From contig DFRJ01000002.1 of the NCBI GenBank assembly GCA_002378195.1, forward strand, positions 129,054 through 193,053: 64,000 bases of DNA, given 5' to 3'. The stretch is from Patescibacteria group bacterium UBA3466. GTDB lineage: Bacteria; Patescibacteriota; Minisyncoccia; Phycocordibacterales; UBA918. The notes beneath the pieces are model-generated. The model was not told the origin of the DNA, made no database searches, and worked only from the letters and a program-made list of their open reading frames with translations. The number at the start of each line of letters is the position of its first letter. Positions within the stretch are counted from its first letter, which is position 1. A program made the position numbers and the translations under genes. Below are positions 1-64,000 of this stretch, piece by piece.

Positions 1-2
1 GA

Positions 3-227
3 GAACAATTACTGAAATTAGCCAAGAGCAAGCTGGAAGATGCTCGCATCACGGTGCGGAGTATTCGTGATGATGCTATGAAAGCGATCGATAAAGAGGA
101 GAAAGATGGTGACATCAGCGAAGATGAAAAATTCACCCAAAAAGAAGCTGTGCAAAAGCAAATCGACGGAGCGAACAAAGAGCTGGAAGAGTTATTTGCT
201 AGCAAAGAGAGCGAACTAAAACAATAA
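3..227 (+). CDS. frr: Ribosome recycling factor, C-terminal fragment (5' end outside window)
   Basis: Frame-3 translation runs open from the window edge to TAA at 225-227 and reads ...KLEDARITVRSIRDDAMKAIDKEEKDGDISEDEKF...ELEELFASKESELKQ. Charged helical C-terminus typical of RRF. Confidence 0.55.
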   Translation, partial: EQLLKLAKSKLEDARITVRSIRDDAMKAIDKEEKDGDISEDEKFTQKEAVQKQIDGANKELEELFASKESELKQ

Positions 228-231
228 GAAC

Positions 232-1350
232 ATGGCTGTCCTACTCTCTATTTTAGTTTCGGCTGCCATCTTCCTATTAGTTATTTTTTTCCTGGTGTTG
301 GTACATGAATGGGGTCACTTTATCGTAGCTAAAAAGACCGGTATGAGAGTGGATGAGTTTGCGATCGGCTTTCCGCCAAAGATTTTTGGTATCAAAAAAG
401 GGGAGACAGAATACACTTTTAACTGGCTCCCAATTGGTGGCTTCGTCCGTATTTTCGGGGAGAATGGAGAAGATAAGTTGACCGGAGCTGATCACAATGC
501 CGACTCACGATCCTTCAACTCAAGACCGCGGTGGGCCCAAGCACTAGTGCTAATTGCCGGAGTGGTGATGAATGTTATCACTGCTTGGTTCTTGTTTAGT
601 ATTGTCTTGATGATGGGTGTGCCGACTGAGGTAGAAGAGAGTCTGGCTACCGCCGAGGCGGACCTGTATGTAACTGGCGTTTTACCTGATAGTCCAGCTG
701 CTAGTTTGCCAGTGGGTTCAGTAATTACACAGGTGTCATCCGGAGATGTGACGATTAATGATCCGTTACCGAGTGAGTTTAGTAAAATCGTGGTGGAGGC
801 TGGAGCAGAGCCACTGACCATATCGTATGAGGTTGGTGGCGAAACTGCCAAAGTCGATCTGGTGGCTGAACAAGGTTTGATAGAAGATGAGCCCGACCGA
901 TTCGCGATTGGCGTGGCCTATGCTCTAGTGGAAATGGAATCTTTGCCGGTTCATCAGGCTGTTGTTGGTGCTATCGGGGTGACTTATGATCGATTGGGTG
1001 AAGTAGTGGTTGGTTTTGGATCTTTGGTGAGTGACATGTTTGTGGGGGAGGCTGATTTATCAAATGTCGCAGGTCCAATCGGTATCGGAGCGATGGTGGA
1101 TGATGTTGCCTCACTTGGTCTAGCTAGTTTACTAACTTTCACTGCCATTATCTCTCTCAATCTAGCAGTGATTAATTTACTGCCATTTCCAGCGCTCGAC
1201 GGTGGTCGATTGTTGTTTGTATTGATTGAAGCGATTACCAGACGAGATATTCCACCCGTCTGGGCTGGTCGACTTAATTTGATCGGATTTGCATTATTAA
1301 TGGTATTAATGATAGTGGTAACAGTAAATGATATCTTAAGGCTTACTTAA
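232..1350 (+). CDS. rseP: RseP-like M50 site-2 zinc metalloprotease with PDZ domain
   Basis: HEWGH (HExxH) motif near the N-terminal TM helix; central PDZ-like segment; NLLPFPALDGG (LDG motif); multiple TM segments. Confidence 0.85.
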   Translation: MAVLLSILVSAAIFLLVIFFLVLVHEWGHFIVAKKTGMRVDEFAIGFPPKIFGIKKGETEYTFNWLPIGGFVRIFGENGEDKLTGADHNADSRSFNSRPRWAQALVLIAGVVMNVITAWFLFSIVLMMGVPTEVEESLATAEADLYVTGVLPDSPAASLPVGSVITQVSSGDVTINDPLPSEFSKIVVEAGAEPLTISYEVGGETAKVDLVAEQGLIEDEPDRFAIGVAYALVEMESLPVHQAVVGAIGVTYDRLGEVVVGFGSLVSDMFVGEADLSNVAGPIGIGAMVDDVASLGLASLLTFTAIISLNLAVINLLPFPALDGGRLLFVLIEAITRRDIPPVWAGRLNLIGFALLMVLMIVVTVNDILRLT

Positions 1351-1358
1351 ACTAATTT

Positions 1359-2609
1359 ATGCGACAAACAAAACTTTTCACCAAAACTCAAAAAGAAGCC
1401 CCTTCAGATGAAGAGGCGTTGAATGCGCAGCTTCTTATTCGAGCTGGCTATATTCATAAGGAAATGGCAGGTGTGTATCAATTGCTCCCACTTGGTTTGA
1501 TGGTGGTGCAGAAAATCAAGCAAATTGTAAGAGAGGAGATGAGTGATCTTGGTACTAACGAAATGCTGGCCACTAGTTTGCAACCTAAGGAATTGTGGCA
1601 ACGTACTGATCGTTGGGATGATGAGAAGGTTGATGTTTGGTTTAAGTCAGCACTGCAAGCTGGAGGTGAGGTTGGCTTTGGGTGGAGTCACGAAGAGCCG
1701 CTCGCCAACATGATGAAAAATCATATTTCAAGTTATAAAGATCTACCGCTTGGTATCTATCAATTCCAAAATAAGTTGCGTAATGAAGTGCGGGCCAAGA
1801 GCGGCATGATGCGTGGGCGTGAGTTTATTATGAAAGACGCTTACTCATTTGCCGCCACTGAAGAACAGCATGAAGACTTCTATACTCGCAGCCAAACCGC
1901 TTACATGAATGTATTTAAGCGCCTGGGAATTGGCGACGACACTTACATGACCTACGCAGCTGGCGGCGCTTTTACTGAGTTTTCTCATGAGTTCCAAACT
2001 GTCTGCGAAGCCGGTGAAGACGTGACGTATATTAACAAAGAAAAGGGTGTGGCCATCAACGAAGAGGTGGTAGATACGGCGGACCTTGAAGCGCTTGGAG
2101 TGACCAAGGATGAACTAGTGGCTACTAAGACTGCTGAGGTGGGAAATATCTTTAACTTTGGGCGCAGTAAAGCGGAAGAAGTCGGGTTATTTTTCAAAGA
2201 TGAAAATGGTGAGAGAACGCCGGTGTGGATGGGTTCATACGGTATTGGTATTACGCGGCTAATGGGAGTGTTGGTAGAAAAGATGGCGGATGAAAAGGGG
2301 ATTGTCTGGCCAGAGAGTGTGGCCCCATATAAAGTGCACTTGGTGGCTTTGAATACCGATGATCAAGAAATTTCTGACTGGGCTGACGGAGTGTATTCTA
2401 GTCTTAAAGACCAAGGTATTACAGTTTTGTATGACGACCGCGATGCACGTCCGGGTGAAAAATTTGCTGATAGTGATCTGCTTGGCTTGCCGTACCGAGT
2501 GGTGGTAAGTAAGAAAGGGAAGGAAGCGGGCACCTTTGAGGTGGTCACTAGAGCTACTGGAGAAGTGCGTAATCTGACCGAAGAAGAACTGTACGCAGAT
2601 TTCTCTTAA
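1359..2609 (+). CDS. proS: Prolyl-tRNA synthetase (class II)
   Basis: Class II aaRS motif 2 (FRNEVRAKSGMMRGREFIMKD); anticodon-binding C-terminal region; ProRS-like overall architecture. Confidence 0.8.
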   Translation: MRQTKLFTKTQKEAPSDEEALNAQLLIRAGYIHKEMAGVYQLLPLGLMVVQKIKQIVREEMSDLGTNEMLATSLQPKELWQRTDRWDDEKVDVWFKSALQAGGEVGFGWSHEEPLANMMKNHISSYKDLPLGIYQFQNKLRNEVRAKSGMMRGREFIMKDAYSFAATEEQHEDFYTRSQTAYMNVFKRLGIGDDTYMTYAAGGAFTEFSHEFQTVCEAGEDVTYINKEKGVAINEEVVDTADLEALGVTKDELVATKTAEVGNIFNFGRSKAEEVGLFFKDENGERTPVWMGSYGIGITRLMGVLVEKMADEKGIVWPESVAPYKVHLVALNTDDQEISDWADGVYSSLKDQGITVLYDDRDARPGEKFADSDLLGLPYRVVVSKKGKEAGTFEVVTRATGEVRNLTEEELYADFS

Positions 2610-2614
2610 TAGTT

Positions 2615-2655
2615 GAAAAAGCCGGTGAAGCAAAGCTTCACCGGCTTTTTTGTTA
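2615..2655 (+). terminator. Rho-independent terminator after proS
   Basis: 11-bp stem GCCGGTGAAGC/GCTTCACCGGC with loop AAA, followed by TTTTTTGTTAT. Confidence 0.7.
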
Positions 2656-2699
2656 TGTTACGTGAATTTATATACGGTGAGGAGCTAGTGTCTTAGAGG

Positions 2700-2728
2700 T
2701 TGACAAAACATCTTAAATATTTAGTATT
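2700..2728 (+). promoter_or_regulatory. Sigma70-like promoter
   Basis: TTGACA, 16-17-nt spacer, then TAGTAT/AGTATT upstream of the 2757-3527 gene; AGGAGG RBS at ~2767. Confidence 0.5.
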
Positions 2729-2756
2729 CTAGGTCAGTGTTCTTTAATATGTATAT

Positions 2757-3527
2757 TTGCCAAACAAGGAGGCAATAATGGTTGATTATCACTCTGAAGA
2801 GCTGTGGAATAATAAAAAAGGAGAGTTTGAACTTAATCCTAATTACATCCCTGGTTGCAACAGGACGAGATTAGTGCAAAGACTTAAGCGTCCGCGAGCT
2901 TCTGGCATGTTCTCATTTGGAGGAGCTGGTTATATCAACGGTGGTTTTACCGACGAAGGCTGGAAAATAGTGAAAGAACTGTGTTCATTTGCGTATATGG
3001 GCAGCGCAGAATTTGAGTTTGGAGCAGTACCTGAGGCATTCGAAAAAATGTCTGGAAACTATGACCAGCTTGAAGGGTATGTTGTTGATATCATCGGCAA
3101 CCCTTATTTTCCCTTTGGGTTTAGAAATAAAATCGGAGCGCTTGATTACCAGGTTAAGGAAGATTTATCTGAGCGTCACGTGCTCGAAGGGTCAGTCTTT
3201 GTGATAGCGCCTAGTGCTCTTCATGCGCATGTATGTGAGACTATTAAGACTCTTGCTCTTGATGAATATGCCTCACTTAAAGAGAACTCAGAATTGCAGC
3301 AAGTATTTTTCATTAACCCTCAATGGGAAGAGGCGTGTGTAAGTAGCGACACCTGTGGCTGGCTCGAGCTCGACAACGGCTTCATGTTCTTTAAAGATAG
3401 AGGGATGTGGCAAAATTTTTGCCAGTTGTTTGAGGTGGATATCTCAATGATTCCTGATGATGTAAAAGAGGTCGATTTCAGTGCGGTTGATGCTGAGATC
3501 CAGACACTGCTTGGACAAGCTGGATAA
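2757..3527 (+). CDS. Hypothetical protein (likely true start ATG ~2778 after the AGGAGG RBS)
   Basis: Long ORF with strong RBS and its own promoter; no recognisable motif. Flanked by two near-identical terminators. Confidence 0.6.
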   Translation: MPNKEAIMVDYHSEELWNNKKGEFELNPNYIPGCNRTRLVQRLKRPRASGMFSFGGAGYINGGFTDEGWKIVKELCSFAYMGSAEFEFGAVPEAFEKMSGNYDQLEGYVVDIIGNPYFPFGFRNKIGALDYQVKEDLSERHVLEGSVFVIAPSALHAHVCETIKTLALDEYASLKENSELQQVFFINPQWEEACVSSDTCGWLELDNGFMFFKDRGMWQNFCQLFEVDISMIPDDVKEVDFSAVDAEIQTLLGQAG

Positions 3528-3537
3528 CTAGGAGTGT

Positions 3538-3575
3538 CCGCCGGTGAAGCTTCGCTTCACCGGCTTTTTTGTTAT
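3538..3575 (+). terminator. Rho-independent terminator (near-copy of the proS terminator)
   Basis: Same 11-bp stem GCCGGTGAAGC/GCTTCACCGGC, loop TTC, same TTTTTTGTTAT tail. Confidence 0.7.
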
Positions 3576-3605
3576 TCCGGTCTATTCATAGTAAAATACC
3601 CCTAA

Positions 3606-4676
3606 ATGAACGTATTTTCGCGACAATTAAGCGCGCTACTTTCAGCTGTATCAACTGATATGGCTATTGATCTGGGTACTGCCAACACACTGGTGTATGT
3701 GAAAGGAAAGGGGATTGTGCTCAACGAGCCGACCATCGTGGCGATTAATAAAAAAACTGGTCAGTTGGTGGCGGTAGGAAATGAAGCAAAAGCAATGCAG
3801 GGGCGTACTCCTGGCCATATTGATGTGGTACGACCATTGGTGGATGGAGTGATTTCTGACTTTGAAGTAGCTGAAGAAATGCTTGCGTATCTCATTGGAA
3901 AAGTTCGAAATGAAATGAAGACATTTATTGCTCCACGTATGTTGATCGGGGTTCCGTCTGGTATTACCAACGTAGAAATGCGAGCGGCTCAAGATGCCGC
4001 CAAGAATGCTGGAGCTCGAGATGTATTTTTAATTGAAGAACCGATGGCCGCTGCCATCGGGGCCAAGTTACCGATCAGAAAAGCGGTGGGTAGCATGATT
4101 ATTGATATTGGCGGTGGTACCACAGATATTGCGGTCATTTCATTAAATGGATTGGTGGTGTCAAAAAATCTGAAAATTGCTGGTGATCACCTTAACGCTT
4201 CGATAGTGTCATACATCAGAGATCAATTTAAGGTTTATGTGGGTGAGAAAACAGCTGAGGATGCCAAGATTGCATTGGCTTCTATTTCACAGTCTGAGGC
4301 CGGAAAAGAGCTGGTGGCACGTGGTCGTGATGTGGTGACAGGTCTGCCACGTGAAGTGGTGATTACTGACACTGATGTACGCGATGCGGTCGCGGGGCAG
4401 GTCGATTCGATTGTTGAAAATGTTCGAAATGTACTAGAAATCACTCCACCTGAAGTGTTGTCAGATATTATGCAAAGGGGCATTCATTTGTCTGGTGGCG
4501 GAGCTTTGATTCCCGGCTTGGCACCCTTGCTTGAGCATGCTCTTGAGGTGCCGGTCGTGGTGGTGCCCGACCCGCTACGAGCAGTGATACGAGGAGCGGG
4601 ATTAGTGATAGAAAATCTTGAGGAGTATAAAGAAATTCTAATTGATCATGAAGACGCAATCGCGACTCAGTTCTAA
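3606..4676 (+). CDS. mreB: Rod-shape determining actin homologue MreB
   Basis: IDLGTANTLVYV phosphate-1 motif; DIGGGTTD phosphate-2; actin/Hsp70 fold signature throughout. Confidence 0.9.
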   Translation: MNVFSRQLSALLSAVSTDMAIDLGTANTLVYVKGKGIVLNEPTIVAINKKTGQLVAVGNEAKAMQGRTPGHIDVVRPLVDGVISDFEVAEEMLAYLIGKVRNEMKTFIAPRMLIGVPSGITNVEMRAAQDAAKNAGARDVFLIEEPMAAAIGAKLPIRKAVGSMIIDIGGGTTDIAVISLNGLVVSKNLKIAGDHLNASIVSYIRDQFKVYVGEKTAEDAKIALASISQSEAGKELVARGRDVVTGLPREVVITDTDVRDAVAGQVDSIVENVRNVLEITPPEVLSDIMQRGIHLSGGGALIPGLAPLLEHALEVPVVVVPDPLRAVIRGAGLVIENLEEYKEILIDHEDAIATQF

Positions 4677-5556
4677 AAAGAAGCCACACTTAAAAGTAAT
4701 TTTGATTGCTCTTCTGGTGGTTGGTTTAGGCATGTTGCTGCCCAAAGTGGTTTCTGTAACGGCCGCTATAGTTACTTACCCTGCTCACGCTATAAATAAT
4801 TGGATAAATGATTCCTCGAGTTTAGTTCCATCATTTATCAGGGATCGACGTGATTTAGAGAATCAAATTACAGAGTTGGAAAATCAATTGGTAGTTGCGG
4901 CTAGTCTCGACGTTACACAGCGTCGTTTGATTGAAGAGAATACGCGATTGCGACAACTGCTCGGAAAAGAGGATGAGGAAAGAACTTTGGCGGCAGTGAT
5001 CGCTCGCCCATCTGAATTGCCGTTTGATTTATTGCAGATTGACCGAGGAAGTAATCAAGGAATTGAGGTGGGGGCACCAGTGTTTGTGGGCAAGGATACG
5101 GTGCTGGGTTTGGTGGTTTATACTGCACCTGAGTACGCTTTTGTCGAATTGATCACCACACCAGGTTTTGAAGCCACGGCTTTTATATCGGGGCCGAATG
5201 TAGCGGTTGGACTTGAAGGAGTTGGTGGCGGTGTGGCGCGAGTGCGGGTACCGCAGGGGATACCTTTGACTACCGGTCAGCTGGTTTATCTGCCAAGTGT
5301 TGAGCCCGGTCTGTTTGGTCGAATTTCTTACGTTGAGAATGAACCTACTCAGCCCGAGCAGTATGGTTATGTGACTCCAGACGTGCCGTTGTCGGGTCTG
5401 TATCGGGTAGGGGTAGGTAAGCTGTCTCAGATATCCGAGTCGCCAGAGCAAATTGATGTAAACATTCTTGAATTGATGAAGAGTAAGTTGAAAGTCGATA
5501 ACGTAACAGTCGGCACAGTCGGTACTACCAGCAGTTCAACAATCGAGGAAATATAA
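4642..5556 (+). CDS. mreC: Rod-shape determining protein MreC
   Basis: N-terminal TM, coiled-coil, then beta-rich C-terminal domain; sits directly after mreB. Confidence 0.7.
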   Translation: MIMKTQSRLSSKKKPHLKVILIALLVVGLGMLLPKVVSVTAAIVTYPAHAINNWINDSSSLVPSFIRDRRDLENQITELENQLVVAASLDVTQRRLIEENTRLRQLLGKEDEERTLAAVIARPSELPFDLLQIDRGSNQGIEVGAPVFVGKDTVLGLVVYTAPEYAFVELITTPGFEATAFISGPNVAVGLEGVGGGVARVRVPQGIPLTTGQLVYLPSVEPGLFGRISYVENEPTQPEQYGYVTPDVPLSGLYRVGVGKLSQISESPEQIDVNILELMKSKLKVDNVTVGTVGTTSSSTIEEI

Positions 5557-5558
5557 TT

Positions 5559-5813
5559 ATGAAGAAACCACTTATACTGCTACTTATCACTTTATCTATC
5601 ATGCAAAATTGGCTATTTTTCGCCTTTGTCTTGGTTGCCTTCTATAGTTACCGATACGGATCCGGAATACTAATTCCAGTGGCTATCTTGTTGGATGGTT
5701 ACTACGGTAATTATTATCATGTTCCTTATCTCAGTCTGATGGCGATTGTTTGGTATGGCTTTGTTTCTTTTGCTTGTTCGAAAGTGCTGTCTTTAAGATC
5801 GATCACACCATGA
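5559..5813 (+). CDS. mreD: Small polytopic membrane protein, likely MreD
   Basis: Hydrophobic 84-aa ORF between mreC and PBP2, the canonical mreD position. Confidence 0.45.
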   Translation: MKKPLILLLITLSIMQNWLFFAFVLVAFYSYRYGSGILIPVAILLDGYYGNYYHVPYLSLMAIVWYGFVSFACSKVLSLRSITP

Positions 5814-7501
5814 GTAAATTGAGAAATCGATACACTAATCAGGTGGATGTGGAAGAGGTCTTGCTCGATGCCTCTAATATTCCGGAGTTTAATCGTGCCA
5901 GACTCGAAGGTAAGCGAGAGAGACCGATCACCAAGCGTAGTGTCTACACCATCGGAGTGCTATTTGTGGTGGTGGCCATATCCTTCATGGGGAAGATTTT
6001 TGAGCTACAAATAGTCAAGGGAGAAGAGTATCGCACTATAGCGGAAAGGAATAGTGTAGATCAGGCTCTAATTATCGCTGAAAGAGGGGTGGTATATGAC
6101 GCTAGAGGCGAAATGTTAGCCTGGAACGAAGTGGATGATACGGGCGAATATGATTTTCCGATCCGTGCCTACACCGACCGCCTAGGTCTAGGGCAGGTGT
6201 TGGGTTATGTAAGTTATCCCAAAAAAGATGGTCGCGGTTTCTTTTTCCGTACCGATTACTTGGGTCGCAGTGGAGTAGAACTAGCATTTGACGACGACCT
6301 GAAAGGAGTGAATGGGAGAAAGATTGTAGAAGTGGATGCGCTAAATGGGGTAATTAGTGAATATGCCGTCGAGTCACCGATAGAAGGCGGGGCAATCGAG
6401 TTGTCGATTGATGCTGAGTTGTCTGAGGTGATGTACGAAATTATCGCTACGTCGACCGCGCAGGCTAGTTTTCGAAGTGGAGCCGGTGCAATTATGAATA
6501 TCCATACCGGTGAAATCATCGCTCTCACCAGCTTTCCATCCTTTGATCCTGAGGTGATGGCTGACGGTGATGATATAGAGCTGATTCAGCAGTATAACGA
6601 AGATGATCGCTTTCCGTTCTTGAACAAAGTGGTGGGGGGAGCTTATACACCTGGTTCGATTGTGAAACCATTTGTAGCTTACGCAGCGCTTGAAGAGGAA
6701 ATCATTTCTCCTGATAAGACAATAGTCAGTACTGGTGAGATCGTGATCCCAAATCCGTACAACCCTGGCAACCCGTCGATATTTAGAGACTGGCGAGCTC
6801 ATGGCAAGATGACTATGCGAGAAGCAATTGCCTTCTCATCCAACGTTTATTTTTATATTGTCGGCGGTGGATTTGATGGTCAGGAGGGGATTGGTATCAC
6901 CAAAATGGCTGAAAATTACCGGCGTTTTGGTATGGGTGAACTGACGGGTATTAATATTGCTGAGGAGCAAGCTGGGGTGGTGCCTGATCCAGATTGGAAG
7001 CGGGAGGTGTTCGATGATGATTGGCGTCTGGGAGACACTTACTTTACTGCTATTGGGCAGTTTGGTTTCTTGACCACCCCGATACAAATGCTGCGTGCTT
7101 ATGCAGCGATGTCGAATGGTGGTTACTTGGTTGAGCCGCATGTAATTGCCGGGCGTCAGGGCGAAAAAGAAGATATCAATATTGATGCGGCAAAAATGCA
7201 GATTGTCCATGAGGGCATGAGGAAGACGGTTAATTATCCAGGAGGGACAGCCCGTGCTTTAGAACGTAATGATGTCGCAATTGCCGCTAAATCAGGAACT
7301 GCTGAAGTGGGAGCCGGAAACGCCTTTGTAAACTCTTGGGCGGCTGGTTTTTGGCCTTATGAGGAGCCTGAGTATGCTTTTATACTAATGATGGATCGAG
7401 CACCTCGGTCTAATGCGCTTGGTGCCACGAGAATTATGGGTGATGTGGTGGAGTGGATGAGTGAGAACCGCCCTGAGTATCTTGGTATTGAAGAGATATA
7501 A
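5750..7501 (+). CDS. mrdA: Penicillin-binding protein 2 (elongasome transpeptidase); likely start ~5810 (MSKLRN...)
   Basis: N-terminal TM plus PBP dimerisation domain; transpeptidase motifs (SxxK region, SxN, KSGT: AAKSGTAEV). Confidence 0.85.
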   Translation: MVWLCFFCLFESAVFKIDHTMSKLRNRYTNQVDVEEVLLDASNIPEFNRARLEGKRERPITKRSVYTIGVLFVVVAISFMGKIFELQIVKGEEYRTIAERNSVDQALIIAERGVVYDARGEMLAWNEVDDTGEYDFPIRAYTDRLGLGQVLGYVSYPKKDGRGFFFRTDYLGRSGVELAFDDDLKGVNGRKIVEVDALNGVISEYAVESPIEGGAIELSIDAELSEVMYEIIATSTAQASFRSGAGAIMNIHTGEIIALTSFPSFDPEVMADGDDIELIQQYNEDDRFPFLNKVVGGAYTPGSIVKPFVAYAALEEEIISPDKTIVSTGEIVIPNPYNPGNPSIFRDWRAHGKMTMREAIAFSSNVYFYIVGGGFDGQEGIGITKMAENYRRFGMGELTGINIAEEQAGVVPDPDWKREVFDDDWRLGDTYFTAIGQFGFLTTPIQMLRAYAAMSNGGYLVEPHVIAGRQGEKEDINIDAAKMQIVHEGMRKTVNYPGGTARALERNDVAIAAKSGTAEVGAGNAFVNSWAAGFWPYEEPEYAFILMMDRAPRSNALGATRIMGDVVEWMSENRPEYLGIEEI

Positions 7502-7512
7502 ATTGAGTAAAT

Positions 7513-7848
7513 ATGAAATTACATAACAAACGAGCAAAAAAACCAGGCATGAATACCTGGGGCGAATTAAAAGGAATGGATATTAGGATTAATTTTGGTG
7601 TGATAGATAAAGGAGATTCGTTTCCAGAGGAGGCATTGCACTATCACAAAAGCCGAAATACATATTTTTGTGTAATTACCGGAAGTTTGCAAATTGAAGT
7701 TGAAGGACAAATCATAGAGGTTACAAATGAAGCTATGCTACAGGTTTTTCCGAATGAGAAGTATCGAGTCGTGTCAGTAGGTGACGATGGTGCCACGTAT
7801 GTGGTGGTCGGAGATCACGCTGAAGCTGATAAAGTAACGCTAGATTAG
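7513..7848 (+). CDS. Cupin-domain small protein
   Basis: Short beta-barrel-like sequence with His residues (HYHKSRNTYFCVITGSLQIEVEG), cupin motif style. Confidence 0.5.
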   Translation: MKLHNKRAKKPGMNTWGELKGMDIRINFGVIDKGDSFPEEALHYHKSRNTYFCVITGSLQIEVEGQIIEVTNEAMLQVFPNEKYRVVSVGDDGATYVVVGDHAEADKVTLD

Positions 7849-7902
7849 TCCTCATTTGACCGCGCCACTTACATAAGTATAATTGAAGGAAATTTTTAAC
7901 AT

Positions 7903-8373
7903 ATGAATGATACACAAGCTTTCCTAACTCCCGAAAAGTTCGACGAACTGAAAAAGGAACTGGACCAACTGAAGACAGTAAGAAGAAAAGAAGTTGCTGA
8001 ATCGCTAGAATACGCTCGTAGCCTGGGAGATCTCTCAGAAAACGCTGAGTACCAAGAAGCTCGCGATATGCAAGCTGCTATCGAGGAGCGAATCGGTTAC
8101 CTAGAAAAGACCATTAAAGAAGCCAAGATTGTCTCACACGACAAGCATGGTGACGTAGTTGGATTGGGGTCAATTGTCACTATTCAGAAAGATAAAGACA
8201 AGGATAAGAAAGAATACACTATTGTCGGTTCTGATGAAGCAAACATTCATGATCGAAAGCTTTCATACCTTTCACCGCTCGGTGAAGCGTTGATGGGGAA
8301 GAAGAAGGGTGACGAGTTTGAGTTTGAGACTCCAGCTGGGAAGCAGAAATACAAGGTGATGAAAGTAGCGTAA
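7903..8373 (+). CDS. greA: Transcription elongation factor GreA (carries a KDKDKDKK insertion)
   Basis: N-terminal coiled coil with conserved acidic tip (LSENAEYQEARD); C-terminal FKBP-like domain. Confidence 0.85.
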   Translation: MNDTQAFLTPEKFDELKKELDQLKTVRRKEVAESLEYARSLGDLSENAEYQEARDMQAAIEERIGYLEKTIKEAKIVSHDKHGDVVGLGSIVTIQKDKDKDKKEYTIVGSDEANIHDRKLSYLSPLGEALMGKKKGDEFEFETPAGKQKYKVMKVA

Positions 8374-8381
8374 TAAAAAGA

Positions 8382-8418
8382 AAAGGCCGGCTCCTACGGA
8401 GCCGGCCTTTTCTTTTTG
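8382..8418 (+). terminator. Rho-independent terminator after greA
   Basis: AAAAGGCCGGCTCC-tacg-GAGCCGGCCTTTTCTTTTT. Confidence 0.7.
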
Positions 8419-8443
8419 CCTGTATCACGCTAGGATATCAAGC

Positions 8444-9898
8444 ATGTCAAACATAGAAGACCTCCGAGGAGATAGAGAACAAAAGATCAATAAGCTGCGT
8501 GAAGCAGGGATAAACCCGTACCCCAGCGCTACCAACCGAACACATACAGTGGCTGATGTGATCGGAGATTTTGAAGCACTAGAATCTAGTCAGGAAGTAG
8601 TTACCATCACCGGGCGCATGATGGCTTTTCGTGAGCACGGCGCGATTGCTTTTGTTGATATTCAAGATGGAACCGGCAAGATTCAAGGCTTCTGTTCAAA
8701 GGAAGAGATGGGAGAAGACAACTTCGACTCTCTTCTTGGATTTATGAGTACTGCCGATTTTATTGAAGTGAAGGGGGTGGCGTATGTCACAAAGCGAGGC
8801 ACTCAAGCAGTGTTGGTTAAAGAGTGGCGCCCACTTGCCAAAGCGCTGCAAAATATCCCAACTGAGCACTTTGGTATCAAGGATGAAGATGAGCGTCTTA
8901 GAAAGCGCTACCTCGACCTGCTCTTAAGTGAGGAGCAGCGTGATCTTTTTGTGAAGAAAGCCAAGTTCTGGGATGTGACCAGAAGCTTCATGAAAGAGCA
9001 TGGTTTCCTAGAGGTCGAGACACCATTTATTGAAACCACTACCGGTGGAGCTGAAGCGCGTCCGTTTGCTACACATCACAACGATTTTGATCTCGATGTC
9101 TTCATGCGTATCTCAGTGGGAGAACTGTGGCAGAAACGCCTGATGGCCGGAGGCTTCGATAAGACCTTTGAGGTGGGGAAAGCGTTTCGAAATGAAGGAT
9201 CGAGCCCAGAGCACTTGCAAGAGTTTACCAATATGGAGTTCTACTGGGCCTACGCCAACTACGAAGATGGTATGAGGCTGGTGCGCGATCTTTATATCAG
9301 AATTGCTCAGGAAGTGTTTGGAACTACAAAATTTAACGTACGTGATCACGAGTTTGATCTAGCGGGTGAGTGGCAGCTGATTGATTATGTGGAAGAGGTT
9401 GAGAACAAGACCGGCGTCAATGTGATTACTGCGTCAGAAGATGAAATGAAAGCGAAGCTGGAAGAACTGGGTGTACAGTACGAGGGTGACAACAAGGAAC
9501 GACTCACTGACACTTTGTGGAAGTACTGTCGGAAGCAAATTTCTGGCCCGGCCTTTCTGGTCCACCATCCAAAGTTAGTAGCGCCACTGGCGAAGGTGCG
9601 AGAGGATGGGGTGACGGTAGAGCGCTTCCAGCCAATCATTGCCGGTAGCGAAGTGGGTAATGGCTACAGCGAGCTGAATGACCCAGTCGATCAGCGAGAA
9701 CGCTTTGAATTACAGCAAAAACTAATTGAATCAGGAGATGAAGAAGCTATGATGCCCGACTGGGAGTTTGTCGAAATGCTTGAGCACGGAATGCCGCCAA
9801 CTTGTGGCTTTGGCTTCGGTGAGCGACTCTTCTCATTTTTAGCGGGGCTACCAATCAGAGAGACTCAACTTTTCCCACTAGTAAAGCCAAAAGACTAG
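8444..9898 (+). CDS. lysS: Lysyl-tRNA synthetase, class II
   Basis: N-terminal OB anticodon-binding domain; class II motifs (FRNEG, GGAEARPF, GFGFGERL). Confidence 0.9.
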   Translation: MSNIEDLRGDREQKINKLREAGINPYPSATNRTHTVADVIGDFEALESSQEVVTITGRMMAFREHGAIAFVDIQDGTGKIQGFCSKEEMGEDNFDSLLGFMSTADFIEVKGVAYVTKRGTQAVLVKEWRPLAKALQNIPTEHFGIKDEDERLRKRYLDLLLSEEQRDLFVKKAKFWDVTRSFMKEHGFLEVETPFIETTTGGAEARPFATHHNDFDLDVFMRISVGELWQKRLMAGGFDKTFEVGKAFRNEGSSPEHLQEFTNMEFYWAYANYEDGMRLVRDLYIRIAQEVFGTTKFNVRDHEFDLAGEWQLIDYVEEVENKTGVNVITASEDEMKAKLEELGVQYEGDNKERLTDTLWKYCRKQISGPAFLVHHPKLVAPLAKVREDGVTVERFQPIIAGSEVGNGYSELNDPVDQRERFELQQKLIESGDEEAMMPDWEFVEMLEHGMPPTCGFGFGERLFSFLAGLPIRETQLFPLVKPKD

Positions 9899-9901
9899 AG
9901 T

Positions 9902-9929
9902 TTGACAAAACAATTTTTGTACGTATAAT
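9902..9929 (+). promoter_or_regulatory. Near-consensus sigma70 promoter
   Basis: TTGACA-16 nt-TATAAT, then GGAGGT RBS and ATG at 9962. Confidence 0.6.
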
Positions 9930-9949
9930 CTTAATAAACACTAAGTACT

Positions 9950-10300
9950 TTGGAGGTAACTATGTCCGAGGTTATTGAGCCTGATCGTATCTTAATCACA
10001 TCTGATGAGATTGAGCACGAAAGGCCAAAGGGAGTACAAATCGCTCTCTCGGTTTGTCAGTGCTACGCGAGCGAGACTTTAGTATTTGTCACTGAACCCA
10101 CCCGCCAAGTGGCTAGTATACTAGATATGGCAGAGGAAGATCTTAAGCACAAAGCTATAGCAGCAATGCTGTCCGGAAATGATCAGATTGTGGGCTGCTT
10201 CAAGAGTCAGGATATTGGCGAAACCCGCCACGGGCAACTCGAAGCCATCACACCTTTCATTGCAAGAGCTTGTCACAGCTTCGAGATCATCTACGAATAG
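9950..10300 (+). CDS. Hypothetical protein (probable start ATG 9962, MSEVIEPDRI...)
   Basis: ORF with consensus promoter and RBS; no recognisable motif. Confidence 0.55.
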   Translation: MEVTMSEVIEPDRILITSDEIEHERPKGVQIALSVCQCYASETLVFVTEPTRQVASILDMAEEDLKHKAIAAMLSGNDQIVGCFKSQDIGETRHGQLEAITPFIARACHSFEIIYE

Positions 10301-10319
10301 CACACAACATTCATTCAAC

Positions 10320-10350
10320 AGCTAACTAATCGTTAGCTGTTTTTGTTTGT
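10320..10350 (+). terminator. Rho-independent terminator
   Basis: CAGCTAACTAATCGTTAGCTG hairpin followed by TTTTTGTTTG. Confidence 0.6.
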
Positions 10351-10357
10351 GTGAGAG

Positions 10358-10446
10358 TTGTGGACAAAGTGGTTGCCAGTGGGGCAAAGTGTTATAGAAT
10401 GTATGAGTGGTGGGAGATAGTGGTATACTTTAGAAATAAAGTATAC
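10358..10446 (+). promoter_or_regulatory. mraZ promoter region: GTGG direct-repeat array (putative MraZ operators) plus a 9-bp-arm palindrome
   Basis: GTGG(G) repeats at ~10360, 10369, 10379, 10389 (degenerate), 10407/10411 and 10420, i.e. ~10-bp periodicity. They overlap TTGCCA-N16-TAGAAT. GTATACTTT-agaaat-AAAGTATAC lies at ~10422-10445. Confidence 0.5.
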
Positions 10447-10585
10447 AGGGAGAGCTGGTTTCCAAACCCGCTACAACTCTCCACACAGAGGGGATAAAAT
10501 CTGAGGCCTGGATTACCAAAGTTTTCAGATTTCATTAACTCTGCTGTTGTAGACGGTTTGGAGATCAGCTCGAGGCTATCAAGTT

Positions 10586-11020
10586 ATGTTAATCGGAGAA
10601 TACAAGCACACGTTGGATCCCAAGAAACGGCTGTCCTTGCCGTCCAAGTGGCGCAAGGAACTTGGGAAAAAGCTTGTAGTAACCCGAGGACTTGATAACT
10701 GTCTCTTTGTATATCCTCTGAATGAGTGGCAGAAGATAACCGATAAGGTTGGACAACTGCCACTTGGTCAGGCGGATACAAGAAGTTTCAATCGATTCTT
10801 CTTATCGGGAGCAGTAGAAGTGGAGGTAGATTCAGTTGGACGTATTCTCGTGCCAGATTTCTTGAAAGATTTTGGCCACTTGGACACAAAAGTAGTCCTT
10901 GCCGGCATTCACAATCGTATCGAGATTTGGGATGAGAAGAAATGGGAGACCTATAAACGCGGAATCGAAAAGCAAGCCGACTCGTTGGCAGAAAAGCTTG
11001 GAGAGATTGGCGTCCTATAA
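10586..11020 (+). CDS. mraZ: Division/cell wall cluster transcriptional regulator MraZ
   Basis: Duplicated SpoVT/AbrB-like halves (LDPKKRLSLPSKWRKEL and VDSVGRILVPDFL). Confidence 0.9.
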   Translation: MLIGEYKHTLDPKKRLSLPSKWRKELGKKLVVTRGLDNCLFVYPLNEWQKITDKVGQLPLGQADTRSFNRFFLSGAVEVEVDSVGRILVPDFLKDFGHLDTKVVLAGIHNRIEIWDEKKWETYKRGIEKQADSLAEKLGEIGVL

Positions 11021-11069
11021 TCTTTGCCTCACTCCACAATAGAGGCACCACAAAATAAATACCCTCCGT

Positions 11070-11969
11070 ATGCAACACACAACCGTATTACTGCACGAAG
11101 CAGTAGAAGGTCTAAATTTGTCACCAAGTGACACAGTCGTTGATGCAACGTTTGGTAGTGGAGGACACGCCAAGCTTATTTCGCAATCATTAAGTGAAGA
11201 CGGCTGTTATATCGGAATTGATGCAGATGCTACAGCTTTAGACAAAAGCAAGCTCGCAGGTGTTTCTCCACAAATTCACCTGATCAATGACAATTTCAGC
11301 AATATAACAAACATTCTAAGTTCTTTAGATATTGAGAAGGTTGATGCAATTTTGGCAGACCTGGGATGGAGAATGGAGCAATTTGCAGACGGCGAGAAAG
11401 GATTCTCGTTTATGCATGATGGTCCATTACATATGACATTTGGTGATCCAAATGAATATCCATTCACTGCGGAAGACATCATTAATGAGTGGGAAGAAGA
11501 CGTTATAGCAAATGTCATCTATGGCTATGCCGAAGAGCGTTTTGCTAGGCGAATTGCTAAAGCAATTGTTGAGGAACGAAAGACTGATCGCATTACCACT
11601 ACGACGAAGTTGGTTGAGGTGATCAAAAACGCTTTACCAAAAGCGGCATTACGATCAAAAACTCATCCTGCCACCAAAACCTTCCAAGCTTTACGGATCG
11701 CTGTTAATGACGAACTTACAGTCCTAGAAAAATTTATCAAGGAAGCATTTACTGCTCTTGATGAGGGAGGAAGACTAGCCATCATTAGCTTCCACAGTAT
11801 TGAAGATCGGATAGTAAAGCATTCCTTTCGAGAACTTAAAGACGCTGATATGGGCCAGTTGGTTACTAAAAAACCGATCGCTCCAGCTGCAGAAGAGCTA
11901 AAAACGAACCCAAGAGCCAGAAGTGCAAAATTGAGAATTATTGAAAAATTAGAAAATCATGAAAAATAG
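11070..11969 (+). CDS. rsmH: 16S rRNA (cytosine1402-N4)-methyltransferase
   Basis: HxPVLL-like start (HTTVLLHEAVEGL), SAM-binding DATFGSGGH; follows mraZ. Confidence 0.9.
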   Translation: MQHTTVLLHEAVEGLNLSPSDTVVDATFGSGGHAKLISQSLSEDGCYIGIDADATALDKSKLAGVSPQIHLINDNFSNITNILSSLDIEKVDAILADLGWRMEQFADGEKGFSFMHDGPLHMTFGDPNEYPFTAEDIINEWEEDVIANVIYGYAEERFARRIAKAIVEERKTDRITTTTKLVEVIKNALPKAALRSKTHPATKTFQALRIAVNDELTVLEKFIKEAFTALDEGGRLAIISFHSIEDRIVKHSFRELKDADMGQLVTKKPIAPAAEELKTNPRARSAKLRIIEKLENHEK

Positions 11970-12264
11970 TCGCGCAAAAATTAAAGCTTCAAACATAACC
12001 ATCGCTTGCGTTGGGTTGCTGATAAGTACAGTGGTGCTGTATTTATACTTCCTAAACATGTCAGTGGTGCAGGTTGTTATACGAACAGAGCATGTTCAAA
12101 AACAGCATAATTTAAATACTGAAATAGCTATGCTTGAAGCTACTTATATTGAGTCACAGCACAAGATTGCAAGTCGCATTGCTACACTTGAGGGTTACAA
12201 CAGCGATACACCAAAAGTTTTTGTTTCAAGAGACCAGGCTAGTTTGGTTTTGAGTAGTAACTAG
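11959..12264 (+). CDS. ftsL: FtsL/DivIC-like small bitopic division protein
   Basis: Single N-terminal TM then a short coiled-coil; sits between rsmH and ftsI. Confidence 0.45.
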   Translation: MKNSRAKIKASNITIACVGLLISTVVLYLYFLNMSVVQVVIRTEHVQKQHNLNTEIAMLEATYIESQHKIASRIATLEGYNSDTPKVFVSRDQASLVLSSN

Positions 12265-12300
12265 CTTTGTTTGCTGACGTTCTTATCTTAAAATAAATCT

Positions 12301-14022
12301 ATGAAGCGTGACCAGCTTACTTTTAGAATCAGGCTACTGTCTGGCATTATTGTTTTAGGCGCTCTGTTAATAACAGCCCGTCTATATTTCATTCAAGTGG
12401 TTAGCGCTGATCATTATGCTGAAAAAGCCGAAAAGCAGTATGTGCACACCAAGACTGATTTGTATTCAAGGGGTTCTATTATGTTTACGACTAGAGATGG
12501 TGCGAAGCTATCTGCGGCGGCGATCCAGAGCGGCTTTGTGCTCGCTGCCAACCCAAACCATCTGACCATTCCACCTAGCGAATTTTGCGAGTCACTCTCT
12601 GATTACATTGAGACATCGCTCGAACGGTGTACTGAACGCATCTCTACACCGGGTCGAGTTTATGTTGAGTTAGCTAGTCGCATAAGCAACGATGAAGCGG
12701 ATGAAATTGAGTTGCTAAATATTGACGGTGCTCTTTTGTATAAAAATCAGTGGCGTTATTATCCAGGTGGCTCCTTAGCGGCTCGGTCCATTGGTTTTGT
12801 TGGTTTTACTGACGATGGGGTAGAGCTGAGAGGAAAGTATGGTCTCGAGCGACAGTATGACAGTACCTTGTTTGAGAAACGGCAAGTATTATCGGTTAAT
12901 TTTTTTGCCGAGCTGTTTAGTAACTTGGGCGAGCTAGTTTATCGCAAGGAAGAAAATAAAAGTGGTGACATTGTGACGACCTTAGAGCCGTCTGTGTCAC
13001 GCATGCTGGATACTGTCTTGTTGGAAACTAATGAAAAATATGAGAGTAAGCTTACTGGCGCAATTGTGATGCGACCAGACACGGGAGAGATCGTGGCCAT
13101 GAATGCCGTGCCCGGTTTTGACCTTAATGACCGTAGTGGCGCAACAATAGATCAGTTCCAGAATCCACTAGTGGAGAATGTGTATGAGTTTGGTTCAACG
13201 ATTAAGGCACTGACCATGGCAGCTGGGTTAGATTCAGGTGCAATTGTACCGTCCACCACCTACTACGATTCAGGTTCTATTGAACTAGATACTTTCACTA
13301 TCAGAAACTTCGATGGTCGGGGTAGAGGTACCGTACCGATGCAGGAAGTCTTGAATCAGTCTTTGAACACAGGCGTATCGTTCATCGTGCAAGAGATGGG
13401 TAAGGATGAGTTTCGTGACTATTTTAAAGGTTTTAAATTGGGAAGTGAAACAGGTATAGATTTACCAAATGAAGCCCATGGCTTGGTCGATAACCTTGAT
13501 TCGCCTCGTGATGTTGAGTATGCAACAGCTTCATTTGGACAAGGTATTGCTATGACACCAATTGCAGCCACTAGAGCTTTGGCTACCCTTGGTAACGGGG
13601 GAAAATTAGTGACCCCGCATCTAGTAACGGAAATTCAATATAATAATGGTGACGTCAAAGAAATAAATTACCCTGACGGAAAGAATGTATTGACTGCCGA
13701 AACCAGTGAAGAGATATCTCGCATGTTAGTTAATGTGGTTGATGATGCTTTAAAAGGAGGGAAGGTGGCCTTGCCAAATCATACGATTGGAGCAAAGACC
13801 GGTACAGCTCAGATCCCAGATCCGGTTAACGGTGGTTACTATGAAGACAAGTTCCTACACTCATTTTTTGGCTATTTTCCAGCTTTTGAGCCAGAATTTA
13901 TCGTTTTCATGTATACTGTAGAGCCACAAGGTGTGCGCTATGCGTCTGAGACGTTGACCGACCCATTTATGGATATTACTAAGTTTTTGATCAACTATTA
14001 TTCAATTCCGCCTGACCGTTAG
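12301..14022 (+). CDS. ftsI: Penicillin-binding protein FtsI-like (class B transpeptidase)
   Basis: N-terminal TM; transpeptidase motifs STIK, SLN, KTGT; dcw-cluster position. Confidence 0.85.
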   Translation: MKRDQLTFRIRLLSGIIVLGALLITARLYFIQVVSADHYAEKAEKQYVHTKTDLYSRGSIMFTTRDGAKLSAAAIQSGFVLAANPNHLTIPPSEFCESLSDYIETSLERCTERISTPGRVYVELASRISNDEADEIELLNIDGALLYKNQWRYYPGGSLAARSIGFVGFTDDGVELRGKYGLERQYDSTLFEKRQVLSVNFFAELFSNLGELVYRKEENKSGDIVTTLEPSVSRMLDTVLLETNEKYESKLTGAIVMRPDTGEIVAMNAVPGFDLNDRSGATIDQFQNPLVENVYEFGSTIKALTMAAGLDSGAIVPSTTYYDSGSIELDTFTIRNFDGRGRGTVPMQEVLNQSLNTGVSFIVQEMGKDEFRDYFKGFKLGSETGIDLPNEAHGLVDNLDSPRDVEYATASFGQGIAMTPIAATRALATLGNGGKLVTPHLVTEIQYNNGDVKEINYPDGKNVLTAETSEEISRMLVNVVDDALKGGKVALPNHTIGAKTGTAQIPDPVNGGYYEDKFLHSFFGYFPAFEPEFIVFMYTVEPQGVRYASETLTDPFMDITKFLINYYSIPPDR

Positions 14023-14025
14023 AGT

Positions 14026-15318
14026 ATGAAAGATCTATTTAAATCAGTTGTTGTTAAGGTGCTAACTTTCGAGGCTAAGCTAATTCTAAAGCGGCACAAG
14101 CCGCGTATCATTGCTGTGACTGGTAGTGTTGGAAAAACATCAACTAAGGATGCGATTTATACTGCTATAAAGAATAACGTTTACACCAGAAAGAGCCAAA
14201 AAAGTTTTAATTCTGAGATCGGCGTACCGTTAACCGTGCTCGGCTTACCAAACCGCTGGAGCAACCCAGTTTTGTGGTTGAAGAATTTAGTCGATGGCTT
14301 GTTTGCTTGTTTGTTCTCGAAAAGCTACCCAGAGGTTTTGGTACTCGAAACCGGAATTGACCGCAAAGGGGACATGGATCAACTAACTCGTTGGCTTAAG
14401 CCAGATATTGTAGTGCTAACCCGACTACCCGAAGTGCCGGTGCACGTAGAATACTTTTCATCACCAGACGAGGTGGTTGAAGAGAAAATGAAAATAGTAT
14501 CAGCCATGCCACCCGATGGTGTTTTGGTGTACAACCATGACGACACCATTATTAAGAATCAATTGCCTGATGTGCTGCAGAAGCAGGTCGGTTTTGGTCG
14601 CTATTTAGATACTGACTTTACTGCTCGAGCTGACAAAGTTTTTTACAAAGATGACCAGCCGATGGGAGTTGAGTTCAAGGTGTCACATATGGGAGCTGAG
14701 CATAAAGTGGCAATTGGTGGCACGGTCGGTACGCAACATGTCTATTCTTGTGTAGCAGCTCTAGCTGTTGCTGACACCCTTTCAGTACCACTTGCTAGTG
14801 CCGCTGAATCGTTGCTTTCCTTAGAAACTCCACCGGGCCGCATGCGAATCGTGCCGGCCATCAAATCAAGTATCATCATTGATGAAACATACAACTCTTC
14901 ACCAATTGCCTGTGAGCAAGCCCTACAAGCTCTAAATGAAGTTAAGTACGCCAAACGACGAATCGCTATTCTGGGGGACATGCTGGAACTAGGTAAGTTT
15001 TCTGTGGCGGAACACAAAAGAATTGGGGGGTTGGTGCCAGATGCGTGCGATATTTTGTTTACCGTCGGCGTACGAGCGCGAGATTTTGCTGATGGGGCGC
15101 TAAATGCTGGTATGTCTGAAAAGAATATAAGACAATACGACGATGTAGCTCGAGCTGGTCGAGAATTACAGAATTTTCTTGAGCCAGGTGATGTAGTGCT
15201 GGTTAAAGCCTCGCAAGGTATAAGAGCAGAACGGATCGTGGAAGAGGTTATGAGCCAGCCCGAACAGGCGGTAGACATTTTGGTACGCCAAGACTCAGCT
15301 TGGAAAAATATTGCTTAA
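14026..15318 (+). CDS. murF: Mur ligase, probably UDP-MurNAc-tripeptide--D-Ala-D-Ala ligase
   Basis: P-loop AVTGSVGKTSTKD; Mur ligase middle and C-terminal domain pattern; follows ftsI. Confidence 0.7.
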   Translation: MKDLFKSVVVKVLTFEAKLILKRHKPRIIAVTGSVGKTSTKDAIYTAIKNNVYTRKSQKSFNSEIGVPLTVLGLPNRWSNPVLWLKNLVDGLFACLFSKSYPEVLVLETGIDRKGDMDQLTRWLKPDIVVLTRLPEVPVHVEYFSSPDEVVEEKMKIVSAMPPDGVLVYNHDDTIIKNQLPDVLQKQVGFGRYLDTDFTARADKVFYKDDQPMGVEFKVSHMGAEHKVAIGGTVGTQHVYSCVAALAVADTLSVPLASAAESLLSLETPPGRMRIVPAIKSSIIIDETYNSSPIACEQALQALNEVKYAKRRIAILGDMLELGKFSVAEHKRIGGLVPDACDILFTVGVRARDFADGALNAGMSEKNIRQYDDVARAGRELQNFLEPGDVVLVKASQGIRAERIVEEVMSQPEQAVDILVRQDSAWKNIA

Positions 15319-16211
15319 TTTTCAATCTGTGGCATAGTAAGGGCAATATGAAATTGTCAAATACAGTAAGGAATCTTGCGGCGGTATTTTTGGTGGTTGG
15401 TATGCTTGTGCAGCCAGCCACTGCTTTCGCCGACAATCAATCAACTTTTAACAGTCTATCTCAGTCAGAGAAGATTGCTTATTTGTTGGGTATGATCGCT
15501 CAGCTGCAGGACATGCTAGACCGCAGTTATGACAACAATTACTATTATTATTCAGACGCTCGCGTTGTGTCCGTGCGGTCGGGAAATTCTAATAGTCGCA
15601 GCTCATCGAGACTTATCGATGTGGAGACACTTTCAGCTACAAATATTAGAGATGATGAAGCTAAGTTGAGAGGCGAACTTGACCTAGACGGTGAGGATGA
15701 AGCACTAGTTTGGTTTGAATATGGTGAAGACGATGACGATCTAGATGATCGCACAGCCAAGCGTCGGGTGACTGATTCGCGTGGAGATGACGTTAGCTTC
15801 ACTGCTACTATTGAGGATCTTGATGAAGATGAGAAATATTACTTCCGGGCGGTAGCCGAAGACGAAGATGGTGATCGAGAGTACGGACGCATTCGCTCAT
15901 TTACCACCGATGATGATGATCGAAATAGTTACGACTATTCCTTAACTATCAGTGATCGTTCTGTTGATGAAGATGATTGGGTTGAGGTTGATTGGGAATT
16001 GCCACGTAGAGAAGAGGGGAGAGATAACTGGATCGGTCTTTACGAAAGAGGTGATGACAATGATGAGTATATACATTACGAATACTTAGAAGATGATGAT
16101 CACGGAACAGTAACTTTCCAAATGAGAGAGCGGGGAACTTTTGAATTTCGCCTATTCCTAGATAATAGTTATGATGATGAAATTACTAGTGCTCGAGTAG
16201 AGGTTGATTAG
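15300..16211 (+). CDS. Secreted hyper-acidic repeat protein (probable start ATG ~15347, signal peptide MKLSNTVRNLAAVFLVVGMLVQPATAFA)
   Basis: Signal peptide; YYYY tract; two Fn3/Ig-like beta modules packed with D/E runs (EDEDGDREYGRIRSFTTDDDD; DWVEVDWELPRREEGRDNWIGLYERGDDNDE). Confidence 0.6.
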   Translation: MEKYCLIFNLWHSKGNMKLSNTVRNLAAVFLVVGMLVQPATAFADNQSTFNSLSQSEKIAYLLGMIAQLQDMLDRSYDNNYYYYSDARVVSVRSGNSNSRSSSRLIDVETLSATNIRDDEAKLRGELDLDGEDEALVWFEYGEDDDDLDDRTAKRRVTDSRGDDVSFTATIEDLDEDEKYYFRAVAEDEDGDREYGRIRSFTTDDDDRNSYDYSLTISDRSVDEDDWVEVDWELPRREEGRDNWIGLYERGDDNDEYIHYEYLEDDDHGTVTFQMRERGTFEFRLFLDNSYDDEITSARVEVD

Positions 16212-16215
16212 AGGT

Positions 16216-16249
16216 TAAAAAAGAGGCGCCGGCAAAGCCGGCGCCTCTT
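16216..16249. terminator. Bidirectional hairpin terminator
   Basis: AAAAAGAGGCGCCGGC-aaa-GCCGGCGCCTCTTTTT between the convergent acidic-protein gene and tsaC. Confidence 0.7.
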
Positions 16250-16250
16250 T

Positions 16251-17252
16251 TTAAACATCAAATATATCTGATGCTGCTTTTTCTAAACGATTCATTATGG
16301 CATGTCCCATGTCTTCATAGGAATATCCCTGAATTACAATTTTATCGACGGACTGACGGTCGATGGTTCTAAGTAGGTTGAATATTTCCGGACCCGCCTC
16401 AAAGGGATTTGCAGGGAGGCGAATTATTAGATCCGATTCAGTGAGTTTGGCAGTGTGATACAAAATAGCGGTTTTATGATCATTGGTATGCTTGATCAGA
16501 GCGGCGGCAGTGTCTTTAGTAGAACCTCGGTATAAGATAATTGGTGCTTCTGTGGCGTAGTGTCGGTACTTCATACCGGGCGACACTGCTTTATCGCCAG
16601 CTTCTACGTTGCGTACATTGGGTAGTAATTCCTGTATCATTTCAAGTGTAATGGAACCAGGGCGCAATATCACTGGTTGTTTTTGAGTGCAGTCAATCAC
16701 GGTGGATTCTAGTCCATACTCTATTGGTCCACCGTCTAGGATGAGCGGTATCTGACCGTCCATGTCTTCGAGTACGTGTTCGGCTCTGGTGGGGCTAACT
16801 TTACCTGAGGTGTTGGCAGAGGGAGCCACAATGGGCGAACCTAGATGTGTAATGAGGGCTCTAGCAACCGCATGGTCTGGCATTCTGACTACAACCGTAT
16901 CCAGTCCGGTCAGAGCACTAGAGTCTAAGTCAGGGTGACGATTGAAGACAATACTAAGCGGTCCTGGCCAAAATTTTTCCATTAGCTTCTTGGCTGACTT
17001 GGGTATTTTATCGACAACAATTTTAAGCTGAGTGAGGTCGCTTATATGAACAATAAGCGGATTGTCCGACGGTCTATTTTTGGCACGATAAATTTTCTTG
17101 ATCGCCGTGTCGTTAAATAAGTCTGCACCCAGGCCGTAGACTGTTTCAGTCGGAAAGGCTACGATTTGACCGCGTTTTAATTTGTTTGCGGCATACTTAA
17201 CAAGCTCAGATTCTTGTTTCGGATCTACAATTTTTATTACTTCAGTTCTCAT
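16251..17252 (-). CDS. tsaC: L-threonylcarbamoyladenylate synthase (YrdC/Sua5 family, with Sua5 C-terminal domain)
   Basis: YrdC-fold N-terminal domain (VAFPTETVYGLGAD) plus ~130-aa Sua5-type C-terminal extension. Confidence 0.85.
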   Translation of the reverse strand: MRTEVIKIVDPKQESELVKYAANKLKRGQIVAFPTETVYGLGADLFNDTAIKKIYRAKNRPSDNPLIVHISDLTQLKIVVDKIPKSAKKLMEKFWPGPLSIVFNRHPDLDSSALTGLDTVVVRMPDHAVARALITHLGSPIVAPSANTSGKVSPTRAEHVLEDMDGQIPLILDGGPIEYGLESTVIDCTQKQPVILRPGSITLEMIQELLPNVRNVEAGDKAVSPGMKYRHYATEAPIILYRGSTKDTAAALIKHTNDHKTAILYHTAKLTESDLIIRLPANPFEAGPEIFNLLRTIDRQSVDKIVIQGYSYEDMGHAIMNRLEKAASDIFDV

Positions 17253-17350
17253 TAGCCTAACCAGTTTGCCAATTATGGATAAAAACGCAAGTAGTATTAA
17301 GGTTGGGTATAACGATTAAAAATTTGTTCAATTTTTATTAGAATGAAGGT

Positions 17351-18769
17351 ATGCCAACAAAACTATTTACCACTAAATTGGTGGTCCTAATATCAGCTGC
17401 GGTGATTATGACTGTCGCCATCGCAGTGCTGGTGTTTGGCGGAGTCGGTGAGCGTATAAATGCCACTCAAACTGGTGAAGGTGCTGAACAGCTAACCACC
17501 GGAGACTTAAACCCTGGAGTGACTGAGACCGAATTTGATGCTGGTGTATCTATTAACGAGCCAGATCCTATATCAGCTGAAGTGTTTGATTACGGTGATG
17601 TGATTGTGACGCAGTATGAATATGGTGGCAATCCGGCTCCATACGGGGGTGAAGGAGAAGACTACGAGGCTTTCCGGCGGGCGCAGCTTGGTTTGGGGCC
17701 AGAAGATCCTTTGCCAAGCGGCTATTCATATACGGCACCAGCTTATGATCCAGTTTATTCGAGGGAAACATATAATTACGAACTGACACCAGAGCAGCAA
17801 GCGATCTTTGATGAATACAGTGCGTTATTTGAGTCCGGAGCTCTCTCAGCCGAAGACTTCAACCTCACCCCAGAGCAACAGGCTCAGGTGGATGAGTTTA
17901 GCAGTTCGCACCAGCCGTCCCCATCACCTCTGGCGCTTAGTCGAGAAGAAATATTAGAGTTGGCTTACACTGGAGAGTTGGATGATTTCTTTCTTGATAA
18001 TTACCTTGGTGATGAGCAGGAGCTAACCCCTGAACAAAAAGCCTTTTTTGCCAACATGGCGACGAATCCGAGTCAGTTCGCGAGTGCGGAAGATCTAAGA
18101 GCCGTTTCAAATGATATTTACGAGATGTTTTATGCCCCTAAGCCTCTGCCGTTTTCAATCGGCGGACCAAGTTGTGGGACTGCTGCATCTGGAAATTTTA
18201 GTTCTGCCGAAGAAATGTTTGATACCTTGAAGAAAAGTGAAACTTACGTTTGTGTCGGCAAGAAGCAGGTGCATGGTTGTCAGCCTTCCAGTGTGTCGTC
18301 ATCTGACGGCACTTCCTTCCACGTCCAAGAAGCGCCAGGTTTTGGTTGTTCATATGCTATTGAAACCAATATCAACGATACGGTTGTAGTGTGCCCGTTT
18401 AGAATTAGTGATTCGTTGCTCGAACAGCTGGAAGAGCTTGGTATTAAAAGGGGTGATGCAGTAGAAGAGTTGGCTGATAAGGTGGCTGAGTTGAGTTCGA
18501 CCGAATCGGCTCTGTCTGCTGCTCGAGCAGATCTTAAGGCTGCTCAAGATAGCTTAGAAGCAGCCGAGGGGGCTGAAGAAATCGCTGCTCTGCAAACAGA
18601 AGTGAATGATCTCGAGGCGATTGTATTAGCCCTAGAGTTAAGGGTTGAAGAGATAAATAAGGAGATCGAAGAAATTGACGAACTGACTGATGAGACTTAT
18701 GCCTTAATCGCATTAACAGCAGACAGCGGTACAGATTGCGGCTATTATTCTTTACCAGCAGAAGATTAA
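17351..18769 (+). CDS. Membrane-anchored acidic repeat / coiled-coil protein
   Basis: N-terminal TM; three LTPEQ(Q/K)A repeats; C-terminal heptad-rich coiled coil. Confidence 0.55.
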   Translation: MPTKLFTTKLVVLISAAVIMTVAIAVLVFGGVGERINATQTGEGAEQLTTGDLNPGVTETEFDAGVSINEPDPISAEVFDYGDVIVTQYEYGGNPAPYGGEGEDYEAFRRAQLGLGPEDPLPSGYSYTAPAYDPVYSRETYNYELTPEQQAIFDEYSALFESGALSAEDFNLTPEQQAQVDEFSSSHQPSPSPLALSREEILELAYTGELDDFFLDNYLGDEQELTPEQKAFFANMATNPSQFASAEDLRAVSNDIYEMFYAPKPLPFSIGGPSCGTAASGNFSSAEEMFDTLKKSETYVCVGKKQVHGCQPSSVSSSDGTSFHVQEAPGFGCSYAIETNINDTVVVCPFRISDSLLEQLEELGIKRGDAVEELADKVAELSSTESALSAARADLKAAQDSLEAAEGAEEIAALQTEVNDLEAIVLALELRVEEINKEIEEIDELTDETYALIALTADSGTDCGYYSLPAED

Positions 18770-20016
18770 TTAATTGGCCTAAAAGTCAACTCATTATTCG
18801 AGTCTTGCAGCAGGCAGTACTCGCTATAACCAGCTGCTGCGAGTTCGGTTAGCTGTTGTGTCATATTTTTTCTTTGTTTTTGCACGGACACGATGCTGGT
18901 GTTCTTTCGCTCATTGCGGGCTATTTCAAGAACCTCTGTGTCGGTCATGGTGTCTGCATAGATAACAACTTTTTTAGTTGGTTGTTCATTAAGTGTAGCG
19001 CGCTCTTTTAAGATTGTGATAATTCTCTCAAAGCCGATTGAGAAACCGCAGGCTGGTACTGATTCTCGTAGATATTTACCAATCATATTGTCGTAACGGC
19101 CACCACCGGCAATAGACGACGATAGTTCGTTAGCTGATATTTCAAAAATTGCACCGGTGTAGTAACCCATGCCTCGCACCAAAGTAGGGTCAAAGACAAT
19201 GCTGCAGCCTTCGGGTAGAGTAGCTTTAACCGCTTCAATTATATCGTTCACTTCTGTTAGTACTGGTGTGCATTCAGCTGGGAGCTGGTTTGTATTATTT
19301 AAATAACTTGCTAGTGTCGCAACAGCGTCTTCATTAGAAAAAGTCTTATTTAGTTCAGCAATCACTCCGTCCATTCCAATTTTGTCCAACTTATCGATGA
19401 TGATAAAGACTTGATCATACTGATCTTCACCGAAGCCGCTGGCCGCCGCTAGACTTTGAAGAATACGTCTATCATTTACTCTAATCGTAAAGTCATCAAA
19501 ACCAATATTACCTAAGGCGTCTGCAGTCGCCATGATGAGCTCCTTCTCTGCAATGGTGGACGCTTCACCAATAATATCTATGTCGCATTGGGTAAATTGA
19601 CGATAACGACCTTTTTGTTGTCTTTCAGCTCGAAATACACTACCGGTTTGAATAGACTTAAAAGGAGAGGGGAGCAGGGCTTGGTTGTTGGCGTAATAGC
19701 GAGCCAAAGGCACAGTTAGATCAAAACGTAATCCGCCGTCTGCCAGATCAAAAGCTTGTTCTGCTTGCTGGATATCTTCAGCTGCCAGTCCACGCTTCAT
19801 GACCGGAAAGATTAATTTTTCATTGTCGGCCCCTTCGCCGGTGGTGAGAAGTTCTTTGCGCTCCACCACAGGTGTTTCTACTTCGGAAAAACCATAGCTA
19901 GTGTACACATCAAGAATCTTTGTCATGACCGCTCGGCGCAGCGACACTTCATCCGGAAGCAGGTCTCGCATGCCGCGCATTGGCACAGCTGATACTTTGT
20001 CTTTATTTTCGCTCAT
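18766..20016 (-). CDS. hisS: Histidyl-tRNA synthetase
   Basis: Class II HisRS motifs (motif 2 FRAERQQKGRYRQFTQ; GGGRYD motif 3); anticodon-binding C-terminal region. Confidence 0.9.
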   Translation of the reverse strand: MSENKDKVSAVPMRGMRDLLPDEVSLRRAVMTKILDVYTSYGFSEVETPVVERKELLTTGEGADNEKLIFPVMKRGLAAEDIQQAEQAFDLADGGLRFDLTVPLARYYANNQALLPSPFKSIQTGSVFRAERQQKGRYRQFTQCDIDIIGEASTIAEKELIMATADALGNIGFDDFTIRVNDRRILQSLAAASGFGEDQYDQVFIIIDKLDKIGMDGVIAELNKTFSNEDAVATLASYLNNTNQLPAECTPVLTEVNDIIEAVKATLPEGCSIVFDPTLVRGMGYYTGAIFEISANELSSSIAGGGRYDNMIGKYLRESVPACGFSIGFERIITILKERATLNEQPTKKVVIYADTMTDTEVLEIARNERKNTSIVSVQKQRKNMTQQLTELAAAGYSEYCLLQDSNNELTFRPIN

Positions 20017-20073
20017 ATTTGCACACTATTGTAACACTTATCAGGTTAATGATCATAGCAGAAAGCATCAACC

Positions 20074-20110
20074 TTGTTACGTAGCATGTTACGTAACATG
20101 CTACGTAACA
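20074..20110. repeat. 37-bp repeat (copy 1) containing a perfect 36-bp palindrome TGTTACGTAGCATGTTACGTAACATGCTACGTAACA
   Basis: Read directly: self-complementary over 36 bp. Identical 37-mer at 58692-58728. Made of three 12-bp units TGTTACGTAGCA / TGTTACGTAACA / TGCTACGTAACA. Confidence 0.9.
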
Positions 20111-20130
20111 GCCTCTAAGAAGCGTGCAGT

Positions 20131-20400
20131 CTAGCTAACTAAGGCTGGTACTTTTTCGTTGGTGCGATTGATGCAGATAGTAGATCTTTCAATGTTGCTG
20201 CAGGTGGTTGTGGTAAGTGAAGTTGGAAGGTTGTCCAGTTGCTTTTGGTGCTCAACAGCGGATTGAGGGAAGGCGATACCGAGCTTAACTGAGCCAGTTT
20301 CTTTAGCTACGATACTAACTGTAACCAGAGTTTGCTTCTTGAAGGTTCTGATTTGTACATTGTTCACTTGCATCGTACTAGGGTTGAAGATCACGTGCAA
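20131..20400 (-). CDS. Hypothetical small protein
   Basis: 89-aa ORF between the palindrome and the recombinase remnant; no motif recognised. Confidence 0.35.
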   Translation of the reverse strand: MHVIFNPSTMQVNNVQIRTFKKQTLVTVSIVAKETGSVKLGIAFPQSAVEHQKQLDNLPTSLTTTTCSNIERSTICINRTNEKVPALVS

Positions 20401-20523
20401 CTCCTCACATTGTTTGTTTGATAGTGAGTGCTGCAGTAGGAAATTGATAGTTTCCTCTTTACCATAGTTTAGAGTAGGGGCTTTGAATAAGTTTAGTTTT
20501 GATACGTAAGGGCTGGTAAGTGA

Positions 20524-21675
20524 ATTGTTGTCTGCGAAAAGCGAGAGTCGTACTCAGCTAAAGCGTCTGGCAAGCGACCTGTATTTCAAGAGCTACTCAA
20601 TGAAATAGATTCAGGAAAATATAACGGAATACTCACATGGGCACCTGATAGATTGAGTCGTAATGCTGGTGACCTAGGTTCAGTCGTTGACTTAATGGAT
20701 GCGAAGAAGTTAGTTCATATACAAACCTATGGGCAAACTTTCAGTAACTCACCAAACGAGAAGTTTCTCCTAATGATTTTATGTTCTCAAGCAAAACTAG
20801 AGAACGATAACAAAAGTCAGAATGTACGACGAGGACTCCGAGCTAGGGTTGAAATGGGATTATGGCCGTGCCGACCACCGACTGGCTATACTAAATTCAA
20901 ACGTATGGATCAGAAGTGTGAATCTGTAATTGATCCAGAACGAGCGCCAATCATTAAGCAGATATTTGAGAAGATTGGTTATGATGGCTGGAGTGGTCGC
21001 AAACTCCATATCTGGCTTCGGGATGAATTAGATTTCAAAACTGAGAATGGTAAGCATCTCAGCCTAGGTAATCTTTATCGTATTCTTGAAAACCATTTCT
21101 ACTACGGACGGTTTGAATATCCAAAGAATTCAGGGAAATGGTATGACGGCGCACATGAACCAATCATTACCAAAGAGTTATTCATCATTGTTCAAGAGCA
21201 GATTAAGAGTCAAATACTTGAACCACGTTCACAACAAAAAGAATTTGCGTTTACCAAAGTAATGACGTGCGGACTCTGTGGATCAGGAATCACTGCTGAC
21301 GAGAAATTCAAGAAACAAAAGAATGGCAACGTCCACCGCTATGTCTATTACAAATGCACTCGCACTAAAGATCCTAATTGTGACTGTGGCTTCATCAATG
21401 AAAACGACCTCATATCACAACTACAAAACCTGATTGATGATATTGACATCAAAGTAGTGCCGATGAGAGACAAGATTACTTCTGAGGTTAAAAGATATAA
21501 ACAATTTCAGCACATGTTACTGGGAAAAGAAGAAAAGATTGCTGTTAGTAATATTGATATTAGGAATTATGCGAAGTTCATTTTACAAGAGGGCGATATA
21601 GAAGAAAAAAGAGAGTTTCTACGGTGCTTAAAAAGTGCAGTTGTGCTGAATAAAAAAGAAGTCTCACTCGTCTAG
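20524..21675 (+). pseudogene. Large serine recombinase, 5'-truncated (N-terminal catalytic Ser region missing)
   Basis: In-frame translation from 20524 gives ...YSAKASGKRPVFQELLNEIDSGKYNGILTWAPDRLSRNAGDLGSVV..., i.e. the resolvase catalytic-domain C-terminal half, then recombinase domain and zinc ribbon (CGLCGS...YYKCTRTKDPNCDC). In-frame stop at 20521 and no YxRVST nucleophile segment in any upstream frame. The ORF track only starts at TTG 20653. Confidence 0.6.
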
Positions 21676-21805
21676 TCCATAGGCCATCATTTGCTTTTTT
21701 TGGACTAAAGTGTTTCACTATTTGAGTATACGTTGCTCCAATACTTTTTGCCTCACACATTTTCTCCGAGGTACTTACAATTTAACTAATTAAATAAATA
21801 TATAT

Positions 21806-22624
21806 ATGATCGAATGGTTTTTAGCCTTGGGTCCTGTGACTCAAGCGCTCTTAGCAGGTTGTTTTACTTGGCTCGTTACTGCACTCGGTGCATCAGGAGT
21901 AATCTTCTTTAAAGAAATTAACAAAAAAGTTTTAAACGGAATGCTAGCCTTTGCGGCTGGTGTGATGATTGCGGCCAGTTTTTGGTCGTTACTCTCTCCG
22001 GCAATTGAATTATCAGAAGGCGGTCCACTGCCAAAATGGTTACCACCTTTAATAGGATTCTTACTCGGTGCTGCAACTTTGTGGGTAATGGACAAAGTAA
22101 TACCTCACTTACATCTCGGTGCACCTATGTCAGAAGTTGAAGGGGTGAAAACATCTTGGCATCGAAGTTTGCTTCTGGTTTCATCAATTACACTTCATAA
22201 CATCCCTGAAGGATTGGCTATTGGTGTTGCTTTTGGAGCGGCAGCGGCAGGTATTGAAGGAGCAACAGTTGCAGCAGCGATTGCTCTAGCAGTTGGTATT
22301 GGTATACAGAATTTCCCAGAAGGTGCAGCAGTTTCCGTTCCACTGAGACGAGAAGGGTTTACTCGCTTGAAAGCGTTTTGGTATGGTCAATTTTCAGGAA
22401 TGGTTGAACCAATCTCAGCGGTGTTAGGAGCTGCGTTGGTGATAACGTTCTCACCCGTTTTGCCGTATGCACTCGCTTTTGCTGCTGGAGCTATGATGTT
22501 TGTAGTTGTGGAAGAATTGATTCCTGAAGCCCAGCGCGGTGGTCCAGGTATGGCAGACTTCGCAACAGTTGGAGCGATGATTGGTTTTGCTGTAATGATG
22601 TCATTAGACGTAGGATTAGGTTAA
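21806..22624 (+). CDS. zupT: ZIP-family zinc transporter (ZupT-like)
   Basis: 8-TM ZIP topology with [10 protein letters not shown] and [10 protein letters not shown] metal-binding motifs. Confidence 0.8.
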
Positions 22625-22629
22625 AAAAT

Positions 22630-23535
22630 ATGTCACACAACCATCATCACGGACGTGGACACCATCATCACCACGTAGGTAGAGGTGGCAATATTTTGTT
22701 TGCTGCCATCCTAAACCTTTCTTTCACCATCATTGAAATCATTGGTGGTATTTTGACCAATAGCGTTGCTATCCTTTCTGACGCACTTCATGACTTAGGT
22801 GACAGTATTGCTTTGTTTACTGCCTATATTGCTGAGAAACAATCCGAACGCTCACCAGATAAAAAACGCACCTTCGGGTATGCTCGCATTTCAGTTTTCT
22901 CAGCCCTCTTTAGTGCCGTGATTCTGATTGTTGGTTCAATCTTTATTTTGACGGAGGCTATTCAGAGATTATTCAGTCCGGAACCAGTTCACGCTACTGG
23001 AATGATTCTATTAGCAATCTTTGGAGTAGGGGTAAACCTTGTGGCGTTCTTTAGATTAAGCAAAGGAATGAGTGCCAATGAAAAAGTGCTGTCATGGCAC
23101 TTACTTGAAGACGTGATTGGCTGGGCAGCTGTACTGGTTGGAGCCATCATCATCTACTTCACAGATTTCTATCTCATTGACCCAATCCTAACCGTTGGCT
23201 ACACCCTGTTCATTCTTTGGGGTGTTTATGGGGGTCTCAAAAATGTCATCAATATCTTCATGCAGGGGACACCGGCCTCGGTTGATATAGAAAAAATCAA
23301 AGAGGCGATTCTAGAAGTTTATGAAGTTCAATCAGTTCACGATATTCACGTGTGGTCGCTAGATGGTGAGCACAATGTTTTGACCTGTCACGTAGTACTT
23401 GATAATGGCACTATAGCTGAAACGAAGAGGATCAAGGAGAGTATAGAAGATAAAATGAAATCATTCCACGTCAACCACACAACAATTGAGTGTGAGATTG
23501 AAGGAGAGTGTGTTGGAAAAGACTGTAGTCACTAG
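22630..23535 (+). CDS. czcD: Cation diffusion facilitator Zn/Co/Cd efflux protein with His-rich N-terminus
   Basis: MSHNHHHGRGHHHHH tail; 6 TM with HxxxD motifs (LSDALHDLGD); C-terminal cytoplasmic domain. Confidence 0.85.
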   Translation: MSHNHHHGRGHHHHHVGRGGNILFAAILNLSFTIIEIIGGILTNSVAILSDALHDLGDSIALFTAYIAEKQSERSPDKKRTFGYARISVFSALFSAVILIVGSIFILTEAIQRLFSPEPVHATGMILLAIFGVGVNLVAFFRLSKGMSANEKVLSWHLLEDVIGWAAVLVGAIIIYFTDFYLIDPILTVGYTLFILWGVYGGLKNVINIFMQGTPASVDIEKIKEAILEVYEVQSVHDIHVWSLDGEHNVLTCHVVLDNGTIAETKRIKESIEDKMKSFHVNHTTIECEIEGECVGKDCSH

Positions 23536-23598
23536 TTTGTTGGAATGTAGACATATCGTTTAATCTTATGTATTTATCTGATAAAATGGTCAGGATAT

Positions 23599-24003
23599 AT
23601 GCGGAAATTACTTAGTGCTAATTCGATACGTAGAATACTAATTTTCTTCGGAATTGGTTTTTTCTTGTTGGCAGTGACCCTGTGCGCGCACTTTGCCAAC
23701 CCTACTGATCACGCTAGTGATACCAGTGCTGTTACGTGTGATTTGTCGGAAATAATCTCATCAGTTTCTGTATCAAATAAAAGCATGGGACTATTGTTCC
23801 TGTTAACGCTTTTAACACTAGCGTCCCTTGCTTTACCTACCATTTCTTCATACCCAAAAGCAGAGGTATGTTTGAAGTCACTACATCTACAAACCTATTC
23901 AATTACAAATGAATCTTGGTACAAAGTTTTAGATCCTTTTTTACTTGCGCTCCGTAAAGGAATCATACATCCTAAGCTATACAATACAGCGATAATTAGC
24001 TAA
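23599..24003 (+). CDS. Hypothetical membrane protein
   Basis: Two hydrophobic segments; no motif. Confidence 0.3.
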   Translation: MRKLLSANSIRRILIFFGIGFFLLAVTLCAHFANPTDHASDTSAVTCDLSEIISSVSVSNKSMGLLFLLTLLTLASLALPTISSYPKAEVCLKSLHLQTYSITNESWYKVLDPFLLALRKGIIHPKLYNTAIIS

Positions 24004-24105
24004 CGATTCACGGCTGCTGATAAGTCAGCTTTTCGTGATATATGTTGGCTTTTTTGCTATTCATTTATTTGCTCTAGAACGTTAAACACAAAACCTATTA
24101 ATTTT

Positions 24106-24864
24106 ATGGAAGAAACTATTACACAGAAACCCACCAACCCGTACCTGATACCCTTGGCTATCGTTGTTGCTGGCGGGTTGATTGCAGGAGCGTTGTATTT
24201 CGGCACAAGTGGAAACGCGGTAGCTCCAGTAGCGGTAAACAATAATGCTGAACAACCAGCCCAACCAACACCACAGCCAACTGGTTCAACCGATGCTGTT
24301 AAACCAGTTACAAGTGAAGATCATATTAAGGGAAATCCCAATGCGCCAATAAAAATTGTTGAATACTCAGATTTTGAATGCCCATTCTGTAAGCGGTTCC
24401 ACGACACGATGAATGAAGTCATGGATAAATACGGTGAGAGTGGCGAAGTCGCTTGGGTATTTAGACAATTCCCATTAGAGCAGTTACATCCAGTAAAAGC
24501 TCAGCGAGCAGCGGTTGCATCAGAGTGTGCAGCAGAATTGGGAGGAAACGATGCGTTCTGGTCGTTTACTGACGGATACTTCGTAGACCCCTCAACTGGA
24601 AACAACCGGACTAATCAAGACGTGTTAATTCCTGAATTAGCAGCTGCAGCTGGCCTGGACAGTAATCAGTTTAATGAATGTCTTGAAAGCAGTAAGTACG
24701 ACGATCATATCGCGGCTGATATCGCCAATGCGGTCGAAACTGGCGGGCGCGGAACTCCGTGGAGTGTCATGATTGGTCCTGATGGTGCAACGTACCCAAT
24801 TAACGGTGCGCAACCCCTAGCGGCAGTTGAGCAACTCATCTCAATTGCGAAAGACGGTCAGTAA
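24106..24864 (+). CDS. DsbA/BdbD-like thiol:disulfide oxidoreductase, membrane-anchored
   Basis: N-terminal TM; thioredoxin fold with CPFC active site (DFECPFCKRFHD). Confidence 0.75.
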   Translation: MEETITQKPTNPYLIPLAIVVAGGLIAGALYFGTSGNAVAPVAVNNNAEQPAQPTPQPTGSTDAVKPVTSEDHIKGNPNAPIKIVEYSDFECPFCKRFHDTMNEVMDKYGESGEVAWVFRQFPLEQLHPVKAQRAAVASECAAELGGNDAFWSFTDGYFVDPSTGNNRTNQDVLIPELAAAAGLDSNQFNECLESSKYDDHIAADIANAVETGGRGTPWSVMIGPDGATYPINGAQPLAAVEQLISIAKDGQ

Positions 24865-24869
24865 CTATC

Positions 24870-25418
24870 ATGTACCTCAAGACGTTTAAGCAAGTTCTGG
24901 CAAAATCCGTCTATGCGGGACTGTTTCTAGCGGTGAGTTTTTTTGTGCTGTCGATTGCCATCTTGTTGCCACACATCGGACTGTTAAAAACCTTATGGCA
25001 GTACGAATCAGTGTCGTTACTCGAAATCGGGTTGATGACTGTGAATCTCTACGGTTCACTAGGAACAAATTTTTCGTTTCTGTCAGCAACATACACGATA
25101 CTCATTGCCGTATTATTTGGTCTACAAGTAACTCTTCTCACCTATTACGTCAGGAGTATACGGAGCAAAATAACCAATCTCACCAGCGTAGGTGCTAGTA
25201 GTATCGGCGGCCTCGTTAGTGGATTTTTCGGCATTGGTTGTGCCGCTTGTGGAACTTTCTTACTGTCTTCAATTCTTGTTTTGTTTGGTGCAGGTGGCTT
25301 ACTCGCTTGGCTACCCTTTGGTGGAGAAGAGTTCGGTTTGCTTGGTGTGGGGCTGCTCTTGTATGCCAATCACATCGTCGTAAAGAAAATAAATGCACCA
25401 CTAGTGTGTGCATCGTAA
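24870..25418 (+). CDS. Polytopic membrane protein with intramembrane CxxC (GIGCAACGTF)
   Basis: 4-5 TM helices; CAAC within a helix; directly downstream of the DsbA-like gene, so possibly its redox partner. Confidence 0.4.
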   Translation: MYLKTFKQVLAKSVYAGLFLAVSFFVLSIAILLPHIGLLKTLWQYESVSLLEIGLMTVNLYGSLGTNFSFLSATYTILIAVLFGLQVTLLTYYVRSIRSKITNLTSVGASSIGGLVSGFFGIGCAACGTFLLSSILVLFGAGGLLAWLPFGGEEFGLLGVGLLLYANHIVVKKINAPLVCAS

Positions 25419-25445
25419 TCAAAATTTATTCTTAAGTAATTAAAC

Positions 25446-25979
25446 ATGAAACCATTAATAATTATTGTTGGTCTATCAGTACTCCTTCTCGTAGGTGGTT
25501 CGTGGTGGTCAAACAACGCACAACAGAAAGTATACGAACAAGAAATTGTCGGTATTACATCTACTATTGTGACAGATCGTAGCCATGTACAGACTGAAGT
25601 AGACTACAAAGACACTCCTCCGGTTGGTGGGAATCATCATCCTGTCTGGTTGAGCTGTAATGGCGACATCTACGATGAGCCAGTGGTAGATGAAAATGCG
25701 GTTCATTCACTTGAGCATGGTGCCGTCTGGATTACCTATCAGCCAGAACTTGCTGCCGAACAAATTGAAATTCTCAAAGGTAAAGTGAAAGGATACTCTT
25801 TCATGAGTCCGTACCCAGAACAAGAGTCACCAATTATGCTCACAGCGTGGGGTGTACAACTTCCACTTGATGCAGCTGATGATCCTCGGATAGATCAGTT
25901 TCTAGCAAAATTCCGCCAAGGACCACAAACGCCTGAGCCGGGTGCAACCTGTAATGCCATTCCGGGAGGAATGCAGTAA
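25446..25979 (+). CDS. DUF3105-family secreted/anchored protein
   Basis: N-terminal anchor; GGNHHPVW...HSLEHGAVWITYQP pattern typical of DUF3105. Confidence 0.55.
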   Translation: MKPLIIIVGLSVLLLVGGSWWSNNAQQKVYEQEIVGITSTIVTDRSHVQTEVDYKDTPPVGGNHHPVWLSCNGDIYDEPVVDENAVHSLEHGAVWITYQPELAAEQIEILKGKVKGYSFMSPYPEQESPIMLTAWGVQLPLDAADDPRIDQFLAKFRQGPQTPEPGATCNAIPGGMQ

Positions 25980-25987
25980 ACTGAACT

Positions 25988-26611
25988 ATGAATTATCAAG
26001 CTATTAAAAGACAGTTGCCAGCCCTCCTTATCGGGATTGTTGTTGGTGTTGGAATGTTCTTGCTCGGTCAGAATTCTATTCCACTCGATAAACCAAATGA
26101 GGCAGAGATTGGTTTTGCACAGGACATGAGTGTTCACCATCAACAAGCAATCGAAATGTCATTTCTTGTTCGAGAAAAAACCGATGATCAAGAGATTCGC
26201 GGTTTTGCCTTTGACATCATTAACACCCAAGCCAACCAGCGTGGCATGATGCTTGGTTGGCTGGATTTGTGGCAACAGCCACTCTCAACCACTAAAACGC
26301 CAATGATGTGGATGATGGATGATATGTCTTCTATGGATCACAGTCAGATGACAAAAGACTTTACCTCTGGAGCATACATGCCCGGCATGGCAACCAGTGA
26401 CGAAATGCAGACACTTGTTGAAGCGAGCGGAACAGACGCTGAGCAGTTATTTCTCGAGCTGATGATTCGCCATCATAAAGGCGGTGTCATGATGGCAGAC
26501 GGGGTTATAAAGCGCAGTGAGAATGAAACAGTCACTCGCTTGGCGCAAACCATGGTCAACGGTCAACAGGCAGAGATTGATTACATGAATGAGTTATTAA
26601 CAAACTACTAA
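25988..26611 (+). CDS. DUF305-family metal-binding protein
   Basis: Two His-rich helical repeats (MSVHHQQAIEMS; MIRHHKGGVMMA). Confidence 0.6.
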   Translation: MNYQAIKRQLPALLIGIVVGVGMFLLGQNSIPLDKPNEAEIGFAQDMSVHHQQAIEMSFLVREKTDDQEIRGFAFDIINTQANQRGMMLGWLDLWQQPLSTTKTPMMWMMDDMSSMDHSQMTKDFTSGAYMPGMATSDEMQTLVEASGTDAEQLFLELMIRHHKGGVMMADGVIKRSENETVTRLAQTMVNGQQAEIDYMNELLTNY

Positions 26612-26620
26612 AGAAATAAT

Positions 26621-27280
26621 ATGGAAGAAACACAAATAAGCGAAGATCCTGTTAAACATAACGAGATAGAAACTCCTGCTACAGCAGTAAAGATTCAACA
26701 AAAACCACTGCTAATGTACGGTGCAGTTGTTTTAGTTGTCGTCTTGATACTAGGTGCACTTTTATACTCGCAAGGAATTATTGTGGCAGCCAAAGTAAAT
26801 GGCGAGTCCATTAGTCGTCTTAGCGTTCTTAGTGAATTAGAAGATCAAGCTGGAGCAGCGGTACTTGATTCTCTTATCTCAGATATCCTGATTGAACAAG
26901 CTGCGACTGAAGCGGGTGTTACTGTAACTGATGCTGATGTGGTAACAGAGATAGCGGCCATCGAATCACAAATTTCTGGACAGGGTGGAACTCTCGAGGA
27001 TGTGTTGGCGCAACAGGGATTAACCCGAGAAAGTCTCACGAAGCAAATCAGAACACAAAAGATGTTAGAGACGTTATTGGCCTCAGACATTACGGTCACT
27101 GAGGAAGAAGTTAACGCGTTTATTGAAGCCAATGGACCCTTACCAGAAGGGCAAGAAGAAGCACTGCGTCCGCAGATAGAAGAACAAATCAAAAGTCAGA
27201 AATTTAGCACTGCTGCACAAAGCTACATTACCGGTTTACGCACACAGGCAAACATTCAGTACTTCGTAGACTATGAATAG
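26621..27280 (+). CDS. SurA N-terminal-domain-like periplasmic chaperone-type protein
   Basis: N-terminal TM then helical domain resembling the SurA/PpiD N-domain; no PPIase catalytic domain. Confidence 0.35.
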   Translation: MEETQISEDPVKHNEIETPATAVKIQQKPLLMYGAVVLVVVLILGALLYSQGIIVAAKVNGESISRLSVLSELEDQAGAAVLDSLISDILIEQAATEAGVTVTDADVVTEIAAIESQISGQGGTLEDVLAQQGLTRESLTKQIRTQKMLETLLASDITVTEEEVNAFIEANGPLPEGQEEALRPQIEEQIKSQKFSTAAQSYITGLRTQANIQYFVDYE

Positions 27281-28535
27281 TATGAAATATATTTTATTTA
27301 GCTTACTGGTGTTTTCTTTGCTCGGCGGCTTGTTTGCAACCATACACAACTCAGAAGTAACCACTGTTACCTATAAACGTGATACTCCTAGTGCCACGAC
27401 AGAAGTGGTCACCCAAATAGCTGAACCAGAAGAAGCAGTTGAGGAACCAGTTGTATCGACCTCAAACCAAGTAAAAGAAATTGAAATTCAGCCTGGCGAT
27501 ACCTTCTCTACCATTATGGAAGAAGTAGCTGTTACCGCTGAAGATCAGAGTTCAATTCTCGCTGCTGTTCAAGATGTCTATGACTTCACCAAACTGCAAG
27601 CTGGCAAACTGATACACGTTGTCTTTGCACAGGACGCATTAGCATCGGTTGACTATGACTTGAATGACGACAAGAAGATTGTAATTGAAAATGTTGACGG
27701 TGAATTTGTAGCCAAAGAAGAAGCGATTGAGTATGACGTTACTGAAGTGGTACGCAGTGCCACAATTGAGTCTTCGTTATTCTACGACGGTGCAAGTGCT
27801 GGCTTGTCCGACAAGACTCTGGTTGAACTAGCCGAAATCTTTCAGTGGGACATAGACTTCAGTACTGACATCCAGATTGACGACTCGTTTGTTGTTTTGT
27901 ATGAAGAGCGAAAAACAAAAGATGGTGAAGAAGCCAGTGCCGGAAAAATTCTCGCTGCTCAGTTCACTAATCAAGGCGAGACGTACGAGGCGTACTACTT
28001 TGAAACATCAACTAGTACAGGTGGTTACTACGCTGCCAACGGTGAGAGTGTTGAACGCCAGTTCTTAAGCTCACCAATTGGAGTTGGGTACGTGAGTTCA
28101 GGTTTCAGTTATAGCCGACTGAATCCAATTACCAAACGTGTGACACCACACCGAGCTATCGACTACGCTGCTCCACACGGTACGCCAATCGTGGCTATTG
28201 CGGACGGCGAAGTTACTTTGTCAGGAAACAGAGGTCCACTTGGTATTGCCATTGATATCGAACACGGACAGTACATGAGCCAGTACGCTCACATGTCTAG
28301 TATCGACTCTGCGGTGAAGAAAAATCCTGAAGTGAAACAAGGACAGGTTATCGGATACGTTGGTTCAACTGGTCAATCAACTGGTCCTCACTTGCACTAC
28401 ACACTCTTTAAAGATGGAAACCCTATCAATCCAGCTGACATTGATATGCCAGTCGGTGAATTACTCACCGAAACAGAGCTTGATGACTTTCAGGTCGTTG
28501 CTGACGGCTATAAGATTCAATTGGGTGTAAATTAA
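27273..28535 (+). CDS. M23-family peptidoglycan endopeptidase
   Basis: C-terminal LytM domain motifs (HRAIDYAAPHGTPI; GSTGQSTGPHLHYTLF); N-terminal anchor. Confidence 0.75.
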   Translation: MNSMKYILFSLLVFSLLGGLFATIHNSEVTTVTYKRDTPSATTEVVTQIAEPEEAVEEPVVSTSNQVKEIEIQPGDTFSTIMEEVAVTAEDQSSILAAVQDVYDFTKLQAGKLIHVVFAQDALASVDYDLNDDKKIVIENVDGEFVAKEEAIEYDVTEVVRSATIESSLFYDGASAGLSDKTLVELAEIFQWDIDFSTDIQIDDSFVVLYEERKTKDGEEASAGKILAAQFTNQGETYEAYYFETSTSTGGYYAANGESVERQFLSSPIGVGYVSSGFSYSRLNPITKRVTPHRAIDYAAPHGTPIVAIADGEVTLSGNRGPLGIAIDIEHGQYMSQYAHMSSIDSAVKKNPEVKQGQVIGYVGSTGQSTGPHLHYTLFKDGNPINPADIDMPVGELLTETELDDFQVVADGYKIQLGVN

Positions 28536-28549
28536 TCTAATTTATTAGT

Positions 28550-30505
28550 ATGACTGAAAAACATAACAACAATGCAGCTGTCTGTGATGACTGTGGAGCT
28601 GGGGACGAGACTACTCCTGCTACCGGCCTACGATCACTCTTCTCTCGCAGTGGTGCACTTAAAATGCTTACGCCTATTTCGGGAATGTTGCTTGTTTTGG
28701 CGTTTTTGAGTTCATACTCGCTACCACAACCGCAGTTTGCCACGTTGTTCTATATCCTTTCAATTGCGACCGGTTCAGTCTTTGTGGTGCAAAGTGCAGT
28801 GCGTGGACTTATTAAACAGCGTTTTCTCAACATCAGCTTTTTGGTGGTTATCGCTTCGCTTGGAGCCTTGTACATCGGTGAGTACGCTGAGGCAGCGGCG
28901 GTGGTATTTCTCTTTGCCTTAGCGGAACTCTTTGAAAGTTACGGCGTTGAACGCTCACGGCGAGCAGTAGCAGCATTGATTAAAAAATCACCCAAAGTAG
29001 CTCGAATGGTAGATGGTACTACTATGCCGGTTGAGAAAGTGGTTGTTGGAACCATTGTTGCTGTAAAGCCTGGAGAGCAGATTCCGTTAGATGGTGTGGT
29101 TGTCAAAGGTGAGTCGACCATTGATGAGGCGTCCATTACAGGCGAATCTATTCCAGTTGATAAAACTATTGATGATCAAGTGTTTGCCAGCACTATGAAT
29201 GTGCAAGGGTATCTTGAGATTAGGGTTGAGAAAGCTAGCCAAGACTCAACGTTTGCTCGGATTATTACTCTCATCGAAGAAGCTCAAGCATCGCGGGCAC
29301 CTACTCAGGCGTTCATCGACAAGTTTGCCCGCTACTACACGCCAGCCGTTGTCATATTGTCAATTTTAATTGCGGTGATACCAACCTTAGTCTTTGGTCT
29401 GCCGTTTGAAGATTGGCTCTATCGAGCGCTGATTCTCTTAGTGATTGCTTGCCCGTGTGCATTGGTGATTGCTACACCAGTGGCGATTGCTTCAGCGATT
29501 GGCGGTGCGTCACGTAGTGGCATTCTGATAAAGGGTGGAAAGTATCTTGAAAAATTAGCTAGCGTTAAAGTGGTGGCGTTTGATAAGACTCGTACCCTCA
29601 CTTATGGCACCCATACTGTTACTGATGTCATTGCTTTTGGTTCGCATAGTAAAGAAAAGGTCATTGCCGATGCTGCGGGTATTGAATTATTTTCTTCGCA
29701 TCCACTGGCTGAAGCAATTATTGCGTACGCAAAAGAACAGAGTATCGAGCCACATAAAATGGACTCCTATGAGAACGTGGCTGGCAAGGGTGGACGAGCG
29801 CAATGCTTGGTGTGTGAAGCCGACAGTTATATCGGTAACAGAAAACTACTGACCGAAAGCGGTATCGACAGTACGGCATTTGAAGCAGACGTAGAGCGCT
29901 TAGAAAAAGAAGGTAAAACGGTGGTGTTGGTAGCTGAAGGTAAGGAAGTAATTGGAGCGCTCGCGATTTCCGATCAAGTTCGTGAAGAAGCATCAGAAGT
30001 AATTGATGTACTCAGAAGAAGGGGTGTTGAGAGCGCAATGCTTACTGGTGACAACGAGCATAGTGCAGCCTACGTTGCTAATCTGATTGGTATAAATGAC
30101 GTTAAAGCCTCATTACTGCCTGAAGAAAAAGTAACCAGCGTGAAAGAACTAAGAGACAAGTATCACTCAGTGGCGATGGTTGGTGATGGAGTAAATGACG
30201 CTCCATCACTCGTTACATCAGACGTGGGGTTTGCTATTGGTGCTGGTGGTACCGATGCTGCTATAGAATCAGCTGACATAACTCTGTTATCTGGAGACTT
30301 ACGGACTATCCCACAGTCAATCAAACTAGCTCGCGCTACGGTTAAAACTATTCGAACAAACATTATTCTCGCACTTGGTATAAAAATCCTCTTCCTCATT
30401 CTCGTGCCGTTTGGTTTAACTAACCTGGTGTTCGCCATTGCCGCTGATTCAGGTATGGCTATTGTCGTAATTCTTAACAGTCTGAGACTCTTTGCGGTTA
30501 AATAA
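28550..30505 (+). CDS. zntA: P1B-type heavy-metal (Zn/Cd/Pb-type) translocating ATPase
   Basis: N-terminal CDDC metal site; CPC in TM6 (IACPCALVIATP); GDGVNDAP hinge; HP motif (SSHPLAEA). The phosphorylation loop reads DKTRTLT rather than canonical DKTGT. Confidence 0.85.
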   Translation: MTEKHNNNAAVCDDCGAGDETTPATGLRSLFSRSGALKMLTPISGMLLVLAFLSSYSLPQPQFATLFYILSIATGSVFVVQSAVRGLIKQRFLNISFLVVIASLGALYIGEYAEAAAVVFLFALAELFESYGVERSRRAVAALIKKSPKVARMVDGTTMPVEKVVVGTIVAVKPGEQIPLDGVVVKGESTIDEASITGESIPVDKTIDDQVFASTMNVQGYLEIRVEKASQDSTFARIITLIEEAQASRAPTQAFIDKFARYYTPAVVILSILIAVIPTLVFGLPFEDWLYRALILLVIACPCALVIATPVAIASAIGGASRSGILIKGGKYLEKLASVKVVAFDKTRTLTYGTHTVTDVIAFGSHSKEKVIADAAGIELFSSHPLAEAIIAYAKEQSIEPHKMDSYENVAGKGGRAQCLVCEADSYIGNRKLLTESGIDSTAFEADVERLEKEGKTVVLVAEGKEVIGALAISDQVREEASEVIDVLRRRGVESAMLTGDNEHSAAYVANLIGINDVKASLLPEEKVTSVKELRDKYHSVAMVGDGVNDAPSLVTSDVGFAIGAGGTDAAIESADITLLSGDLRTIPQSIKLARATVKTIRTNIILALGIKILFLILVPFGLTNLVFAIAADSGMAIVVILNSLRLFAVK

Positions 30506-30507
30506 AT

Positions 30508-30966
30508 ATGGATGAAGTAATAGTATTCTTAGCTAGTAAATTACATGTAGCTATTGTTGTTATTGCAATCATTACATTCCTGCTCTCCACCAAGAAGCAA
30601 AGAATGGCACTTGCTCTAACTGCAATGACGGCATTACCACTATCGTATCTACTAGGAAAAATAGCGAGTTTCTTCTATTACACCGAGCGACCGTTTTCTG
30701 AACTTGGTATCGCTTCACTTGTACCACACATTGCTGATAATGGTTTTCCTTCAGAACATACACTCTATGCGATGGTGATTGCGGCTGCAGTATTCTCGAT
30801 ACGCAAAAACTGGGGTCTACTGCTCATTGCCCTCGCTATCCTAGTTGGAGTAGGTCGTGTTCTTGCTTATGTACATAATCCAATTGATATTGTCGGCTCT
30901 GTATTCATAGCAAGCATTGCTGTCTTTAGTTCAGTTTATGTATTGCACCGAATCAATGTGCAATAA
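30508..30966 (+). CDS. PAP2-superfamily membrane phosphatase
   Basis: KxxxxxxRP-like (YYTERPF), PSEH and GRxxxxxHxxxD (GRVLAYVHNPID) motifs. Confidence 0.6.
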   Translation: MDEVIVFLASKLHVAIVVIAIITFLLSTKKQRMALALTAMTALPLSYLLGKIASFFYYTERPFSELGIASLVPHIADNGFPSEHTLYAMVIAAAVFSIRKNWGLLLIALAILVGVGRVLAYVHNPIDIVGSVFIASIAVFSSVYVLHRINVQ

Positions 30967-30993
30967 GAAATTGAGTTATCTAACGATTGCACA

Positions 30994-31012
30994 TGAGACC
31001 CCCTGGGGGTAT
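30994..31012. promoter_or_regulatory. Putative CsoR operator (G/C-tract inverted repeat)
   Basis: aGACCCCCtGGGGGTaT immediately upstream of the csoR start. Confidence 0.45.
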
Positions 31013-31021
31013 ACTGACAAT

Positions 31022-31291
31022 GTGAAAAAAGAATTAAAATCAAAAATCGAACGACAACTAAAAGTGATTGAGGGTCAAGTGCGAGGTTTGCAAAAAATGG
31101 TGACAGAAGACAAATACTGCGTTGATATAATTACGCAAACTTCGGCTATTCGAAACTCACTTAGTTCAGTTGAAGAAAAAATGCTTGAAAGTCATCTTGA
31201 TACTTGCGTGGCAACGCAGATGAAGGGAAAAAATAAAAATAAAGCCATCGCTGAAGTTTTGTCAGTCTATAAACTGGCAAAACGAAAATAA
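31022..31291 (+). CDS. csoR: CsoR/RcnR-family copper-sensing repressor (ORF track 30917..31291; GTG 31022 preferred)
   Basis: Cys...His-x3-Cys ligand pattern (YCVDIITQ...ESHLDTC); ~90-aa all-helical. The longer ORF would overlap the PAP2 gene. Confidence 0.7.
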   Translation: MKKELKSKIERQLKVIEGQVRGLQKMVTEDKYCVDIITQTSAIRNSLSSVEEKMLESHLDTCVATQMKGKNKNKAIAEVLSVYKLAKRK

Positions 31292-31292
31292 T

Positions 31293-32459
31293 ATGAAACA
31301 GACCCACTCATACCTGATGTTAGGAGTTTGTCTAACTCTACTACTCGTAGTATTTGCTGGTATATACACAAGTGCAACTCAAGAGAAGTCGTATGACGCA
31401 AATACTGTTAGTGGAGATGTGCTTACGTCCCGTGCAACGTTAATTGTGCAGCCACAATCTGATGCTGACACAGTGCTGGTCGATCGTGTAACTCTTACTG
31501 AGGGAGGGTTCCTTGCTGTGAGGGCTATTGACGACAATCGCCTCGGACAAATTGTTGAAATAAGTGAATACCTCGCACCTGGTACGCATAATAACTTATC
31601 GATCCCGCTTGGCGAATTCTATGATGGTGGCGAAGAGCTTATTGTCATGATGTATGAAGACGCTGGTAATGACAAAATCTTTAACGATCTGGATCAGCCA
31701 TATGAGGAGGACGGAATTCCCATTGCAGTCTATGTAGCAACTGGCGAAAAAGTCCCGGAATTTATAGTAACCAACACTAGTACTCCTGAGGGGATTTCGC
31801 TCATGGATATGGGAACCATGGAATTTATCAGCTACACCGACTCAGGCTTCGAGCCAAAAGACGTGACGATATCCCTTGGCACGATGGTTCATTTTGTGAA
31901 CGAAAGTTCAGTTGATATGTGGGTGGCTTCAGATGATCATCCGGCTCACACTGACTTGCCAACCTTTGATCAGTTTAAGGGTAGCGGTCCTGGTGAACAG
32001 TACGTCTACATATTTGACCAGGTTGGTGAATGGAAGTATCACGATCATCTTAATCCACCGGCGGTGGGAACCATACTTGTTACTGAGGCTGCTGATACTG
32101 AAGTAAAGCTTCCGACTTCCAAAAATGATTCAGGATATTACAGTATTGACAGCGATAATTTTTCTCAGTTGGTTGACGACCCAGAGGTGACAACCGTAAA
32201 TGTACACATTCCTTACGGCGGAGAAATCGCCGGCACCGAGGCCTTTGTTCCATACAATGATACCCAGGCGCTGCTGGCAGCTTTGCCGAGTGATACAACT
32301 GCACCAGTAGCTCTCTACTGTCGAAGTGGCAGCATGAGTGCAATTGCAGCTAAAGCTGTAGTCGCTGCTGGATATACCAGTGTATATGATTTAACTGGTG
32401 GTATGAATGCGTACCGGGTTAGTGGTCGTGACGTACTGGTAAAAGAACAAAATAACTAA
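31293..32459 (+). CDS. Secreted/anchored protein with cupredoxin-like middle domain and C-terminal rhodanese domain
   Basis: N-terminal TM; EWKYHDHLNPPAVGTILV resembles a cupredoxin C-terminal strand but without Cys/Met; rhodanese loop YCRSGSMS with catalytic Cys. Confidence 0.55.
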   Translation: MKQTHSYLMLGVCLTLLLVVFAGIYTSATQEKSYDANTVSGDVLTSRATLIVQPQSDADTVLVDRVTLTEGGFLAVRAIDDNRLGQIVEISEYLAPGTHNNLSIPLGEFYDGGEELIVMMYEDAGNDKIFNDLDQPYEEDGIPIAVYVATGEKVPEFIVTNTSTPEGISLMDMGTMEFISYTDSGFEPKDVTISLGTMVHFVNESSVDMWVASDDHPAHTDLPTFDQFKGSGPGEQYVYIFDQVGEWKYHDHLNPPAVGTILVTEAADTEVKLPTSKNDSGYYSIDSDNFSQLVDDPEVTTVNVHIPYGGEIAGTEAFVPYNDTQALLAALPSDTTAPVALYCRSGSMSAIAAKAVVAAGYTSVYDLTGGMNAYRVSGRDVLVKEQNN

Positions 32460-32465
32460 TCACGT

Positions 32466-33179
32466 ATGTTACTAGGAATTAAAAGTACCAAAGTAGCTTT
32501 ACTTCGCCATCTAGGCGTGGCAATAGTCGGTGGGCTACTTATTTATCTTGTCTGGTCACTCAATAGCACCTGGAGTCCTGATATGAGACTCTGGAAGGCT
32601 TTTGGTGGCGCTTCGTTCTTCTTGCTGTGGTTTGCAATATTCATTGGACCCGCAGCTAAGTTACTACCCGCCCTTAATGTGGTGCTTTCGTATCGACGTG
32701 AAGCTGGAGTCTGGTTTTTCTTAATTGCGCTCGTTCATGGCTATCTCATCCTCGATGGATGGGTGCGGTGGAGCGTTTGGGAGTTTTTCGGCTATCAATA
32801 CATTGCAGAGATTGATACCTACTTGCGAGTAGAGTCTGGTTTTGGCCTCGCCAACCTCTTGGGCTTTGTTGCCTTAACGTTTGCTCTAGCACTCGCAGCT
32901 ACTTCATTCGATAAAGCGGTAAATTGGCTTGGTATACAGTCATGGAAATGGCTGCACGGATTTGCGTACGTTGTTTTCTATCTCGGCGCAATACATGTCG
33001 TCTATTTTGCCTTTATCCATTACACTCCATCGCTTACAAGAGCTATGCAGGGTCTGCAAACCAACTATCCTGACAATCCACTCAAGTATTACTACCTGTT
33101 TATGCTCCTCAGTGTACTAGTGGTTCAGATACTTGCTTTCATCCAGACGGTCCGTCGTAATCGCAATACAAGTTGGTAA
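32466..33179 (+). CDS. Ferric-reductase-like transmembrane domain protein (haem-binding 6-TM)
   Basis: Six TM helices with paired conserved His on alternate helices (LVHGY..., IHVVYFAFIHY). Confidence 0.5.
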   Translation: MLLGIKSTKVALLRHLGVAIVGGLLIYLVWSLNSTWSPDMRLWKAFGGASFFLLWFAIFIGPAAKLLPALNVVLSYRREAGVWFFLIALVHGYLILDGWVRWSVWEFFGYQYIAEIDTYLRVESGFGLANLLGFVALTFALALAATSFDKAVNWLGIQSWKWLHGFAYVVFYLGAIHVVYFAFIHYTPSLTRAMQGLQTNYPDNPLKYYYLFMLLSVLVVQILAFIQTVRRNRNTSW

Positions 33180-33864
33180 CTGTATGGTATTTGAAACGCA
33201 CATCACGGCTCATAAAGAAGTAGCTAAGGGTACTCACGAAGTGACACTCGGGCGTCCAACGTCATTTGTCTTCAAGGCGGGACAGTATACCCAAGTGGCT
33301 GTCCCAAAATTGACACACTCTGATCCGAAAGGCCGATCGAGACAATTCTCAATCGCCTCTTCGCCATACGACATGGACGAGATCAAGGTTGTCTTTAGAA
33401 ACTCAGGTAGTGGCTTCAAGGAGACACTCCTACACACGTCAATTGGTGCTTCGGTGCAGATTGAACAAGCGGCGGGCAGTTTTCTCTTACCTCAAAAGGT
33501 TACCCGACCGCAGGTGTTTGTAGCTGGTGGTGTCGGGATTGCTCCGTTAATGAGTTACTTGCACCAAAGGATAGATGATGTGTGGGAACAACCCGTCACA
33601 TTACTCTACGGTAATCAAAACCCTGAGAGCGCTGCATATTTAGGAGAATTACAACAGATGAGCAAGCAACACCGTCAATTTTCCCTAGACAACATCTACA
33701 AGCGACCCACTCCCGGACTCTTTGCAAAGTTGGCTGAAAAGCATCAGGTTGCAGTGTGGTGGGTAGTTGGCCCACCTGGCATGGTGTCTGTGACGGTTAA
33801 CGGTTTACATCTGGGAGGAATTTCGGCAGACAAGATTATGACTGAATCGTTTGATGGATATTAG
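33133..33864 (+). CDS. FNR-like FAD/NAD(P)-binding oxidoreductase domain protein (probable start ATG ~33184, MVFETHI...)
   Basis: RQFSIASSP (RxYS FAD motif); GGVGIAPLMS NAD(P)-binding glycine motif. Immediately follows the ferric-reductase TM gene, so a split NOX/FRE-type reductase. Confidence 0.65.
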   Translation: MLSSRRSVVIAIQVGNCMVFETHITAHKEVAKGTHEVTLGRPTSFVFKAGQYTQVAVPKLTHSDPKGRSRQFSIASSPYDMDEIKVVFRNSGSGFKETLLHTSIGASVQIEQAAGSFLLPQKVTRPQVFVAGGVGIAPLMSYLHQRIDDVWEQPVTLLYGNQNPESAAYLGELQQMSKQHRQFSLDNIYKRPTPGLFAKLAEKHQVAVWWVVGPPGMVSVTVNGLHLGGISADKIMTESFDGY

Positions 33865-33905
33865 CAGAAAGTATTAAATGTAAATTAATAACGTAATAAA
33901 TCTGT

Positions 33906-34373
33906 ATGGAATCATTATTTCCCCTAGGTATAGAACAATATCTCGTTGGTGGACTACTGGTTGGTTTAGGTATTTCTTTTGTCTATATTATGACCGGCTT
34001 AGTCTCAGGTGTTTCGACTGCCTTTACATCAACGTGGTCCTTTTTTTCACGAGATACAACATCTTTTTTCAGACGAGAAAAATTTCTCTCTTCACGAACC
34101 TGGCGTCTTTCTTTGGTCACTGGCTTGATGCTTGGTGGTCTTGTATATCTTGTTTTTATCAACGGAGGTGAATCGACAGTTGCTTCACTTTCAATGACCA
34201 GACTGTTCTTTGGAGGGCTGTTGGTGGGGATAGGTACCCGCATGGCGGCAGGTTGTCCGTCTGGTCACGGTATATGTGGCAACGCTATGCTTGAGAAGAC
34301 CTCGTTCATCTCTACTGTCACATTTTTATCAGTTGGTATTGTTGTTGCTTTGTTAACGCAATCAATTTTCTAA
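33906..34373 (+). CDS. YeeE/YedE (DUF395) sulfur-compound transporter half
   Basis: 4-TM half-transporter with conserved Cys motif (GCPSGHGICG). Confidence 0.6.
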   Translation: MESLFPLGIEQYLVGGLLVGLGISFVYIMTGLVSGVSTAFTSTWSFFSRDTTSFFRREKFLSSRTWRLSLVTGLMLGGLVYLVFINGGESTVASLSMTRLFFGGLLVGIGTRMAAGCPSGHGICGNAMLEKTSFISTVTFLSVGIVVALLTQSIF

Positions 34374-34378
34374 AACTT

Positions 34379-34816
34379 ATGCATATGAATACTAAAAAAC
34401 ACATTGCAATCATCCTCGGAGGAACACTGTTTGGTTTTGGTTTGGCTTATTCAGGAGCAGCTGTGCCAGAAATCGTATTGTCCTTTTTGAGGCTTGAAGA
34501 CTTTGGCTTAGTGTTGGTAATTGGTGGCGCGCTTCTAGTGACACTGATTACATTCCAGCTGATACCAAAATTATTGTCGAAACCTTTGCTGAACGGAACA
34601 TTTGCCACTTCGTCTCGACTGTCAGTATCAAAATGGAATGTTATTGGTGCGGCAGTCTTTGGTGCCGGCTGGGGTATCTCAGGTCTTTGTCCAGGGACCT
34701 CATTCGCAGCCATTGGTATGGGTAACTGGCCGATACTTATTGGTATTATCGGTATGTTTATCGGAGCGTATGTATACGGAACACTTCGCAATAAAGGATT
34801 GACTGGAATTGAATAA
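34379..34816 (+). CDS. YeeE/YedE (DUF395) sulfur-compound transporter half
   Basis: Second 4-TM half with GLCPGTSF motif; adjacent to the first half. Confidence 0.6.
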   Translation: MHMNTKKHIAIILGGTLFGFGLAYSGAAVPEIVLSFLRLEDFGLVLVIGGALLVTLITFQLIPKLLSKPLLNGTFATSSRLSVSKWNVIGAAVFGAGWGISGLCPGTSFAAIGMGNWPILIGIIGMFIGAYVYGTLRNKGLTGIE

Positions 34817-36824
34817 CATGGAACATAAACATACAGACAATCATTGTCATAGTCATGGCAGCCCGGGTATGGGACACGGGTCAGCAGGTACATTTCTAAA
34901 GCGGTTTTGGATCGTCACGTTTCTTTTGATTCCGCTTGTCTTTGCTAATGAGATGGTCATGAATGCACTTGGTCTTGATGCATATACTCTTAGCAAATGG
35001 ATAGGTTTTGGTATCGCCACTATTATTTTCGGTTTCGCACTCATTTTCTTTGAGCACGCACTACATGAAATAAAGGCCCGAGCTTATGGCATGATGACTT
35101 TGGTTTCTATTGCGGTTGCAGCTGGATATTTGTTTTCAGTGGCAGCGACTTTTTTACCGTCACTTGAAGCTGATTTTTATTTGGAAATATCAACCTTGAT
35201 TTGGGTGCTTCTATTTGGTCACTACTTAGAAGCAAAATCTGGTGCCGCAGCCGGTGACTCGTTGGCCGAAGTGGCTAAGCTTTTGCCGAAGCAAGCTCAT
35301 AAGTTAATCAATGGTGTAGAAACTGATGTCGACATCAGTGATTTAGCTGATGGGGATTTGGTTCTTGTTAAACCTGGTGAGAAAATACCAGCTGACGGGA
35401 TGATCATAGAAGGTTCAGCCAACGTTGATGAGGCACTGATCAGCGGTGAGTCAACTCCAGTACAGAAAAAAGCTAAAGATGAGGTGGTGGCAGGGTCAAT
35501 TTGTCTTGACGGTTCACTTACTATCTCACTTACAAGAGTTGGTGAACATTCAACTATTGGTCAAATTCAAAATCTCATTGCTACTGCACAGCAAACCAAA
35601 CCTAAGTCGCAACGACTGGCTGATAAAGCAGCGGGTATTCTTACGTTTGTAGCTGGTATTACTGCACTACTCACACTGCTTATTTGGACATTTGTGATTG
35701 GTCAACCATTTGTATTCGGGGCAACACTGGCAATCACAGTGCTGGTGATTGCGTGTCCACACGCACTAGGATTAGCTATTCCAACGGTCACTACCATCAC
35801 TACTTCGTTGGCGGTGAAAAATGGATTCTTTATTAAGAACCTTGCTAAGCTTGAAGTTATTAAAAAAGCTGACTACGTAGTTTTTGATAAAACCGGCACA
35901 TTAACTACAGGAGTATTTGGGGTTACTGATTTAGTGGCTGTGGGAGATGTTGCGGAAGATGAGGTGTTACGAATCGCTGCTTCACTTGAACAACATTCTT
36001 CTCACATTATTGGTGAATCAATTGTATCTCACGCTAAGGAACAGTCAGTTACAATGTCTGATATTTCAGCCTTTAAGAATGTTGCTGGTAAAGGCATTGT
36101 TGCTGAGATTGATGGTAAGAAATATGTGGCTGGTAACCGAGCCTTGATTGAATTCTTGGATATTTCGTTCACTAAAGCTGAATCTCCATATAATGAATTG
36201 ATATCGAACGGCAAAACTACAATCTTTGTTGCTGATGAATCAACCGTGATTGGTCTAGTGGCTCTGTCTGACGCTATCAAGCCTGAGTCTTATGAAGCAG
36301 TAAAACGTTTGCATGAGCTTGATGTGAAGGTGGCTATGTTGACTGGTGACAATACGCAGGTGGCACAAAGTGTGGCAAAAGAACTTAATATCGACACGTT
36401 TTTTGCTGAGGTTTTGCCCGAAGACAAGTACGCTCATATTAAGGAATTACAGGAATCAGGATCAGTAATCTTGATGGTTGGTGATGGAGTCAACGATGCG
36501 CCTGCCCTAACGCAGGCAGATGCTGGGATTGCTATTGGAGCAGGAACTGATGTGGCGGTTGAGGCGGGAGATGTTGTCTTAACTCGAAACAATCCCGAGG
36601 ATATTGTTCGACTTATTACGCTTTCACGAAAAGTGTATATAAAAATGATACAAAACCTTGTGTGGGCACTTGGGTATAACGTGATTGCTATCCCAGCCGC
36701 TGCCGGTGTGTTTGCCAGCCTCGGTTTCTTTTTACGGCCTGAGATTGGAGCATTTGTAATGAGTCTCTCAACGGTGATTGTGGTCGCTAATGCGATGTTG
36801 CTGAAGCGTATAGATTTAACGTAA
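34809..36824 (+). CDS. copB: CopB-type (P1B-3) copper-exporting ATPase with His-rich N-terminus
   Basis: N-terminal HKHTDNHCHSHGSPGMGHG; CPH in TM6 (IACPHALGLAIP); DKTGTLT; GDGVNDAP. Confidence 0.85.
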   Translation: MNNMEHKHTDNHCHSHGSPGMGHGSAGTFLKRFWIVTFLLIPLVFANEMVMNALGLDAYTLSKWIGFGIATIIFGFALIFFEHALHEIKARAYGMMTLVSIAVAAGYLFSVAATFLPSLEADFYLEISTLIWVLLFGHYLEAKSGAAAGDSLAEVAKLLPKQAHKLINGVETDVDISDLADGDLVLVKPGEKIPADGMIIEGSANVDEALISGESTPVQKKAKDEVVAGSICLDGSLTISLTRVGEHSTIGQIQNLIATAQQTKPKSQRLADKAAGILTFVAGITALLTLLIWTFVIGQPFVFGATLAITVLVIACPHALGLAIPTVTTITTSLAVKNGFFIKNLAKLEVIKKADYVVFDKTGTLTTGVFGVTDLVAVGDVAEDEVLRIAASLEQHSSHIIGESIVSHAKEQSVTMSDISAFKNVAGKGIVAEIDGKKYVAGNRALIEFLDISFTKAESPYNELISNGKTTIFVADESTVIGLVALSDAIKPESYEAVKRLHELDVKVAMLTGDNTQVAQSVAKELNIDTFFAEVLPEDKYAHIKELQESGSVILMVGDGVNDAPALTQADAGIAIGAGTDVAVEAGDVVLTRNNPEDIVRLITLSRKVYIKMIQNLVWALGYNVIAIPAAAGVFASLGFFLRPEIGAFVMSLSTVIVVANAMLLKRIDLT

Positions 36825-36851
36825 GTCAAATAGTATAATCGATACATCCAT

Positions 36852-37247
36852 ATGGGACAAAAATTGGGTACATCAATAGTGACGCTACTATTTCTTGGAG
36901 CTATGTTCGGGGGTCTTTTTCACATGGCGGGAATGGAAATGAGTGGTGGGATGACTGACTGTCCATACATGTCTCAACAAGAAACAATTTGTGCTATGAG
37001 CGTGTCTGAGCACTTGGGTGCCTGGCAGTCCACTTTTACATCTATCGCACCAACTCTGTTTACAATCCTAGGGCTGCTGTTTGTAGCTGTCGCAGTAGCT
37101 CAAATTGCACCGAATTTATTACGGAAAGTTAGACTAGCGTTAATCCGTTTATCGAGCACACAGTCAAGCAGTCGTGATTTCAATTTTGTAGCCAGACCGC
37201 TACAAGAACTATTCTCTAGCGGCATCCTACACCCCAAACTCTTCTAG
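36852..37247 (+). CDS. Small Met/Cys-rich membrane-associated protein (possible Cu-binding)
   Basis: HMAGMEMSGGMTDCPYMSQQETICAMS Met-rich cluster; hydrophobic segments. Confidence 0.4.
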   Translation: MGQKLGTSIVTLLFLGAMFGGLFHMAGMEMSGGMTDCPYMSQQETICAMSVSEHLGAWQSTFTSIAPTLFTILGLLFVAVAVAQIAPNLLRKVRLALIRLSSTQSSSRDFNFVARPLQELFSSGILHPKLF

Positions 37248-37295
37248 CTAATAAAAACAGCAGAGCATTCTGCATTTATTAGCTTAGAAATATGT

Positions 37296-37955
37296 ATGAA
37301 TAAAAAATTAATCCTTGGAGCAATACTGTTTGTTCCAACAGTATCGTTCGCGCACGATAGCGAACATGTAACGACAGCGTGGTATCAAAATCCATTAGTG
37401 CTCACGTTAACTGTTTTAACAGTTATTGCTCTTGGCACACTCTGCTACGGGTGGGTATCGAAAAGAAAAAACTTACAGATAGTACCTGCAGTGGCTCTCG
37501 TAGTAATCGCTGTCACCAGTTTCGCTATGTTTAGCCAACCAGTTGATACTTATGAACCAGAATTAGCAATGGCTGATTTTGGCACTGGCCAAACAGTCAC
37601 GTTGTATAAAAGTCCAAATTGTGGCTGCTGTAGTGGTCACGCTAAAGCACTCGAAGAAGCAGGCTTTGCTGTTAACATAGTTGAAACAGACGAGCTTGAT
37701 CAAATTAAAAGTGAACAAAATATTCCACCTACAGGCGCAAGTTGTCACACGTCAGTCATTGGTGACTATGTAGTTGAAGGTCATGTTCCCTTGGAGGCAA
37801 TTGAGAAATTACTGACTGAAAAACCCGATGTGGCCGGTATTGGACTACCAGGAATGCCTATCGGAACGCCTGGAATGCCAGGCAGGAAAACAGCACCCTA
37901 CGAGGTATATCAGCTATCGGAAGACGGGCAAATGTCACCGTACATGACAATCTAA
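37296..37955 (+). CDS. DUF411-family periplasmic copper-binding protein
   Basis: Signal peptide; CxCC motif (SPNCGCCSGH); C-terminal Met/Pro segment (GLPGMPIGTPGMPG). Confidence 0.7.
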   Translation: MNKKLILGAILFVPTVSFAHDSEHVTTAWYQNPLVLTLTVLTVIALGTLCYGWVSKRKNLQIVPAVALVVIAVTSFAMFSQPVDTYEPELAMADFGTGQTVTLYKSPNCGCCSGHAKALEEAGFAVNIVETDELDQIKSEQNIPPTGASCHTSVIGDYVVEGHVPLEAIEKLLTEKPDVAGIGLPGMPIGTPGMPGRKTAPYEVYQLSEDGQMSPYMTI

Positions 37956-37974
37956 TAACAAAAGTAAATAAAAT

Positions 37975-39690
37975 ATGAAATATATAAGCATTGCAGTACT
38001 CGCTCTCGTTCTGATTGGAGGAGGAGCGTGGTACTACACAAATAACATGCATTCCATGATGAATATGGACGGCATGATGATGGGACAAGAAATCCCTGAA
38101 AAAGAAAACTTATCAATCCTACATGACTCAGATGTTCCAGAGGTAAAACCAACAGAAGTCGTTGAGCTCAAGGATGGCGACACTTTTGACCTCACTGCTT
38201 CAATCGTGAAGCAGAAAGTTGGCAATCGAGAAGTAAAACGACTGGCATATAACGGTCAAATTCCTGGACCAATTCTTAAAGTGGAAAAGGGTTCAGAGGT
38301 GACCGTGAACTTCACGAATAACATCGATATGGAAACGTCGCTCCACTCACACGGTTTGCGAGGAGACTGGCAGATGGATGGTGCAGTGCCGATCACTCCA
38401 CCAGTAGAAATTGGCGAGACGTTTAGCTATCAACTCGAATTTCCTGACACTGGGGTCTTCTGGTATCACCCGCATGTTCGTGAGGACTACCAGCAAGACA
38501 TGGGCCTCTATGGCAACATGATTGTTGAAGAAGATGGATATTGGAACGAAGTAGACCAAGAGGAGTATCTCATCATTGATGATCTTCTTGAAGACGGTGA
38601 ATATAATCGTGCAATGGTCACTAATACACTGATGGGTCGTTTTGGTGACACTTTGCTCATTAATGATACAGAAGACTACGAACTCACGGTCAATCAAGGA
38701 GAAATTACTCGTGCGTTTATCACTAATGTAGCGAATACTAGAACCTTTGAGCTTGAATTTGAAGGAGCTGAGATGAAGCTAGTTGGTGGTGACTTAGGGC
38801 GTATTGAGCAGGAGGAAATGATTGAACATCAAATCATCGCTCCAGCGGAACGATACATCATTGAACTCTACTATGATACTCCAGGCACATACGCCATTGA
38901 CCACCGTGGTGAATCAATCGGAACAGTGACTGTGCAGCCGTCAGGTACAAACCAACAAGCTGAATTCTCGCAATTGCGGTCAAATGCTGGTGATTATGCA
39001 GAACTTCGAGCAAACACGTCAGCGTTGCTAGCAAAAGCACCAGACAAGAATCTTCGACTTGATATCGAAATGAAAGGTATGGGTGGTATGCAAATGATGC
39101 AGCAGATGATGGGAGGAGATTCTGACGGTGAAACCGTAAACCTTATGGGGATGGAAATGAACCGTGAGCAAGCTATTGAGCATTGTCAGATGATGCCAGG
39201 TATGGCTGGCTGCGAACCGTTCCTAAACGCTGAAGAAGAGTCAGATAGCATGGGAGGGATGGTGATGGGAGGAGATGAAGAACATAGTGAAGATGGAATT
39301 GAATGGGAAGATGATATGGCTATGATGAACAATATGAGTAACGACGAGATGATGGAATGGGTCATTGAAGACACTGATACTGGTGCTAAGAATGACGAGA
39401 TCGACTGGTCGTTTGAGACTGGTGATTTGGTGAAGGTGCGTGTATACAATGATGAAAATGGCATGCACCCAATGCAACACCCACTCCACTTCCACGGACA
39501 ACGTTTTGTTGTGTTGGCTACTGACGATGAACTTAACGAAAACATGCAGTGGAAAGATACTGTGTTGATTCCTAAGGGACAGACAGTAGATCTACTGGTC
39601 GACATGAGCAACCCAGGTAAATGGATGGCGCATTGTCACATTGCTGAACACCTGCACTCAGGGATGATGTTTAACTTTGAAGTGAAATAG
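37975..39690 (+). CDS. Multicopper oxidase (CueO/CopA-like) with Met-rich insertion
   Basis: Four Cu-site motifs (HSHG, WYHPH, HPLHFHG, HCHIAEHLHSGMM); long Met-rich insert (MGGMQMMQQMMGG...MMPGMAGC...MAMMNNMSNDEMMEW). Confidence 0.85.
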   Translation: MKYISIAVLALVLIGGGAWYYTNNMHSMMNMDGMMMGQEIPEKENLSILHDSDVPEVKPTEVVELKDGDTFDLTASIVKQKVGNREVKRLAYNGQIPGPILKVEKGSEVTVNFTNNIDMETSLHSHGLRGDWQMDGAVPITPPVEIGETFSYQLEFPDTGVFWYHPHVREDYQQDMGLYGNMIVEEDGYWNEVDQEEYLIIDDLLEDGEYNRAMVTNTLMGRFGDTLLINDTEDYELTVNQGEITRAFITNVANTRTFELEFEGAEMKLVGGDLGRIEQEEMIEHQIIAPAERYIIELYYDTPGTYAIDHRGESIGTVTVQPSGTNQQAEFSQLRSNAGDYAELRANTSALLAKAPDKNLRLDIEMKGMGGMQMMQQMMGGDSDGETVNLMGMEMNREQAIEHCQMMPGMAGCEPFLNAEEESDSMGGMVMGGDEEHSEDGIEWEDDMAMMNNMSNDEMMEWVIEDTDTGAKNDEIDWSFETGDLVKVRVYNDENGMHPMQHPLHFHGQRFVVLATDDELNENMQWKDTVLIPKGQTVDLLVDMSNPGKWMAHCHIAEHLHSGMMFNFEVK

Positions 39691-39707
39691 TCATTCACTT
39701 CTCATAC

Positions 39708-39740
39708 AAAAACAGCCTCAAATGAGGCTGTTTTTGTATG
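39708..39740. terminator. Bidirectional hairpin terminator
   Basis: AAAAACAGCCTCA-aat-GAGGCTGTTTTTG between the MCO gene and the convergent 2TM gene. Confidence 0.65.
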
Positions 39741-39805
39741 CTTCTCGTGCTAGCACGAATTGGTGACCCACATTAGTTTAAATTGGAACCAAATAAGTCA
39801 ATCTA

Positions 39806-40726
39806 TTAGGTCTTTAGTTTGAATTTGTTAGTCATCTGGTACTTGTATAGTTTTTCAACGAAGTTCTTTTTTTCTTTCTTGTAGAAAGTTTCTTCTTTTT
39901 CAAAAAGTTTATTAATTCTTTCTTGTAGAGCAAGTGATATTATCTCAAGCATAAAAAGCGTCAGAAAAATAAGCAGGATAAGTATTGGGTTTGAAGCTGA
40001 GAAGTCTCCAAATGGCCAATTTTGCCAAGAAATAATCCCGCCTATAAAGCTAATCAACAGTACTGAGAACAATAGGTTCTTTGAAATATAAAAATAATTA
40101 AAGAATGGCTCAATATCTTTCTGCTTCACCAGTTCTTCTTTAGTCCCTTGTTGAAAATGATAAATATCGATCGAAAGCTGTGCTCTCGATTCATATTTTT
40201 TGTTAGCTAACCAAAAAACAAACTTCAAAATAAGTTCATTTAAGGTGTTAAGTTTTCTTTTCCAAAACATTCTGTCTGAAAGGTGGTTGCTTTCTAAGAC
40301 CTCCACAAAGTCATTTATAGATATTTCCTTTCCTGTTTTTAAAACTTTAACCTTTTTGTCTGCAGTAAATTCAAATTCGCGATCTCTTTCAACTTCTCCG
40401 GATGAATAATAATTCGTCACTCTTTTTTTGTACTTGTCTCCATCAGTTATAGAATATGATATTTCAGGCTCTTCACCCTTGGGTTCAGTCATGTTTACTG
40501 AGTACGATATTTTTTCACCTTCAACTGAAACCTTGATGAACATTTTCATGTTGTCTTCAAAGTATTTTGTTTCTTCTGGGTAGTCTCTAATTATTGAAAA
40601 ACCGACACCGTCAATAAAACCGACAGTTTTCTCGTCTCTTTCTTTTTTAGTATATAGTTTTAATAATTCACTAGAATCCATTAGTTTGATTATGTAGACT
40701 TTACTCTTTATGTTATATCTTTTCAA
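39806..40726 (-). CDS. Hypothetical protein: soluble N-terminal domain plus C-terminal 2-TM hairpin
   Basis: AT-rich, Lys/Asn-rich; two hydrophobic helices near the C-terminus; co-directional with and 117 nt downstream of the NERD gene. Confidence 0.5.
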   Translation of the reverse strand: MKRYNIKSKVYIIKLMDSSELLKLYTKKERDEKTVGFIDGVGFSIIRDYPEETKYFEDNMKMFIKVSVEGEKISYSVNMTEPKGEEPEISYSITDGDKYKKRVTNYYSSGEVERDREFEFTADKKVKVLKTGKEISINDFVEVLESNHLSDRMFWKRKLNTLNELILKFVFWLANKKYESRAQLSIDIYHFQQGTKEELVKQKDIEPFFNYFYISKNLLFSVLLISFIGGIISWQNWPFGDFSASNPILILLIFLTLFMLEIISLALQERINKLFEKEETFYKKEKKNFVEKLYKYQMTNKFKLKT

Positions 40727-40842
40727 GCATGAAATATTCAGAAGAGATCATTGCAGAGTATAAGACTCTAATGAAACGTGACTATGACCACAAAGTCACA
40801 GACGACGAAGCTCAGTTGGAACTAAACAGTTTGGTAAAAGTT

Positions 40843-41673
40843 CTATTTGGTTGTGCTGGCAGTGACTCCAGTTTGTGTACTGAGAGGTATAGGAGTTAGT
40901 CCTTCTCCAGAATGTATAACTTCCAGATTTTCTGCGTGTTGCTCAGCGGTAACTTGTGTCTGGCAAAGAACGGAAAGTTTTCCTATGGCCATCAGTAACT
41001 CACCTTCACTTACAATTTCTTTTTTCTTTGATTCTATGTAATCGACTAAATCATCACCATGCATTACAGATGGTGGCATTTCAGTTTTAAACTCACTTTC
41101 TTCAGAAAAAACTATCACACTGTAGAAGCTTTTCTTCAAGAAAGGCATATGTTCTTTAAGGGCTGAGACATGAGCAAAGTTCTGAAGTATAGGGTTTTGG
41201 AAATGTGATTTCTTTCCCCAAAGTGTCTGAGTCCATTTCTTTTGGTTCTTGTGTCCAAATATCCATCCACTGTAATCTTTATTTTCAATTACAAAGATTC
41301 CGTACTTAGATACAATTATGTGGTCAATTTGTGTAGTTACAGTAACCGAAGAAGGAATGGTTATGTTGTTGAATATGTAATACTCTTTTGGATCCAAGTG
41401 TTCAGCTAAGTGCTTTACTAGTAGATACTCATAGCTTGTTAAATCATCTATGTAGCATCTGTGCCCATGCATCTCATTATTTGAAATACCCGTATCTGTT
41501 GACCACTTAGCAGTATGATTTGATCGAATACTTTGAGCTTCGGAGAGACGTCTTTTTATGTCTAAGCTTTCAGTTTCTGAATATGGGTTTCTCTTTTTTC
41601 GATTCTTAATCTTCTTGTATATCCATACAAAAAAGATTATCCAAAGAACACTAATAAAAAAGTCCTGATCCAT
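40843..41673 (-). CDS. NERD (nuclease-related domain) protein with N-terminal TM
   Basis: N-terminal TM; NERD-like core (HIIVSKYGIFVIENKDYSGWIFG). Confidence 0.65.
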   Translation of the reverse strand: MDQDFFISVLWIIFFVWIYKKIKNRKKRNPYSETESLDIKRRLSEAQSIRSNHTAKWSTDTGISNNEMHGHRCYIDDLTSYEYLLVKHLAEHLDPKEYYIFNNITIPSSVTVTTQIDHIIVSKYGIFVIENKDYSGWIFGHKNQKKWTQTLWGKKSHFQNPILQNFAHVSALKEHMPFLKKSFYSVIVFSEESEFKTEMPPSVMHGDDLVDYIESKKKEIVSEGELLMAIGKLSVLCQTQVTAEQHAENLEVIHSGEGLTPIPLSTQTGVTASTTK

Positions 41674-41715
41674 TAAGTCTAGTATATCAACGTAATTTTT
41701 CAGTAGTTGTTACAT

Positions 41716-41807
41716 ATACACCATCTTTAGCCGTGAAATCCCTCCTTTCGCTACGAAGCTTCGCGCTGCGAGCTTGCGAGCAGTGTGAAGGCGAAATGAA
41801 CGGCTAA
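41716..41807. repeat. Structured GC-rich intergenic element: 15-bp inverted repeat enclosing CGAAGCTTCG palindrome and GCGAGC direct repeats
   Basis: CACCATCTTTAGCCG ... CGGCTAAAGATGGTG arms flank ...TTTCGCTACGAAGCTTCGCGCTGCGAGCTTGCGAGCAG. Confidence 0.5.
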
Positions 41808-41809
41808 AG

Positions 41810-42571
41810 ATGGTGCATTTATTCACTTTTTATAGTACTTTGCTTCTAATGAACACAGTTGAAGAAGAAATGATTAAAGTTTTGGAATTGGTAGCTTTTA
41901 AATATGCTAAATGGGAAAAGCATAAGCTTGAGAACAATTCTGACCTACCAGAAATATCTCTGTATAAAGATGATTTTGAGGAAATGGGAATTACATATCA
42001 AGCAGCTTTGTTGCCTTTAAAGCAGCTTGAAGGTAAGGGAATGCTGATGATTGATCATATCTCTGATCCGCTTACCTTTGATCCAGAAAAGGATCCATTC
42101 GATGAAGAAGATATTGTTAATGGAAAATTGAGGGTCATGGTCTACAACTTAATTGTTGGAGGTTCATCTGTGTATCGCTACTTAGATGGTCTTAAGAATG
42201 GTTTTGAAGAGGACGAGTACACAAATAACTCACATGAAGCTAGCTTTGAGGAAGATGAGAGTATTTTAAATGTTGCTGGATATCAGATTAAAATCGCTTT
42301 GCAGGACAAGATAACTAACGACCATAAGATTTTAAACTACATCTTAAATCATGATGATGAAGAGGTTTACTATAAAGACATTGCGCAAAATGAATTTGGA
42401 GAGATAGCATATGGTGACAAAGATACTTCATGGAAGCGATACCATACATCTTGTAAATCAATCAACGATAAGGTTAGAGAGGTAACAAAAGGGAAGATCA
42501 ATGACTTTCTTATTTTTAATACAGGCAATAAAGGTAGAGTTAGAATTAATGGACTATACAGACATTCATAA
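41810..42571 (+). CDS. Hypothetical acidic protein
   Basis: AT-rich ORF flanked on both sides by GCGAGC-type repeats; no motif. Confidence 0.45.
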   Translation: MVHLFTFYSTLLLMNTVEEEMIKVLELVAFKYAKWEKHKLENNSDLPEISLYKDDFEEMGITYQAALLPLKQLEGKGMLMIDHISDPLTFDPEKDPFDEEDIVNGKLRVMVYNLIVGGSSVYRYLDGLKNGFEEDEYTNNSHEASFEEDESILNVAGYQIKIALQDKITNDHKILNYILNHDDEEVYYKDIAQNEFGEIAYGDKDTSWKRYHTSCKSINDKVREVTKGKINDFLIFNTGNKGRVRINGLYRHS

Positions 42572-42663
42572 AAGTTTACAGAATTTTAGGTAACTTCCTA
42601 GAACATAAAAAGAGTAACGTAGCACCATCGAGAGATGTGTGTTTTTTCTTTCGATCAACAGCC

Positions 42664-42722
42664 TAGGTCATTGTGCGAGCTTTCGCTTCGAAGCCTAGCG
42701 TGCGAGCGAAGCTCGCACGTGT
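42664..42722. repeat. Iteron-like GC-rich repeats upstream of the Rep gene
   Basis: ...TGTGCGAGCTTTCGCTTCGAAGCCTAGCGTGCGAGCGAAGCTCGCACG: GCGAGC direct and inverted copies and a CGAAGC motif. ~80% similar to the repeat at 41741-41789. Confidence 0.5.
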
Positions 42723-42746
42723 AGGACTTGATTAAAGGCATAGATA

Positions 42747-43604
42747 ATGAGAATGACAGAATATACTAATACAAAAATAGTTGCCGCTGGTCAGATTGTA
42801 CGCGTGACAAGGTATCTTGATGAGCCTGTCGCTTACAATTTTAAACGTAAAAAGGAAATTCCAATCGAAGGAATGTCTACTCGTGCTGAAAGAAGACGGG
42901 TGGCAAAAGAGGTTTATTGGACTCCTGAACGTCTCGAGAAAGAGCGTGAGCTAAACAGGAAGAAAGCAATGATCTCTGCAGCATCCCGCTTAAGAGACTG
43001 GGTGAACGCTAATGCGTGGCAGTATCGAGATGTGAATGGCCGTTTGTATCTGCCGGTGTTTGTGACGCTGACTTTTCGTGAGGATGTCAGAGATATAGAA
43101 ACAGCCAATGAGATTTTTACTTTATTTATAAAAAGATTAAATTTTTTCGTTCTTAAAGATAAGAGAGCAGAACTCAAGTATGTGAATGTTATTGAGTTTC
43201 AAGATAAGACTCGTGATGGAGTGATTCACTACCACACTCTCTTTTTCAATCTTCCATTTGTATACAAGAAAAAGCTCGAGAAGATTTGGGATCAAGGGTT
43301 TGTGAAAATTAAAAAGGTAGACAAGGTTAAGAATCTTGCTGGGTATATGACCAAGTACATGGTCAAAGGTTTTGATGATCCTCGTCTAGATGGCAAGAAA
43401 CGATATTTTCCTAGTAGAAACCTCATTAAGCCAACTGTGATTAGAGATGAGCTCACTGCAAAAGCTGTTCTGTTTCAATTGCCCGAAAAGAATCTTCATA
43501 AGGTTCGTGAGTTTGAAAGTGTTCATGTTGGCAAGGTAAAGGCTATGGACTTCATTCTCGATAAGGGTGAAACACTCCAAGACGTCATTGATTTTGTTAT
43601 ATGA
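42747..43604 (+). CDS. HUH-endonuclease rolling-circle replication initiator / relaxase-like protein
   Basis: HUH motif (VIHYHTLFF) followed by a Tyr-containing motif (AGYMTKYMVKG); upstream iteron-like repeats. Confidence 0.55.
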   Translation: MRMTEYTNTKIVAAGQIVRVTRYLDEPVAYNFKRKKEIPIEGMSTRAERRRVAKEVYWTPERLEKERELNRKKAMISAASRLRDWVNANAWQYRDVNGRLYLPVFVTLTFREDVRDIETANEIFTLFIKRLNFFVLKDKRAELKYVNVIEFQDKTRDGVIHYHTLFFNLPFVYKKKLEKIWDQGFVKIKKVDKVKNLAGYMTKYMVKGFDDPRLDGKKRYFPSRNLIKPTVIRDELTAKAVLFQLPEKNLHKVREFESVHVGKVKAMDFILDKGETLQDVIDFVI

Positions 43605-43779
43605 TCACCTTGTCTCGAATTAGAGAAATTGAACCCTCGTTGAGAGATGCTTCTGATGAAGAAGTTGCTCAAATTCGTGACCAAATCTATGGTTTAGCCC
43701 AGCTTGCTTATGATTGTTACAAAAAAGAGAATGATTCCAAATTCCCCATGGGGTCATTGCAAGTAGACGATATGAAGTA
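43600..43779 (+). CDS. Possible small helical protein (59 aa) between Rep and the recombinase
   Basis: ATG overlaps the Rep stop (ATATGA); ends TAG 3 nt before the recombinase ATG. Absent from the ORF track (short). Placement suggests a possible RDF/Xis-like protein. Confidence 0.25.
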
Positions 43780-43782
43780 GCT

Positions 43783-45321
43783 ATGTATGATAATCCTATG
43801 AAAGCAGGTAATGCAGTGATCTATTGTCGTGTATCGTCCCTAGAACAGGTTGAAGGAACCAGTCTTGAGTCTCAGGAACGTATGTGTCGAGACTACGCTA
43901 AAAGAGAAGGAATGGCTGTCTCAGAGGTGTTTATAGATCGTGGTGAGTCTGCTAAAACAGCAGATCGTACAGAATTTTTAAATGCCATATCGTACTGCTC
44001 CAAAAAGAAGAATGATGTCAGTCACTTCGTCGTATACAAGTTAGATCGCTTTGCCCGTAACCAAGAAGACCACATAGGAGTTCGTGCCAAGCTGAAACAA
44101 TATGGTGTCCAACTGCGCTCAGTCACTGAGCCGATTGATGATTCTCCAATGGGTAAGATGATGGAAGGTATCCTCTCTACTTTTGCAGAGTTCGACAACA
44201 ACGTTCGTACTGAAAGAAGCACAAACGGAATGAAAGAACGTCTTAAGAAAGGAATTTGGGTCTGGTCAGCACCACTTGGATACAAGCGTCTAGAGAAAGG
44301 TGGAAATTTAGTTCCTGATGAAGCAAACGCACACTACGTACGCATGGTTTTTGATGAGTATTCCAAAGGTGTTCATACATACAAAACACTAGCCACACTT
44401 TTATTTGAAAAAGGGTTTCGTTCCAAAGGTGGTAAAAAGATTCCGTTTCAAACTTACGAGAAGATGCTTAAGAATCCACTCTACTGCGGAATCATTAAGG
44501 TTGATACGTGGGGAGTTGAGATGAGAGGAGATTTTGAACCAATCATTTCAGAAGACCTCTTCAGGAAGTGTCAGGAGTCAGGTCGCACACACAAATCATT
44601 TTCAAAACTGACCAAGAACCCCGATTTTCCATTGAGGAAGATTGTTGTTTGTGAATGGTGTGGTGCTCCACTAACCGGTAGTTATTCAACTGGTCGTCAT
44701 GGAAAGAAGTATGGTTACTATCATCACCACAAGCAAGGTTGCCCTTGTGCTAGCTCGATCAGGAAGGATGATTTGGAGAAAGATTTTGTTTCTTTACTGG
44801 AAGAGATCAATCCGACTGTGCAGTACGCAAATCTGTTTAAAGAGGCATTCATGGAGATCTACAATGAAGAAAATAAGAAAAGCGAAGAGACTAGCGCTGC
44901 GGCTCAGAAAGAGCTTGAGAAACTGAAAGATAAGAAAGCTCATATCTATAACAACTTTGAAGATGGTGTGTACACCAAGACAGAGTTTTTAGAGCGTAAG
45001 AGGGAAGTAGACAAGCTTATCATTGCTGGAGAGTCAGTTATTGCAACTGAGGATACGTCAGACGTCGATATCGAGAAAGCGCTCGACTACTGCCTGAGCT
45101 TTGTTACTGACACACCAAACAAATGGAGTGAATTGGCAAAATACCCTGAAGAACGCTTGCGGTTCCAAAATTTTATTTTTGACGGCAATATTCCGTATAC
45201 ACAAAACAACGGTTTTGGAACCGCTGTTTTGTCGCCTATTTATTCGATATATCAGCATTGGCAGGCTGATAATTCTTCTTTGGTGATCCCACGGGGAATC
45301 GAACCCCGATTTCCAGGATGA
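43783..45321 (+). CDS. Large serine recombinase (integrase), intact
   Basis: N-terminal resolvase catalytic domain with nucleophile Ser (AVIYCRVSSLEQ) and KLDRFARN; recombinase domain; zinc ribbon (CEWCGAPL...GCPC); coiled coil. The 3' end overlaps the tRNA-Glu 3' end. Confidence 0.85.
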   Translation: MYDNPMKAGNAVIYCRVSSLEQVEGTSLESQERMCRDYAKREGMAVSEVFIDRGESAKTADRTEFLNAISYCSKKKNDVSHFVVYKLDRFARNQEDHIGVRAKLKQYGVQLRSVTEPIDDSPMGKMMEGILSTFAEFDNNVRTERSTNGMKERLKKGIWVWSAPLGYKRLEKGGNLVPDEANAHYVRMVFDEYSKGVHTYKTLATLLFEKGFRSKGGKKIPFQTYEKMLKNPLYCGIIKVDTWGVEMRGDFEPIISEDLFRKCQESGRTHKSFSKLTKNPDFPLRKIVVCEWCGAPLTGSYSTGRHGKKYGYYHHHKQGCPCASSIRKDDLEKDFVSLLEEINPTVQYANLFKEAFMEIYNEENKKSEETSAAAQKELEKLKDKKAHIYNNFEDGVYTKTEFLERKREVDKLIIAGESVIATEDTSDVDIEKALDYCLSFVTDTPNKWSELAKYPEERLRFQNFIFDGNIPYTQNNGFGTAVLSPIYSIYQHWQADNSSLVIPRGIEPRFPG

Positions 45322-45355
45322 GAACCTGGCGTCCTAGCCGTTAGACGATGGGACC
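45281..45355 (-). tRNA. tRNA-Glu (anticodon CUC), CCA encoded
   Basis: Minus-strand sequence GGTCCCATCGTCTAACGGCTAGGACGCCAGGTTCTCATCCTGGAAATCGGGGTTCGATTCCCCGTGGGATCACCA folds by hand into a cloverleaf: 7-bp acceptor, D arm, anticodon loop UUCUCAU, 5-bp T stem CGGGG/CCCCG with TTCGATT loop. Confidence 0.85.
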
Positions 45356-45410
45356 TGTTGGTAGCCAAAGAATACTAGCAAATTAAAGTAAAAACTTAAA
45401 GCAGTTTTAT

Positions 45411-45437
45411 AAGAAAAATCGCCGAGAAATCGGCGAT
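45411..45437. terminator. Bidirectional hairpin terminator
   Basis: AAAAATCGCCGA-gaa-ATCGGCGATTTT just downstream of the minus-strand oxidase gene. Confidence 0.6.
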
Positions 45438-45438
45438 T

Positions 45439-47292
45439 TTAGTTTGTAGTTCGCATGGTTTCCTTAATGTCAAAGCGAGGGTTTACTTTCTTACCAGGGT
45501 TGAAAATGTCGTTGGGATCAAAGAGGTTTTCAGTCCTCTCAAACAGACCGAGCATTTTCTTAGAAAACATTTTGTTTAGGTGGGGAGTGCGGATGATGCC
45601 GTCGTTGTGTTCGCCACAGATATTGCCCTCAAACTTAACGGCAGTACTGAAGAATTTTTCAGACATTTTTTCTACCAGCTTTGGTGTGGTCTTATTGGTG
45701 AAGTCCAAAAGGGGATAGAAGTGGAAGTGACCATTTCCACCGTGGCCATGGACAGCGGCAGTGATATTGAATTCCTTGAGGAGCTTCTTAATCTGGATGA
45801 AGAACTTGGAGAGGTTCTCAGGTGGAACTGTCATGTCTTCAAGGAAGGCCGCTGGTCGCTTGGAGGTGTCCTGGAACTTAGAAAGGGTGTAGCTAGCTCG
45901 TCTGATTTGCCAATACATTTCAGATTCAATAGGGTTGGTTACCACTCGGGGCTTAACTGACCCTTTGCCAATTTTTTTGGCAATCTCGGCGGCTGGGGTT
46001 TTGTCAGTAGTCGCTTCATCAAGAGTGACCAAAACAGTAAATTCGGGCACCTTGCGACGGAAGCGGACGTGGTAGGTGGAGTACATTGAAAACATCACCT
46101 TGTAGTAGTCTGACTTACTTAGTCGATCCTTAAAGAAACCAGGGTTTTGCAAGGCCAAGTTGAAGGTGAGAGAGTCAAAAACTTCGACATTGATAGGATT
46201 AAATTTAAGGGTTTTCACAATGCAGTCAGCTGCATCTTCTAGGTCGAAGATCGGTAGTGCAATGAGAGTGGTGTTCTCCGGAATAGGAAGAGCTCGTAGG
46301 GTCATGTTGGTGATAATACCAATGGTGCCCTGACTGCCAGAGATAAGTCGAGTGAGATCGAAAGTGCCTTCACCTTTTTTGAATTTATTAACTCCTTGTG
46401 GCATTACGCTCCAAAGCGGGTAGCCCGCGCTGTTCTTTTTGGTGTGCGGCGCATTTTTCTTGATCTCTTTCTCGTTTTTGTTGATCAGGTCAAAAATTTC
46501 CTTAGCTACTCGGGCGTGTTCATGGTCTTGCTTGATGAGCAGTTTGTACTCGCGGTAGGTAATTGGCTTGATGGTGTAGGTGTGTCCGTCGTGTAGGGTA
46601 ACGTCTAGGGATTCAACCCAGTCAGCACAGTGGCCGTGGCGAAGAGAGTCAGGTCCAGCTGCGTTGTTAGCGATGGATCCGCCGACACTACAAATATCCT
46701 TTGAAGCAGGGTAAGGAGGTAGGTAAACGTTGCTAGCTTTTAGTTTCTTTTCAACATCCTTCCACATCGCGCCAGGTTCACAGGTAAAGGTGGTCTTATC
46801 CTTTTTTGTGATTACGTCACCAATCTTATTGAGGTGAGCGCAAACGTCGATGACGATTGAGTCCGTTAGGGAGCCGCCGCCAAGACCAGTTCCGGCTGCT
46901 CTAGGGGTAAGTGAAAGTGAAGGGAAGCGCTTGGTCTCCTCAGCGATAACCTTAGTGGCAATTTCAACGTCGCCACGGTTCTTTGGTTGGATCACTACTT
47001 GTGGTCGGATTGAAAAAATACTTTCATCGGTACTGTAGGCATCGAGGAGAGCTTTCTTGCTAGAGATACCGCCTCGAAAACCAGCTTCACGCAGCATTTT
47101 TTCAACTAGTAGGTGAGCTAGTGGGTTGCGCTTAATGGCGGCTGTCTTCTCAATTTTCTTGGCGGTTTGGCGGATGCTGGCTGTAGTGGTTTTAGGAGTG
47201 CTCTTTTTTCGAGCAGTCTTTTTAGCCGGCGCTTTTTTCTTGGTAGCGCGTTTGGTTGACGACTTCTTTACCGCCGTAGAAGAACGTGACAT
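45439..47292 (-). CDS. FAD-linked oxidase (GlcD / D-lactate dehydrogenase family) with Lys/Ala/Thr-rich N-terminal tail
   Basis: FAD-binding PCMH domain and C-terminal FAD-oxidase domain; first ~60 aa MSRSSTAVKKSSTKRATKKKAPAKKTARKKSTPKTTT... are histone-H1-like low complexity. Confidence 0.8.
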   Translation of the reverse strand: MSRSSTAVKKSSTKRATKKKAPAKKTARKKSTPKTTTASIRQTAKKIEKTAAIKRNPLAHLLVEKMLREAGFRGGISSKKALLDAYSTDESIFSIRPQVVIQPKNRGDVEIATKVIAEETKRFPSLSLTPRAAGTGLGGGSLTDSIVIDVCAHLNKIGDVITKKDKTTFTCEPGAMWKDVEKKLKASNVYLPPYPASKDICSVGGSIANNAAGPDSLRHGHCADWVESLDVTLHDGHTYTIKPITYREYKLLIKQDHEHARVAKEIFDLINKNEKEIKKNAPHTKKNSAGYPLWSVMPQGVNKFKKGEGTFDLTRLISGSQGTIGIITNMTLRALPIPENTTLIALPIFDLEDAADCIVKTLKFNPINVEVFDSLTFNLALQNPGFFKDRLSKSDYYKVMFSMYSTYHVRFRRKVPEFTVLVTLDEATTDKTPAAEIAKKIGKGSVKPRVVTNPIESEMYWQIRRASYTLSKFQDTSKRPAAFLEDMTVPPENLSKFFIQIKKLLKEFNITAAVHGHGGNGHFHFYPLLDFTNKTTPKLVEKMSEKFFSTAVKFEGNICGEHNDGIIRTPHLNKMFSKKMLGLFERTENLFDPNDIFNPGKKVNPRFDIKETMRTTN

Positions 47293-49061
47293 TACATTTA
47301 GTATACACTTTTAGTTTTGAAGGAAGAGTGGTTTTTCACAGTTTAGGTGGGCGTGGTATTCTTACGGCTATGACTCAAGACCGTGCCTTAGATATTTTGA
47401 AGACCGGAGCTAATGTGTTTCTCACTGGTGAACCGGGGGCGGGTAAAACATATGTAATCAACCAGTATGTAGCTTGGCTCGAAGCGGCTGGATTGAATGT
47501 GGCAGTGACCGCTTCGACGGGGATTGCTGCTACGCACATTGGTGGTATGACCATTCATTCGTGGAGTGGCGTGGGTATCAAGGACACGCTTTCGCCGCAA
47601 GACCTTGATGTGATTGTCTCTAGAGAAAAAATCGTCAAACGCGCTAAGCGAGCACAGGTTTTGATTATCGATGAGATTTCGATGCTTGATGGCAAGGTAC
47701 TCAATATGGTCGACAAGATTTTGAAGACTATCCGTCAAAGTGAAGAAGCTTTTGGTGGTATTCAGGTGGTTTGTATCGGAGATTTTTTTCAGCTACCACC
47801 AGTGACACGTCAGGGCGATGTGATGCAGTATGCTTTTATGTCGGAAGCGTGGCTAGCTCTAAAGCCACTTATTTGCTACTTGAGTGAACAGCATCGACAG
47901 GAAGATGAGTTGTTTCTGAGTTTGCTGGGCTCGATTCGCACTGGAGAGATCGAGGAAGATCACTACACCTTGCTGCAAGAACAGGTGGATATTGGCTATG
48001 AAGATATCGAACCAACGCGTTTGTATACCCACAATGCCGATGTAGATGCGGTGAACAGTCAGAAGCTGTCTGAATTGCCAAGTCCAGCACACAAATATCA
48101 AATGGAGGGGAAGGGCGGTAAACACCTCATTGAAGGATTGGTAAAAAACTGTCTGTCGCCAGAGATGTTGGTCTTGAAGGAAGATGCGATGGTGATGTTT
48201 ACCAAAAATAATTTTGAGGCTGGGTATGTAAACGGGACGCTTGGTCGGGTGGTGCGCTTTAAGGACGGATATCCGGTTGTCGAAACTACCGAAGGCAAAG
48301 AAATCGATGTGACAACCACTACCTGGGAGGTGGCTGAAGACGGAAAGATCTTAGCGTCGATCGAACAACTGCCAATTCGTCTGGCGTGGGCGATTACCGT
48401 CCATAAGAGTCAAGGAATGTCACTCGATGCAGCAGAAATTGATCTTTCAAAAGCGTTTGTTTACGGGCAGGGCTACGTGGCGCTGTCTCGGGTCCGTTCC
48501 CTTGAAGGACTTAAGGTCTTGGGTATGCATCCAAATGCTTTGCAGGTTGATCCTTTGGTGATACGGGCTGATCAGCGGTTTCGCGAACTGACCGAAGAAG
48601 CTGATGATGCTTTTTCGGCTATGGAGGATGACGAGGTGGAGGAAATGCACGAACGGTTTGTGGTGGCTCATGGTGGCAAGGTACCAACGGGAGAGATAGT
48701 GCCAGCCTCAAATATTGAACGCCTGAAGAAGACTAGTACTTATGAAGAGACCAAGCGACTCTTACTGGAGGGTAGGTCGACAGAGCAGATTGCGAAAGAG
48801 CGAGGGATTGCGCCAAGTACGGTTTGGACACACTTTGAAAAATTGGCAGAGGACGGTGCGTTTGATGCGGCCGATATTAAGAAGCTTGAGCCAACCGATT
48901 GGTCTGATATCAAACCTGAGCTATTTAGAGCACTCGATAAGTACGGTGCTGAAAAGCTGAAGCCTATTTATGACGAATGTGACGAAAAGTATGATTATGA
49001 TCTGGTCCGCTTGGCTCGGATGCAGTACCGCTTAGAAGGGAAGGAAGAAGTGGTGTTTTAA
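47286..49061 (+). CDS. SF1B PIF1/RecD-family helicase with C-terminal HTH region (probable start ATG ~47370, MTQDRALD...)
   Basis: Walker A GEPGAGKT; Walker B DEISM; helicase motifs through VHKSQG; C-terminal helical domain. Confidence 0.8.
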   Translation: MTLHLVYTFSFEGRVVFHSLGGRGILTAMTQDRALDILKTGANVFLTGEPGAGKTYVINQYVAWLEAAGLNVAVTASTGIAATHIGGMTIHSWSGVGIKDTLSPQDLDVIVSREKIVKRAKRAQVLIIDEISMLDGKVLNMVDKILKTIRQSEEAFGGIQVVCIGDFFQLPPVTRQGDVMQYAFMSEAWLALKPLICYLSEQHRQEDELFLSLLGSIRTGEIEEDHYTLLQEQVDIGYEDIEPTRLYTHNADVDAVNSQKLSELPSPAHKYQMEGKGGKHLIEGLVKNCLSPEMLVLKEDAMVMFTKNNFEAGYVNGTLGRVVRFKDGYPVVETTEGKEIDVTTTTWEVAEDGKILASIEQLPIRLAWAITVHKSQGMSLDAAEIDLSKAFVYGQGYVALSRVRSLEGLKVLGMHPNALQVDPLVIRADQRFRELTEEADDAFSAMEDDEVEEMHERFVVAHGGKVPTGEIVPASNIERLKKTSTYEETKRLLLEGRSTEQIAKERGIAPSTVWTHFEKLAEDGAFDAADIKKLEPTDWSDIKPELFRALDKYGAEKLKPIYDECDEKYDYDLVRLARMQYRLEGKEEVVF

Positions 49062-49067
49062 TGATTC

Positions 49068-49499
49068 ATGTACTGGATTAGACGAAGGCGCCGGAAGTGG
49101 GCGAGTAGTGTCACGAAGCACTACCAAGAGCATAAGGAAGAGGCGCGCTCCCGCGTGCTCGCGCGCCTCGAGCACTTCAATCAACATTATCAGCTTGAGT
49201 GGAATCGAGTGGCGATTCGCAACCAACGTCGGTGTTGGGGAAGTTGTTCCTCTCTAAAAAATCTAAATTTTAATTACAAAATTATCTTGCTGCCACCACA
49301 CCTGGCAGACTACATTATCGTGCATGAGATGTGTCATTTGGTGCATTTACACCACCGTCAGGAGTTTTGGGACTTGGTAGCGGAGCAGGTGCCAGATTAT
49401 AAAAGGCGCGTAGCGGAGCTACGCGCCATCGATAAGCTGGGTGGCTCGGTTTCAGCGCTCACAAAAGTTCAAGAGCAATACTTGGCTGAGCTAAATTAA
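49068..49499 (+). CDS. YgjP/DUF45 (M48/WLM-like) metal-dependent hydrolase
   Basis: HEMCH zinc motif (IIVHEMCHLVHLHH). Confidence 0.7.
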   Translation: MYWIRRRRRKWASSVTKHYQEHKEEARSRVLARLEHFNQHYQLEWNRVAIRNQRRCWGSCSSLKNLNFNYKIILLPPHLADYIIVHEMCHLVHLHHRQEFWDLVAEQVPDYKRRVAELRAIDKLGGSVSALTKVQEQYLAELN

Positions 49500-49646
49500 G
49501 TTTGGTCTATGGGGCCGGATTGCTTGCAATCCGGCCCTTTTTGCATTCTTCACTCTGCCAAGTGGGGAATGAAGTGAAATATTTTTCCAGCGAAGCAGTA
49601 TTATTAAATGTAAAGTCAATTTAACATTTAGTTTTTAATTATTTTT

Positions 49647-50966
49647 ATGGATTTCTTTAGTAGTTTATTTTTATCAATCGCCAGCTTTTTCGGAATGAGC
49701 ACTGAGCCCGAACCAATCGTGGTTGAGCCCGCAGCTGTCGAAGAAGTGGCAGAAATGCCAGGTGAGATGGTGGATGGCATGGATACAGAAGAAGTTGCTG
49801 AAGAAACAGTAGCTGAACCCTCGGAATCGGTAGTGGTGATTGATTCTGAACCCGAACCGGAGCCAGAGTTAGAAGAGGAGGTCGAAGTGTCGATGGTCGG
49901 ATCGGCACCGGTAAGTACTGAAGTGGCCCTCGAGCCAGACATTAGGACCATGATCGTGGCTGGCGGCTGCTTCTGGTGTGTCGAGGCTGACCTAGAAAAG
50001 ACTAATGGAGTAATTGAAGCTGTCTCCGGGTACTCAGGTGGCACTACCGACAATCCTACCTACAAAAACTACGGTAGTGGCGGACACCGCGAGGTGGTGG
50101 AGGTTACCTACGACGCCAATCAGATCTCATTTGAAGAAGTGTTGATTGTGACCATGAAGACTACCGACCCAACAGATGATGACGGCACTTTTGCCGATCG
50201 TGGAGATAAGTACTCAGCGGCCTTTTACTACGAGACTGATGAACAAAAAGAAATTATTGAAAACTTGATTGCAGAAGTGGATGAGTTTGGTCCCTACGAC
50301 GCGCCATTGGCGATCGATGTGGAGCCACGTGCTACTTTCTGGAAAGCAGAAGATAACCACCAAGACTACTACAAAGGCGCCTTCACTCAGTTAAAATATC
50401 AGTATTATCGTAATGCCTCAGGCCGTACCGACTTTATTGAAAAATATTGGGGAGTAAATGATCATAGTCCTGAACTACCATGGAGAACAGAGCAGACTAA
50501 TAACAATAATCAAACTTATATGTGGAGTAATTATGTAAAGCCGAGTAAAGATGAATTGGAGAATGTTTTAGACCCGCTAGCGTTCAAGGTGACGCAGGAG
50601 GATGGTACAGAGCGAGCTGGTACCAGTCCGCTAGACAAGAACTGGGAAGATGGAATCTACGTAGATATCCTCTCTGGTGAGCCACTTTATTCATCAAAAG
50701 ATAAATTTGACTCAGGTACCGGTTGGCCGTCATTTGTGAAGCCGATCACTCCCGAGGCTATTACTTACCATGAAGACCGTAAGCTATTTAGTGTGCGCAC
50801 GGAGACACGTTCGGCAATCGCCGACAATCACCTCGGACATGTGTTCAGTGACGGTCCGGCCGATAGAGGAGGGAAGCGGTACTGCATGAATGGTGCGGCG
50901 CTAGAGTTTGTCCCGAAGGCTGAGATGGAGGAGCGAGGGTATGGAGAGTTCTTACAATTTATCTAA
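49647..50966 (+). CDS. msrAB: Bifunctional peptide methionine sulfoxide reductase MsrA-MsrB fusion with acidic N-terminal linker
   Basis: MsrA active site GGCFWCVEA; MsrB RYCMNGAAL and Cys pairs; N-terminal hydrophobic anchor plus Glu/Pro-rich linker. Confidence 0.85.
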   Translation: MDFFSSLFLSIASFFGMSTEPEPIVVEPAAVEEVAEMPGEMVDGMDTEEVAEETVAEPSESVVVIDSEPEPEPELEEEVEVSMVGSAPVSTEVALEPDIRTMIVAGGCFWCVEADLEKTNGVIEAVSGYSGGTTDNPTYKNYGSGGHREVVEVTYDANQISFEEVLIVTMKTTDPTDDDGTFADRGDKYSAAFYYETDEQKEIIENLIAEVDEFGPYDAPLAIDVEPRATFWKAEDNHQDYYKGAFTQLKYQYYRNASGRTDFIEKYWGVNDHSPELPWRTEQTNNNNQTYMWSNYVKPSKDELENVLDPLAFKVTQEDGTERAGTSPLDKNWEDGIYVDILSGEPLYSSKDKFDSGTGWPSFVKPITPEAITYHEDRKLFSVRTETRSAIADNHLGHVFSDGPADRGGKRYCMNGAALEFVPKAEMEERGYGEFLQFI

Positions 50967-50995
50967 AAACCTAGTCTCGTGTTAGCATAGTAGCC

Positions 50996-52225
50996 ATGAT
51001 TAAAAAAATATTTAGATTTCTATCACTGATAGTTCTGTTGATGCCGTTAGCTTTGCCACTTACCTCTACAGCTGAAGAGGTGGTAAATAGCGATCCTACT
51101 GTTTTTATGTTTGGTCGGGACGATTGTGGTTTTTGTAAGGCGCAGTCTGCTTGGCTGAATGAGGAGGGGATTGACTACGAATATCTAAATATTATCGAAG
51201 ATCGGCAGGCTCGAGATTGGTACAATCAAGTGGCTGAGAAACATGAGGTGTCAAAGGTAACCCCGATTACAGTCATCGGTGAACGAGTGGTGGTCGGTTT
51301 TAATGGTCCGGAAACCACGGGTGCTAGTATCAAACAAGCGATCGAGCTGGCTAAGCAAACCGAAGTGAATACCATTGAGGCTCATATTCAAGAAGCACCA
51401 CAGCAGGCGGTGATTCTAGGTGGCGGTTGTTCTGATATGGGTTGTTCAATGGGTACAGATAGTGCCTATGTTTTTGATTTGCCTTTGTTGGGCATGATTG
51501 ACCTGCGATCTTTCTCACTATTTTCACTGTCGGCGGTGTTGGGAGTGATTGATGGTTTTAATCCGTGTGCTATGTGGGTCTTGATCACTTTCTTGACGCT
51601 GCTCTCGCAAGCCGGCAGTCGGAAGCGCATGATCATGCTGGCGGGAATCTTTATTCTGGCGCAAGGTATTATGTACAACCTGATTCTCAATGTTTGGTAC
51701 AAAACTTGGGATTTTGTAGCACTCGATCAGTACGTAACACCAGTAGTAGGTTTCTTGGCTTTGGGTGGAGGTATTTTCTTTTTGTGGCGGTGGAATAAAA
51801 ACAGAGCCGAAGCTAATCAGTTGGTGTGCGATATCACCGATATCGAAACTCAGTCTAAGACTATTAGTAAGTTTCAGGAAATTGTCTCGAAGCCAGTGAC
51901 TATCGCTTCGATTCTTGGAATCTTAGTAATTGCGTTCTCAGTGAATGTAATTGAGTTTGCGTGTTCAATTGGTATTCCTCAGGCATACACTAAGATTCTT
52001 GAACTTAATATGCTGACCTTCCTCGAAAGACAGTGGTACATCTTGGTATTCTCCATCGGTTATATGATTGATGACGTGATTGTGTTTGGGTTGGCAATTT
52101 GGGGTTATGGCAAGTTGCAGGCGCATGGTGGAAAGTATGCGCAAATGTCGCTCTTGATTGGTGGAGTGTTGATGCTGGTGCTCGGCGCCGTCTTGGTGCT
52201 CAACCCTTCTTTACTAGTGTTGTAG
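50996..52225 (+). CDS. Membrane protein: N-terminal glutaredoxin/thioredoxin-like domain (CGFC) plus polytopic CcdA/DsbD-like domain
   Basis: Signal sequence; GRDDCGFCKAQ active site; TM domain with FNPCAMW motif; sits directly after msrAB. Confidence 0.5.
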   Translation: MIKKIFRFLSLIVLLMPLALPLTSTAEEVVNSDPTVFMFGRDDCGFCKAQSAWLNEEGIDYEYLNIIEDRQARDWYNQVAEKHEVSKVTPITVIGERVVVGFNGPETTGASIKQAIELAKQTEVNTIEAHIQEAPQQAVILGGGCSDMGCSMGTDSAYVFDLPLLGMIDLRSFSLFSLSAVLGVIDGFNPCAMWVLITFLTLLSQAGSRKRMIMLAGIFILAQGIMYNLILNVWYKTWDFVALDQYVTPVVGFLALGGGIFFLWRWNKNRAEANQLVCDITDIETQSKTISKFQEIVSKPVTIASILGILVIAFSVNVIEFACSIGIPQAYTKILELNMLTFLERQWYILVFSIGYMIDDVIVFGLAIWGYGKLQAHGGKYAQMSLLIGGVLMLVLGAVLVLNPSLLVL

Positions 52226-52244
52226 TAGGGTATACTCTAGAAAT

Positions 52245-53195
52245 ATGGAAATAATGCAGTTACTACAATGGTCAGGTATTCTGATCTTCTCTTTATACGT
52301 ATTAGTTCGCGGGGCAGATTTATTTGTTGAGGGAGCTAAGCAGATTGGTGCTTCATTGGGTATGAGTGCGTTTGCAATTGGTGTATTGATAGTTGGGCTT
52401 GGCACCTCCTTGCCAGAGCTGGCCTCATCTTTAGCAGCGGTATTTGCTGATTCAACCGAGATTGTTATTGCGAATGCGGTCGGTTCTAATATCACTAATA
52501 TACTCTTGATTGTGGGGGTGTTGGCGATGCTGGGTGGGCCAGTGATGATTAATAAAAATTTGCTTAAGAGCGAATTGCCAATTTTCTTTATCGCCACTGT
52601 TCACTTTGTGGCTAGTGTGTTTGATGGAGTGATCGATCGGATTGAAGCTGTCTTGCTGTTCGGTACTTTGTGCGCATATATTTGGTATCTGTTTTCTTCA
52701 GGTAATAAAGCCAAGGAAGAGATGGAGGTGAAGCCGCGTCGGAAGAAACTCAAAGTGAAGGATGTGGTTTTTGTGGTGCTGGGGATTGCTGCAGTATTGG
52801 TAGGAGCTCACTATACAGTGCAGATGGCGGTGAATATTGCTACAGGCTTGTCAGTACCAATTGGTTTGGTGTCGATTGGGGCAATTGCGATTGGTACATC
52901 ATTGCCAGAGTTATTCGTATCGCTGCAGGCTATCAAGACTAAAGAGATCGATCTGGCAATCGGAAATATCTTTGGTTCAAATGCTTTTAATATTTTGATG
53001 GTGGTCGGTATTCCCGGCATTATTATGCCGCTACATGCAGGTGAGGTGGTAATGCAGCTAGGTCTTTGGGTCTTGGTGGCAGCCTCATTAATTTTGTTTG
53101 TTAACGGATTAGCACGACAGGTGCAAAAGTGGGAAGGAATCGCGATGATTCTTTTCTTTTGTTTCTTTCTCGTAAAGCTCGTTGATTTTGTGTAA
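52245..53195 (+). CDS. CaCA-family Na+/Ca2+ (cation) exchanger
   Basis: Two alpha-repeats with GTSLPE(L) motifs (GLGTSLPELASS; AIGTSLPELFVS). Confidence 0.8.
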   Translation: MEIMQLLQWSGILIFSLYVLVRGADLFVEGAKQIGASLGMSAFAIGVLIVGLGTSLPELASSLAAVFADSTEIVIANAVGSNITNILLIVGVLAMLGGPVMINKNLLKSELPIFFIATVHFVASVFDGVIDRIEAVLLFGTLCAYIWYLFSSGNKAKEEMEVKPRRKKLKVKDVVFVVLGIAAVLVGAHYTVQMAVNIATGLSVPIGLVSIGAIAIGTSLPELFVSLQAIKTKEIDLAIGNIFGSNAFNILMVVGIPGIIMPLHAGEVVMQLGLWVLVAASLILFVNGLARQVQKWEGIAMILFFCFFLVKLVDFV

Positions 53196-53239
53196 GTAAG
53201 TGACTCGTATTATTCACACGCTCCGACGTACATGTTACT

Positions 53240-53974
53240 TTGATTGGCGTTTGGCACCACCTACTTATTTATATGGATCAAGTTGAAATATTATTGATAG
53301 ATAAACCGCACGGGATCACGTCATTTGATGTGATTCGTCGTTTGCGCCGCCGCTATAGTGACTCACATGGAGGTCAAAAAGCTCCCAAGCTGGGACATTC
53401 CGGCACATTAGATCCTTTGGCGACTGGTCTGATGGTGCTTGGTGTCGGGAAGGGTACTAAGAAGCTTGCTGAGCTTATAAAGCTTGATAAGGAGTATGTC
53501 GCAGAAGTATTGATAGGAGAAAGTCGCACTACGGGCGATATGGAAGGGGAGGTAGTGGAAGAAAAACGGGTGGAGGAGACGGAGGAAATTTTGCGTAGCA
53601 AAATTTCCTCCGCCCTCACCGAGTTGGTCGGAGAGATCGAACTGCCAGTCTCTGCCTATAGTGCAATCAAGGTAGATGGGGTGCCGATGTATAAAAGAGC
53701 CCGCAAGGCTGAGAAGAGTGGCGAAGTGGTGGATGAGGTGCCGATGCGAGTAATGAAGGTGTACGAGGCAGAGCTGCTTAGCTTGGAAGTAGGCGGCGAC
53801 CGAGCGGTAGCGACAATTAGGTTTTCGGTAGCCAGCGGAACCTACATTAGATCACTAGGCGAAGAGCTTGGTCGCCGCCTTGGCTACCCGGCCTGCCTTA
53901 AGAACCTGCGTCGCACTAAGGTGGGAGAGTTTGATATTAAAGATGCAAAGCAGATAGAAGAGGTGTTTAAATAA
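53240..53974 (+). CDS. truB: tRNA pseudouridine55 synthase (probable start ~53273, MDQVEILLIDKP...)
   Basis: GxxHSGTLDPxAxG-type catalytic motif (GHSGTLDPLATG) with catalytic Asp. Confidence 0.85.
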   Translation: MIGVWHHLLIYMDQVEILLIDKPHGITSFDVIRRLRRRYSDSHGGQKAPKLGHSGTLDPLATGLMVLGVGKGTKKLAELIKLDKEYVAEVLIGESRTTGDMEGEVVEEKRVEETEEILRSKISSALTELVGEIELPVSAYSAIKVDGVPMYKRARKAEKSGEVVDEVPMRVMKVYEAELLSLEVGGDRAVATIRFSVASGTYIRSLGEELGRRLGYPACLKNLRRTKVGEFDIKDAKQIEEVFK

Positions 53975-54010
53975 AAAACCGCCCAAGCTTACGCTGGGCG
54001 GTCGGAGACC
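53975..54010 (+). terminator. Rho-independent terminator after truB
   Basis: AAAAAACCGCCCAGC-ttac-GCTGGGCGG hairpin. Confidence 0.55.
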
Positions 54011-54023
54011 AGAAGGTTCGAGC

Positions 54024-54236
54024 TCAGTGAACGCGGGCTGCGTTACACTTTGCACCGTGGCGAGACAGGAAGTCTGCTACCTTGCGATCTGTGTGCTCGT
54101 CGTCACACTCTACATGAACGGTGTTTCCGCCTTGCATTGTGATGTCGAGCTTACTGTCGAAGATGGCTTGAAGACATTCGGCATCTGCGACAGTGGTAAT
54201 TTCTGCTTGTCCTGCGGGCGAGGTCCAAGTGCTCAT
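54024..54236 (-). CDS. Small hypothetical protein (70 aa)
   Basis: GGGAG RBS; shares a ~35-bp conserved promoter/5'UTR with the neighbouring small gene. Confidence 0.35.
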   Translation of the reverse strand: MSTWTSPAGQAEITTVADAECLQAIFDSKLDITMQGGNTVHVECDDEHTDRKVADFLSRHGAKCNAARVH

Positions 54237-54305
54237 TTATTTTCTCCCAATGATCATGCACGAAATTGTGCACTTATATTAAAACACATTTCAGGAAAAA
54301 GTAAA

Positions 54306-54331
54306 GAAATATGGGGTGCTGCAGCAGTGCA
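54306..54331. terminator. Bidirectional hairpin terminator
   Basis: GGGGTGCTGCA-gcag-TGCAGCACCCC (11-bp stem). Confidence 0.5.
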
Positions 54332-54345
54332 GCACCCCATTTTGC

Positions 54346-54636
54346 TTAGTGGCAGGTAGACTTCATTCGTTGGTTCACATTCCAAGGATCGCGCATGCGA
54401 CTGAAGATTCTAGCCTGCGGATTCTCTTCTGAAAGGTAATCCATGTATTCGGATATCTGCTGAGTCGTCTTCTCGTCGTAGGCGTGAAGTTGGCCCCAAC
54501 GATCGGCACCCACCTGTTCTGGTTCGGATATCGAAACGTTACTTTCGAATCGGCGGATGAATGCTTCAACATCATCTGCTCCACAGGGGAATAGTTCGTC
54601 GAACTTAAAACCCCAAACCCTTACCTTATTGTCCAT
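54346..54636 (-). CDS. Small hypothetical protein (96 aa)
   Basis: AAGGAG RBS; paralogous upstream region shared with the 54024-54236 gene. Confidence 0.4.
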   Translation of the reverse strand: MDNKVRVWGFKFDELFPCGADDVEAFIRRFESNVSISEPEQVGADRWGQLHAYDEKTTQQISEYMDYLSEENPQARIFSRMRDPWNVNQRMKSTCH

Positions 54637-54694
54637 TTACTTCTCCTTAAGAAGGACCAAATCACCAATAATATTAAAACACAATTTAGTAAAA

Positions 54695-54726
54695 AGTAAA
54701 GAAAAAGACCGCCTCCTTGCGGTCGT
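54695..54726 (-). terminator. Rho-independent terminator for the minus-strand gene 54727-55473
   Basis: Minus strand reads GACCGCAAGGAGGCGGTC followed by TTTTTCTTTACTTTTT. Confidence 0.55.
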
Positions 54727-55473
54727 TTAGCTGAGATGAAGAAATTTTTGTGGGCCGCGCATTTTATCTATGGCTTTAGCTTGCGATCGCTTCACTTGCT
54801 GTCTCTTTGCACCAGCGGCGATAGCTCGCATCAGGTCGTTTGACAGGTTTGTGAGAGTATCTTTCAGACGGGGCGGCAAGATTCCAAGTTGTCTTCCATC
54901 GTGGTCATAGAGTCCTGTGGGTAGGAAGTTTAGTACGCTCCCGTCGAACCTAAATCTTACTCTGGTAGCTGAGAAAGATAGTAGTTCGATATCCCAAAGT
55001 GAAACACCTCTCAGTGGTCGCACTTTCGGCTGTTTCAGATACTCCTCACGCACGCATAGATCAGTCTGCAGGTTCCAGTTTATGGGCGGGGGAGCCGGAG
55101 TAATCTCCGGTATCAGTTCAGGATTGATGCGTGCAAAATCGAGGTCTTCCAGATAACGATCTCTGGCCCTGCGTCCGCGGGCAATACTCCAGCCTTCATG
55201 CAGTTTGGAGTACAGCTCTTCGGTGAGTAGCTCCATGATCTGTTTGGTTTCTCGATCGAGTTGAGAAACGGTATTACTTGGTTTAGCGCGAGTGTTTATA
55301 AGATCAAAGTAGAAGAGTTCTCTTCTAAATTGAAATATCGCTTCATCTTCGTTGTACGAGACGACCCGAAAGCCTTCTCGATTGTATGTGTACTTGTGGA
55401 ACAGGGAGAAGAAGACGTTTGGACGCTTACTCTCTTTCTGTTGCATGTATATATTTCTTGCCTTGGTCGGCAT
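54727..55473 (-). CDS. Hypothetical protein
   Basis: 248-aa ORF with Pro-rich middle (ITPAPPPINW); no motif. Confidence 0.45.
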   Translation of the reverse strand: MPTKARNIYMQQKESKRPNVFFSLFHKYTYNREGFRVVSYNEDEAIFQFRRELFYFDLINTRAKPSNTVSQLDRETKQIMELLTEELYSKLHEGWSIARGRRARDRYLEDLDFARINPELIPEITPAPPPINWNLQTDLCVREEYLKQPKVRPLRGVSLWDIELLSFSATRVRFRFDGSVLNFLPTGLYDHDGRQLGILPPRLKDTLTNLSNDLMRAIAAGAKRQQVKRSQAKAIDKMRGPQKFLHLS

Positions 55474-55545
55474 GGTGTGCCTCCAGAAAACAGAAAACCC
55501 TAGATTTTATAGTACAAATCTAGGGTTTTGTAAATGCGGAAGTGT

Positions 55546-55920
55546 CTAGTGCAAGACGTCTGGTCGCTCAAGCATCGCTTTAATTTTGGCGATTTCTTGC
55601 TTGGCTTCTTCGGGTGGCAAGATGTCGCCGTCGTTGGTCTTCAGATAGAGACTATCTGCACCTTCCGTGAAGATGTCGGTAGCGGCCATGAGTGCATTTG
55701 CTTGAAGCTGGTCTGGGATTTCGGCAGGACCAACTTGTTTGACTAGATTGGCAAAAGAGCGCAGTTTGACCGTTTGGTCGCTAGGGTCTCGGTAGTAGAT
55801 AAACCGCCAGTCTTCGGTGTCGACTTGTACGGCATTACCGTCATCGATGACTTCACATGTCATACCAGAGAGTTTTTCTGATTTATCATCTGGGTTGGGA
55901 ATATTGAATGATTCACGCAT
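55546..55920 (-). CDS. Hypothetical acidic protein
   Basis: 124-aa ORF; no motif. Confidence 0.45.
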   Translation of the reverse strand: MRESFNIPNPDDKSEKLSGMTCEVIDDGNAVQVDTEDWRFIYYRDPSDQTVKLRSFANLVKQVGPAEIPDQLQANALMAATDIFTEGADSLYLKTNDGDILPPEEAKQEIAKIKAMLERPDVLH

Positions 55921-55928
55921 AATGTTAC

Positions 55929-56384
55929 CTATTCGAAAAGGGCTTCTACTACACTTTTTACATCACTTCCGTCGGCTTTACCAGTTAGTTCTTTCATAAC
56001 GGCACCAACCAACATACCCATCTTTGATTTGTCGTCAATGCCGAGCTCCGCTTTCTTGGCTTCGGCCACTGGTTTGATTTCTTCAGTGCTCATCATTTGT
56101 GGAAGATAGGCTTCGAGGACTTCAAGTTCTTCCTTTTCTGGTTCGGCTAATTCTGGGCGATCCGCAGCCTCATACTGAGTAATTGATTCCTTTCGCTGCT
56201 TGGCTAGTCGCTTAATGACTGCCATAGTTTCGTCGTCGGTGAGAAACTCTTGCGGGGTGCGGTTGGAAGCTACTAGTTCATTGGTGGCGGCACTAAGGAT
56301 AAAACGAATCGTGCGCAGTTTGGCGGCTTCTTTGTTTTTCATGGCTTCTTTCAGCTCTGCTTTGATGGTTTCGTGTAGGGTCAT
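55929..56384 (-). CDS. yqeY: GatB/YqeY-domain protein (ORF track extends to 56672; start at MTLHETIKAELKEA preferred)
   Basis: Two GatB/YqeY helical repeats (LRTIRFILSAATNELVASN...; ...MGMLVGAVMKELTGKADGSDVKSVVEALF). The N-terminal 96-aa His/Gln-rich extension overlaps the divergent rmuC ORF. Confidence 0.7.
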   Translation of the reverse strand: MTLHETIKAELKEAMKNKEAAKLRTIRFILSAATNELVASNRTPQEFLTDDETMAVIKRLAKQRKESITQYEAADRPELAEPEKEELEVLEAYLPQMMSTEEIKPVAEAKKAELGIDDKSKMGMLVGAVMKELTGKADGSDVKSVVEALFE

Positions 56385-57518
56385 ATGATTTTGCTTATTT
56401 TCACCATTATATCGCATGGTGGTACAATAGTCAGCATGGAAATGATTTTGATTGGATTGGTGGTGGTTTTGCTGCTCGTGAATGCTTTTGTGGTTTATAA
56501 GCTCTTGAATCCAGCTGTGATTGAGGATGATAAAGATGACAAGGAAGCTTTGCTGGTGATGCAGCGAATTGAAGAACTGTCGCGTACGGTAGACAGCAAG
56601 CTGAGCGAGGCTAATAAAACCATGCGAGAGGGGAGTCAGATACAATTTCGGGAGAGTCGAGAGTTGATTCAAGACATTAATAAAGAAATGAATGAACAGC
56701 TTCGTAATGTGGTGAAGGGAGTATCAGAAGTAGGAGAGAGTTCGAAGCAGGTATTTCAGGTGGCAGACCAACTGAAAGAGCTGCAGGATATTCTCAAGAA
56801 TCCTAAGCAAAGAGGTATTTTGGGTGAGTATTACCTAGAGACCGTGCTACAGAATGTGCTGCCGCCAGAGAGCTTTCAGATGCAGTATGGGTTTGAGGAT
56901 GGCGAGATTGTAGATGCGGTGGTGCATGTAAAGGGGAAGGTGATTCCGGTGGACTCGAAGTTTTCGCTCGATAATTATAATCGATTGATTGAGGCTAAGG
57001 ATCCAGCCGACAAAGCGATTCATGAAAAAGCGTTTATCAATGACTTGAAGCTGCGTATTACCGAAACCGCTAAATACATTCGCCCGACTGAGAAGACGAC
57101 TGACTTTGCTTTTATGTTTATTCCGCACGAAGGAATCTACTACGATCTGCTATCTAATAAGGTGGGGGCTGGTGAGGATAATCTTATCCAACGCTCAGCG
57201 GGAAAGCATAAGGTGATCATTGTATCGCCGACTTCCTTCTTGGCGTATTTGCAGACTGTACTCCAAGGACTTAAAGCTTTGGAAATTGAAGAGAAGGCGC
57301 AAGATATTATTAAAAATGTAGAGAAGCTCTCGGGGCATATTGCCAAGTATGAGGACTTTTACCAGAAGCTAGGTAACACTCTCAGCACCACCGTCAATCA
57401 CTATAATGCTGGCTACAAGGAGCTGAATAAGATAGACAAGGATGTTACAAAAATTACCGGAGAGTCAGTGGGAGTAGATGTCTTGACTATAGATAAGCCA
57501 CAAAAGCAGGATGATTAA
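56385..57518 (+). CDS. rmuC: DNA recombination protein RmuC (probable start ~56436, MEMILIGL...)
   Basis: N-terminal TM, long coiled coil, C-terminal RmuC nuclease-like domain. Confidence 0.8.
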   Translation: MILLIFTIISHGGTIVSMEMILIGLVVVLLLVNAFVVYKLLNPAVIEDDKDDKEALLVMQRIEELSRTVDSKLSEANKTMREGSQIQFRESRELIQDINKEMNEQLRNVVKGVSEVGESSKQVFQVADQLKELQDILKNPKQRGILGEYYLETVLQNVLPPESFQMQYGFEDGEIVDAVVHVKGKVIPVDSKFSLDNYNRLIEAKDPADKAIHEKAFINDLKLRITETAKYIRPTEKTTDFAFMFIPHEGIYYDLLSNKVGAGEDNLIQRSAGKHKVIIVSPTSFLAYLQTVLQGLKALEIEEKAQDIIKNVEKLSGHIAKYEDFYQKLGNTLSTTVNHYNAGYKELNKIDKDVTKITGESVGVDVLTIDKPQKQDD

Positions 57519-57521
57519 AAA

Positions 57522-57551
57522 GTGGGCGGTGGACCGAAGGTCCACCGCCCA
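57522..57551. terminator. Bidirectional hairpin terminator after rmuC
   Basis: GGGCGGTGGACC-gaa-GGTCCACCGCCC; the T-tract lies on the minus side (AAAAAGT on plus). Confidence 0.6.
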
Positions 57552-57760
57552 GCTGCACACTAACGCCTTCTTCGTCGTGATTTCTGGTCGGGACGAGCTT
57601 TGGTTCGTCTGACGTGCGATTTCACGGCCGCGCGTAGTCTGCACTTGTTTGGTTCAGTTGGTGTGTCTGACACTCTACTTCCTCTTTTTTGTTTCTGCCC
57701 GATTTGGCAGGCAAGCAAAGTATCACAAAACTGTTGGTGAGGGAAGTGGATATAGATAAA

Positions 57761-57805
57761 CCCCGTAATGGAGATTATCTCCTCCAGTACGGGGTTGTTT
57801 TTATT
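57761..57805 (+). terminator. Rho-independent terminator (plus strand), bounding an untranslated ~200-nt interval
   Basis: CCCCGTAATGGAG-attatc-TCCTCCAGTACGGGG followed by TTGTTTTTATTG. Confidence 0.55.
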
Positions 57806-57840
57806 GTCGCAGCTCAGGCTGGATGTGCTTGGGTCGGGGC

Positions 57841-58010
57841 CTAGCGAAGGGTTGTGGAAGCGTGATAATCTGCATCCACAGCTTGGTCTTGGCTCTCGCA
57901 GCCATATTGTCGCGCTTGGTCTTCCACAAATCTTTTGTCGGCTGATCGCTGAGAGTGCCTAACACTCTTTTTTTCACGCTTCTTAACGGCGTGACGCTTA
58001 TTTCTTGGCA
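57841..58010 (-). CDS. Possible small basic protein (MPRNKRHAVKKREKKSVRHSQRS...)
   Basis: GAGGAAAC RBS 6 nt upstream of the ATG at 58010 (minus); very basic N-terminus. The ORF track lists a longer 57841..58152 version. No confident family match. Confidence 0.3.
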
Positions 58011-58085
58011 TGAAAGTTTCCTCGTATGGAATGAGCTTGCTTTTGCTAGCATAGCAATAAATCGGGTTTTTTGGCAACAAAAGCG

Positions 58086-58113
58086 TTGCAAAACTGTTAA
58101 TTTCTTGTATACT
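58086..58113 (+). promoter_or_regulatory. Sigma70-like promoter for rplU
   Basis: TTGCAA-16 nt-TATACT about 90 nt upstream of the rplU ATG. Confidence 0.5.
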
Positions 58114-58120
58114 CATGCCC

Positions 58121-58176
58121 ACTACAACCAAGCGAGCAAGAGTTGCAGGCAATTAATTTGACTACAACCAAGCGAG
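58121..58176 (+). repeat. Two 16-bp direct repeats ACTACAACCAAGCGAG in the rplU 5' leader
   Basis: Copies at ~58121-58136 and ~58161-58176, 40 bp apart, between the promoter and the rplU start. Confidence 0.6.
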
Positions 58177-58201
58177 TGAAGGGTGTATAAATTCTATTTA
58201 T

Positions 58202-58534
58202 ATGGCAACAGAAACAACAAATTCAGCACCATTTGCAGTGATCGCTACCGGCGGGAAGCAATATGTCGTGCGTGAAGGTGATACTCTGCTAGTGGAACTC
58301 CTTGGTGATCATAAGGAAGGTGACAAGATTGAATTCGACACTGTACTAATGACTGACGATGGGAAGTCTGCCAAAGTTGGTACACCTCATACTGGAACAA
58401 AAGTTTCAGCTACCTATCTAGGTGAAAAGAAGGGTAAGAAGATCACTATCGTTCGATACAAGGCTAAGAGTAACCGAGATCGACGAATTGGTCACCGACA
58501 GCAGTACGCTGAGATCAAGATCGACAAAATCTAA
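58202..58534 (+). CDS. rplU: 50S ribosomal protein L21
   Basis: FAVIATGGKQYVVREGDTLLVE...IVRYKAKSNRDRRIGHRQQYAEIKI typical bL21. Confidence 0.9.
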   Translation: MATETTNSAPFAVIATGGKQYVVREGDTLLVELLGDHKEGDKIEFDTVLMTDDGKSAKVGTPHTGTKVSATYLGEKKGKKITIVRYKAKSNRDRRIGHRQQYAEIKIDKI

Positions 58535-58543
58535 AATACCAGA

Positions 58544-58575
58544 AACCGGTGCATTTGCACCGGTTTCGCTTTTGT
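58544..58575 (+). terminator. Rho-independent terminator after rplU
   Basis: AACCGGTGCA-tt-TGCACCGGTT followed by a T-rich tail. Confidence 0.6.
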
Positions 58576-58691
58576 ATTTAGTCACTGTACGTTTGTACGT
58601 TTTCTTCATACAAAAACTCCAACCGACACAACTACATCCGGTTTCTGAAATTTTAATAATAATCTGCAGTTGCGGTGGCTTTGTCTAACTT

Positions 58692-58728
58692 TTGTTACGT
58701 AGCATGTTACGTAACATGCTACGTAACA
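58692..58728. repeat. 37-bp repeat (copy 2) containing the same 36-bp palindrome; palindrome extends to 40 bp here (58691-58730)
   Basis: Identical to 20074-20110; lies between the convergent rplU and recR, 28 bp past the recR stop. Confidence 0.9.
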
Positions 58729-58755
58729 AATAACCTCGAGGTCTAACCCCGGAAT

Positions 58756-59376
58756 TTATTGGGTCTGGCGGTTTTGGAAGGCGTTTTTGATGGTTTCGGC
58801 GTCGGCGTACTCGAGTTCGCTTCCGGTTGAGAGTCCGCGACCGAGATAAGTGACCGAGACCCCCTTTTCCTTTAGGGTTTCACCAATGATTGACTCAACA
58901 AAGCGCGCGGTATTTTCTCCATCGGGGTTTACGGCAAAACCTAAGGTGACCTCACTTAGTCCTTCTTCGAGTCTTTTCTCAACGGTTGCCTTGAGAGCTG
59001 AGCCGCGGAGTTTATTATTATCTTTAGCATTCAAAAGCGGTAGGGTTCCACCAAACACAAAGTATAGACCGTCATAAACTCCAGCTCTTTCAATTGCCTG
59101 AATATCAGAGTCTTGCGCCACCACCAGAAGTTTTTGGTGATTGCGGGTGCTGGAGGTGCAGATTGAGCACATGGCTTCATTGGTGACGGTAGAAAAGTAG
59201 CGGTGACAACTCGAGCATTCCACAACTGAACCTTTAAGCTCACCAACCAAGCGAGACAGCTCTTTCGAGTCAGCTTCGTTCATGGTGAGCACATGAAACG
59301 CAAAACGCTTGGCTTGCCGCGCTCCGACCCCGGGAAATTTTTCAAATTGTGATATGAGTTTATCGAGATTGTTCAT
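58756..59376 (-). CDS. recR: Recombination protein RecR
   Basis: HhH, C4 zinc finger (CSSCHRYFSTVTNEAMCSIC), Toprim domain. Confidence 0.9.
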   Translation of the reverse strand: MNNLDKLISQFEKFPGVGARQAKRFAFHVLTMNEADSKELSRLVGELKGSVVECSSCHRYFSTVTNEAMCSICTSSTRNHQKLLVVAQDSDIQAIERAGVYDGLYFVFGGTLPLLNAKDNNKLRGSALKATVEKRLEEGLSEVTLGFAVNPDGENTARFVESIIGETLKEKGVSVTYLGRGLSTGSELEYADAETIKNAFQNRQTQ

Positions 59377-59379
59377 AAA

Positions 59380-60774
59380 TTAGAAGTCGTCATCTCCTGT
59401 ACCGGGGGCAGCAGCATGGTGGGTGTCGAGGTTGAGGAAGCGTACGTGCTGGCCGTCGAAGTATAGTTCGGCGACTCCAACAGCACCGTTACGGTGCTTT
59501 TCAACCATAATCTCTGCAATGTTTGGTCGCTCAGCTTCTTTGTCCTTGTTCATCTTATCCTCACGGTGAATGAACATCACCACGTCTGCATCTTGCTCGA
59601 TAGATCCTGAGTCACGCAAGTCTGACAAGCGTGGTTTACCACCACGTTGCTCTACCGCACGAGATAGCTGTGAGAGGGCAATGACCGGGATGTTCATCTC
59701 TTTGGCGAGGATCTTGAGTGATCGCGAGATTTCGGTGATTTGCTGTACCATCGAGTCGCTATTTTTGGTGGCGGTAGGGGACATCAGTTGGAGGTAGTCT
59801 ACGATGAGTAGATCAACCCCGTGCTCATTCATAAGGCGACGAGTTGCAGAGCGCATCTTTACAATATTCATATCAGCATCGTCAATGATGTGAATCGGCG
59901 CTTCGTTTAGCTTTTGCATAGCTTCTTGCAGAGCCTCGTACTCGCTATCATTTGAGAGGCGACCGGTTCGTAGTTTCCATGAATCAACGCCAGATTCAGC
60001 AGCCAACATACGATCTACCAACTGCTGGTCGCTCATCTCTAGTGAGAAGATACCAACTGAGGCTCCGTGCTTAAGAGCGGCACCGCGTGCGAGGTCAAGA
60101 GCAAAGGTTGTCTTACCCATGGCTGGTCGTGCGGCGAGAATAATTAGGTCTGATTTTTGGAAACCAGCCAGTACGTTATCAAGGGCTGTAAAGCCAGATG
60201 GTACACCACGCTTGTCCTCTGGGTTGGCACTGAGATGCTCGAAGCGCTCCCACGCTTCGGTCAGTGCACTACCAATTGGTCGAAATTTTTGTGCCGATGG
60301 TGCCTGAGTAGCTTGAAATACTTTCTTTTCAGCCTGATCAAGGGCTTCATCAACCACTTCTGGGTCTGAGTAGCCAATCTCAGCGATATCATCGGCAGCA
60401 TGAATCAGATTGCGAAGAGTAGACTTATCGCTTACTTGGCGCGCGTAGTACATGGCGTTGCCGGCCGCTGGCACGGTCTCAATAAGTTCTGTGATATACG
60501 AAGCACCACCAACCCGCTCGAGCTGATTCATGTCCTTGAGTTTGGTGACTACTGAAATAGTATCGACCGGATCACCTTTAGAAAAAATCTGTTGGATAGC
60601 ATCGTAGATAGCGCGGTGCTTATCAGCATAAAAACTTTCTGGATAGACTGTCACCGATACGTCGTGCATCACGTCGGGCTTCAAGATAATCGCTCCCAAC
60701 AACGCTTTCTCAGCGTCTACGTTCTGAGGCGGTTTGCGCAGTGATCGGTTGTGCTCTTCAGCCATAGGAATCAC
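59380..60774 (-). CDS. dnaB: Replicative DNA helicase DnaB
   Basis: N-terminal DnaB domain; Walker A GARPAMGKT; RecA-fold motifs through LSQLSR. Confidence 0.9.
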   Translation of the reverse strand: MIPMAEEHNRSLRKPPQNVDAEKALLGAIILKPDVMHDVSVTVYPESFYADKHRAIYDAIQQIFSKGDPVDTISVVTKLKDMNQLERVGGASYITELIETVPAAGNAMYYARQVSDKSTLRNLIHAADDIAEIGYSDPEVVDEALDQAEKKVFQATQAPSAQKFRPIGSALTEAWERFEHLSANPEDKRGVPSGFTALDNVLAGFQKSDLIILAARPAMGKTTFALDLARGAALKHGASVGIFSLEMSDQQLVDRMLAAESGVDSWKLRTGRLSNDSEYEALQEAMQKLNEAPIHIIDDADMNIVKMRSATRRLMNEHGVDLLIVDYLQLMSPTATKNSDSMVQQITEISRSLKILAKEMNIPVIALSQLSRAVEQRGGKPRLSDLRDSGSIEQDADVVMFIHREDKMNKDKEAERPNIAEIMVEKHRNGAVGVAELYFDGQHVRFLNLDTHHAAAPGTGDDDF

Positions 60775-60844
60775 AGTTTACCATGAAAACTACCTTGACG
60801 ATTTCGGGCTAGTCTGGGAGAAAGCAGAAATAAGATGTGGATTA

Positions 60845-62296
60845 TTACACTTTAGTCACCTTCGGCCCATGTGCTGTATCCTCAAGTTCGTAGCCCTTGA
60901 GCTTGATTTGATCACGGAGAATGTCAGCGCGGTCCCAGTTGCGGGCGATGCGGGCTACTTCGCGCTCATCTATTAAGGTTTGTACCTCCTCAGGAATGTC
61001 ATCCACGTCTACCACACCGAGCGAGCGAGTACCTTCGTCGAGTTGGTCAGACAGACCGATGTCGAGAATTTCGTCCATGGCGAATAAAGTACCGCACTTG
61101 GTTTTGTCATCTAGGGTGTCATCTTTTAGCATGTCCCACATGATGGCGATGGCGCCTGGTGTATCGAAGTCGTCTGCCAGTCGGTCATCAAAGGCGTCTA
61201 GGTGCTGGGCGCTTGGGGTGGCTGTCTTTTGGCCGAAATCTTCATACATAATGCGCTTCAATCGGAATAAGGCTTGCTTGGCAGCCTTCAAAGCTTCCCA
61301 GGTAAAATTAACTTGCGAACGGTAGTGGGCGGTAAGTAGCCAGTAGCGGTAGTCGTCGCCAGAAAAGCCCCTGTCACGTAGGTGTTGAAGGGTAATTGAG
61401 TTGCCGAGTGATTTGGCTACTTTTGTGCTGTCGATGGTAATGAAAGCGTTGTGTAACCAGTACTTTGAAAAACACTTGCCGGTGACCGCTTCAGATTGAG
61501 CGATCTCGGCGTTGTGGTGAATCGGTACATGATCTTCACCTCCAGTATGAATGTCGATTTGTTTGCCGAGCGTGTCCATAGCCATAGCCGAACATTCGAT
61601 GTGCCAGCCAGGAAAACCTTTGCCCCATTGACTGTTCCAGCCTAGGTCACCTTTCTTCCAAATAGCAAAATCAGCTGGGTGTTTCTTTTCTTTATTTACC
61701 TCCACCCTGGCACCACTCTTGAGTTTATCTAAATCGATATTGCCTAGTCGGCCATATTTGGGGAACTTGCTAATGTCGAAGTATAGACCGTCAGAAGTCT
61801 CATAAGTAAAACCTTTTTCGTCTAGGGTTTTAATAAGATTGATTTGTTTTTTTATGTAGTCGCTGGCTCGGGCCCAGGTGTCTGGCGGTAAAATTCGGAG
61901 TTCCTCGACATCATCTTCAAAGGCTTTGATGTAGCGGTCAGAGAGCTGGCGCATAGAGTCTAGATTGATTTCTAAACCTTCACGCTTCAAACCTTTCATC
62001 ATTTTGTCTTCGCCTTCGTCACCGTCGCTGGTGAGGTGGCCAAAGTCGGTGAGATTGATGGTGTGCTTGACTGGGTAACCGTTTCGAATCAGTACGCGCT
62101 TTACAATATCGGCAAAGACATAAGAGCGTAGATTTCCGATGTGAGCGTAGTCATAGACGGTGGGGCCGCAGGAGTACATTTTTACTTCTTTTTGATTGAG
62201 CGGCTTAAAAATCTCTTTGCGTTTTGACTCGGTGTTAAATAGTTGTATATCGCGGGTATGCACCGGTGTTTTGTTGAAGAATAAGTCAGCAAACAT
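60845..62296 (-). CDS. cysS: Cysteinyl-tRNA synthetase
   Basis: Class I HIGH (AHIGNLRSY) and KMSKS-like (KVAKSLGN); Zn-binding Cys. Confidence 0.9.
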   Translation of the reverse strand: MFADLFFNKTPVHTRDIQLFNTESKRKEIFKPLNQKEVKMYSCGPTVYDYAHIGNLRSYVFADIVKRVLIRNGYPVKHTINLTDFGHLTSDGDEGEDKMMKGLKREGLEINLDSMRQLSDRYIKAFEDDVEELRILPPDTWARASDYIKKQINLIKTLDEKGFTYETSDGLYFDISKFPKYGRLGNIDLDKLKSGARVEVNKEKKHPADFAIWKKGDLGWNSQWGKGFPGWHIECSAMAMDTLGKQIDIHTGGEDHVPIHHNAEIAQSEAVTGKCFSKYWLHNAFITIDSTKVAKSLGNSITLQHLRDRGFSGDDYRYWLLTAHYRSQVNFTWEALKAAKQALFRLKRIMYEDFGQKTATPSAQHLDAFDDRLADDFDTPGAIAIMWDMLKDDTLDDKTKCGTLFAMDEILDIGLSDQLDEGTRSLGVVDVDDIPEEVQTLIDEREVARIARNWDRADILRDQIKLKGYELEDTAHGPKVTKV

Positions 62297-62406
62297 AGTA
62301 GAGCTAGTGTACCAGAAACTGTGGCGTTATAAAATTAGCAGGACTGTCCAGTTGTCTTTTGGCAGCGTCTCACTAGTGTGATAATATCGTACTAAATAAG
62401 TATCTA

Positions 62407-63747
62407 TTGTTTATGAGTAGCAGTTTTAGTCCTAGTCACACCCTTAGAAACAAGCAAAAGCGTGGTCTTGGTATTTTTTTGGCATTCTGCTTCGCGTTAG
62501 GGGCTTTTGGGTCAGGTCTGTTTTTGGGTGCTGGTGATTTCTCGCTCACTCAAACTGCCAGTATCTTCAATATCTTTGCTGCTGAACCGGAAGTGGCTGT
62601 TGTAGATGATGGAGATCGGCCTAGTCTGAATGAATTTTGGGAAGTATGGGAGCTATTGGATGAAAAATTCGCCAACTCCAGTACTACTGACGAAATAACC
62701 GCAGAAGAAAAATTGCAGGGCGCGATTGATGGCTTGGTGGATGCCTACGATGATCCATACACTGTGTACTTTACGCCAGTAGATACCGAAGCCTTTAATG
62801 AAAATATTTCCGGTAATTTTAGCGGAGTAGGTATGGAGGTGGGTATCCGTGAGGGTCTAGTGACGGTGATTGCGCCGTTGCCTGATACTCCAGCAGAACA
62901 GGCTGGTGTGCTAGCCGGAGATGTAATCGTGCAGATTGATGAGGTGACTACTGAAGATATGCGTATCGACGAAGCGGTGAAGCTGATTCGGGGTGAAAAG
63001 GGAACGGAAGTGGTGTTGCGGGTATTCAGGGAGGGTGAATCAGAGTTTATTGATATTCCAATTATTCGCGACACAATTGCGATCCCGACTGTGAAAACCG
63101 AAGTGATAGATGATGTGTTCGTGATCTCTCTTTATAGTTTCAATGCTATTGCTGAAGCAGAAATGAGTAAAGCCTTCATTGAATATATTGAAAGTGGGGC
63201 AGGACCACTGGTCTTGGATCTGCGGGGTAACCCAGGCGGCTATCTTCAGGGGGCGGTATCGATTGCTAGCTACTTCTTGCCGGCTGGTAAGGTGGTGGTG
63301 ACTGAGGAGTTTGGTGATGAGACTCTAAATGACGTATTTAGGAGTCGTGGACGGCAGCTAAGAGATTTTCATACTGAAGACATGGTGGTGTTGGTTGACA
63401 ACGGATCAGCTTCAGCATCTGAGATTTTGGCTGGTGCTCTGAAGGATCACGGGGTGGCCACCGTAATCGGGACACAAACGTTTGGAAAGGGTTCGGTGCA
63501 AGAGGTGGTTGATTTGGATAACGGATCGTCTTTGAAAGTGACTGTAGCACGTTGGCTAACTCCAAACGGGGTATCAATTTCAGATGGGGGACTGGCGCCT
63601 GACATTGTTATTTCGCGGACTCCTGCAGATAGGCTGGCTGACACTGATCCGCAGCTTGATGCAGCAGTGCGGTTCTTGCAAGGATTTGAGGTAGTGAGTG
63701 AGACTTTTGAAGCAGAGGTGGCGGCCGGCGAAGAGGCTGGAGAGTAG
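62407..63747 (+). CDS. ctpA: C-terminal processing peptidase (S41) with PDZ domain
   Basis: N-terminal TM; PDZ; S41 motifs GNPGGYL and TFGKGSVQ. Confidence 0.85.
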   Translation: MFMSSSFSPSHTLRNKQKRGLGIFLAFCFALGAFGSGLFLGAGDFSLTQTASIFNIFAAEPEVAVVDDGDRPSLNEFWEVWELLDEKFANSSTTDEITAEEKLQGAIDGLVDAYDDPYTVYFTPVDTEAFNENISGNFSGVGMEVGIREGLVTVIAPLPDTPAEQAGVLAGDVIVQIDEVTTEDMRIDEAVKLIRGEKGTEVVLRVFREGESEFIDIPIIRDTIAIPTVKTEVIDDVFVISLYSFNAIAEAEMSKAFIEYIESGAGPLVLDLRGNPGGYLQGAVSIASYFLPAGKVVVTEEFGDETLNDVFRSRGRQLRDFHTEDMVVLVDNGSASASEILAGALKDHGVATVIGTQTFGKGSVQEVVDLDNGSSLKVTVARWLTPNGVSISDGGLAPDIVISRTPADRLADTDPQLDAAVRFLQGFEVVSETFEAEVAAGEEAGE

Positions 63748-63816
63748 GCGTTAATTTTGTTAATATTGATGCCAATTAGCACTTTTGTGCAGGTTGGTAA
63801 GTAATTTAGATTGAAT

Positions 63817-64000
63817 ATGAAAGTAATACTTTTACAAGATGTGGCCAAGATCGGAAAGCGAGGAGAAGTGGCTGAAGTGCCTGATGGATACGCTAGAAAC
63901 CAGCTAATTCCAAAGATGATGGCTGAGCCGGCTACGAAAGCAAATATGAAGAAGGTGGAGCGAAAGCAAAGTATGGCTAGCGCTTCTTCAGCAGCTTCAG
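63817..64000 (+). CDS. rplI: 50S ribosomal protein L9, N-terminal part (3' end outside window)
   Basis: [33 protein letters not shown] typical bL9 N-domain. Confidence 0.8.

What the first reader, a model, noticed from the sequence alone, without database searches (positions are those of the whole stretch)
20074..58728. Identical 37-bp sequence with a perfect 36-bp palindrome, present twice 38.6 kb apart and bracketing the accessory island
TTGTTACGTAGCATGTTACGTAACATGCTACGTAACA occurs at 20074-20110 and again, base for base, at 58692-58728. The 36-bp core is a perfect palindrome (40 bp in copy 2). An identical 37-mer twice in 64 kb is very unlikely by chance. Copy 1 lies ~60-95 bp upstream of hisS and ~400 bp from a serine recombinase remnant at the left edge of the metal island. 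Copy 2 lies in the convergent rplU/recR spacer. The interval holds the whole island plus ~13 kb of core genes (truB, msrAB, rmuC, rplU). Possible roles: crossover sites for serine-recombinase-mediated inversion or excision of the segment, chromosome-organising (parS-like) sites, or operators of a shared regulator.
Basis: seen in the sequence. Interest (0 to 1): 0.8.

Follow-up and report, generated by a model that had tools for sequence, protein, structure and literature searches.

The report
Binding-site array of a small AbrB-type protein
The two identical palindromes are copies of a short DNA motif shared by many ultra-small (Patescibacteria/CPR) bacteria; it almost certainly serves as the docking site of a tiny, highly conserved DNA-binding protein, and it does not mark the ends of the metal-resistance island.

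Summary
The same 37-mer lies at 20074-20110 and 58692-58728, with none expected by chance.

The interpretation mostly fails. The sequence is an array of three tandem 12-bp palindromic units, TGYTACGTARCA. Arrays of two or three such units occur in more than 140 contigs from many Patescibacteria lineages, with unrelated flanks. They are absent from the viral, plasmid and phage collections searched.

The only recurrent neighbour is a 52-aa AbrB/MazE/SpoVT-fold protein. In 19-20 of 138 motif-selected loci its start codon lies 7-115 nt from the array (mostly 7-40) and always faces it. All 5 loci selected through the protein alone also carry the array upstream. No toxin partner is present.

I read the motif as this protein's binding array (inferred, not shown), which represses its own gene. 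Other "orphan" arrays sit mostly at gene 3' ends and sometimes inside genes, where they are kept under selection.

Both window copies are orphan arrays. Three syntenic relatives lack them. Copy 2 lies 13 kb outside the island, which ends at a serine recombinase beside tRNA-Glu. Twelve same-species contigs show no rearranged junction. The protein gene was not found in 77 kb of this genome.

The parts
20075..20110 (.). Array copy 1: three tandem 12-bp palindromic units (20075-20086 TGTTACGTAGCA, 20087-20098 TGTTACGTAACA, 20099-20110 TGCTACGTAACA). Together they form a perfect 36-bp palindrome.
   Evidence: It has the same unit composition as the commonest 3-unit array in other Patescibacteria (16 of 32 de-duplicated 3-unit arrays).
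58693..58728 (.). Array copy 2: the identical three units. The palindrome extends to 40 bp through the TT/AA flanks (58691-58730).
   Evidence: The array is present in all 5 same-species contigs checked out of the 6 recR-side contigs fetched (L154, L155, L157, L158 printed; L156 in the data set). It is absent from the same spacer in three syntenic relatives (L152, L153, L161).
20052..20080 (-). Promoter-like site facing hisS. Its -35 hexamer GTAACA (20080-20075) is the last hexamer of array copy 1. A 17-nt spacer follows, then TGcTATGAT (extended -10).
   Evidence: This is a consensus match only (9 of 12), about as frequent as in shuffled sequence. It is inferred, not shown.
18766..20016 (-). 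hisS (histidine--tRNA ligase), the gene whose 5' end faces copy 1 at 58 nt.
   Evidence: TIGR00442, 316 bits, cutoff 287; Pfam tRNA-synt_His.
20131..20400 (-). Hypothetical 87-89-aa ORF that ends 20 nt before copy 1 and runs in the same direction as hisS. No family match.
58202..58534 (+). rplU (L21). Its own intrinsic terminator lies at 58542-58567, 125 nt before copy 2.
58756..59376 (-). recR, whose stop codon lies 27 nt from copy 2. It is the last gene of the cysS-dnaB-recR run on the minus strand.
43783..45355 (.). Context, not part of the element: a full-length large serine recombinase (43783-45321, +) abutting tRNA-Glu (45281-45355, -). This is the true right end of the metal island.
   Evidence: Relative L161 has PIF1 and then FAD oxidase, as in window 45439-49061.

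Best explanation
The 36-mer is an array of three adjacent binding sites, each a 12-bp palindrome TGYTACGTARCA spaced 12 bp centre to centre. The binder is most likely a small (about 52 aa) AbrB/MazE/SpoVT-fold protein that is highly conserved in Patescibacteria.

By analogy with AbrB, MazE and MraZ, one swapped-hairpin dimer would occupy each unit, and neighbouring dimers would bind cooperatively. Where the array sits just upstream of the protein's own gene, it acts as an autoregulatory operator.

The same genomes carry a few further "orphan" arrays. The two in this window are orphan arrays.
- Copy 1 overlaps the putative -35 of the hisS promoter, so bound protein could repress hisS or block read-through.
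- Copy 2 sits between convergent genes with no promoter to control. It would act, if at all, as a roadblock, an architectural site or a titration site.

Shown: the motif's structure, its distribution, its association with the protein gene, and its conservation inside genes. Inferred: that this protein binds it, the stoichiometry, and the effect on hisS.
For: - Unit structure. A scan that left positions 3 and 10 of each unit free returned only Y at position 3 and R at position 10. It gave 113 two-unit and 38 three-unit arrays, with flanks unrelated between loci.
- Gene association. Among all ORFs of 25-110 aa starting within 150 nt of an array, only one family recurs across loci, a 52-aa protein (consensus MKKYIRKVTRVGKRSLSVVIPAEIVDELKIREKQKLV.RRSGKKIIIEDWKK). 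It is found in 19-20 of 138 motif-selected loci. Its 5' end always faces the array, which ends 7-115 nt (mostly 7-40 nt) before the ATG. My estimate of the chance expectation is below 1 locus.
- Reciprocal test. Five homologues chosen only for long contigs all carry 2-3 units upstream. In four the array lies 10-48 nt before the ATG. In the fifth it lies upstream of a HIT-abrB operon.
- Protein fold. The protein matches Pfam PF04014 (SpoVT/AbrB-MazE) at 32 bits against a cutoff of 24.7. The AlphaFold model is beta-beta-alpha-beta-beta with pLDDT 83.6. The highest-probability structural hits are the AbrB N-domain bound to DNA and MazE.
- Matching invariance. The N-terminal hairpin residues R6, K7, T9, R10, G12, R14 and S15 are invariant in 32 sequences, which parallels the invariance of the DNA motif.
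- No toxin partner. No conserved downstream gene exists, so this is a stand-alone DNA binder rather than a toxin-antitoxin pair.
- Orphan arrays are under DNA-level selection. In miaA and prmC orthologue pairs that are only 55% and 49% identical, the array sits at the same codon. It is 22/24 and 21/24 nt identical, against about 15/24 in the flanks, and differs only at the Y/R positions.
- Copy 1 overlaps a promoter-like -35 element facing hisS.
Against: - No binding experiment exists. The protein-motif link rests on genomic association alone.
- The protein gene was not found in the 64-kb window or in about 13 kb of same-species flanks.
- Array-bearing intergenic regions are enriched for convergent gene pairs (38 of 102, against 153 of 932 in the background) and depleted for divergent pairs (6, against 138). 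This is the opposite of what a classical promoter operator predicts.
- Some arrays lie inside genes.
- Genes whose 5' ends face the arrays have no common function.
- Three syntenic relatives lack both window copies, so these two copies have no conserved regulatory target.
- A TrpR/YerC-like gene also faces an array in 3 loci. A different binder is therefore not excluded.
Confidence: 0.6

Rival explanations
1. Architectural or centromere-like sites. The arrays are bound by the same small protein or another one. Their main role would be chromosome organisation, working like parS, RefZ-binding motifs or plasmid iteron centromeres, and the copy upstream of the protein gene would merely double as its operator.
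For: - Copy number is low, and several loci carry 2-4 sites within 0.7-10 kb.
- The arrays are indifferent to transcription context. They occur in convergent spacers and inside housekeeping genes such as miaA, prmC, murG and tmk.
- In-gene positions are conserved between orthologues of 49-55% identity.
- Tandem short repeats upstream of a small dimeric DNA binder resemble ParR/parC, omega and TubR/tubC centromeres (established knowledge).
Against: - No partition NTPase (ParA, ParM or TubZ) or other conserved partner lies next to the protein gene. Only one array in about 145 sits upstream of a parA gene.
- The motif is not the parS consensus, and no canonical parS occurs in the window or in any locus.
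- Cumulative GC skew rises steadily across the window, so no origin or terminus lies here.
- Close relatives lack the sites altogether, which is odd for an essential organiser.
Confidence: 0.17
2. A miniature mobile or copy-paste palindromic element, comparable to REP sequences or Rickettsia palindromic elements. It would spread within and between Patescibacteria genomes, and the AbrB-type gene would be a passenger or a frequent landing site.
For: - Identical 36-mers sit at non-homologous places in one genome.
- The arrays are absent from the same spacers in three syntenic relatives.
- Distribution across lineages is patchy. Only 14 of the GTDB species genomes carry 3-unit arrays, and 6 of those 14 carry two.
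- The arrays are enriched at gene 3' ends and in convergent spacers, where insertions do least harm.
- Some copies are in frame inside genes.
- The palindrome often continues into non-conserved flanks. It extends by at least 4 bp in 22 of 142 sites, against 0.55 expected, and by up to 12 bp. This would fit insertion into pre-existing hairpins.
Against: - Neither target-site duplications nor an associated transposase or RAYT gene were observed, though neither was searched for systematically. Copy number is 1-4 per long contig rather than tens to hundreds.
- The sequence is conserved across classes, whereas REP families are species-specific.
- The in-gene copies are not insertions. They align to native residues of solved MiaA and HemK homologues and have been kept at the same codon over long divergence, which indicates function.
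- The flank extension can also arise from template-switch mutation at palindromes (established knowledge).
- No copies occur in the viral, plasmid or phage collections.
Confidence: 0.14
3. An RNA-level hairpin, with a 16-bp stem in the 3-unit form. It would work as a terminator, a processing site or a stability element in 3' UTRs and in the leader of the small gene.
For: - The predicted hairpins are very stable, at -28 to -30 kcal/mol with z-scores of -6 to -7.
- The arrays are enriched at gene 3' ends.
- The palindrome extends into the flanks in a compensatory way.
Against: - Two-unit and three-unit arrays would have different loops (CAUG and ACGU).
- 55 of 145 arrays (38%) are imperfect palindromes. 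Where the transcription direction is known, disruptive A.C mismatches on the sense strand (11 arrays) are at least as common as G.U (6 arrays).
- No U-tract follows either window copy on either strand.
- rplU has its own terminator.
- No Rfam family matches.
Confidence: 0.05
4. The two copies would be crossover sites at which a serine recombinase inverts or excises the 38.6-kb segment that carries the metal island.
For: - Copy 1 lies about 540 nt from a truncated serine recombinase gene.
- The two copies are identical.
Against: - The island ends at 45.3 kb, at a full-length recombinase next to tRNA-Glu, not at copy 2.
- The motif is widespread in genomes, and I noticed no adjacent recombinase in most loci, though I ran no systematic scan.
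- The palindromic CG centre gives no polarity.
- Twelve independent same-species contigs show only the window's arrangement.
Confidence: 0.02

Closest known systems
AbrB / MazE / SpoVT (swapped-hairpin) DNA-binding proteins and their operators, including MraZ with its tandem repeats upstream of the dcw operon
   Same: - The associated protein carries the PF04014 domain and the beta-beta-alpha-beta-beta topology.
- The site lies upstream of the protein's own gene.
- The site consists of several adjacent repeats about one helical turn apart. MraZ likewise binds a series of repeats, and MazE binds alternating palindromes (established knowledge).
   Different: - No toxin partner is present, unlike MazE, VapB and PrlF.
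- The protein has no C-terminal domain, unlike AbrB and SpoVT. It consists of the bare 52-aa domain.
- The recognition sequence is a sharply defined 12-bp palindrome conserved across many candidate phyla, whereas AbrB has no strong consensus.
- Extra copies sit in convergent spacers and inside genes.
- No NCBIfam model reaches its cutoff, and no solved structure matches by sequence.
yefM-yoeB / axe-txe type operators (paired palindromes with a 12-bp centre-to-centre distance)
   Same: Both consist of adjacent short palindromes with a hexameric core (TGTACA there, TACGTA here) spaced 12 bp apart, bound by a small dimeric autorepressor. This comparison rests on recalled literature and was not tested here.
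   Different: The protein fold differs (Phd/YefM there), the sequence differs, that system is a toxin-antitoxin pair, and it has no orphan sites.
parS / ParB, and RefZ-binding motifs of Bacillus
   Same: All are highly conserved palindromes at low copy number. They can lie inside genes, at positions conserved between species. One copy lies near the gene of the binding protein.
   Different: - The sequence is not tGTTtCAcGTGAAAcA. The central unit TGTTACGTAACA resembles a parS shortened by 4 bp, but no canonical parS was found.
- No ParB or TetR-type partner is associated, and no ParA operon.
- Relatives lack the sites.
REP/BIME elements and Rickettsia palindromic elements
   Same: All are short palindromes found at 3' ends of genes and occasionally in frame inside genes. 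Their presence differs between related genomes.
   Different: - There are 1-4 copies per several hundred kb rather than tens to hundreds.
- The sequence is the same across classes.
- No RAYT or transposase was observed, though none was searched for systematically.
- The in-gene copies replace native codons rather than adding a peptide.

Membership tests
Operator array of an AbrB/MazE/SpoVT-family regulator | The cognate protein has the SpoVT/AbrB swapped-hairpin domain. | tested here: met
   PF04014 scores 32.0 bits against a cutoff of 24.7. It was also precomputed for most of the 120 listed homologues. The AlphaFold model is beta-beta-alpha-beta-beta with pLDDT 83.6. The Foldseek matches to AbrB-N and MazE are not statistically significant.
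Operator array of an AbrB/MazE/SpoVT-family regulator | The site lies in the promoter or leader of the regulator's own gene (autoregulation). | tested here: met
   This holds in 19-20 of 138 motif-selected loci, always with the gene's 5' end facing the array, which lies 7-115 nt before the ATG. It also holds in 5 of 5 protein-selected loci.
Operator array of an AbrB/MazE/SpoVT-family regulator | The protein binds the site directly and specifically. | not testable with these tools
   This needs EMSA, footprinting or DAP-seq.
Operator array of an AbrB/MazE/SpoVT-family regulator | The regulator is encoded in the same genome as the sites in this window. | tested here: inconclusive
   An HMM search of the six-frame translation of the window found no hit (best E = 0.07). 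The 10 kb to the left gave no hit either. The roughly 2.4 kb of L154 beyond the window's right end shows no PF04014 gene among the called genes. The rest of the genome could not be reached.
Type II toxin-antitoxin operator (MazE/VapB/PrlF type) | A toxin gene sits in an operon with the antitoxin. | tested here: not met
   The genes downstream of the 52-aa gene differ in every locus, and no recurrent partner exists.
parS / ParB centromere | The 16-bp consensus tGTTtCAcGTGAAAcA. | tested here: not met
   The motif unit is TGYTACGTARCA. The window has no parS with 2 or fewer mismatches, and none of the 159 loci has an exact TGTTNCACGTGNAACA.
parS / ParB centromere | Origin-proximal clustering next to parAB. 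| tested here: inconclusive
   The window shows no GC-skew turning point. One array in about 145 lies upstream of a parA gene. Whole-genome positions could not be examined.
Serine-recombinase crossover sites (att / hix / res) | The sites lie at the two ends of the mobile or invertible segment. | tested here: not met
   The island's right end is at 45.3 kb, at a recombinase next to tRNA-Glu. Copy 2 is at 58.7 kb, within core genes that are syntenic in relatives.
Serine-recombinase crossover sites (att / hix / res) | An asymmetric central dinucleotide gives the site polarity. | tested here: not met
   The palindrome is perfect and its centre is the self-complementary CG.
Serine-recombinase crossover sites (att / hix / res) | Recombined junctions occur in the population. 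| tested here: not met
   Six hisS-side and six recR-side same-species contigs from different samples all show the parental arrangement. This is a limited sample, and no read-level data were available.
REP / BIME / RPE dispersed palindromes | High copy number per genome and a species-specific sequence. | tested here: not met
   There are 2 copies in about 77 kb here. The same sequence occurs across Kaiser-, Moranii-, Pacei- and Saccharibacteria.
Intrinsic terminator | A GC-rich hairpin followed by a U-tract. | tested here: not met
   The terminator scan reports neither copy, and no T-run follows on either strand.
Any Rfam RNA family | A match at or above the gathering score. | tested here: not met
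   The only match in the window is tRNA-Glu.

The most novel reading that the evidence does not exclude
Patescibacteria would possess a lineage-specific DNA-organising system. In it a bare 52-aa AbrB-fold protein recognises arrays of a 12-bp palindrome placed at a few chromosomal positions. These include positions inside essential genes, where the DNA sequence is preserved against coding drift. The system would serve chromosome structuring or segregation, or act as transcription-replication roadblocks, rather than ordinary gene regulation. New sites would arise by copy-paste of the array.
Probability: 0.2. Interest if true: 0.75.

Novelty: new variant of a known kind. Interest (0 to 1): 0.6.

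Why it matters
Almost nothing is known about gene regulation or chromosome organisation in Patescibacteria. These organisms make up a large share of bacterial diversity and have very few recognisable transcription factors.

This work pairs a sharply defined cis-element, conserved across many candidate phyla, with a single tiny DNA-binding protein. That gives a directly testable handle. The protein can be synthesised, and the site is 24-36 bp long. Cultivable Saccharibacteria could be checked for the pair, because one genome-scan hit (L002) is from a MAG labelled Saccharibacteria.

The orphan arrays inside housekeeping genes, kept at the DNA level over deep divergence, suggest a function beyond promoter control.

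For annotation of this window, the result removes a false lead. The palindromes do not delimit the metal island. The island is instead bounded by a serine recombinase next to tRNA-Glu.

Tried and rejected
- **Literature.** Full-text searches for the motif sequences, for Patescibacteria binding motifs or regulons, and for AbrB in CPR found nothing relevant.
- **Rfam.** No family matches at either copy.
- **Viral contigs, plasmids and phages.** The motif is absent from all three, so no mobile-element vehicle was found.
- **Canonical parS.** Absent.
- **Toxin-antitoxin reading.** Rejected, because the small gene has no conserved partner.
- **Common regulon.** Clustering the neighbours of about 145 sites gave only the AbrB-type family and, weakly, a TrpR/YerC-like family (3 loci). 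hisS lies within 1 kb of an array in 3 loci. This is suggestive at best, and one of those is really a his-operon hisZ-like gene.
- **RNA hairpin.** Rejected on the lack of G.U over A.C bias and on the different loops of 2-unit and 3-unit arrays.
- **Known operators considered from memory.** LexA, NrdR, CIRCE, BirA, cre/LacI-type and Zur/Fur boxes were rejected. The sequences do not match, and their signature target genes are not neighbours.
- **att repeats.** I searched for repeats of the tRNA-Glu end near copy 1. No convincing direct repeat was found.
- **Structure comparison with PDB.** No match was statistically significant. This is expected when an obligate intertwined dimer is modelled as a monomer.
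- **The protein gene in this organism.** It is not in the window or the reachable flanks. Walking further along the 0.6-Mb contigs was not possible with the look-up rules.

Full report
**1. Checking the observation**

The 37-mer TTGTTACGTAGCATGTTACGTAACATGCTACGTAACA occurs exactly at 20074-20110 and 58692-58728. No match appears in 100 dinucleotide-preserving shuffles. Reading the sequence confirms the perfect 36-bp palindrome, which reaches 40 bp in copy 2.

- Copy 1 lies 58 nt upstream of the hisS start at 20016 (TIGR00442). It is 20 nt downstream of a co-directional hypothetical 87-89-aa ORF.
- Copy 2 lies between convergent rplU and recR. It is 27 nt past the recR stop and 125 nt past rplU's own terminator hairpin.
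- No further unit of the motif occurs in the window, even with a mismatch allowed.

The palindrome is three head-to-tail 12-bp units, TGTTACGTAGCA, TGTTACGTAACA and TGCTACGTAACA. Each unit is itself a near-perfect palindrome.

**2. The organism**

The proteins match bacterial housekeeping families only weakly. The closest RecR sequences, at 82% identity or less, are labelled Candidatus Nomurabacteria, Paceibacteria or Kaiserbacteria. Identical proteins occur on Tara Oceans and other marine contigs. The window therefore comes from a marine member of the Patescibacteria (CPR), of Parcubacteria/Paceibacteria type, with 45% GC.

**3. The motif is widespread, not a local repeat**

I scanned one genome per GTDB species for TACGTARCATGYTACGTARCATGYTACGTA. 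This found 20 loci in 14 MAGs. Most are labelled Patescibacteria (Kaiser-, Moranii-, Pacei- and Saccharibacteria), while 5 loci from 4 MAGs are labelled Bdellovibrionales or Gammaproteobacteria. Six of the 14 MAGs carry two loci.

Parsing all loci gave these results.

- There are 113 two-unit and 38 three-unit arrays.
- The free positions are always Y (position 3) and R (position 10).
- The commonest forms are TGTTACGTAGCA-TGCTACGTAACA (61 arrays) and the window's exact 36-mer (16 arrays).
- Conservation stops sharply at the array edges, and flanks are unrelated between loci.

The motif is absent from 2.9 million viral contigs and from the plasmid and phage collections. No Rfam family matches it. 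I found no paper that mentions it.

**4. The partner gene**

I clustered all ORFs flanking about 145 arrays. This gave no shared neighbour among normal-sized genes.

One family of very small proteins stood out, with the consensus MKKYIRKVTRVGKRSLSVVIPAEIVDELKIREKQKLV.RRSGKKIIIEDWKK.

- tblastn and a dedicated small-ORF clustering place the gene next to an array in 19-20 of 138 motif-selected loci.
- The gene's 5' end always faces the array.
- The array ends 7-40 nt before the ATG in most cases, and 59 or 115 nt before it in one subfamily.
- It is the only recurrent small ORF family at the arrays.

The reverse test also holds. Five homologues were picked only for their long contigs: a Tara contig, a 1.02-Mb genome and three others. 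All carry 2-3 units upstream. In four the array lies 10-48 nt before the ATG. In the fifth it lies in front of a HIT-abrB two-gene operon.

The evidence on the protein itself is as follows.

- It matches Pfam PF04014 (MazE/SpoVT-AbrB) above the gathering score.
- No NCBIfam model reaches its cutoff.
- No PDB sequence is a relative.
- An AlphaFold model has the beta-beta-alpha-beta-beta order of the swapped-hairpin fold, with pLDDT 83.6.
- The Foldseek matches are not significant, but those with the highest probability are DNA-bound AbrB-N and MazE.
- Thirty-two homologues are 69-90% identical, with an invariant basic N-terminal hairpin.
- The downstream genes differ in every locus, so this is not a toxin-antitoxin pair.

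**5. Behaviour of the other ("orphan") arrays**

About 85% of arrays are not next to the small gene.

*Position relative to genes.* I compared array-bearing intergenic regions with all other intergenic regions of the same loci. The array-bearing ones are enriched for convergent gene pairs (38 of 102 against 153 of 932) and depleted for divergent pairs (6 against 138). Genes that do face an array with their 5' end are functionally heterogeneous. A TrpR/YerC-like gene does so in three loci.

*Arrays inside genes.* Some arrays lie in frame inside real genes, coding for LLR(S/N)MLR(N/S)K. These genes are miaA, prmC/hemK, murG, a tmk-like gene and an O-antigen-ligase-like gene. Alignment to solved MiaA and HemK structures shows that these copies are not insertions. 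They occupy native positions.

In two orthologue pairs, only 55% and 49% identical in protein, the array sits at the same codon. It is 22/24 and 21/24 nt identical and differs only at the Y/R positions. Flanking 24-nt windows average about 15/24. That indicates purifying selection on the DNA sequence itself.

*Symmetry.* Fifty-five of 145 arrays (38%) are not globally palindromic. Where the transcription direction is known, A.C mismatches on the sense strand (11 arrays) are at least as frequent as G.U (6 arrays). This argues against a selected RNA hairpin and for recognition unit by unit.

*Flank extension.* The palindrome continues into non-conserved flanks far more often than chance. It extends by at least 4 bp in 22 of 142 sites against 0.55 expected, and by up to 12 bp. 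Part of this is a T-rich/A-rich flank preference. The rest fits either template-switch "perfecting" of palindromes or placement within older hairpins. I cannot decide between these two.

**6. The two window copies in context**

*Relatives.* Three relatives share the gene order dnaB-recR > < rplU-...-rmuC-yqeY-...-truB-...-PIF1. Their RecR proteins are 79%, 76% and 74% identical to the window's. In all three the recR/rplU spacer is just a terminator or unrelated sequence, with no motif unit in about 20 kb each. The third relative also lacks the motif upstream of hisS. Both copies are therefore specific to this lineage.

*Same-species contigs.* All same-species contigs from other samples show the window's arrangement, six on each side. 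No inversion or deletion junction appears.

*The island.* The metal island does not end at copy 2.

- A full-length large serine recombinase (43783-45321) carries the Resolvase, Recombinase and Zn-ribbon domains.
- It sits next to a Rep-like gene and a NERD nuclease gene.
- It abuts tRNA-Glu (45281-45355).
- Immediately beyond lie FAD oxidase and PIF1, as in the relative.
- The 340-aa remnant at 20653-21675 is a paralogous fragment lacking the catalytic domain.

*Possible effects.* At copy 1 a promoter-like match facing hisS uses the array's terminal GTAACA as its -35, followed by 17 nt and TGcTATGAT. Such matches are as common in shuffled sequence, so this is only a lead. At copy 2 no terminator-type tail follows on either strand.

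*The protein gene.* No gene of the AbrB-type family was found in the window by HMM search, in the 10 kb to the left by HMM search, or among the called genes and their Pfam annotations in the roughly 2.4 kb of L154 beyond the window's right end.

**7. Interpretation**

The best-supported reading is that the array is the binding site of the 52-aa AbrB-fold protein. One dimer would bind per 12-bp palindrome, and two or three dimers would sit side by side. The array would act as an autoregulatory operator at the protein's own gene. A handful of additional arrays per genome are maintained by selection, for a purpose that is not ordinary promoter control.

The binding itself is inferred from association alone. 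The stoichiometry is inferred by analogy with AbrB, MazE and MraZ.

A role as architectural or roadblock sites, and an origin of new copies by copy-paste, are both compatible with the data. I list them as rivals or variants. The serine-recombinase reading is essentially excluded.

**8. Novelty**

The kind of thing is known: a small AbrB-family DNA binder with a repeated palindromic operator. I found no description of this protein subfamily or of this motif. The combination of features is unusual for that kind.

- The conservation is extreme across many candidate phyla.
- The copy number is low.
- The arrays sit in convergent spacers and inside essential genes.
- The pair is absent from close relatives.

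I therefore rate it a new variant of a known kind, of moderate to good interest. The main caveat is that the cognate gene has not been shown to exist in this particular genome.

Noticed in passing
window 42747-45355: A full-length large serine recombinase (512 aa, with Resolvase, Recombinase and Zn_ribbon_recom domains) ends inside or against tRNA-Glu(ctc) at 45281-45355. It is preceded by a Rep-like gene (REP_ORF2-G2P, 42747-43604) and a NERD nuclease gene (40843-41673). GC drops to 35-39% at 40-44 kb. This looks like the integration module and the true right end of the metal island.
   Followed up: partly
window 20653-21675: The 340-aa "recombinase remnant" has the Recombinase and Zn-ribbon domains but no catalytic Resolvase domain. 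It shares a 29-nt stretch at 79% identity with the full-length recombinase gene (21156-21184 against 44535-44563). The island may therefore be a composite of two integration events.
   Followed up: partly
window 57520-58200: About 680 nt between rmuC and rplU contain no convincing ORF and no Rfam match. Gene callers place a 64-65-aa ORF here in same-species contigs and in relatives (L154 8176-8370, L152 11562-11759). This may be a small protein or an unrecognised RNA.
   Followed up: no
window 58418-58690: About 160 nt of the rplU/recR spacer are absent from the 62-nt and 45-nt spacers of relatives L153 and L161. The stretch contains a promoter-like match (TAGACA-17-GATTAT, minus strand, directly after copy 2). 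It also contains a GGAG-preceded ATG at 58609, whose ORF runs through the rplU terminator. The ORF is probably not a gene, but an array-adjacent small transcript cannot be excluded.
   Followed up: partly
L065 4313-4336, L140 5727-5750 (miaA); L097 1420-1443, L128 5853-5876 (prmC); L126/L137 (murG); L027 (tmk-like); L092 (O-antigen-ligase-like): The two-unit array is embedded in frame in housekeeping genes, translated as LLR(S/N)MLR(N/S)K. It sits at the same codon in orthologue pairs only 49-55% identical, and synonymous positions are conserved.
   Followed up: yes
L009 5974-6260: In one Paceibacteria MAG, about 1 kb carrying a hicA-like toxin gene plus an array is wedged between rplB and rpsS of the otherwise contiguous ribosomal protein operon.
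   Followed up: no
L005, L008, L012, L014, L016: Five motif-bearing loci come from MAGs labelled Bdellovibrionales or Gammaproteobacteria rather than Patescibacteria. L014 also carries the AbrB-type gene 3.4 kb from the array. These are either mislabelled bins or evidence that the pair occurs outside the CPR.
   Followed up: no
L015 2456-2884, L082 722-1168, L092 3152-3424, L106 689-1105: TrpR/YerC-like genes (PF01371) face an array in three loci. In L106 such a gene lies directly downstream of the AbrB-type gene. This family may be a second member of the same small circuit.
   Followed up: partly
window 21806-39690: The island cargo includes a ZIP transporter, a CDF transporter, DsbA-like, DUF305 and DUF3105 proteins, two P-type ATPases (28550-30505 and 34809-36824, sharing conserved stretches) and a multicopper oxidase (37975-39690). 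This is an unusually rich metal-handling set for a reduced Patescibacteria genome.
   Followed up: no

Follow-up and report, generated by a model that had tools for sequence, protein, structure and literature searches.

Two serine-recombinase elements probably accreted in tandem at the 3' end of a tRNA-Glu gene in an uncultured marine bacterium

The region between hisS and tRNA-Glu(CUC) in the 64,000-nucleotide stretch analysed here (the window), from an uncultured bacterium of marine origin whose genome is small and which probably belongs to the Patescibacteria (Paceibacterota/Minisyncoccota), is accessory DNA acquired at the tRNA gene's 3' end. It very probably arose when two unrelated serine-recombinase elements, A and B, accreted in tandem. 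This reading is built on the gene content, the truncation of the integrase LSR-A, both joints of element B, the empty sites and a combinatorial set of junctions, all read directly, together with the intact element A of a 96%-identical strain (L130), whose contig does not reach the right end.

The core gene hisS (18766–20016, minus strand; Pfam tRNA-synt_His, E 1.9e-47) bounds the region on the left, and its best GTDB relatives, from Saccharibacteria/Pacebacteria MAGs, are 56–59% identical. The assignment of the host to Patescibacteria is based on these hisS matches and on the source names of homologs rather than on rRNA or a tree of marker genes. On the right, tRNA-Glu(CUC) (45281–45355, minus strand; ARAGORN; Rfam, 60.4 bits), the shared integration target, adjoins an FAD-oxidase gene, and this adjacency is kept in 13 related loci. 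These two genes, the zinc/copper/thiol-redox array and the AT-rich Rep/NERD/recombinase module all lie where an earlier note on this DNA had placed them, and the gene content that it described between hisS and the tRNA was borne out by Pfam and NCBIfam. Its figure of about 30 co-oriented genes agrees with the 29 substantial ORFs found, but only 26 of these are on the plus strand, the exceptions being orf89, orf306 and the NERD gene.

The metal and thiol-redox cargo occupies 18 kb (21806–39690, plus strand) and comprises 22 co-oriented genes, from ZIP to a multicopper oxidase. Pfam and NCBIfam identified ZIP/ZupT-like and CDF/ZitB-like transporters, DsbA-like, DUF3105, DUF305, SurA_N, and M23 proteins, PAP2, a CsoR/RicR-like repressor, and a DUF7282-rhodanese protein. 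Two P1B ATPases are also encoded in the cargo, one of the Zn/Cd type (TIGR01512, 498 bits with the cut-off at 313) and one of the Cu type (TIGR01511, 552 bits with the cut-off at 397), as are a ferric-reductase transmembrane protein with an NAD-binding protein, two Sulf_transp proteins, DUF411 and a CueO-like multicopper oxidase. It presumably confers zinc and copper tolerance. The earlier proposal that the region was acquired, and mobilised by serine rather than tyrosine recombinases, is supported; relatives lack the metal genes at this chromosomal locus.

In composition the Rep/LSR module stands apart: its GC of 0.375 is 7 SD under that of equal-size flank windows (0.456 ± 0.011, minimum 0.433), and its tetranucleotide distance reaches 0.318, where no flank window exceeds 0.153. 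The departure of the metal part is slight (GC 0.438; tetranucleotide distance of its 5.5-kb pieces, 0.164–0.194 against the same flank maximum). Several contigs stop at a palindrome near hisS (20110/20123), at 21157–21161, at 45184 or inside the tRNA (45292, 45312), as might be expected if contigs of different organisms had been joined at repeats (the palindrome or the tRNA). However, independent ENA, NCBI, JGI and Logan assemblies span every junction at 100% identity: L002–L005 run from hisS into the metal genes, and L011, L012, L014, L135, L136, and L139 run from the metal genes through element B and the tRNA into the FAD-oxidase gene. Identity to the window is 99.97–100% in more than 15 contigs of independent assemblies, many of which cross junctions. 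We therefore regard an assembly chimera as extremely improbable. The perfect 36-bp palindrome itself (20075–20110), at which the assemblies L007, L008, and L010 break, has an exact second copy at 58693–58728; it is a repeated intergenic element outside the island.

The left-hand recombinase ORF (20653–21675) lacks a catalytic domain. It belongs to a 5'-truncated large serine recombinase pseudogene, ΔLSR-A (20538–21675, plus strand), which has kept just the recombinase and Zn-ribbon domains and lost approximately its first 53 codons, including the catalytic serine motif YARKSTES. Homologs of LSR-A are 431–440 aa long, and a complete N-terminus is present in locus L121. The DNA of L130 is 96.3% identical to the window from 20538 to the end of the locus, and this homology begins 158 nt into an LSR-A ORF that is full-length in L130 (431 aa; protein 99% identical over the window ORF). 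Since homology to an intact element begins abruptly inside a recombinase ORF, the hisS boundary is a deletion scar and not an insertion junction or att site, contrary to the earlier view of an insertion between hisS and the tRNA. Neither a tRNA-derived repeat nor an att-like sequence was found on the hisS side, and no relative shows the empty hisS/tRNA-Glu junction that had been suggested as a check. The 0.4 kb separating hisS from the scar contains orf89 (20131–20400, minus strand), which has no assigned function; Pfam, PHROG and PADLOC searches gave zero matches, and L120 has a homolog (42% identical) that flanks tRNA-Glu(UUC) on its host side.

Upstream of LSR-A, L130 carries a 7.5-kb module of a ParB-methylase, TerS, TerL (phrog_38, E 3.6e-75) and a CI/LexA-like repressor, which showed no recognisable module for capsid, portal or tail; downstream follows the same metal array as in the window. 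Locus L131 (LSR-A 90% identical) has the same backbone with a related metal/redox array after LSR-A. ΔLSR-A thus appears to be the remnant integrase of a metal-carrying element A. In the present strain the metal genes form a disabled island of about 19 kb, no longer self-mobile because its integrase is this truncated far-left gene.

The intact recombinase belongs only to element B, a discrete, nested, plasmid-like element with a 5.5-kb body (39767–45279, GC 0.375) delimited by composition and by empty sites in L133/L134 and L098. Its gene, LSR-B (43783–45321, plus strand; 512 aa; Pfam Resolvase, Recombinase, and Zn_ribbon_recom; PHROG integrase, E 1.9e-92), encodes the catalytic motif YCRVSS, and its PDB relatives are the SPbeta, A118, and TP901-1 integrases. 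As the earlier note had observed, it overlaps the tRNA 3' end: the stop codon (45319–45321) lies within the tRNA, the overlap is 41 nt, and the tRNA sequence encodes the last 13 codons and the stop codon of LSR-B. Preceding it are a rolling-circle replication initiator of the HUH type (42747–43604, plus strand; Pfam PF23343, E 8.9e-21; PHROG rolling-circle initiators), with the motifs HYH and GYMTKYMVK, and orf59 (43601–43783, plus strand), a small conserved 59-aa ORF always located between Rep and LSR-B. Precomputed annotation of related Reps contains faint RepSA Pfam matches. Family and PDB searches with orf59 found no match; it is 47–69% identical in L120, L121, L123, L124, and L126, and it is a candidate directionality or regulatory factor. 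The three cargo ORFs are orf306 (39806–40726, minus strand), without a family match in Pfam, PHROG and other searches and with a C-terminal part that looks membrane-spanning by eye; a NERD-domain protein (40843–41673, minus strand; Pfam, E 3.8e-29), weakly similar to PglW and MkoA in PADLOC; and orf253 (41810–42571, plus strand), which has no family match. The last sits upstream of Rep, where related elements hold a conserved ORF family of about 280 aa, to which it shows no similarity. A long hairpin at 41716–41818 (DNA fold −30.3 kcal/mol, z = −5.8) is a candidate replication origin, from which element B may replicate. It encloses a 40-nt core (41751–41791) that is 85–95% identical in other Rep/LSR-B elements by blastn, and 9 of its 24 pairs keep pairing through two-sided changes, in an alignment of only four sequences.

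The ends of element B are the cores TTGGTGA at attL (39760–39766), with the crossover within the invariant GTGA, and at attR (45280–45286), whose complement supplies the tRNA discriminator plus an encoded CCA. The attL joint at 39.76 kb runs from ..GCTAGCACGAATTGGTGA into CCCACATTAG.., the attR joint at 45.28 kb from ..AATTCTTCTTTGGTGA into TCCCACGGGG.., and the uninterrupted site in L133/L134, which reads ..GCTAGCACGAATTGGTGA directly followed by TCCCACGGGG.., has a similar counterpart in L098. The reconstructed sites are attP ..TCTTCTTTGGTGACCCACATTAG.. and attB ..CACGAATTGGTGATCCCACGGGG... Locus L138, from the same species (99.97% identity), departs from the window exactly after 39766. At least three other organisms have the same Rep-LSR-B module overlapping a tRNA-Glu gene; these Rep-orf59-LSR modules, 60–65% identical, end within the tRNA genes, the overlap is again exactly 41 nt in L120 and L126/127/129, and the LSR C-terminus likewise overlaps a tRNA on the short contig L116. 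L124 contains a related 5.47-kb element between equivalent joints, with a matching attL. Every LSR-B gene ends in ..TTGGTGA, with divergence thereafter.

These joints bear on the earlier idea that the intact recombinase at the tRNA moved the whole region (20.1–45.3 kb) as a single integrative element of about 25 kb. One intact recombinase at the tRNA end, mostly co-oriented accessory genes and the absence of the region from the same locus in relatives would all suit such an element. It is nevertheless very unlikely: LSR-B is bound to a 5.5-kb unit with its own attL and attR, the internal joint at 39760–39766 coincides with a sharp GC step, the empty sites correspond to exact loss of the 5.5-kb part, and related LSR-B elements are about 5.5 kb long and lack metal genes. 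Moreover, the metal array of L130 adjoins a different, intact recombinase, and the left boundary, devoid of any tRNA-derived repeat or att-like sequence, falls inside a recombinase ORF.

For the two-element reading, the right end of element A is the P_A arm (39703–39759), a bidirectional terminator hairpin (39703–39740) followed by GCTTCTCGTGCTAGCACGAA. The arm matches the tRNA-proximal sequence of L133 at 91% identity over 69 nt, despite identities of only 52% for MurE and 59% for PBP, and is missing from closer relatives without LSR-A. Conservation of LSR-A itself far exceeds that of host proteins: its identity is 82% in L133, to be set beside the same MurE and PBP values, and 78% in L132 against 60–62% for PIF1 and FADox. 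By arithmetic, the L130 contig ends at the equivalent of about 39715, short of the right end; the placement of the metal cargo inside element A accordingly rests on junction logic and arm conservation. If the metal cluster were instead ordinary chromosome that was never mobile, with element A lying wholly to the left of LSR-A and element B on the other side, its near-host composition would be natural, as would the usual proximity of integrase genes to attP and the occurrence of DUF305, CsoR-rhodanese and similar genes elsewhere in related genomes. Nothing, however, is conserved directly 3' of the LSR-A stop codon in L130–L133, as an att site there would lead one to expect, and the conserved arm is found at the tRNA instead. 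The tRNA-Glu gene lies 1–3.3 kb downstream of an LSR-A-type gene in L132, L133/134, L107, and L105 with differing intervening cargo; between LSR-A and the tRNA, each lineage has a cargo of its own (metal genes, znuCBA-zur, an HD protein or small ORFs), and in L132 this chromosomal locus is devoid of metal genes. A tRNA is also downstream in 11 of 54 IMG/VR loci (viral contigs) with LSR-A relatives, in all 11 with its 3' end toward the recombinase. Finally, attL_A of L130 and L131 consists of the host tRNA trailer arm, which shows that integration of element A took place at the tRNA 3' end, so that everything up to the tRNA lies inside the element. We consider a chromosomal origin of the cluster unlikely.

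An alignment of nine junctions taken from different genomes (alignment A3) shows a single joining point, GTGA..CC in the tRNA-Glu 3' end, with GTGA and CC invariant in every one. The junctions are combinations of four kinds of arm, belonging to the host, the LSR-A element, the LSR-B element, and the tRNA. Host arm B occurs in two empty sites, L109 and L104, as well as in attL_A of L130 and L131; arm P_A in attR_A of L133, the window at 39.76 kb and L138; and left end X in L130, L131, L138, and L121. In L130, L131, and L133 the X marker GTGACAAAWGTGACA is located 7.4–9.8 kb upstream of LSR-A. LSR-A and LSR-B are distantly related (about 23% identical). At least two, and probably three, LSR lineages occupy tRNA-Glu genes in this lineage.

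We infer the order of events, and the catalysis of the joints by the two recombinases, as follows. An intact element A of about 27 kb would have consisted of left end X, the 7.5-kb module (repressor, ParB-methylase, small and large terminase), LSR-A, cargo and a right arm carrying the terminator and abutting the tRNA. In the present strain, a deletion would then have taken away the left end and the module along with the first 158 nt of LSR-A, leaving the metal cargo fixed beside hisS. Element B (Rep, orf59, LSR-B, and the three cargo ORFs) would have inserted later, between the right arm of element A and the tRNA. Both recombinases would exchange strands at GTGA on the plus strand, the complement of the tRNA ..TCAC end; since the element arms would supply ..TCACCAA, the tRNA would stay intact and gain an encoded CCA. 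Orf59 may control directionality. Neither an excised circle nor an attP junction was found for either element, and their activity is thus unproven. Tandem LSR integration into a site with an element-derived left half is not textbook behaviour, and implies that the tRNA half-site must dominate recognition.

The earlier note considered a serine recombinase at a tRNA unusual. Such integration is indeed rare, but has precedents in phiRSM and in Mycobacterium AICEs (PMC3218068, PMC4471427), and is the rule in the present lineage. The Ralstonia solanacearum filamentous phages phiRSM1 and phiRSM3, whose attP is 13 nt of the tRNA-Ser 3' end (PMC4471427, PMC3218068), resemble element B as small rolling-circle replicons (G2P-type Rep family) with a serine recombinase, a target at the extreme tRNA 3' end and a short core, which in element B spans 7 nt if exact, or 13 nt if one indel is allowed. 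Unlike the 512-aa large serine recombinase of element B, the phiRSM enzyme is of the small resolvase/invertase type; moreover, family searches recognised no morphogenesis (pI/Zot) or coat genes in element B, its attP lies inside the integrase gene 3' end, and the host phylum differs. AICEs of the pSAM2 type are actinomycete elements, and the serine recombinases of Mycobacterium AICEs target tRNA-Leu (PMC3218068, PMC2440964). Element B shares with AICEs a rolling-circle RepSA-type Rep, a site-specific integrase and a tRNA target, and has the gene order Rep, small ORF, integrase. This order of Rep, orf59, and LSR-B presumably matches repSA-xis-int of pSAM2. Element B differs in that family searches found no FtsK/SpoIIIE-type or other transfer gene, in its 5.5 kb (half the AICE size) and in its non-actinomycete host; most AICEs, furthermore, have tyrosine integrases.

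LSR-B shares its domain architecture with SPbeta SprA/YokA, A118, TP901-1, Bxb1, phiC31, and SCCmec Ccr, and its best PDB and NCBIfam similarities are to large serine phage integrases and Ccr recombinases; a further likeness is that the att sites are short and minimally identical at the crossover. To our knowledge, characterised large serine recombinases integrate within protein-coding genes or between genes rather than at the 3' ends of tRNAs. Unlike them, two LSR lineages here use one crossover point in a tRNA. The L130 backbone of element A, with an integrase, a CI/LexA-like repressor and a terminase and no recognised capsid, portal or tail genes, resembles phage satellites (PICIs), but has a large terminase subunit, a ParB-methylase and a far larger cargo of 18 kb. 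Islander-type tRNA-targeted genomic islands use tyrosine integrases (PMC4383910), whereas the recombinases here are serine enzymes and the identity block is 4–7 nt instead of tens of nt; the displaced fragment is correspondingly tiny and was therefore missed by repeat finders. The likeness to Islander-type islands and tandem arrays lies in the tDNA 3' end target, the tRNA regenerated by element sequence, the adaptive cargo, tandem accretion and an island immobilised by integrase decay.

The earlier note read the whole interval between hisS and tRNA-Glu(CUC) as one island served by the intact recombinase beside the tRNA. This was not borne out: the joints of that recombinase, LSR-B, bound 5.5 kb (element B, 39767–45279), and the metal genes to its left are probably cargo of a second serine-recombinase element, element A. 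The list of genes running from hisS (18766–20016) to the tRNA (45281–45355, minus strand) was confirmed by Pfam and NCBIfam. The metal part encodes a ZIP/ZupT-like importer and a CDF/ZitB-like exporter; DsbA-like, DUF3105, DUF305, SurA_N, and M23 proteins; a Zn/Cd-type P1B ATPase (28550–30505; TIGR01512, 498.5 bits against a cut-off of 313.5), PAP2, and a CsoR/RicR-like repressor; a DUF7282-rhodanese protein, ferric-reductase-like transmembrane and NAD-binding proteins, and two Sulf_transp proteins; and a Cu-type P1B ATPase (34809–36824; TIGR01511, 551.9 bits against 397), DUF411, and a CueO-like multicopper oxidase. The AT-rich block consists of orf306, NERD, orf253, a PF23343 rolling-circle Rep, orf59, and LSR-B, in this order. 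The tRNA gene, the only one in the window, is intact (Rfam, 60.4 bits). Pfam detected no Phage_integrase domain within 20–45 kb, and both integrases are serine recombinases: the intact 512-aa LSR-B (43783–45321), whose stop codon lies within the tRNA with a 41-nt overlap, and the left-hand copy of LSR-A (20653–21675, with homology from 20538), which comprises only the recombinase and Zn-ribbon domains.

The AT-rich element B stands apart from the flanks, with a GC content of 0.375 versus 0.456 ± 0.011 in flank windows of equal size and a tetranucleotide distance twice the flank maximum. More than 15 contigs from independent assemblies are 99.97–100% identical to the window, and many of them cross its junctions; the arrangement is therefore real. 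Seven ORFs (orf59, orf253, orf306, orf89, orf134, orf182, and orf131) matched no Pfam family even at E ≤ 1, and searches of subsets of them against PHROGs, PADLOC, and PDB sequences gave no matches. The NERD protein shows only weak similarity to PglW and MkoA. Membership of orf253 in a conserved family of ~280-aa ORFs upstream of Rep was rejected because the sequences are not similar.

LSR-B is a large serine recombinase in domain content and length (512 aa; criterion, >400 aa). Its catalytic domain matches Pfam Resolvase (residues 11–158, E 3.1e-34) and contains the motif VIYCRVSSLEQ (catalytic YCRVSS), the N-terminal part matches resolvase and integrase catalytic domains in the PDB, and the C-terminal part matches Pfam Recombinase and Zn_ribbon_recom, with the cysteines CEWC..CPC. 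The protein resembles the integrases of SPbeta, A118, and TP901-1, with matches to the C-terminal domains from A118 and SPbeta, and has hundreds of homologues at 48–65% identity. The joint to the left of the AT-rich block (attL_B) reads ..GCTAGCACGAATTGGTGA|CCCACATTAG.. and that at the tRNA (attR_B) reads ..AATTCTTCTTTGGTGA|TCCCACGGGG.., so the core TTGGTGA occurs twice, at 39760–39766 and 45280–45286. The uninterrupted sequence ..GCTAGCACGAATTGGTGA|TCCCACGGGG.. is found in the related loci L133/L134, and a similar sequence in L098; these are therefore empty sites for element B. The tRNA 3′ end is regenerated by the element, and a displaced copy of the crossover lies at its far end. Both recombination products, attL and attR, and unoccupied sites were thus observed, which would narrow the LSR-B crossover to GTGA. 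The reconstructed attP_B reads ..GATAATTCTTCTTTGGTGACCCACATTAGTTTAAATTGG.. and the restored, element-free site ..GCTAGCACGAATTGGTGATCCCACGGGGAATCG... Integration appears to alter the C-terminal tail of LSR-B, which reads ..LVIPRGIEPRFPG in the integrated gene and would read ..LVTHISLNWNQISQSIRSLV if encoded from the reconstructed attP. Relatives found by means of the FAD-oxidase protein (FADox) encoded beside tRNA-Glu keep the synteny MsrAB-YgjP-PIF1-FADox-tRNA-Glu.

Rep (42747–43604; PF23343, E 8.9e-21) is an HUH rolling-circle replication initiator by its HUH motif HYH and tyrosine motif GYMTKYMVK. The order Rep, 53–67-aa ORF, LSR is constant in every context examined (six contexts), and the Rep-orf59-LSR module ends in tRNA-Glu at four independent loci. 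In L120 and L126/127/129 the LSR gene terminates inside tRNA-Glu(UUC) with an identical 41-nt overlap, in L116 the C-terminus of an LSR-B overlaps tRNA-Glu(CUC), and 5.47 kb before the attR of L124 lies a matching attL. All LSR-B-type genes end in ..TTGGTGA and are divergent beyond it. A long hairpin (41716–41818) encloses a GC-rich 40-nt core (41751–41791) that is 85–95% identical in L120, L124, and L126–128, and the surrounding stem co-varies among four sequences. We propose this hairpin as a candidate replication origin; the core matches no Rfam family, and a small RNA is a candidate alternative reading of it. No transfer, capsid, or morphogenesis gene of element B was recognizable in Pfam, PHROG, and PADLOC searches of its ORFs.

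In L103 (13046–13095), ~45 nt of LSR-B 3′-end sequence (CACCAAAGAAGATTTATCA..CTGATATATC) stands beside tRNA-Glu with no LSR gene, which looks like the scar of a lost Rep/LSR-B element. In L124 (9675–16641), a third element lies between the Rep/LSR-B element and tRNA-Glu(CUC); it encodes DpnII-type restriction-modification, an HTH protein, and a serine recombinase that is split into fragments and only 22–25% identical to LSR-A and LSR-B. The last of these fragments overlaps the tRNA. Two independent assemblies, L141 and L142, end or diverge at the same base (45183/45184) in the LSR-B 3′ region, just past an inverted-repeat arm (45159–45181), and past it L141 shows an unrelated ORF on the minus strand; the head of L141 is an odd AT repeat. 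Either the variant is real or a low-coverage chimera produced it.

The left-hand recombinase, LSR-A, is a pseudogene in the window. It lacks the Resolvase domain, an in-frame stop lies upstream, and homology starts at KRESYSAK, so that ~53 preceding codons including the catalytic serine are missing; full-length homologues have YARKSTES ~35 residues before this point. The family is very large, and its full-length members are 74–94% identical to one another across many hosts. In L130, a full-length LSR-A (99% identical in protein) is followed by the same metal array, with DNA 96.3% identical from window position 20538 as far as the locus extends, and is preceded by a ParB-methylase, TerS, TerL, a CI/LexA-like repressor, and a few ORFs without assignment. 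The homology between L130 and the window starts 158 nt inside the LSR-A ORF; the left boundary in the window is therefore a deletion scar. L131 (LSR-A, 90%) shares this backbone, together with a related array (DsbA/DUF7282/rhodanese/Cu-ATPase). The content differs elsewhere: the interval from LSR-A to the tRNA carries znuCBA-zur in L133/L134 and an HD protein in L107, and in L132, which shares the neighbourhood (MurE and Sua5 on one side; tRNA-Glu, FADox, PIF1, YgjP, and TruB on the other), the LSR-A gene is followed by only four small ORFs before tRNA-Glu. LSR-A is 82% identical in L133 versus 52% for MurE and 59% for PBP, and 78% identical in L132 versus 60–62% for PIF1/FADox. Conservation so far above that of the host proteins indicates horizontal spread.

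The boundaries of element A emerged from comparison of the junctions. No sequence is conserved directly 3′ of the LSR-A stop codon. The ~70 nt beside the tRNA are conserved, comprising a terminator hairpin with compensatory changes and GCTTCTCGTGCTAGCACGAA; they are 91% identical between the window and L133 and are missing in closer relatives without LSR-A. The marker of the left end (X), GTGACAAAWGTGACA, was first met past the point where L138 diverges from the window, and occurs again 7.4–9.8 kb upstream of LSR-A in L130, L131, and L133. Alignment of nine junctions revealed an invariant GTGA followed by CC, with the arms in differing combinations. The host trailer is joined to the tRNA in L109 and L104 (attB) and to X in L130 and L131 (attL_A). 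The right arm of element A (P_A) is joined to the tRNA in L133 (attR_A), to the element B arm P′_B at 39.76 kb of the window (attL_B), and to X in L138 (P_A-GTGA-GCCTTCTCGTGATGCG.., an A-to-A tandem joint or a circle). The other arm of element B, P_B, is joined to the tRNA at 45.28 kb (attR_B) and to X in L121, where an LSR-B element adjoins the left end of an LSR-A element. The combinatorial arms imply integration of element A at the tRNA 3′ end, with everything from X to P_A inside it, which would make the metal cluster its cargo. Arithmetic on the coordinates of L130 (8041–29336 of the 59,798-bp ENA contig ERZ869942 NODE_300), whose sequence stops before the right end, puts the intact element at about 27 kb. 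Element B would then have inserted into attR_A after the integration of element A.

L138 is 99.97% identical to the window (the same species), yet its neighbour beyond the shared GTGA differs, which shows natural polymorphism at this site. At 10961–11078 of L138, X of another LSR-A-type element stands where the window has the Rep/LSR-B element, and this X is closer to that of L131 than to that of L130. Accretion in tandem would require the left half-site to be recognized loosely and the tRNA half to dominate recognition. At unoccupied sites (L104 5534–5640, L109 12019–12120, L130 2375–2478, and L131 25–125), the host tRNA-Glu trailer contains a terminator hairpin, after which part of the tRNA 3′ half is repeated in inverted orientation (GTGATCCCAC..hairpin..GGGGAATCGAA); this pseudo-tRNA arm makes up the B half of attB. 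At the empty sites of L097, L101, L104, L109, L113, L117, and L118, tRNA-Glu is encoded without CCA. Most occupied sites examined (window, L098, L099/L105, L103, L116, and L133/L134; exceptions, L107 and L132) read ..TCACCAA, and in these the element arm supplies the encoded CCA.

The 7.5 kb between X and LSR-A in L130 contain TerS and TerL; no portal or capsid gene was recognized there, three ORFs had no match, and one backbone ORF matching a PHROG "tail protein" family also carries Pfam Lactamase_B. The left cargo bay of LSR-A elements, from X to the ParB-methylase, holds defence-type genes: a Hachiman-like pair (HamA and a DEAD helicase) and a Ymh protein in L133/L134 (L133 1321–5922), and a 1018-aa DEAD/ResIII helicase in L131 (2308–5364). 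In the marine contig L121 (4125–4712), X is separated from a full-length LSR-A gene by an MGS-domain protein. Over its first 54 alignable residues, this LSR-A shares 98% identity with the window copy; the variant has its integrase near the left end and lacks the terminase module. Of the LSR-A-like gene near tRNA-Glu in L105 (3219–6283; also L099), only a Zn-ribbon fragment is left, between an RVT_1 reverse-transcriptase gene (a candidate group II intron) and an IS3-family transposase. The independent assemblies L001 and L006 end within 5 nt of each other (window 21157–21161) inside the truncated LSR-A, which is consistent with numerous near-identical LSR-A genes coexisting in these communities. 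Several metagenome assemblies also break at 20075–20110, one of two identical intergenic copies (the other at 58693–58728) of a 36-bp perfect palindrome (TGTTACGTAGCATGTTAC/GTAACATGCTACGTAACA) that may be a REP-like repeat or an operator.

In order to view the LSR-A family more widely, 54 IMG/VR loci were collected, 53 by profile (43–69% identity) and one by a single-protein scan. A tRNA lies downstream of the recombinase in 11 of them (Glu, two; Asp; Gln, three; Ser, three; Asn; Trp), at spacings of 125 nt to 5.6 kb, and all 11 face the recombinase with their 3′ ends (chance probability ~0.0005). Targeting of tRNA 3′ ends is therefore a family trait, and cargo between the integrase and the att site is common.

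Other searches gave no result. A generic repeat search for att repeats over 19–46.5 kb returned nothing useful because the att core is too short, and LSR joints escape repeat finders because the identity block is 4–7 nt. A search allowing three mismatches found no second copy of the tRNA 3′ end, and the palindrome-like CTCGTGCTAGCACGA was rejected as a repeated att motif because it is present only beside the tRNA. The empty hisS/tRNA-Glu junction that the earlier note had proposed to seek in relatives was absent from the data compared. A scan of GTDB genomes with hisS gave nearest species, labelled Saccharibacteria or Pacebacteria MAGs, at only 56–59% identity, and synteny was therefore uninformative; the L018 context is unrelated. 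Exact-protein look-ups with hisS and the FAD oxidase returned only contigs identical to the window and no empty-site strain. L117 and L109 were rejected as empty sites of the whole interval, as their genes past the tRNA are unrelated to the left flank of the window. Circular-contig tests and viral-contig pattern scans found no excised form of either element: the ~5-kb contigs L121–L123, examined for circularity, showed no terminal overlap, and viral contigs contained no exact match to the P_A arm, to the X joint, or to the predicted attP_B. No relatives of LSR-B were found among viral contigs.

Homologues of both recombinases carry the NCBI names Candidatus Nomurabacteria, Pacebacteria, or Paceibacterota, and these names and the hisS matches point to a marine Patescibacteria-like host. 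The related loci lie on contigs of 0.49–0.8 Mb, suggesting that the host genome is very small; if so, the 25-kb accretion amounts to roughly 3–4% of it. By predicted function, it brings an essentially complete Zn/Cu kit of uptake, two efflux ATPases, a CDF exporter, a CsoR-type sensor, a multicopper oxidase, and thiol-redox support, and provides a boundary-resolved case of an ultra-small bacterium gaining niche-adaptive functions. LSR-A and LSR-B are ~23% identical, and yet they share the same GTGA crossover in the tRNA. The natural arms (attB, attL, attR, and hybrid joints) form substrate sets for studying target recognition by LSRs, and LSR-A homologues with defined short att sites could be candidate integration tools. 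For annotation, the extent of an island is not defined by an intact integrase beside a tRNA. It is possible, and we suggest this only tentatively, that at least two unrelated LSR element families, sharing one crossover at tRNA 3′ ends, form a lineage-wide system in Patescibacteria: one family of satellite-like islands that bear terminase genes and have two cargo bays (defence, and metal or other adaptive genes), and one of minimal integrative rolling-circle replicons. In genomes this small, such a system would be the main vehicle of adaptive gene exchange instead of tyrosine-integrase islands, and would rewrite the CCA-less tRNA-Glu to a CCA-encoding form.

To our knowledge, almost no mobile-element biology has been described for Patescibacteria. 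The gene order of element B recalls the repSA-xis-int order of pSAM2. Like pSAM2-type AICEs, whose Rep is of the RepSA type, element B has a rolling-circle Rep and a site-specific integrase at a tRNA gene, but no FtsK_SpoIIIE or transfer domain was found in its six ORFs even at E ≤ 1. It also differs from phiRSM-like inoviruses, as orf306, NERD, orf253, and orf59 gave no Zot, P-loop, or PHROG structural match. We found no description of LSR/tRNA-Glu elements in Patescibacteria in the literature, and a survey of horizontal transfer in this group is silent on recombinases and tRNA targets (PMC12455944). Elsewhere, serine recombinases act at tRNAs in phiRSM1 (tRNA-Ser) and eight Mycobacterium AICEs (tRNA-Leu) (PMC3218068), and the phiRSM core consists of 13 nt of the tRNA 3′ end (PMC4471427). 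Element B is like phiRSM1 and the Mycobacterium AICEs in combining a rolling-circle replicon, a serine recombinase, and a tRNA 3′ end. Both elements depart from the Islander definition in having serine recombinases instead of a tyrosine integrase. Element A resembles tDNA islands and phage satellites, and differs from them in using an LSR as its integrase and in carrying TerL.

Follow-up and report, generated by a model that had tools for sequence, protein, structure and literature searches.

What are five genes for reductase-like and sulfur-related proteins doing between the repressor and the ATPase of a copper operon? These genes (P1, P2, P3, YeeA, and YeeB) lie tightly packed on the plus strand at 31293-34816 of the window, the whole 64,000-nucleotide stretch of DNA that was analysed, within a copper-resistance island. 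This island belongs to an ultra-small marine bacterium that is uncultured, a Patescibacterium (Paceibacteria); it spans about 25 kb and has mobile-element features. A first-pass annotation had read the five genes as one sulfur-trafficking and reductase sub-cluster embedded in a copper operon. Domain HMM searches upheld all five genes and their domain calls, and the ten-gene operon that encloses them runs from csoR to a multicopper oxidase (MCO) gene with gaps of 1-48 nt between genes:

30988..31015, plus strand: promoter-like site (TGCACA, 16 nt, TATACT), from promoter scan and sequence
30998-31010: perfect CsoR-type palindrome ACCCCCTGGGGGT inside the promoter-like site, a putative CsoR operator (consensus match only)
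31022..31291, plus strand: csoR, Cu(I)-type CsoR repressor, 89 aa, GTG start (PF02583, 83.5 bits)
31293..32459, plus strand: P1, predicted surface-anchored three-domain protein (PF23951, PF00581, Foldseek)
32466..33179, plus strand: P2, ferric-reductase-domain (FRD) membrane protein, a YedZ/MsrQ-type flavocytochrome with a predicted single outer haem (PF01794 Ferric_reduct, 30.8, cut-off 28)
33184..33864, plus strand: P3, Fre/NOX-dehydrogenase-like flavin reductase of the FNR family (PF00175 NAD_binding_1, 43.8, cut-off 22)
33906..34373, plus strand: YeeA, half of a predicted split YeeE/YedE-family sulfur-compound channel (PF04143, 34.4, cut-off 27)
34379..34816, plus strand: YeeB, the second half, DUF6691 (PF20398, 62.3 bits, cut-off 27)
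34818..36824, plus strand: CopB-like P1B-type copper ATPase; CPH motif, His-rich N-terminus (TIGR01511, 551.9 bits)
36852-37247, plus strand: Met/Cys-rich membrane protein, 131 aa
37296-37955, plus strand: DUF411/CopG-like protein
37975-39690, plus strand: MCO, the end of the operon

The top NCBIfam match of the csoR product is RicR, and its residues C33, H58, C62, Y32, and E78 align at a constant offset of -3 with their counterparts in M. tuberculosis CsoR, C36, H61, C65, Y35, and E81; the repressor thus has a full C-H-C Cu(I) ligand set and a Tyr/Glu second shell. The palindrome is the sole perfect copy within the 64-kb window. More than 15 related loci have a similar G/C-tract palindrome 12-25 nt ahead of csoR, and none is detectable upstream of the P1-P2-P3 trio in two others (L003 and L005). 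The −10 hexamer stops 6 nt short of the GTG start codon, and therefore either the csoR transcript is leaderless or the true promoter is a different one; both the promoter and the terminator scans report consensus matches, whose counts are no higher than in shuffled sequence. The intergenic terminator scan found no terminator-like site between the sub-cluster genes and one candidate in the operon, a weak 5-bp stem (37260-37273) between the genes for the 131-aa protein and the DUF411 protein. The order of the last three genes, from the 131-aa protein to the MCO, is matched in four related loci (L001, L010, L093, and L096). The known CsoR-regulated copper efflux operons, csoR-copZA of Firmicutes and the RicR regulon, share the ligand set and second-shell residues, a G/C-tract palindromic operator over a promoter-like site, and a downstream P1B ATPase; unlike them, the operon described here has five extra genes between repressor and ATPase and is without a CopZ-like chaperone. 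The short gaps, the lack of an intergenic terminator-like site within the sub-cluster, and the upstream palindrome bear out the claim that the sub-cluster is embedded in the copper operon.

The further claim that the five genes form one functional unit did not hold. None of the 49 species-level P1 loci contains the YeeE halves, the closest relative has them in a transcription unit of their own behind a separate CsoR-type palindrome, and the split YeeE pairs of a broad metagenome sample are without copper neighbours. The best reading of the sequence is that the region would be part of a CsoR-controlled copper operon with two separable modules, P1-P2-P3 and YeeA-YeeB.

The first of these modules recurs as a conserved unit in the copper islands of Patescibacteria. 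An FRD+FNR pair lies alongside a P1-type gene in 18 of the 49 loci, and in 13 of these the FRD gene, on the same strand, starts at most about 20 nt from where the P1 match ends, in the strict order P1, FRD, FNR, at P1 identities of 36-75%. Near-identical copies of the arrangement are present in at least three other marine assemblies, and the same order is found again in relatives with 43-77% identity over the P1 N-terminal region, so that the arrangement is not due to chance. The trio also recurs in copper islands without YeeAB. The neighbourhood comparison that had been suggested for the whole sub-cluster thus favours P1-P2-P3 and not the YeeE halves. An NqrB/RnfD-FNR fusion is encoded in the same island in eight of the 49 loci, with ApbE detected in six; one or the other reductase system is present in 22 loci, and neither is nearby in the remaining 27, which implies that P1 is able to work without one. 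Conversely, the FRD-FNR pair is found without P1 in L099 and L100, and its position among housekeeping genes in L099 points to a general electron-supply module rather than a copper-specific one.

P2 and P3 had been annotated as a split ferric/cupric-reductase-like pair; the pair is real and conserved beside P1, and its haem protein can now be refined to the YedZ/MsrQ type. The top NCBIfam match of P2 is MsrQ, and those of P3 include Fre (NF005963), both far under the equivalog cut-offs (32.6 vs 130 and 64.1 bits vs 230, respectively). P2 residues R77, R78, H91, H164, and H177, invariant in 23 sequences, align with R77, R78, H91, H151, and H164 of E. coli MsrQ (YedZ), and P2 thereby keeps at equivalent positions the two Arg that bind FMN, the two haem ligands, and the His that stacks on the flavin, as assigned in MsrQ (PMC12525009). 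It also has the YedZ/STEAP signature, an Arg in place of the first haem His together with a single haem (PMC3591440); the combination of three His with Arg-Arg rules out the four-His NOX/FRE type. P3, with neither a TM segment nor a Cys, carries the motifs RQFSIAS and GGVGIAP, and its PDB matches include the SpNOX dehydrogenase domain (8qq5 and 8qq1) and E. coli Fre (1qfj). Its start is most likely ATG 33184, since the resulting 226 aa is the length of every homologue; an overlapping TTG at 33133 is an unlikely start.

P3 is thus a Fre-sized member of the FNR family, Fre reduces MsrQ in vitro, and the logic of the E. coli pair, in which electrons pass from NAD(P)H through flavin and one outer haem to a partner outside the cytoplasm (PMC12525009), is matched here. 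Unlike in MsrPQ, P2 has as its neighbouring partner a cupredoxin/DUF7282 protein that lacks the Cys, and not MsrP, and a CsoR-type operator lies upstream; the reductase gene adjoins the haem gene, whereas in the stretch of E. coli K-12 that was read msrQ lies beside msrP with no adjacent fre. STEAP, yeast Fre1/Fre2, plant FRO, and SpNOX belong to the same superfamily, which moves NAD(P)H electrons across the membrane to Fe(III), Cu(II), or O2, and STEAP and YedZ have the Arg-for-His signature and single haem in common (PMC3591440). In the STEAP, Fre1/Fre2, FRO, and NOX proteins, however, the dehydrogenase is fused to the haem domain, metal is reduced directly at the haem face, and the function is metal uptake rather than resistance; here, each of the two parts has a gene of its own, with a dedicated surface protein conserved alongside.

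That surface protein, P1, is predicted to be extracellular because its single TM segment is N-terminal. It consists of the following parts:

residues 5-27: TM anchor
residues 53-145, nt 31449-31727: DUF7282 (PF23951, 69 bits, cut-off 27)
residues 175-265, nt 31815-32087: Cys-less cupredoxin fold (Foldseek)
residues ~281-388, nt 32133-32456: rhodanese domain (PF00581, 32.1 bits, cut-off 22.2)

The structural model has a pTM of 0.42, at which inter-domain geometry is unreliable. The first-pass description of a cupredoxin-like protein with a rhodanese domain (CRSG) agrees with PF00581, with Foldseek, and with the loop CRSGSMS, which contains the rhodanese active-site C343, the only Cys of P1 outside its one hydrophobic segment. 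The top Foldseek match of the cupredoxin fold is 5fc9 (E 9.6e-8, TM 0.79), and plastocyanins match at TM 0.73-0.79. The copper ligands had been thought to be missing, which is correct in part: in HMMER alignments to solved cupredoxin domains, the type-1 Cys position is D251, the C-terminal His position is N254, and the Met is lost, but H216 keeps the N-terminal His ligand position. H219, H250, H252, M209, W210, and D226 are invariant or nearly so in 34 homologues, leaving a conserved His/Asp cluster. The former Cys position is Asp in fused proteins and Asn in single-domain relatives, which makes a ligand role for that residue doubtful. Single-domain Cys-less cupredoxins of this family are very common in other contexts.

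The rhodanese domain is a less constant feature. Its fusion to P1 is found in a minority of homologues (16 of 120 protein clusters and three of 49 loci); rhodanese genes of some type nevertheless recur in about 15 of the 49 islands. The loop CRSG[SG]MS is kept in 12 of 12 fused homologues, and the CsoR-led cluster of L100, which lacks P1, has a TM-anchored stand-alone rhodanese with the same loop directly upstream of FRD-FNR. [quoted passage not shown] Sud binds polysulfide and has a single essential Cys (PMC6378623). P1 likewise places a single-Cys rhodanese fold outside the cytoplasmic membrane beside a membrane-bound reductase, but the locus has no Psr-type molybdoenzyme, and electrons would come from NAD(P)H via a haem/flavin protein; a Sud-like mechanism for P1 may be taken as a lead by analogy.

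The two YeeE/YedE transporter halves had been recognised correctly, both scoring above their Pfam cut-offs, and are lineage-specific. The YeeA motif G116-C117-x-S-G-H-G is invariant in 20 homologues, and of the 44 metagenome loci that are 5 kb or longer, 40 have YeeB after YeeA; the other four have little or no sequence downstream of YeeA. Where the halves occur, they come after a CsoR-family gene or operator, and in four copper-type arrangements (the window, L001, L093, and L094) YeeAB stands after a CsoR gene or palindrome and directly before metal exporters. Split yeeE-yedE pairs belong to BigR-regulated sulfide-detoxification operons, and YeeAB resembles both the BigR/CstR operons (Serratia pmpAB and A. 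baumannii yeeE-yedE-pdo2) and TsuA/YeeE in having two adjacent half-size genes, each with a conserved Cys motif (PMC7315123). In contrast to both, no persulfide dioxygenase and no TusA/TsuB partner are encoded here, and the pair lies behind a copper-type CsoR operator and directly before metal exporters. YeeAB scores far under the TsuA cut-offs (17.8 vs 645). The sulfur-transfer domain and the split sulfur channel thus appear to be optional add-ons to P1-P2-P3.

The genes present, their synteny, the conservation of cofactor residues, and the layout of operator- and promoter-like sites are observed. From these we tentatively propose that copper induces a reductase chain which draws on NAD(P)H and ends at the cell surface, with a sulfur branch as an option, a reading to which we give somewhat less than an even chance. 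In it, P1-P2-P3 would act as a two-component, NOX-like chain of genetically linked parts. P1 is likely the electron acceptor of P2, since P2 keeps every MsrQ cofactor residue and yet MsrP is absent from the window and from the related loci retrieved. Under control of the copper-sensing switch CsoR, cytoplasmic Fre-like P3 would transfer NAD(P)H electrons to flavin, and P2, with an inner FMN site and one haem near the outside, would pass them across the membrane, presumably in that direction, to membrane-anchored P1. P1 would receive them at the remodelled Cys-less His/Asp metal site of its cupredoxin fold and, in proteins that have one, at the single-Cys rhodanese domain. Under copper stress, the output would most likely be reductive chemistry outside the cell; the main candidate reaction would convert P1-bound Cu(II) to Cu(I), as in the related STEAP and Fre1 metalloreductases, and the second would reduce sulfane sulfur on the rhodanese cysteine. 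YeeAB would have been recruited in this lineage directly upstream of exporters of copper or other metals, under CsoR-family control, and presumably moves thiosulfate or related sulfur species. Cu(II)-to-Cu(I) reduction and the handling of thiosulfate or persulfide, both suggested by the first-pass annotation, are plausible from family membership and context. It counts against the main candidate that extracellular Cu(II) reduction would oppose the MCO of the same operon and would be of doubtful benefit to a host without an outer membrane.

Other uses of the same electrons can be envisaged. P3 and P2 might feed an MsrPQ-like repair of surface proteins that copper-catalysed oxidation has harmed (methionine sulfoxide, cysteine sulfenate, or wrong disulfides), with P1, its rhodanese Cys, or a nearby DsbA-like protein as the reductase. 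P2 is of the MsrQ type at every cofactor residue, a DsbA-like gene accompanies P1 in 38 of 49 loci and a CxxC membrane protein in 32, and in E. coli, msrPQ is induced by copper and repairs the copper chaperone CusF (PMC9302797). Such repair is nonetheless doubtful: no MsrP or other molybdoenzyme is encoded in the window or in the related loci retrieved, the only Cys that P1 could offer outside its anchor is the optional rhodanese one, and profile and Foldseek searches found no similarity of P1 to known sulfoxide or disulfide reductases. It is unlikely that P1 is only a copper buffer or chaperone like CopC, CopM, or CopI, with P2-P3 serving another acceptor and no transfer between P1 and P2. 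The 27 P1 loci without a nearby reductase, the pair without P1 in L099 and L100, and the commonness of single-domain relatives elsewhere would fit that role, but the strict, tightly spaced order in 13 loci of 36-75% identity would not, and no other conserved extracytoplasmic acceptor is encoded beside the pair in those 13. An NADPH-oxidase-like role seems highly improbable, in which P3 and P2, alone or together with the P1 copper site, would reduce O2 at the surface and make superoxide or peroxide or use up oxygen locally. In its favour, P3 has a match in the SpNOX dehydrogenase domain, bacterial NOX enzymes are members of the FRD superfamily (PMC5676040 and PMC11031084), and O2 might in principle bind to a His-rich, type-2-like copper site. 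Against it, P2 carries the signature of single-haem YedZ/STEAP proteins and not the four-His NOX arrangement (PMC3591440), and reactive oxygen beside excess copper would be harmful, with no use for it suggested by the context.

A reading that leaves copper out altogether would treat the sub-cluster as a CstR/BigR-type sulfur-stress detoxification or thiosulfate-assimilation cluster merely located beside copper genes, in which the rhodanese and YeeAB process persulfide or thiosulfate for the sulfur metabolism of the cell itself and the reductase pair has nothing to do with copper. The BigR-regulated operons with split yeeE-yedE pairs (PMC7315123) speak for it, as do L095, where a 60%-identical YeeA shares its cluster with a rhodanese and a SLAC1/TehA-like protein and the leading gene encodes a His-less, C-x-C regulator of the CsoR family, and the broad-sample locus L174, where the YeeE pair has a rhodanese-MBL neighbour. 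In the window, however, the regulator has a complete Cu(I) ligand set and a palindrome like those that precede csoR in related loci, the genes run in the same direction as those for the ATPase, DUF411 protein, and MCO and are closely packed with them, and the operon has no room for a persulfide dioxygenase, SQR, or TusA-like gene because no gap exceeds 48 nt. With the trio recurring in copper islands that lack YeeAB, we consider this reading very unlikely.

Chains similar to the proposed copper-induced one have been described as MsrQ-like and NQR/RNF-like flavinylation-associated extracytosolic electron transfer systems, which combine PF01794 with PF00175 and for which NAD(P)H is the proposed donor and iron assimilation the proposed role (Meheust et al., 2021; PMC8238504). 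The words copper, cupredoxin, and rhodanese do not occur in that paper. Unlike those systems, the operon in the window has neither ApbE nor a gene for an FMN-binding protein among its detected families. NqrB/RnfD-NqrF fusions with ApbE come mainly from Actinobacteria and the candidate phyla radiation (PMC8238504), and it is this NQR/RNF-like route from NAD(P)H to the outside that the NqrB/RnfD-FNR fusion and ApbE of the related copper islands represent.

The five genes of the sub-cluster (31293-34816) lie in a run of plus-strand genes that, by gene calling, continues uninterrupted from 24106 to 39690 of the window. From csoR to the multicopper oxidase (MCO), the ten genes are separated by gaps of 1, 6, 4, 41, 5, ~1, 27, 48, and 19 nt. 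A terminator scan revealed no terminator-like site between sub-cluster genes, all matches inside the sub-cluster falling within genes; the sole intergenic match is a weak 5-bp stem (37260-37273) between the genes for the 131-aa protein and DUF411. The promoter and terminator scans gave counts no higher than those of shuffled sequence and were used only for the absence of intergenic terminators in the sub-cluster. Inspection of the sequence, together with the promoter scan, identified a palindrome ahead of csoR.

30998-31010, palindrome ACCCCCTGGGGGT, 22 nt past the stop of the preceding PAP2 gene

This palindrome is flanked by the hexamers TGCACA and TATACT, and no second perfect copy exists in the 64-kb window; more than 15 related loci have closely similar palindromes 12-25 nt 5' of csoR. 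The csoR gene most plausibly starts at the GTG at 31022, giving a product (PF02583, 83.5 bits) of 89 aa that matches the homologue length. The product carries the fingerprint of Cu(I)-sensing CsoR, with C33, H58, and C62 as ligands and Y32 and E78 in the second shell, at a constant offset of 3 from what we take to be the corresponding positions of Mycobacterium tuberculosis CsoR. The CstR fingerprint consists of two Cys with the His ligand absent, and the presence of His58 ruled out that assignment. The small gaps, the CsoR ligand set, the palindrome, and the similar palindromes before csoR in relatives indicate that the ten-gene operon, with the sub-cluster embedded in it, is very probably derepressed by copper. 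The first-pass annotation had placed the sub-cluster inside a copper operon, and the gaps of 1-48 nt, the lack of an intergenic terminator in the sub-cluster, and the palindrome before csoR uphold this; within the window, the genes do not form a separate operon with its own terminator and promoter.

Domain HMM searches recovered every domain that had been named from the sequence. In the first protein, P1 (388 aa), a single hydrophobic segment at the N-terminus is followed by DUF7282, cupredoxin-fold, and rhodanese domains. The DUF7282 domain is modeled as a beta-sandwich (pLDDT 93) without significant structural neighbors (the best are C2-like beta-sandwiches, E ~0.02, TM ~0.4), a profile search against PDB sequences found nothing credible for it, and we found no description of it in the literature searched. 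The central domain is located as follows.

31815-32087, Cys-less cupredoxin domain, P1 residues 175-265

Its cupredoxin fold was recognized by Foldseek (5fc9, E 9.6e-8, TM 0.79; plastocyanins, TM 0.73-0.79). All 18 members of the P1-cupredoxin family match PF13473 (best E 1.4e-7), the window domain with 17.9 bits, below the cut-off of 27. It is not a type-1 (blue) copper protein, as the His, Cys, His, Met ligand set is not present. The copper ligands had been described as apparently missing; HMMER alignments to 9cck and 6hbe confirm this for the Cys (replaced by D251; the domain has no Cys at all), the second His (N254), and the Met, but the N-terminal His position is kept (H216). Residues M209, W210, H216, H219, D226, H250, D251, and H252 show little or no variation. 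Judged from these residues, the domain probably holds a remodelled, His-based, type-2-like metal site, in which a ligand role for the Asp/Asn position (D251) is doubtful. The H-D-H and H-P-x-H motifs resemble those of the MCO trinuclear cluster (H-C-H, H-P-x-H-x-H); a profile alignment with the window MCO was off-register with a probability of 6%, and just five of the 18 family members touch PF07731, and the resemblance was kept as a visual lead and rejected as evidence.

A profile search showed that the Cys-less cupredoxin family is very large: at E<=1e-3 it collected 9,068 representative clusters, of which 4,634 remain at E<=1e-10, counts that include some canonical multi-repeat cupredoxins. 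The family is represented in L067-L091, and most members are membrane-anchored single-domain proteins of 130-180 aa. The family motifs are M-W-V-A-S-x-x-H-P-x-H and W-x-Y-H-[ND]-H, the latter found in 116 of the 143 top new representatives. No description of a Cys-less family with H-P-x-H and H-[ND]-H was found in the literature searched.

The C-terminal domain of P1 is, by its sequence, a member of the rhodanese sulfurtransferase family (PF00581, 32.1 bits against a cut-off of 22.2). C343, the only Cys of P1 outside the membrane anchor, opens a six-residue active-site loop as the catalytic Cys in the sulfurtransferase-type stretch CRSGSMS, and the loop C-R-S-G-[SGA]-M-S is kept in all 12 fused homologues. 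The best full-length relatives of solved structure are Sud (a periplasmic polysulfide-sulfur transferase) and GlpE. A membrane-anchored stand-alone rhodanese with the same loop lies directly 5' of the ferric-reductase-domain (FRD) and FNR genes in L100, a CsoR-led cluster without P1, which links a surface rhodanese with the reductase pair even without the cupredoxin part. This anchored copy is the true counterpart of the P1 rhodanese. A 95-aa rhodanese with the loop CRTGxRA, found immediately 3' of rhodanese-less P1 genes in L010 (8813-9100), L012-L014, and L024, was considered as a split-off P1 domain; it has neither signal nor anchor and a different loop, and is therefore of cytoplasmic type. 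A second further type, with the loop CRSGARS, adjoins and follows csoR in four related loci (L054, L058, L061, and L066). Some kind of rhodanese gene is found in ~15 of the 49 islands compared, and by the count in these islands rhodanese genes appear to be enriched in Patescibacteria copper islands. No description of a rhodanese-copper association was found in the literature searched.

P2 is a 237-aa ferric-reductase-domain membrane protein (PF01794, 30.8 bits against a cut-off of 28) that falls below the MsrQ equivalog level (NF003831, 32.6 bits against 130). Across 23 sequences, one of them from E. coli, its residues R77, R78, H91, H164, and H177 do not vary; they align with R77, R78, H91, H151, and H164 of E. 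coli MsrQ. In MsrQ, R77 and R78 are essential for FMN binding, H91 and H164 (H91 and H177 in P2) are the ligands of the single outer heme, and H151 (H164 in P2) stacks on the flavin (PMC12525009). P2 has three conserved His, corresponding to two ligands of the outer heme and one on the cytoplasmic side, and an Arg where the first canonical heme His would stand, the replacement that marks the YedZ/STEAP branch (PMC3591440). The Arg-for-His replacement and the shared cofactor residues thus identify P2 as MsrQ-type rather than NOX-type; a NOX or full-length ferric reductase, with four heme-ligand His for two hemes and a fused dehydrogenase domain, was rejected, since P2 conserves only three His, has Arg in place of the fourth, and has its dehydrogenase encoded by a separate gene. 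Of the two candidate starts of P3, the ATG at 33184 is almost certainly the real one and the overlapping TTG at 33133 is unlikely; from the ATG, P3 has 226 aa, as do all homologues compared. P3 is an FNR-family protein of Fre size (PF00175, 43.8 bits) without a transmembrane segment or Cys, with RQFS as flavin motif (R-x-[YF]-S) and GGVGIAP as nucleotide motif (G-G-x-G-x-x-P). Among its PDB matches are Fre (1qfj) and the dehydrogenase domain of SpNOX, and it scores below the Fre equivalog level (NF005963, 64.1 bits against 230). Fre reduces MsrQ in vitro, and the in vivo donor, quinol or Fre, is disputed (PMC12525009). P2-type and P3-type genes are adjacent in every locus examined, including L099, which has no copper genes.

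We then compared 49 species-level loci anchored on the N-terminal half of P1 (DUF7282 and cupredoxin), with neighbors scored by tblastn.

Genes near the P1-type gene in the 49 loci
DsbA-like gene, 38/49
P-type ATPase, 31/49
CsoR, 28/49
Multicopper oxidase, 20/49
FRD and FNR pair, 18/49
NqrB/RnfD-FNR fusion, 8/49 (ApbE detected in 6)
Either electron-transfer system, 22/49
Rhodanese fused to P1, 3/49
YeeA/YeeB, 0/49

By these counts, P1-type genes belong to copper islands. Of the 18 loci with the FRD and FNR pair, 13 have the FRD gene starting no more than ~20 nt beyond the P1 match, on the same strand, with FNR directly after it. As to conservation of the neighborhood, the P1-FRD-FNR order recurs in copper islands, but YeeA and YeeB are absent from all P1 loci; the view of the five genes as one unit is not sustained, and locus comparison resolves two modules, the P1-P2-P3 trio and the split YeeE/YedE pair (YeeAB). 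We found no description of the trio in the literature searched. P2 itself is 96% identical to its homologue in L001 (11171-11884), a relative whose P1 is 83% identical, with flanking proteins at 64-86% (DUF411, 64%; DsbA-like, 70%; P1 N-terminal region, 77%; P3, 85%), and all P2 homologues are 235-240 aa long; P2 is either unusually strongly constrained or recently exchanged.

The NqrB/RnfD-FNR fusion, seen in L010 (11115-14407) and L007 (14058-16439), joins a 502-aa NqrB/RnfD-like membrane domain to FNR and is accompanied by the flavin transferase ApbE and a ~300-aa protein without family match that has two G-[GQ]-A-T motifs resembling flavinylation sites. This flavin-based system sometimes substitutes for the FRD-FNR pair and sometimes occurs alongside it. 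It is the NQR/RNF-like system, known from Actinobacteria and the candidate phyla radiation, that carries electrons from NAD(P)H to the outside (PMC8238504).

YeeA (PF04143, 34.4 bits against a cut-off of 27) and YeeB (PF20398, 62.3 bits against 27; its PF04143 score of 24 is below 27) are two half-size membrane proteins of the YeeE/YedE family. C117 of YeeA, a candidate pore Cys in the motif G-C-x-S-G-H-G, is invariant in 20 homologues, and the single Cys of the window YeeB lies in G-L-C-P-G. Orthology to the thiosulfate importer TsuA/YeeE was rejected (17.8 bits against a cut-off of 645). No TusA-like partner (TsuB/YeeD) is adjacent in the operon, which has no room for one because all gaps are 48 nt or less. 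In related loci the pair follows csoR, in the orders csoR-YeeA-YeeB-ATPase-DUF411-MCO (L093) and csoR-YeeA-YeeB-CDF-ATPase (L094); in L001, a DUF302 gene in the opposite orientation divides it from the trio, and the pair has its own palindrome. A general link of split YeeE pairs to copper was rejected, as none of 44 metagenome loci (>=5 kb, 33-46% identity to YeeA over the matched stretch) had CsoR, ATPase, P1, FRD, or MCO neighbors; the sampled neighbors were heterogeneous. These YeeA-anchored look-ups and the metagenome loci place YeeAB outside the conserved reductase unit, as a lineage-specific recruit ahead of metal exporters.

CsoR-family paralogues with other ligand fingerprints occur in related islands. 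A C-H-H form, with His as third ligand, stands ahead of YeeAB, CDF, and an HMA-ATPase in L094 (6707-6976), and ahead of a DsbD-like membrane protein, a thioredoxin-like protein, and an ATPase in L005 (19334-19603). A His-less, CstR-like C-x-C form (4932-5168) precedes a SLAC1/TehA-like protein, a rhodanese, and YeeAB in L095 (60% YeeA identity), a context of sulfur-stress type. By these fingerprints, the pair occurs under at least three sensor types.

From the parts found in the window, their cofactor residues, gene order, conservation, and operator arrangement, we infer an electron chain that ends at P1. Copper stress would cause CsoR to release the operon, P3 would hand electrons from NAD(P)H to the flavin of P2, and the outer heme of P2 would reduce P1. 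The final reaction could be Cu(II) to Cu(I) on the His site of P1, by analogy with STEAP and Fre1; alternatively, the rhodanese Cys could carry sulfane sulfur that is reduced there, for which Sud and polysulfide reductase are the model. P2 carries YedZ/MsrQ signatures, and by analogy the pair may work like MsrQ/Fre and the eukaryotic metalloreductases. We favor this chain tentatively, at a level somewhat short of probable: reducing Cu(II) at the surface would work against the MCO of the same operon, most P1 genes have no reductase nearby, and the FRD-FNR pair also occurs outside copper islands.

The MsrQ-type residues of P2 would also fit a repair role like that of MsrPQ, which we regard as unlikely; an E. 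coli MsrP query gave no tblastn match at E<=1 in the window or the related loci retrieved by then, and the MsrPQ system itself was ruled out for want of MsrP. That P1 merely buffers copper would account for the many P1 genes standing apart from a reductase and sits poorly with the recurrent P1-FRD-FNR order, and is less probable again. A sulfur-stress cluster, to which the rhodanese and the L095 context of YeeAB might point, is very improbable beside a regulator that keeps His58, and least probable of all, at a very low level, is an oxygen-reducing role: P3 does match the SpNOX dehydrogenase domain, but unlike NOX the system here has three His and is split into two genes.

Improbable too, if a shade less so than a sulfur-stress cluster, is a bolder form of the electron chain, in which the trio would be a copper-induced machine that mineralizes copper sulfide outside the cell, with NAD(P)H, drawn on through P3 and P2, spent in two ways. 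Cu(II) on the His site of P1 would be reduced, and thiosulfate-derived persulfide on the surface rhodanese of P1 would be cleaved reductively; the YeeAB channel would supply or recycle thiosulfate, and at the surface the freed sulfide would capture Cu(I) in the form of insoluble Cu2S/CuS. If true, this would be a new kind of resistance mechanism in organisms presumably without a respiratory chain. As a weaker corollary, the adjacency of MsrQ-type and Fre-type genes would be natural genetic evidence for NAD(P)H/Fre, not quinol, as the physiological donor of the MsrQ family.

To our knowledge, the MsrQ family has one job only, feeding the molybdoenzyme MsrP, and an MsrQ-type gene fixed beside a Fre-type gene with a wholly different surface partner widens its known roles. 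The host lineage, as far as we know, generally lacks quinones and respiratory chains, which makes the trio a natural test case for the MsrQ donor debate. Models of copper resistance comprise exporters, chaperones, and oxidases, and we know of none that adds a dedicated reductive branch, driven by NAD(P)H, on the cell surface. That 22 of the 49 Patescibacteria copper islands carry a conserved branch of this kind or its flavin-based substitute suggests that the models lack a step in how copper is handled outside the cytoplasm. The comparison also brings to attention a very large Cys-less cupredoxin family and a recurrent rhodanese-copper association. A demonstrated copper-sulfide or cupric-reductase function would raise the significance of the trio.

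The operon is part of a larger metal-resistance block.

Features of the metal-resistance island (window coordinates)
20653-45355 (~20.6-45.3 kb), metal-resistance island, between HisRS and FAD-linked oxidase
20653-21675, truncated serine recombinase without resolvase domain, island left edge
21806-22624, ZIP
22630-23535, CDF
24106-25418, DsbA-like protein (CPFC motif) and 182-aa membrane protein
28550-30505, upstream P1B ATPase, CPC motif, without HMA domain
34818-36824, downstream P1B ATPase, CPH motif, His-rich N-terminus MEHKHTDNHCHSHGSPGMGHGS, CopB-like
40843-41673, minus strand, NERD protein, island right side
42747-43604, rolling-circle Rep, island right side
43783-45321, full serine recombinase, overlapping tRNA-Glu(ctc)
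45281-45355, minus strand, tRNA-Glu(ctc)

G+C falls to 0.35-0.39 at 40-44 kb of the window, and no exact repeat of >=12 nt was found between the left edge and the tRNA-Glu/recombinase end as attachment sites. The whole block looks like an integrative mobile island. Close homologues are all from Patescibacteria (Paceibacteria and relatives), mostly marine, and near-identical copies of the island occur in at least three other marine assemblies; since the island looks mobile, the trait may spread among marine ultra-small bacteria. In L001 and L003, a two-HMA CopA type takes the place of the CopB-like ATPase.

The DsbA-like gene and the gene for the 182-aa membrane protein (Mem182), present in 38 and 32 of the 49 loci, respectively, head a recurrent block, DsbA-Mem182-[small cupredoxin]-P1-FRD-FNR. 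Mem182 has no family match and carries a G-C-A-A-C-G motif inside a predicted transmembrane helix; the L100 version is longer (482 aa, GCPVCG) and has a Cys-rich domain added at its C-terminus. The two proteins may form a thiol-based copper or redox relay. Two small membrane proteins (23599-24003 and 36852-37247) are weak paralogues (BLASTP E 0.002) that both terminate in G-I-[IL]-H-P-K-L-[YF]. The former precedes the DsbA block, as a homologue precedes the DsbA gene in L001, and the latter, between the CopB-like ATPase and DUF411, contains a Met/Cys-rich stretch, MAGMEMSGGMTDCPYMSQQETICAMS.
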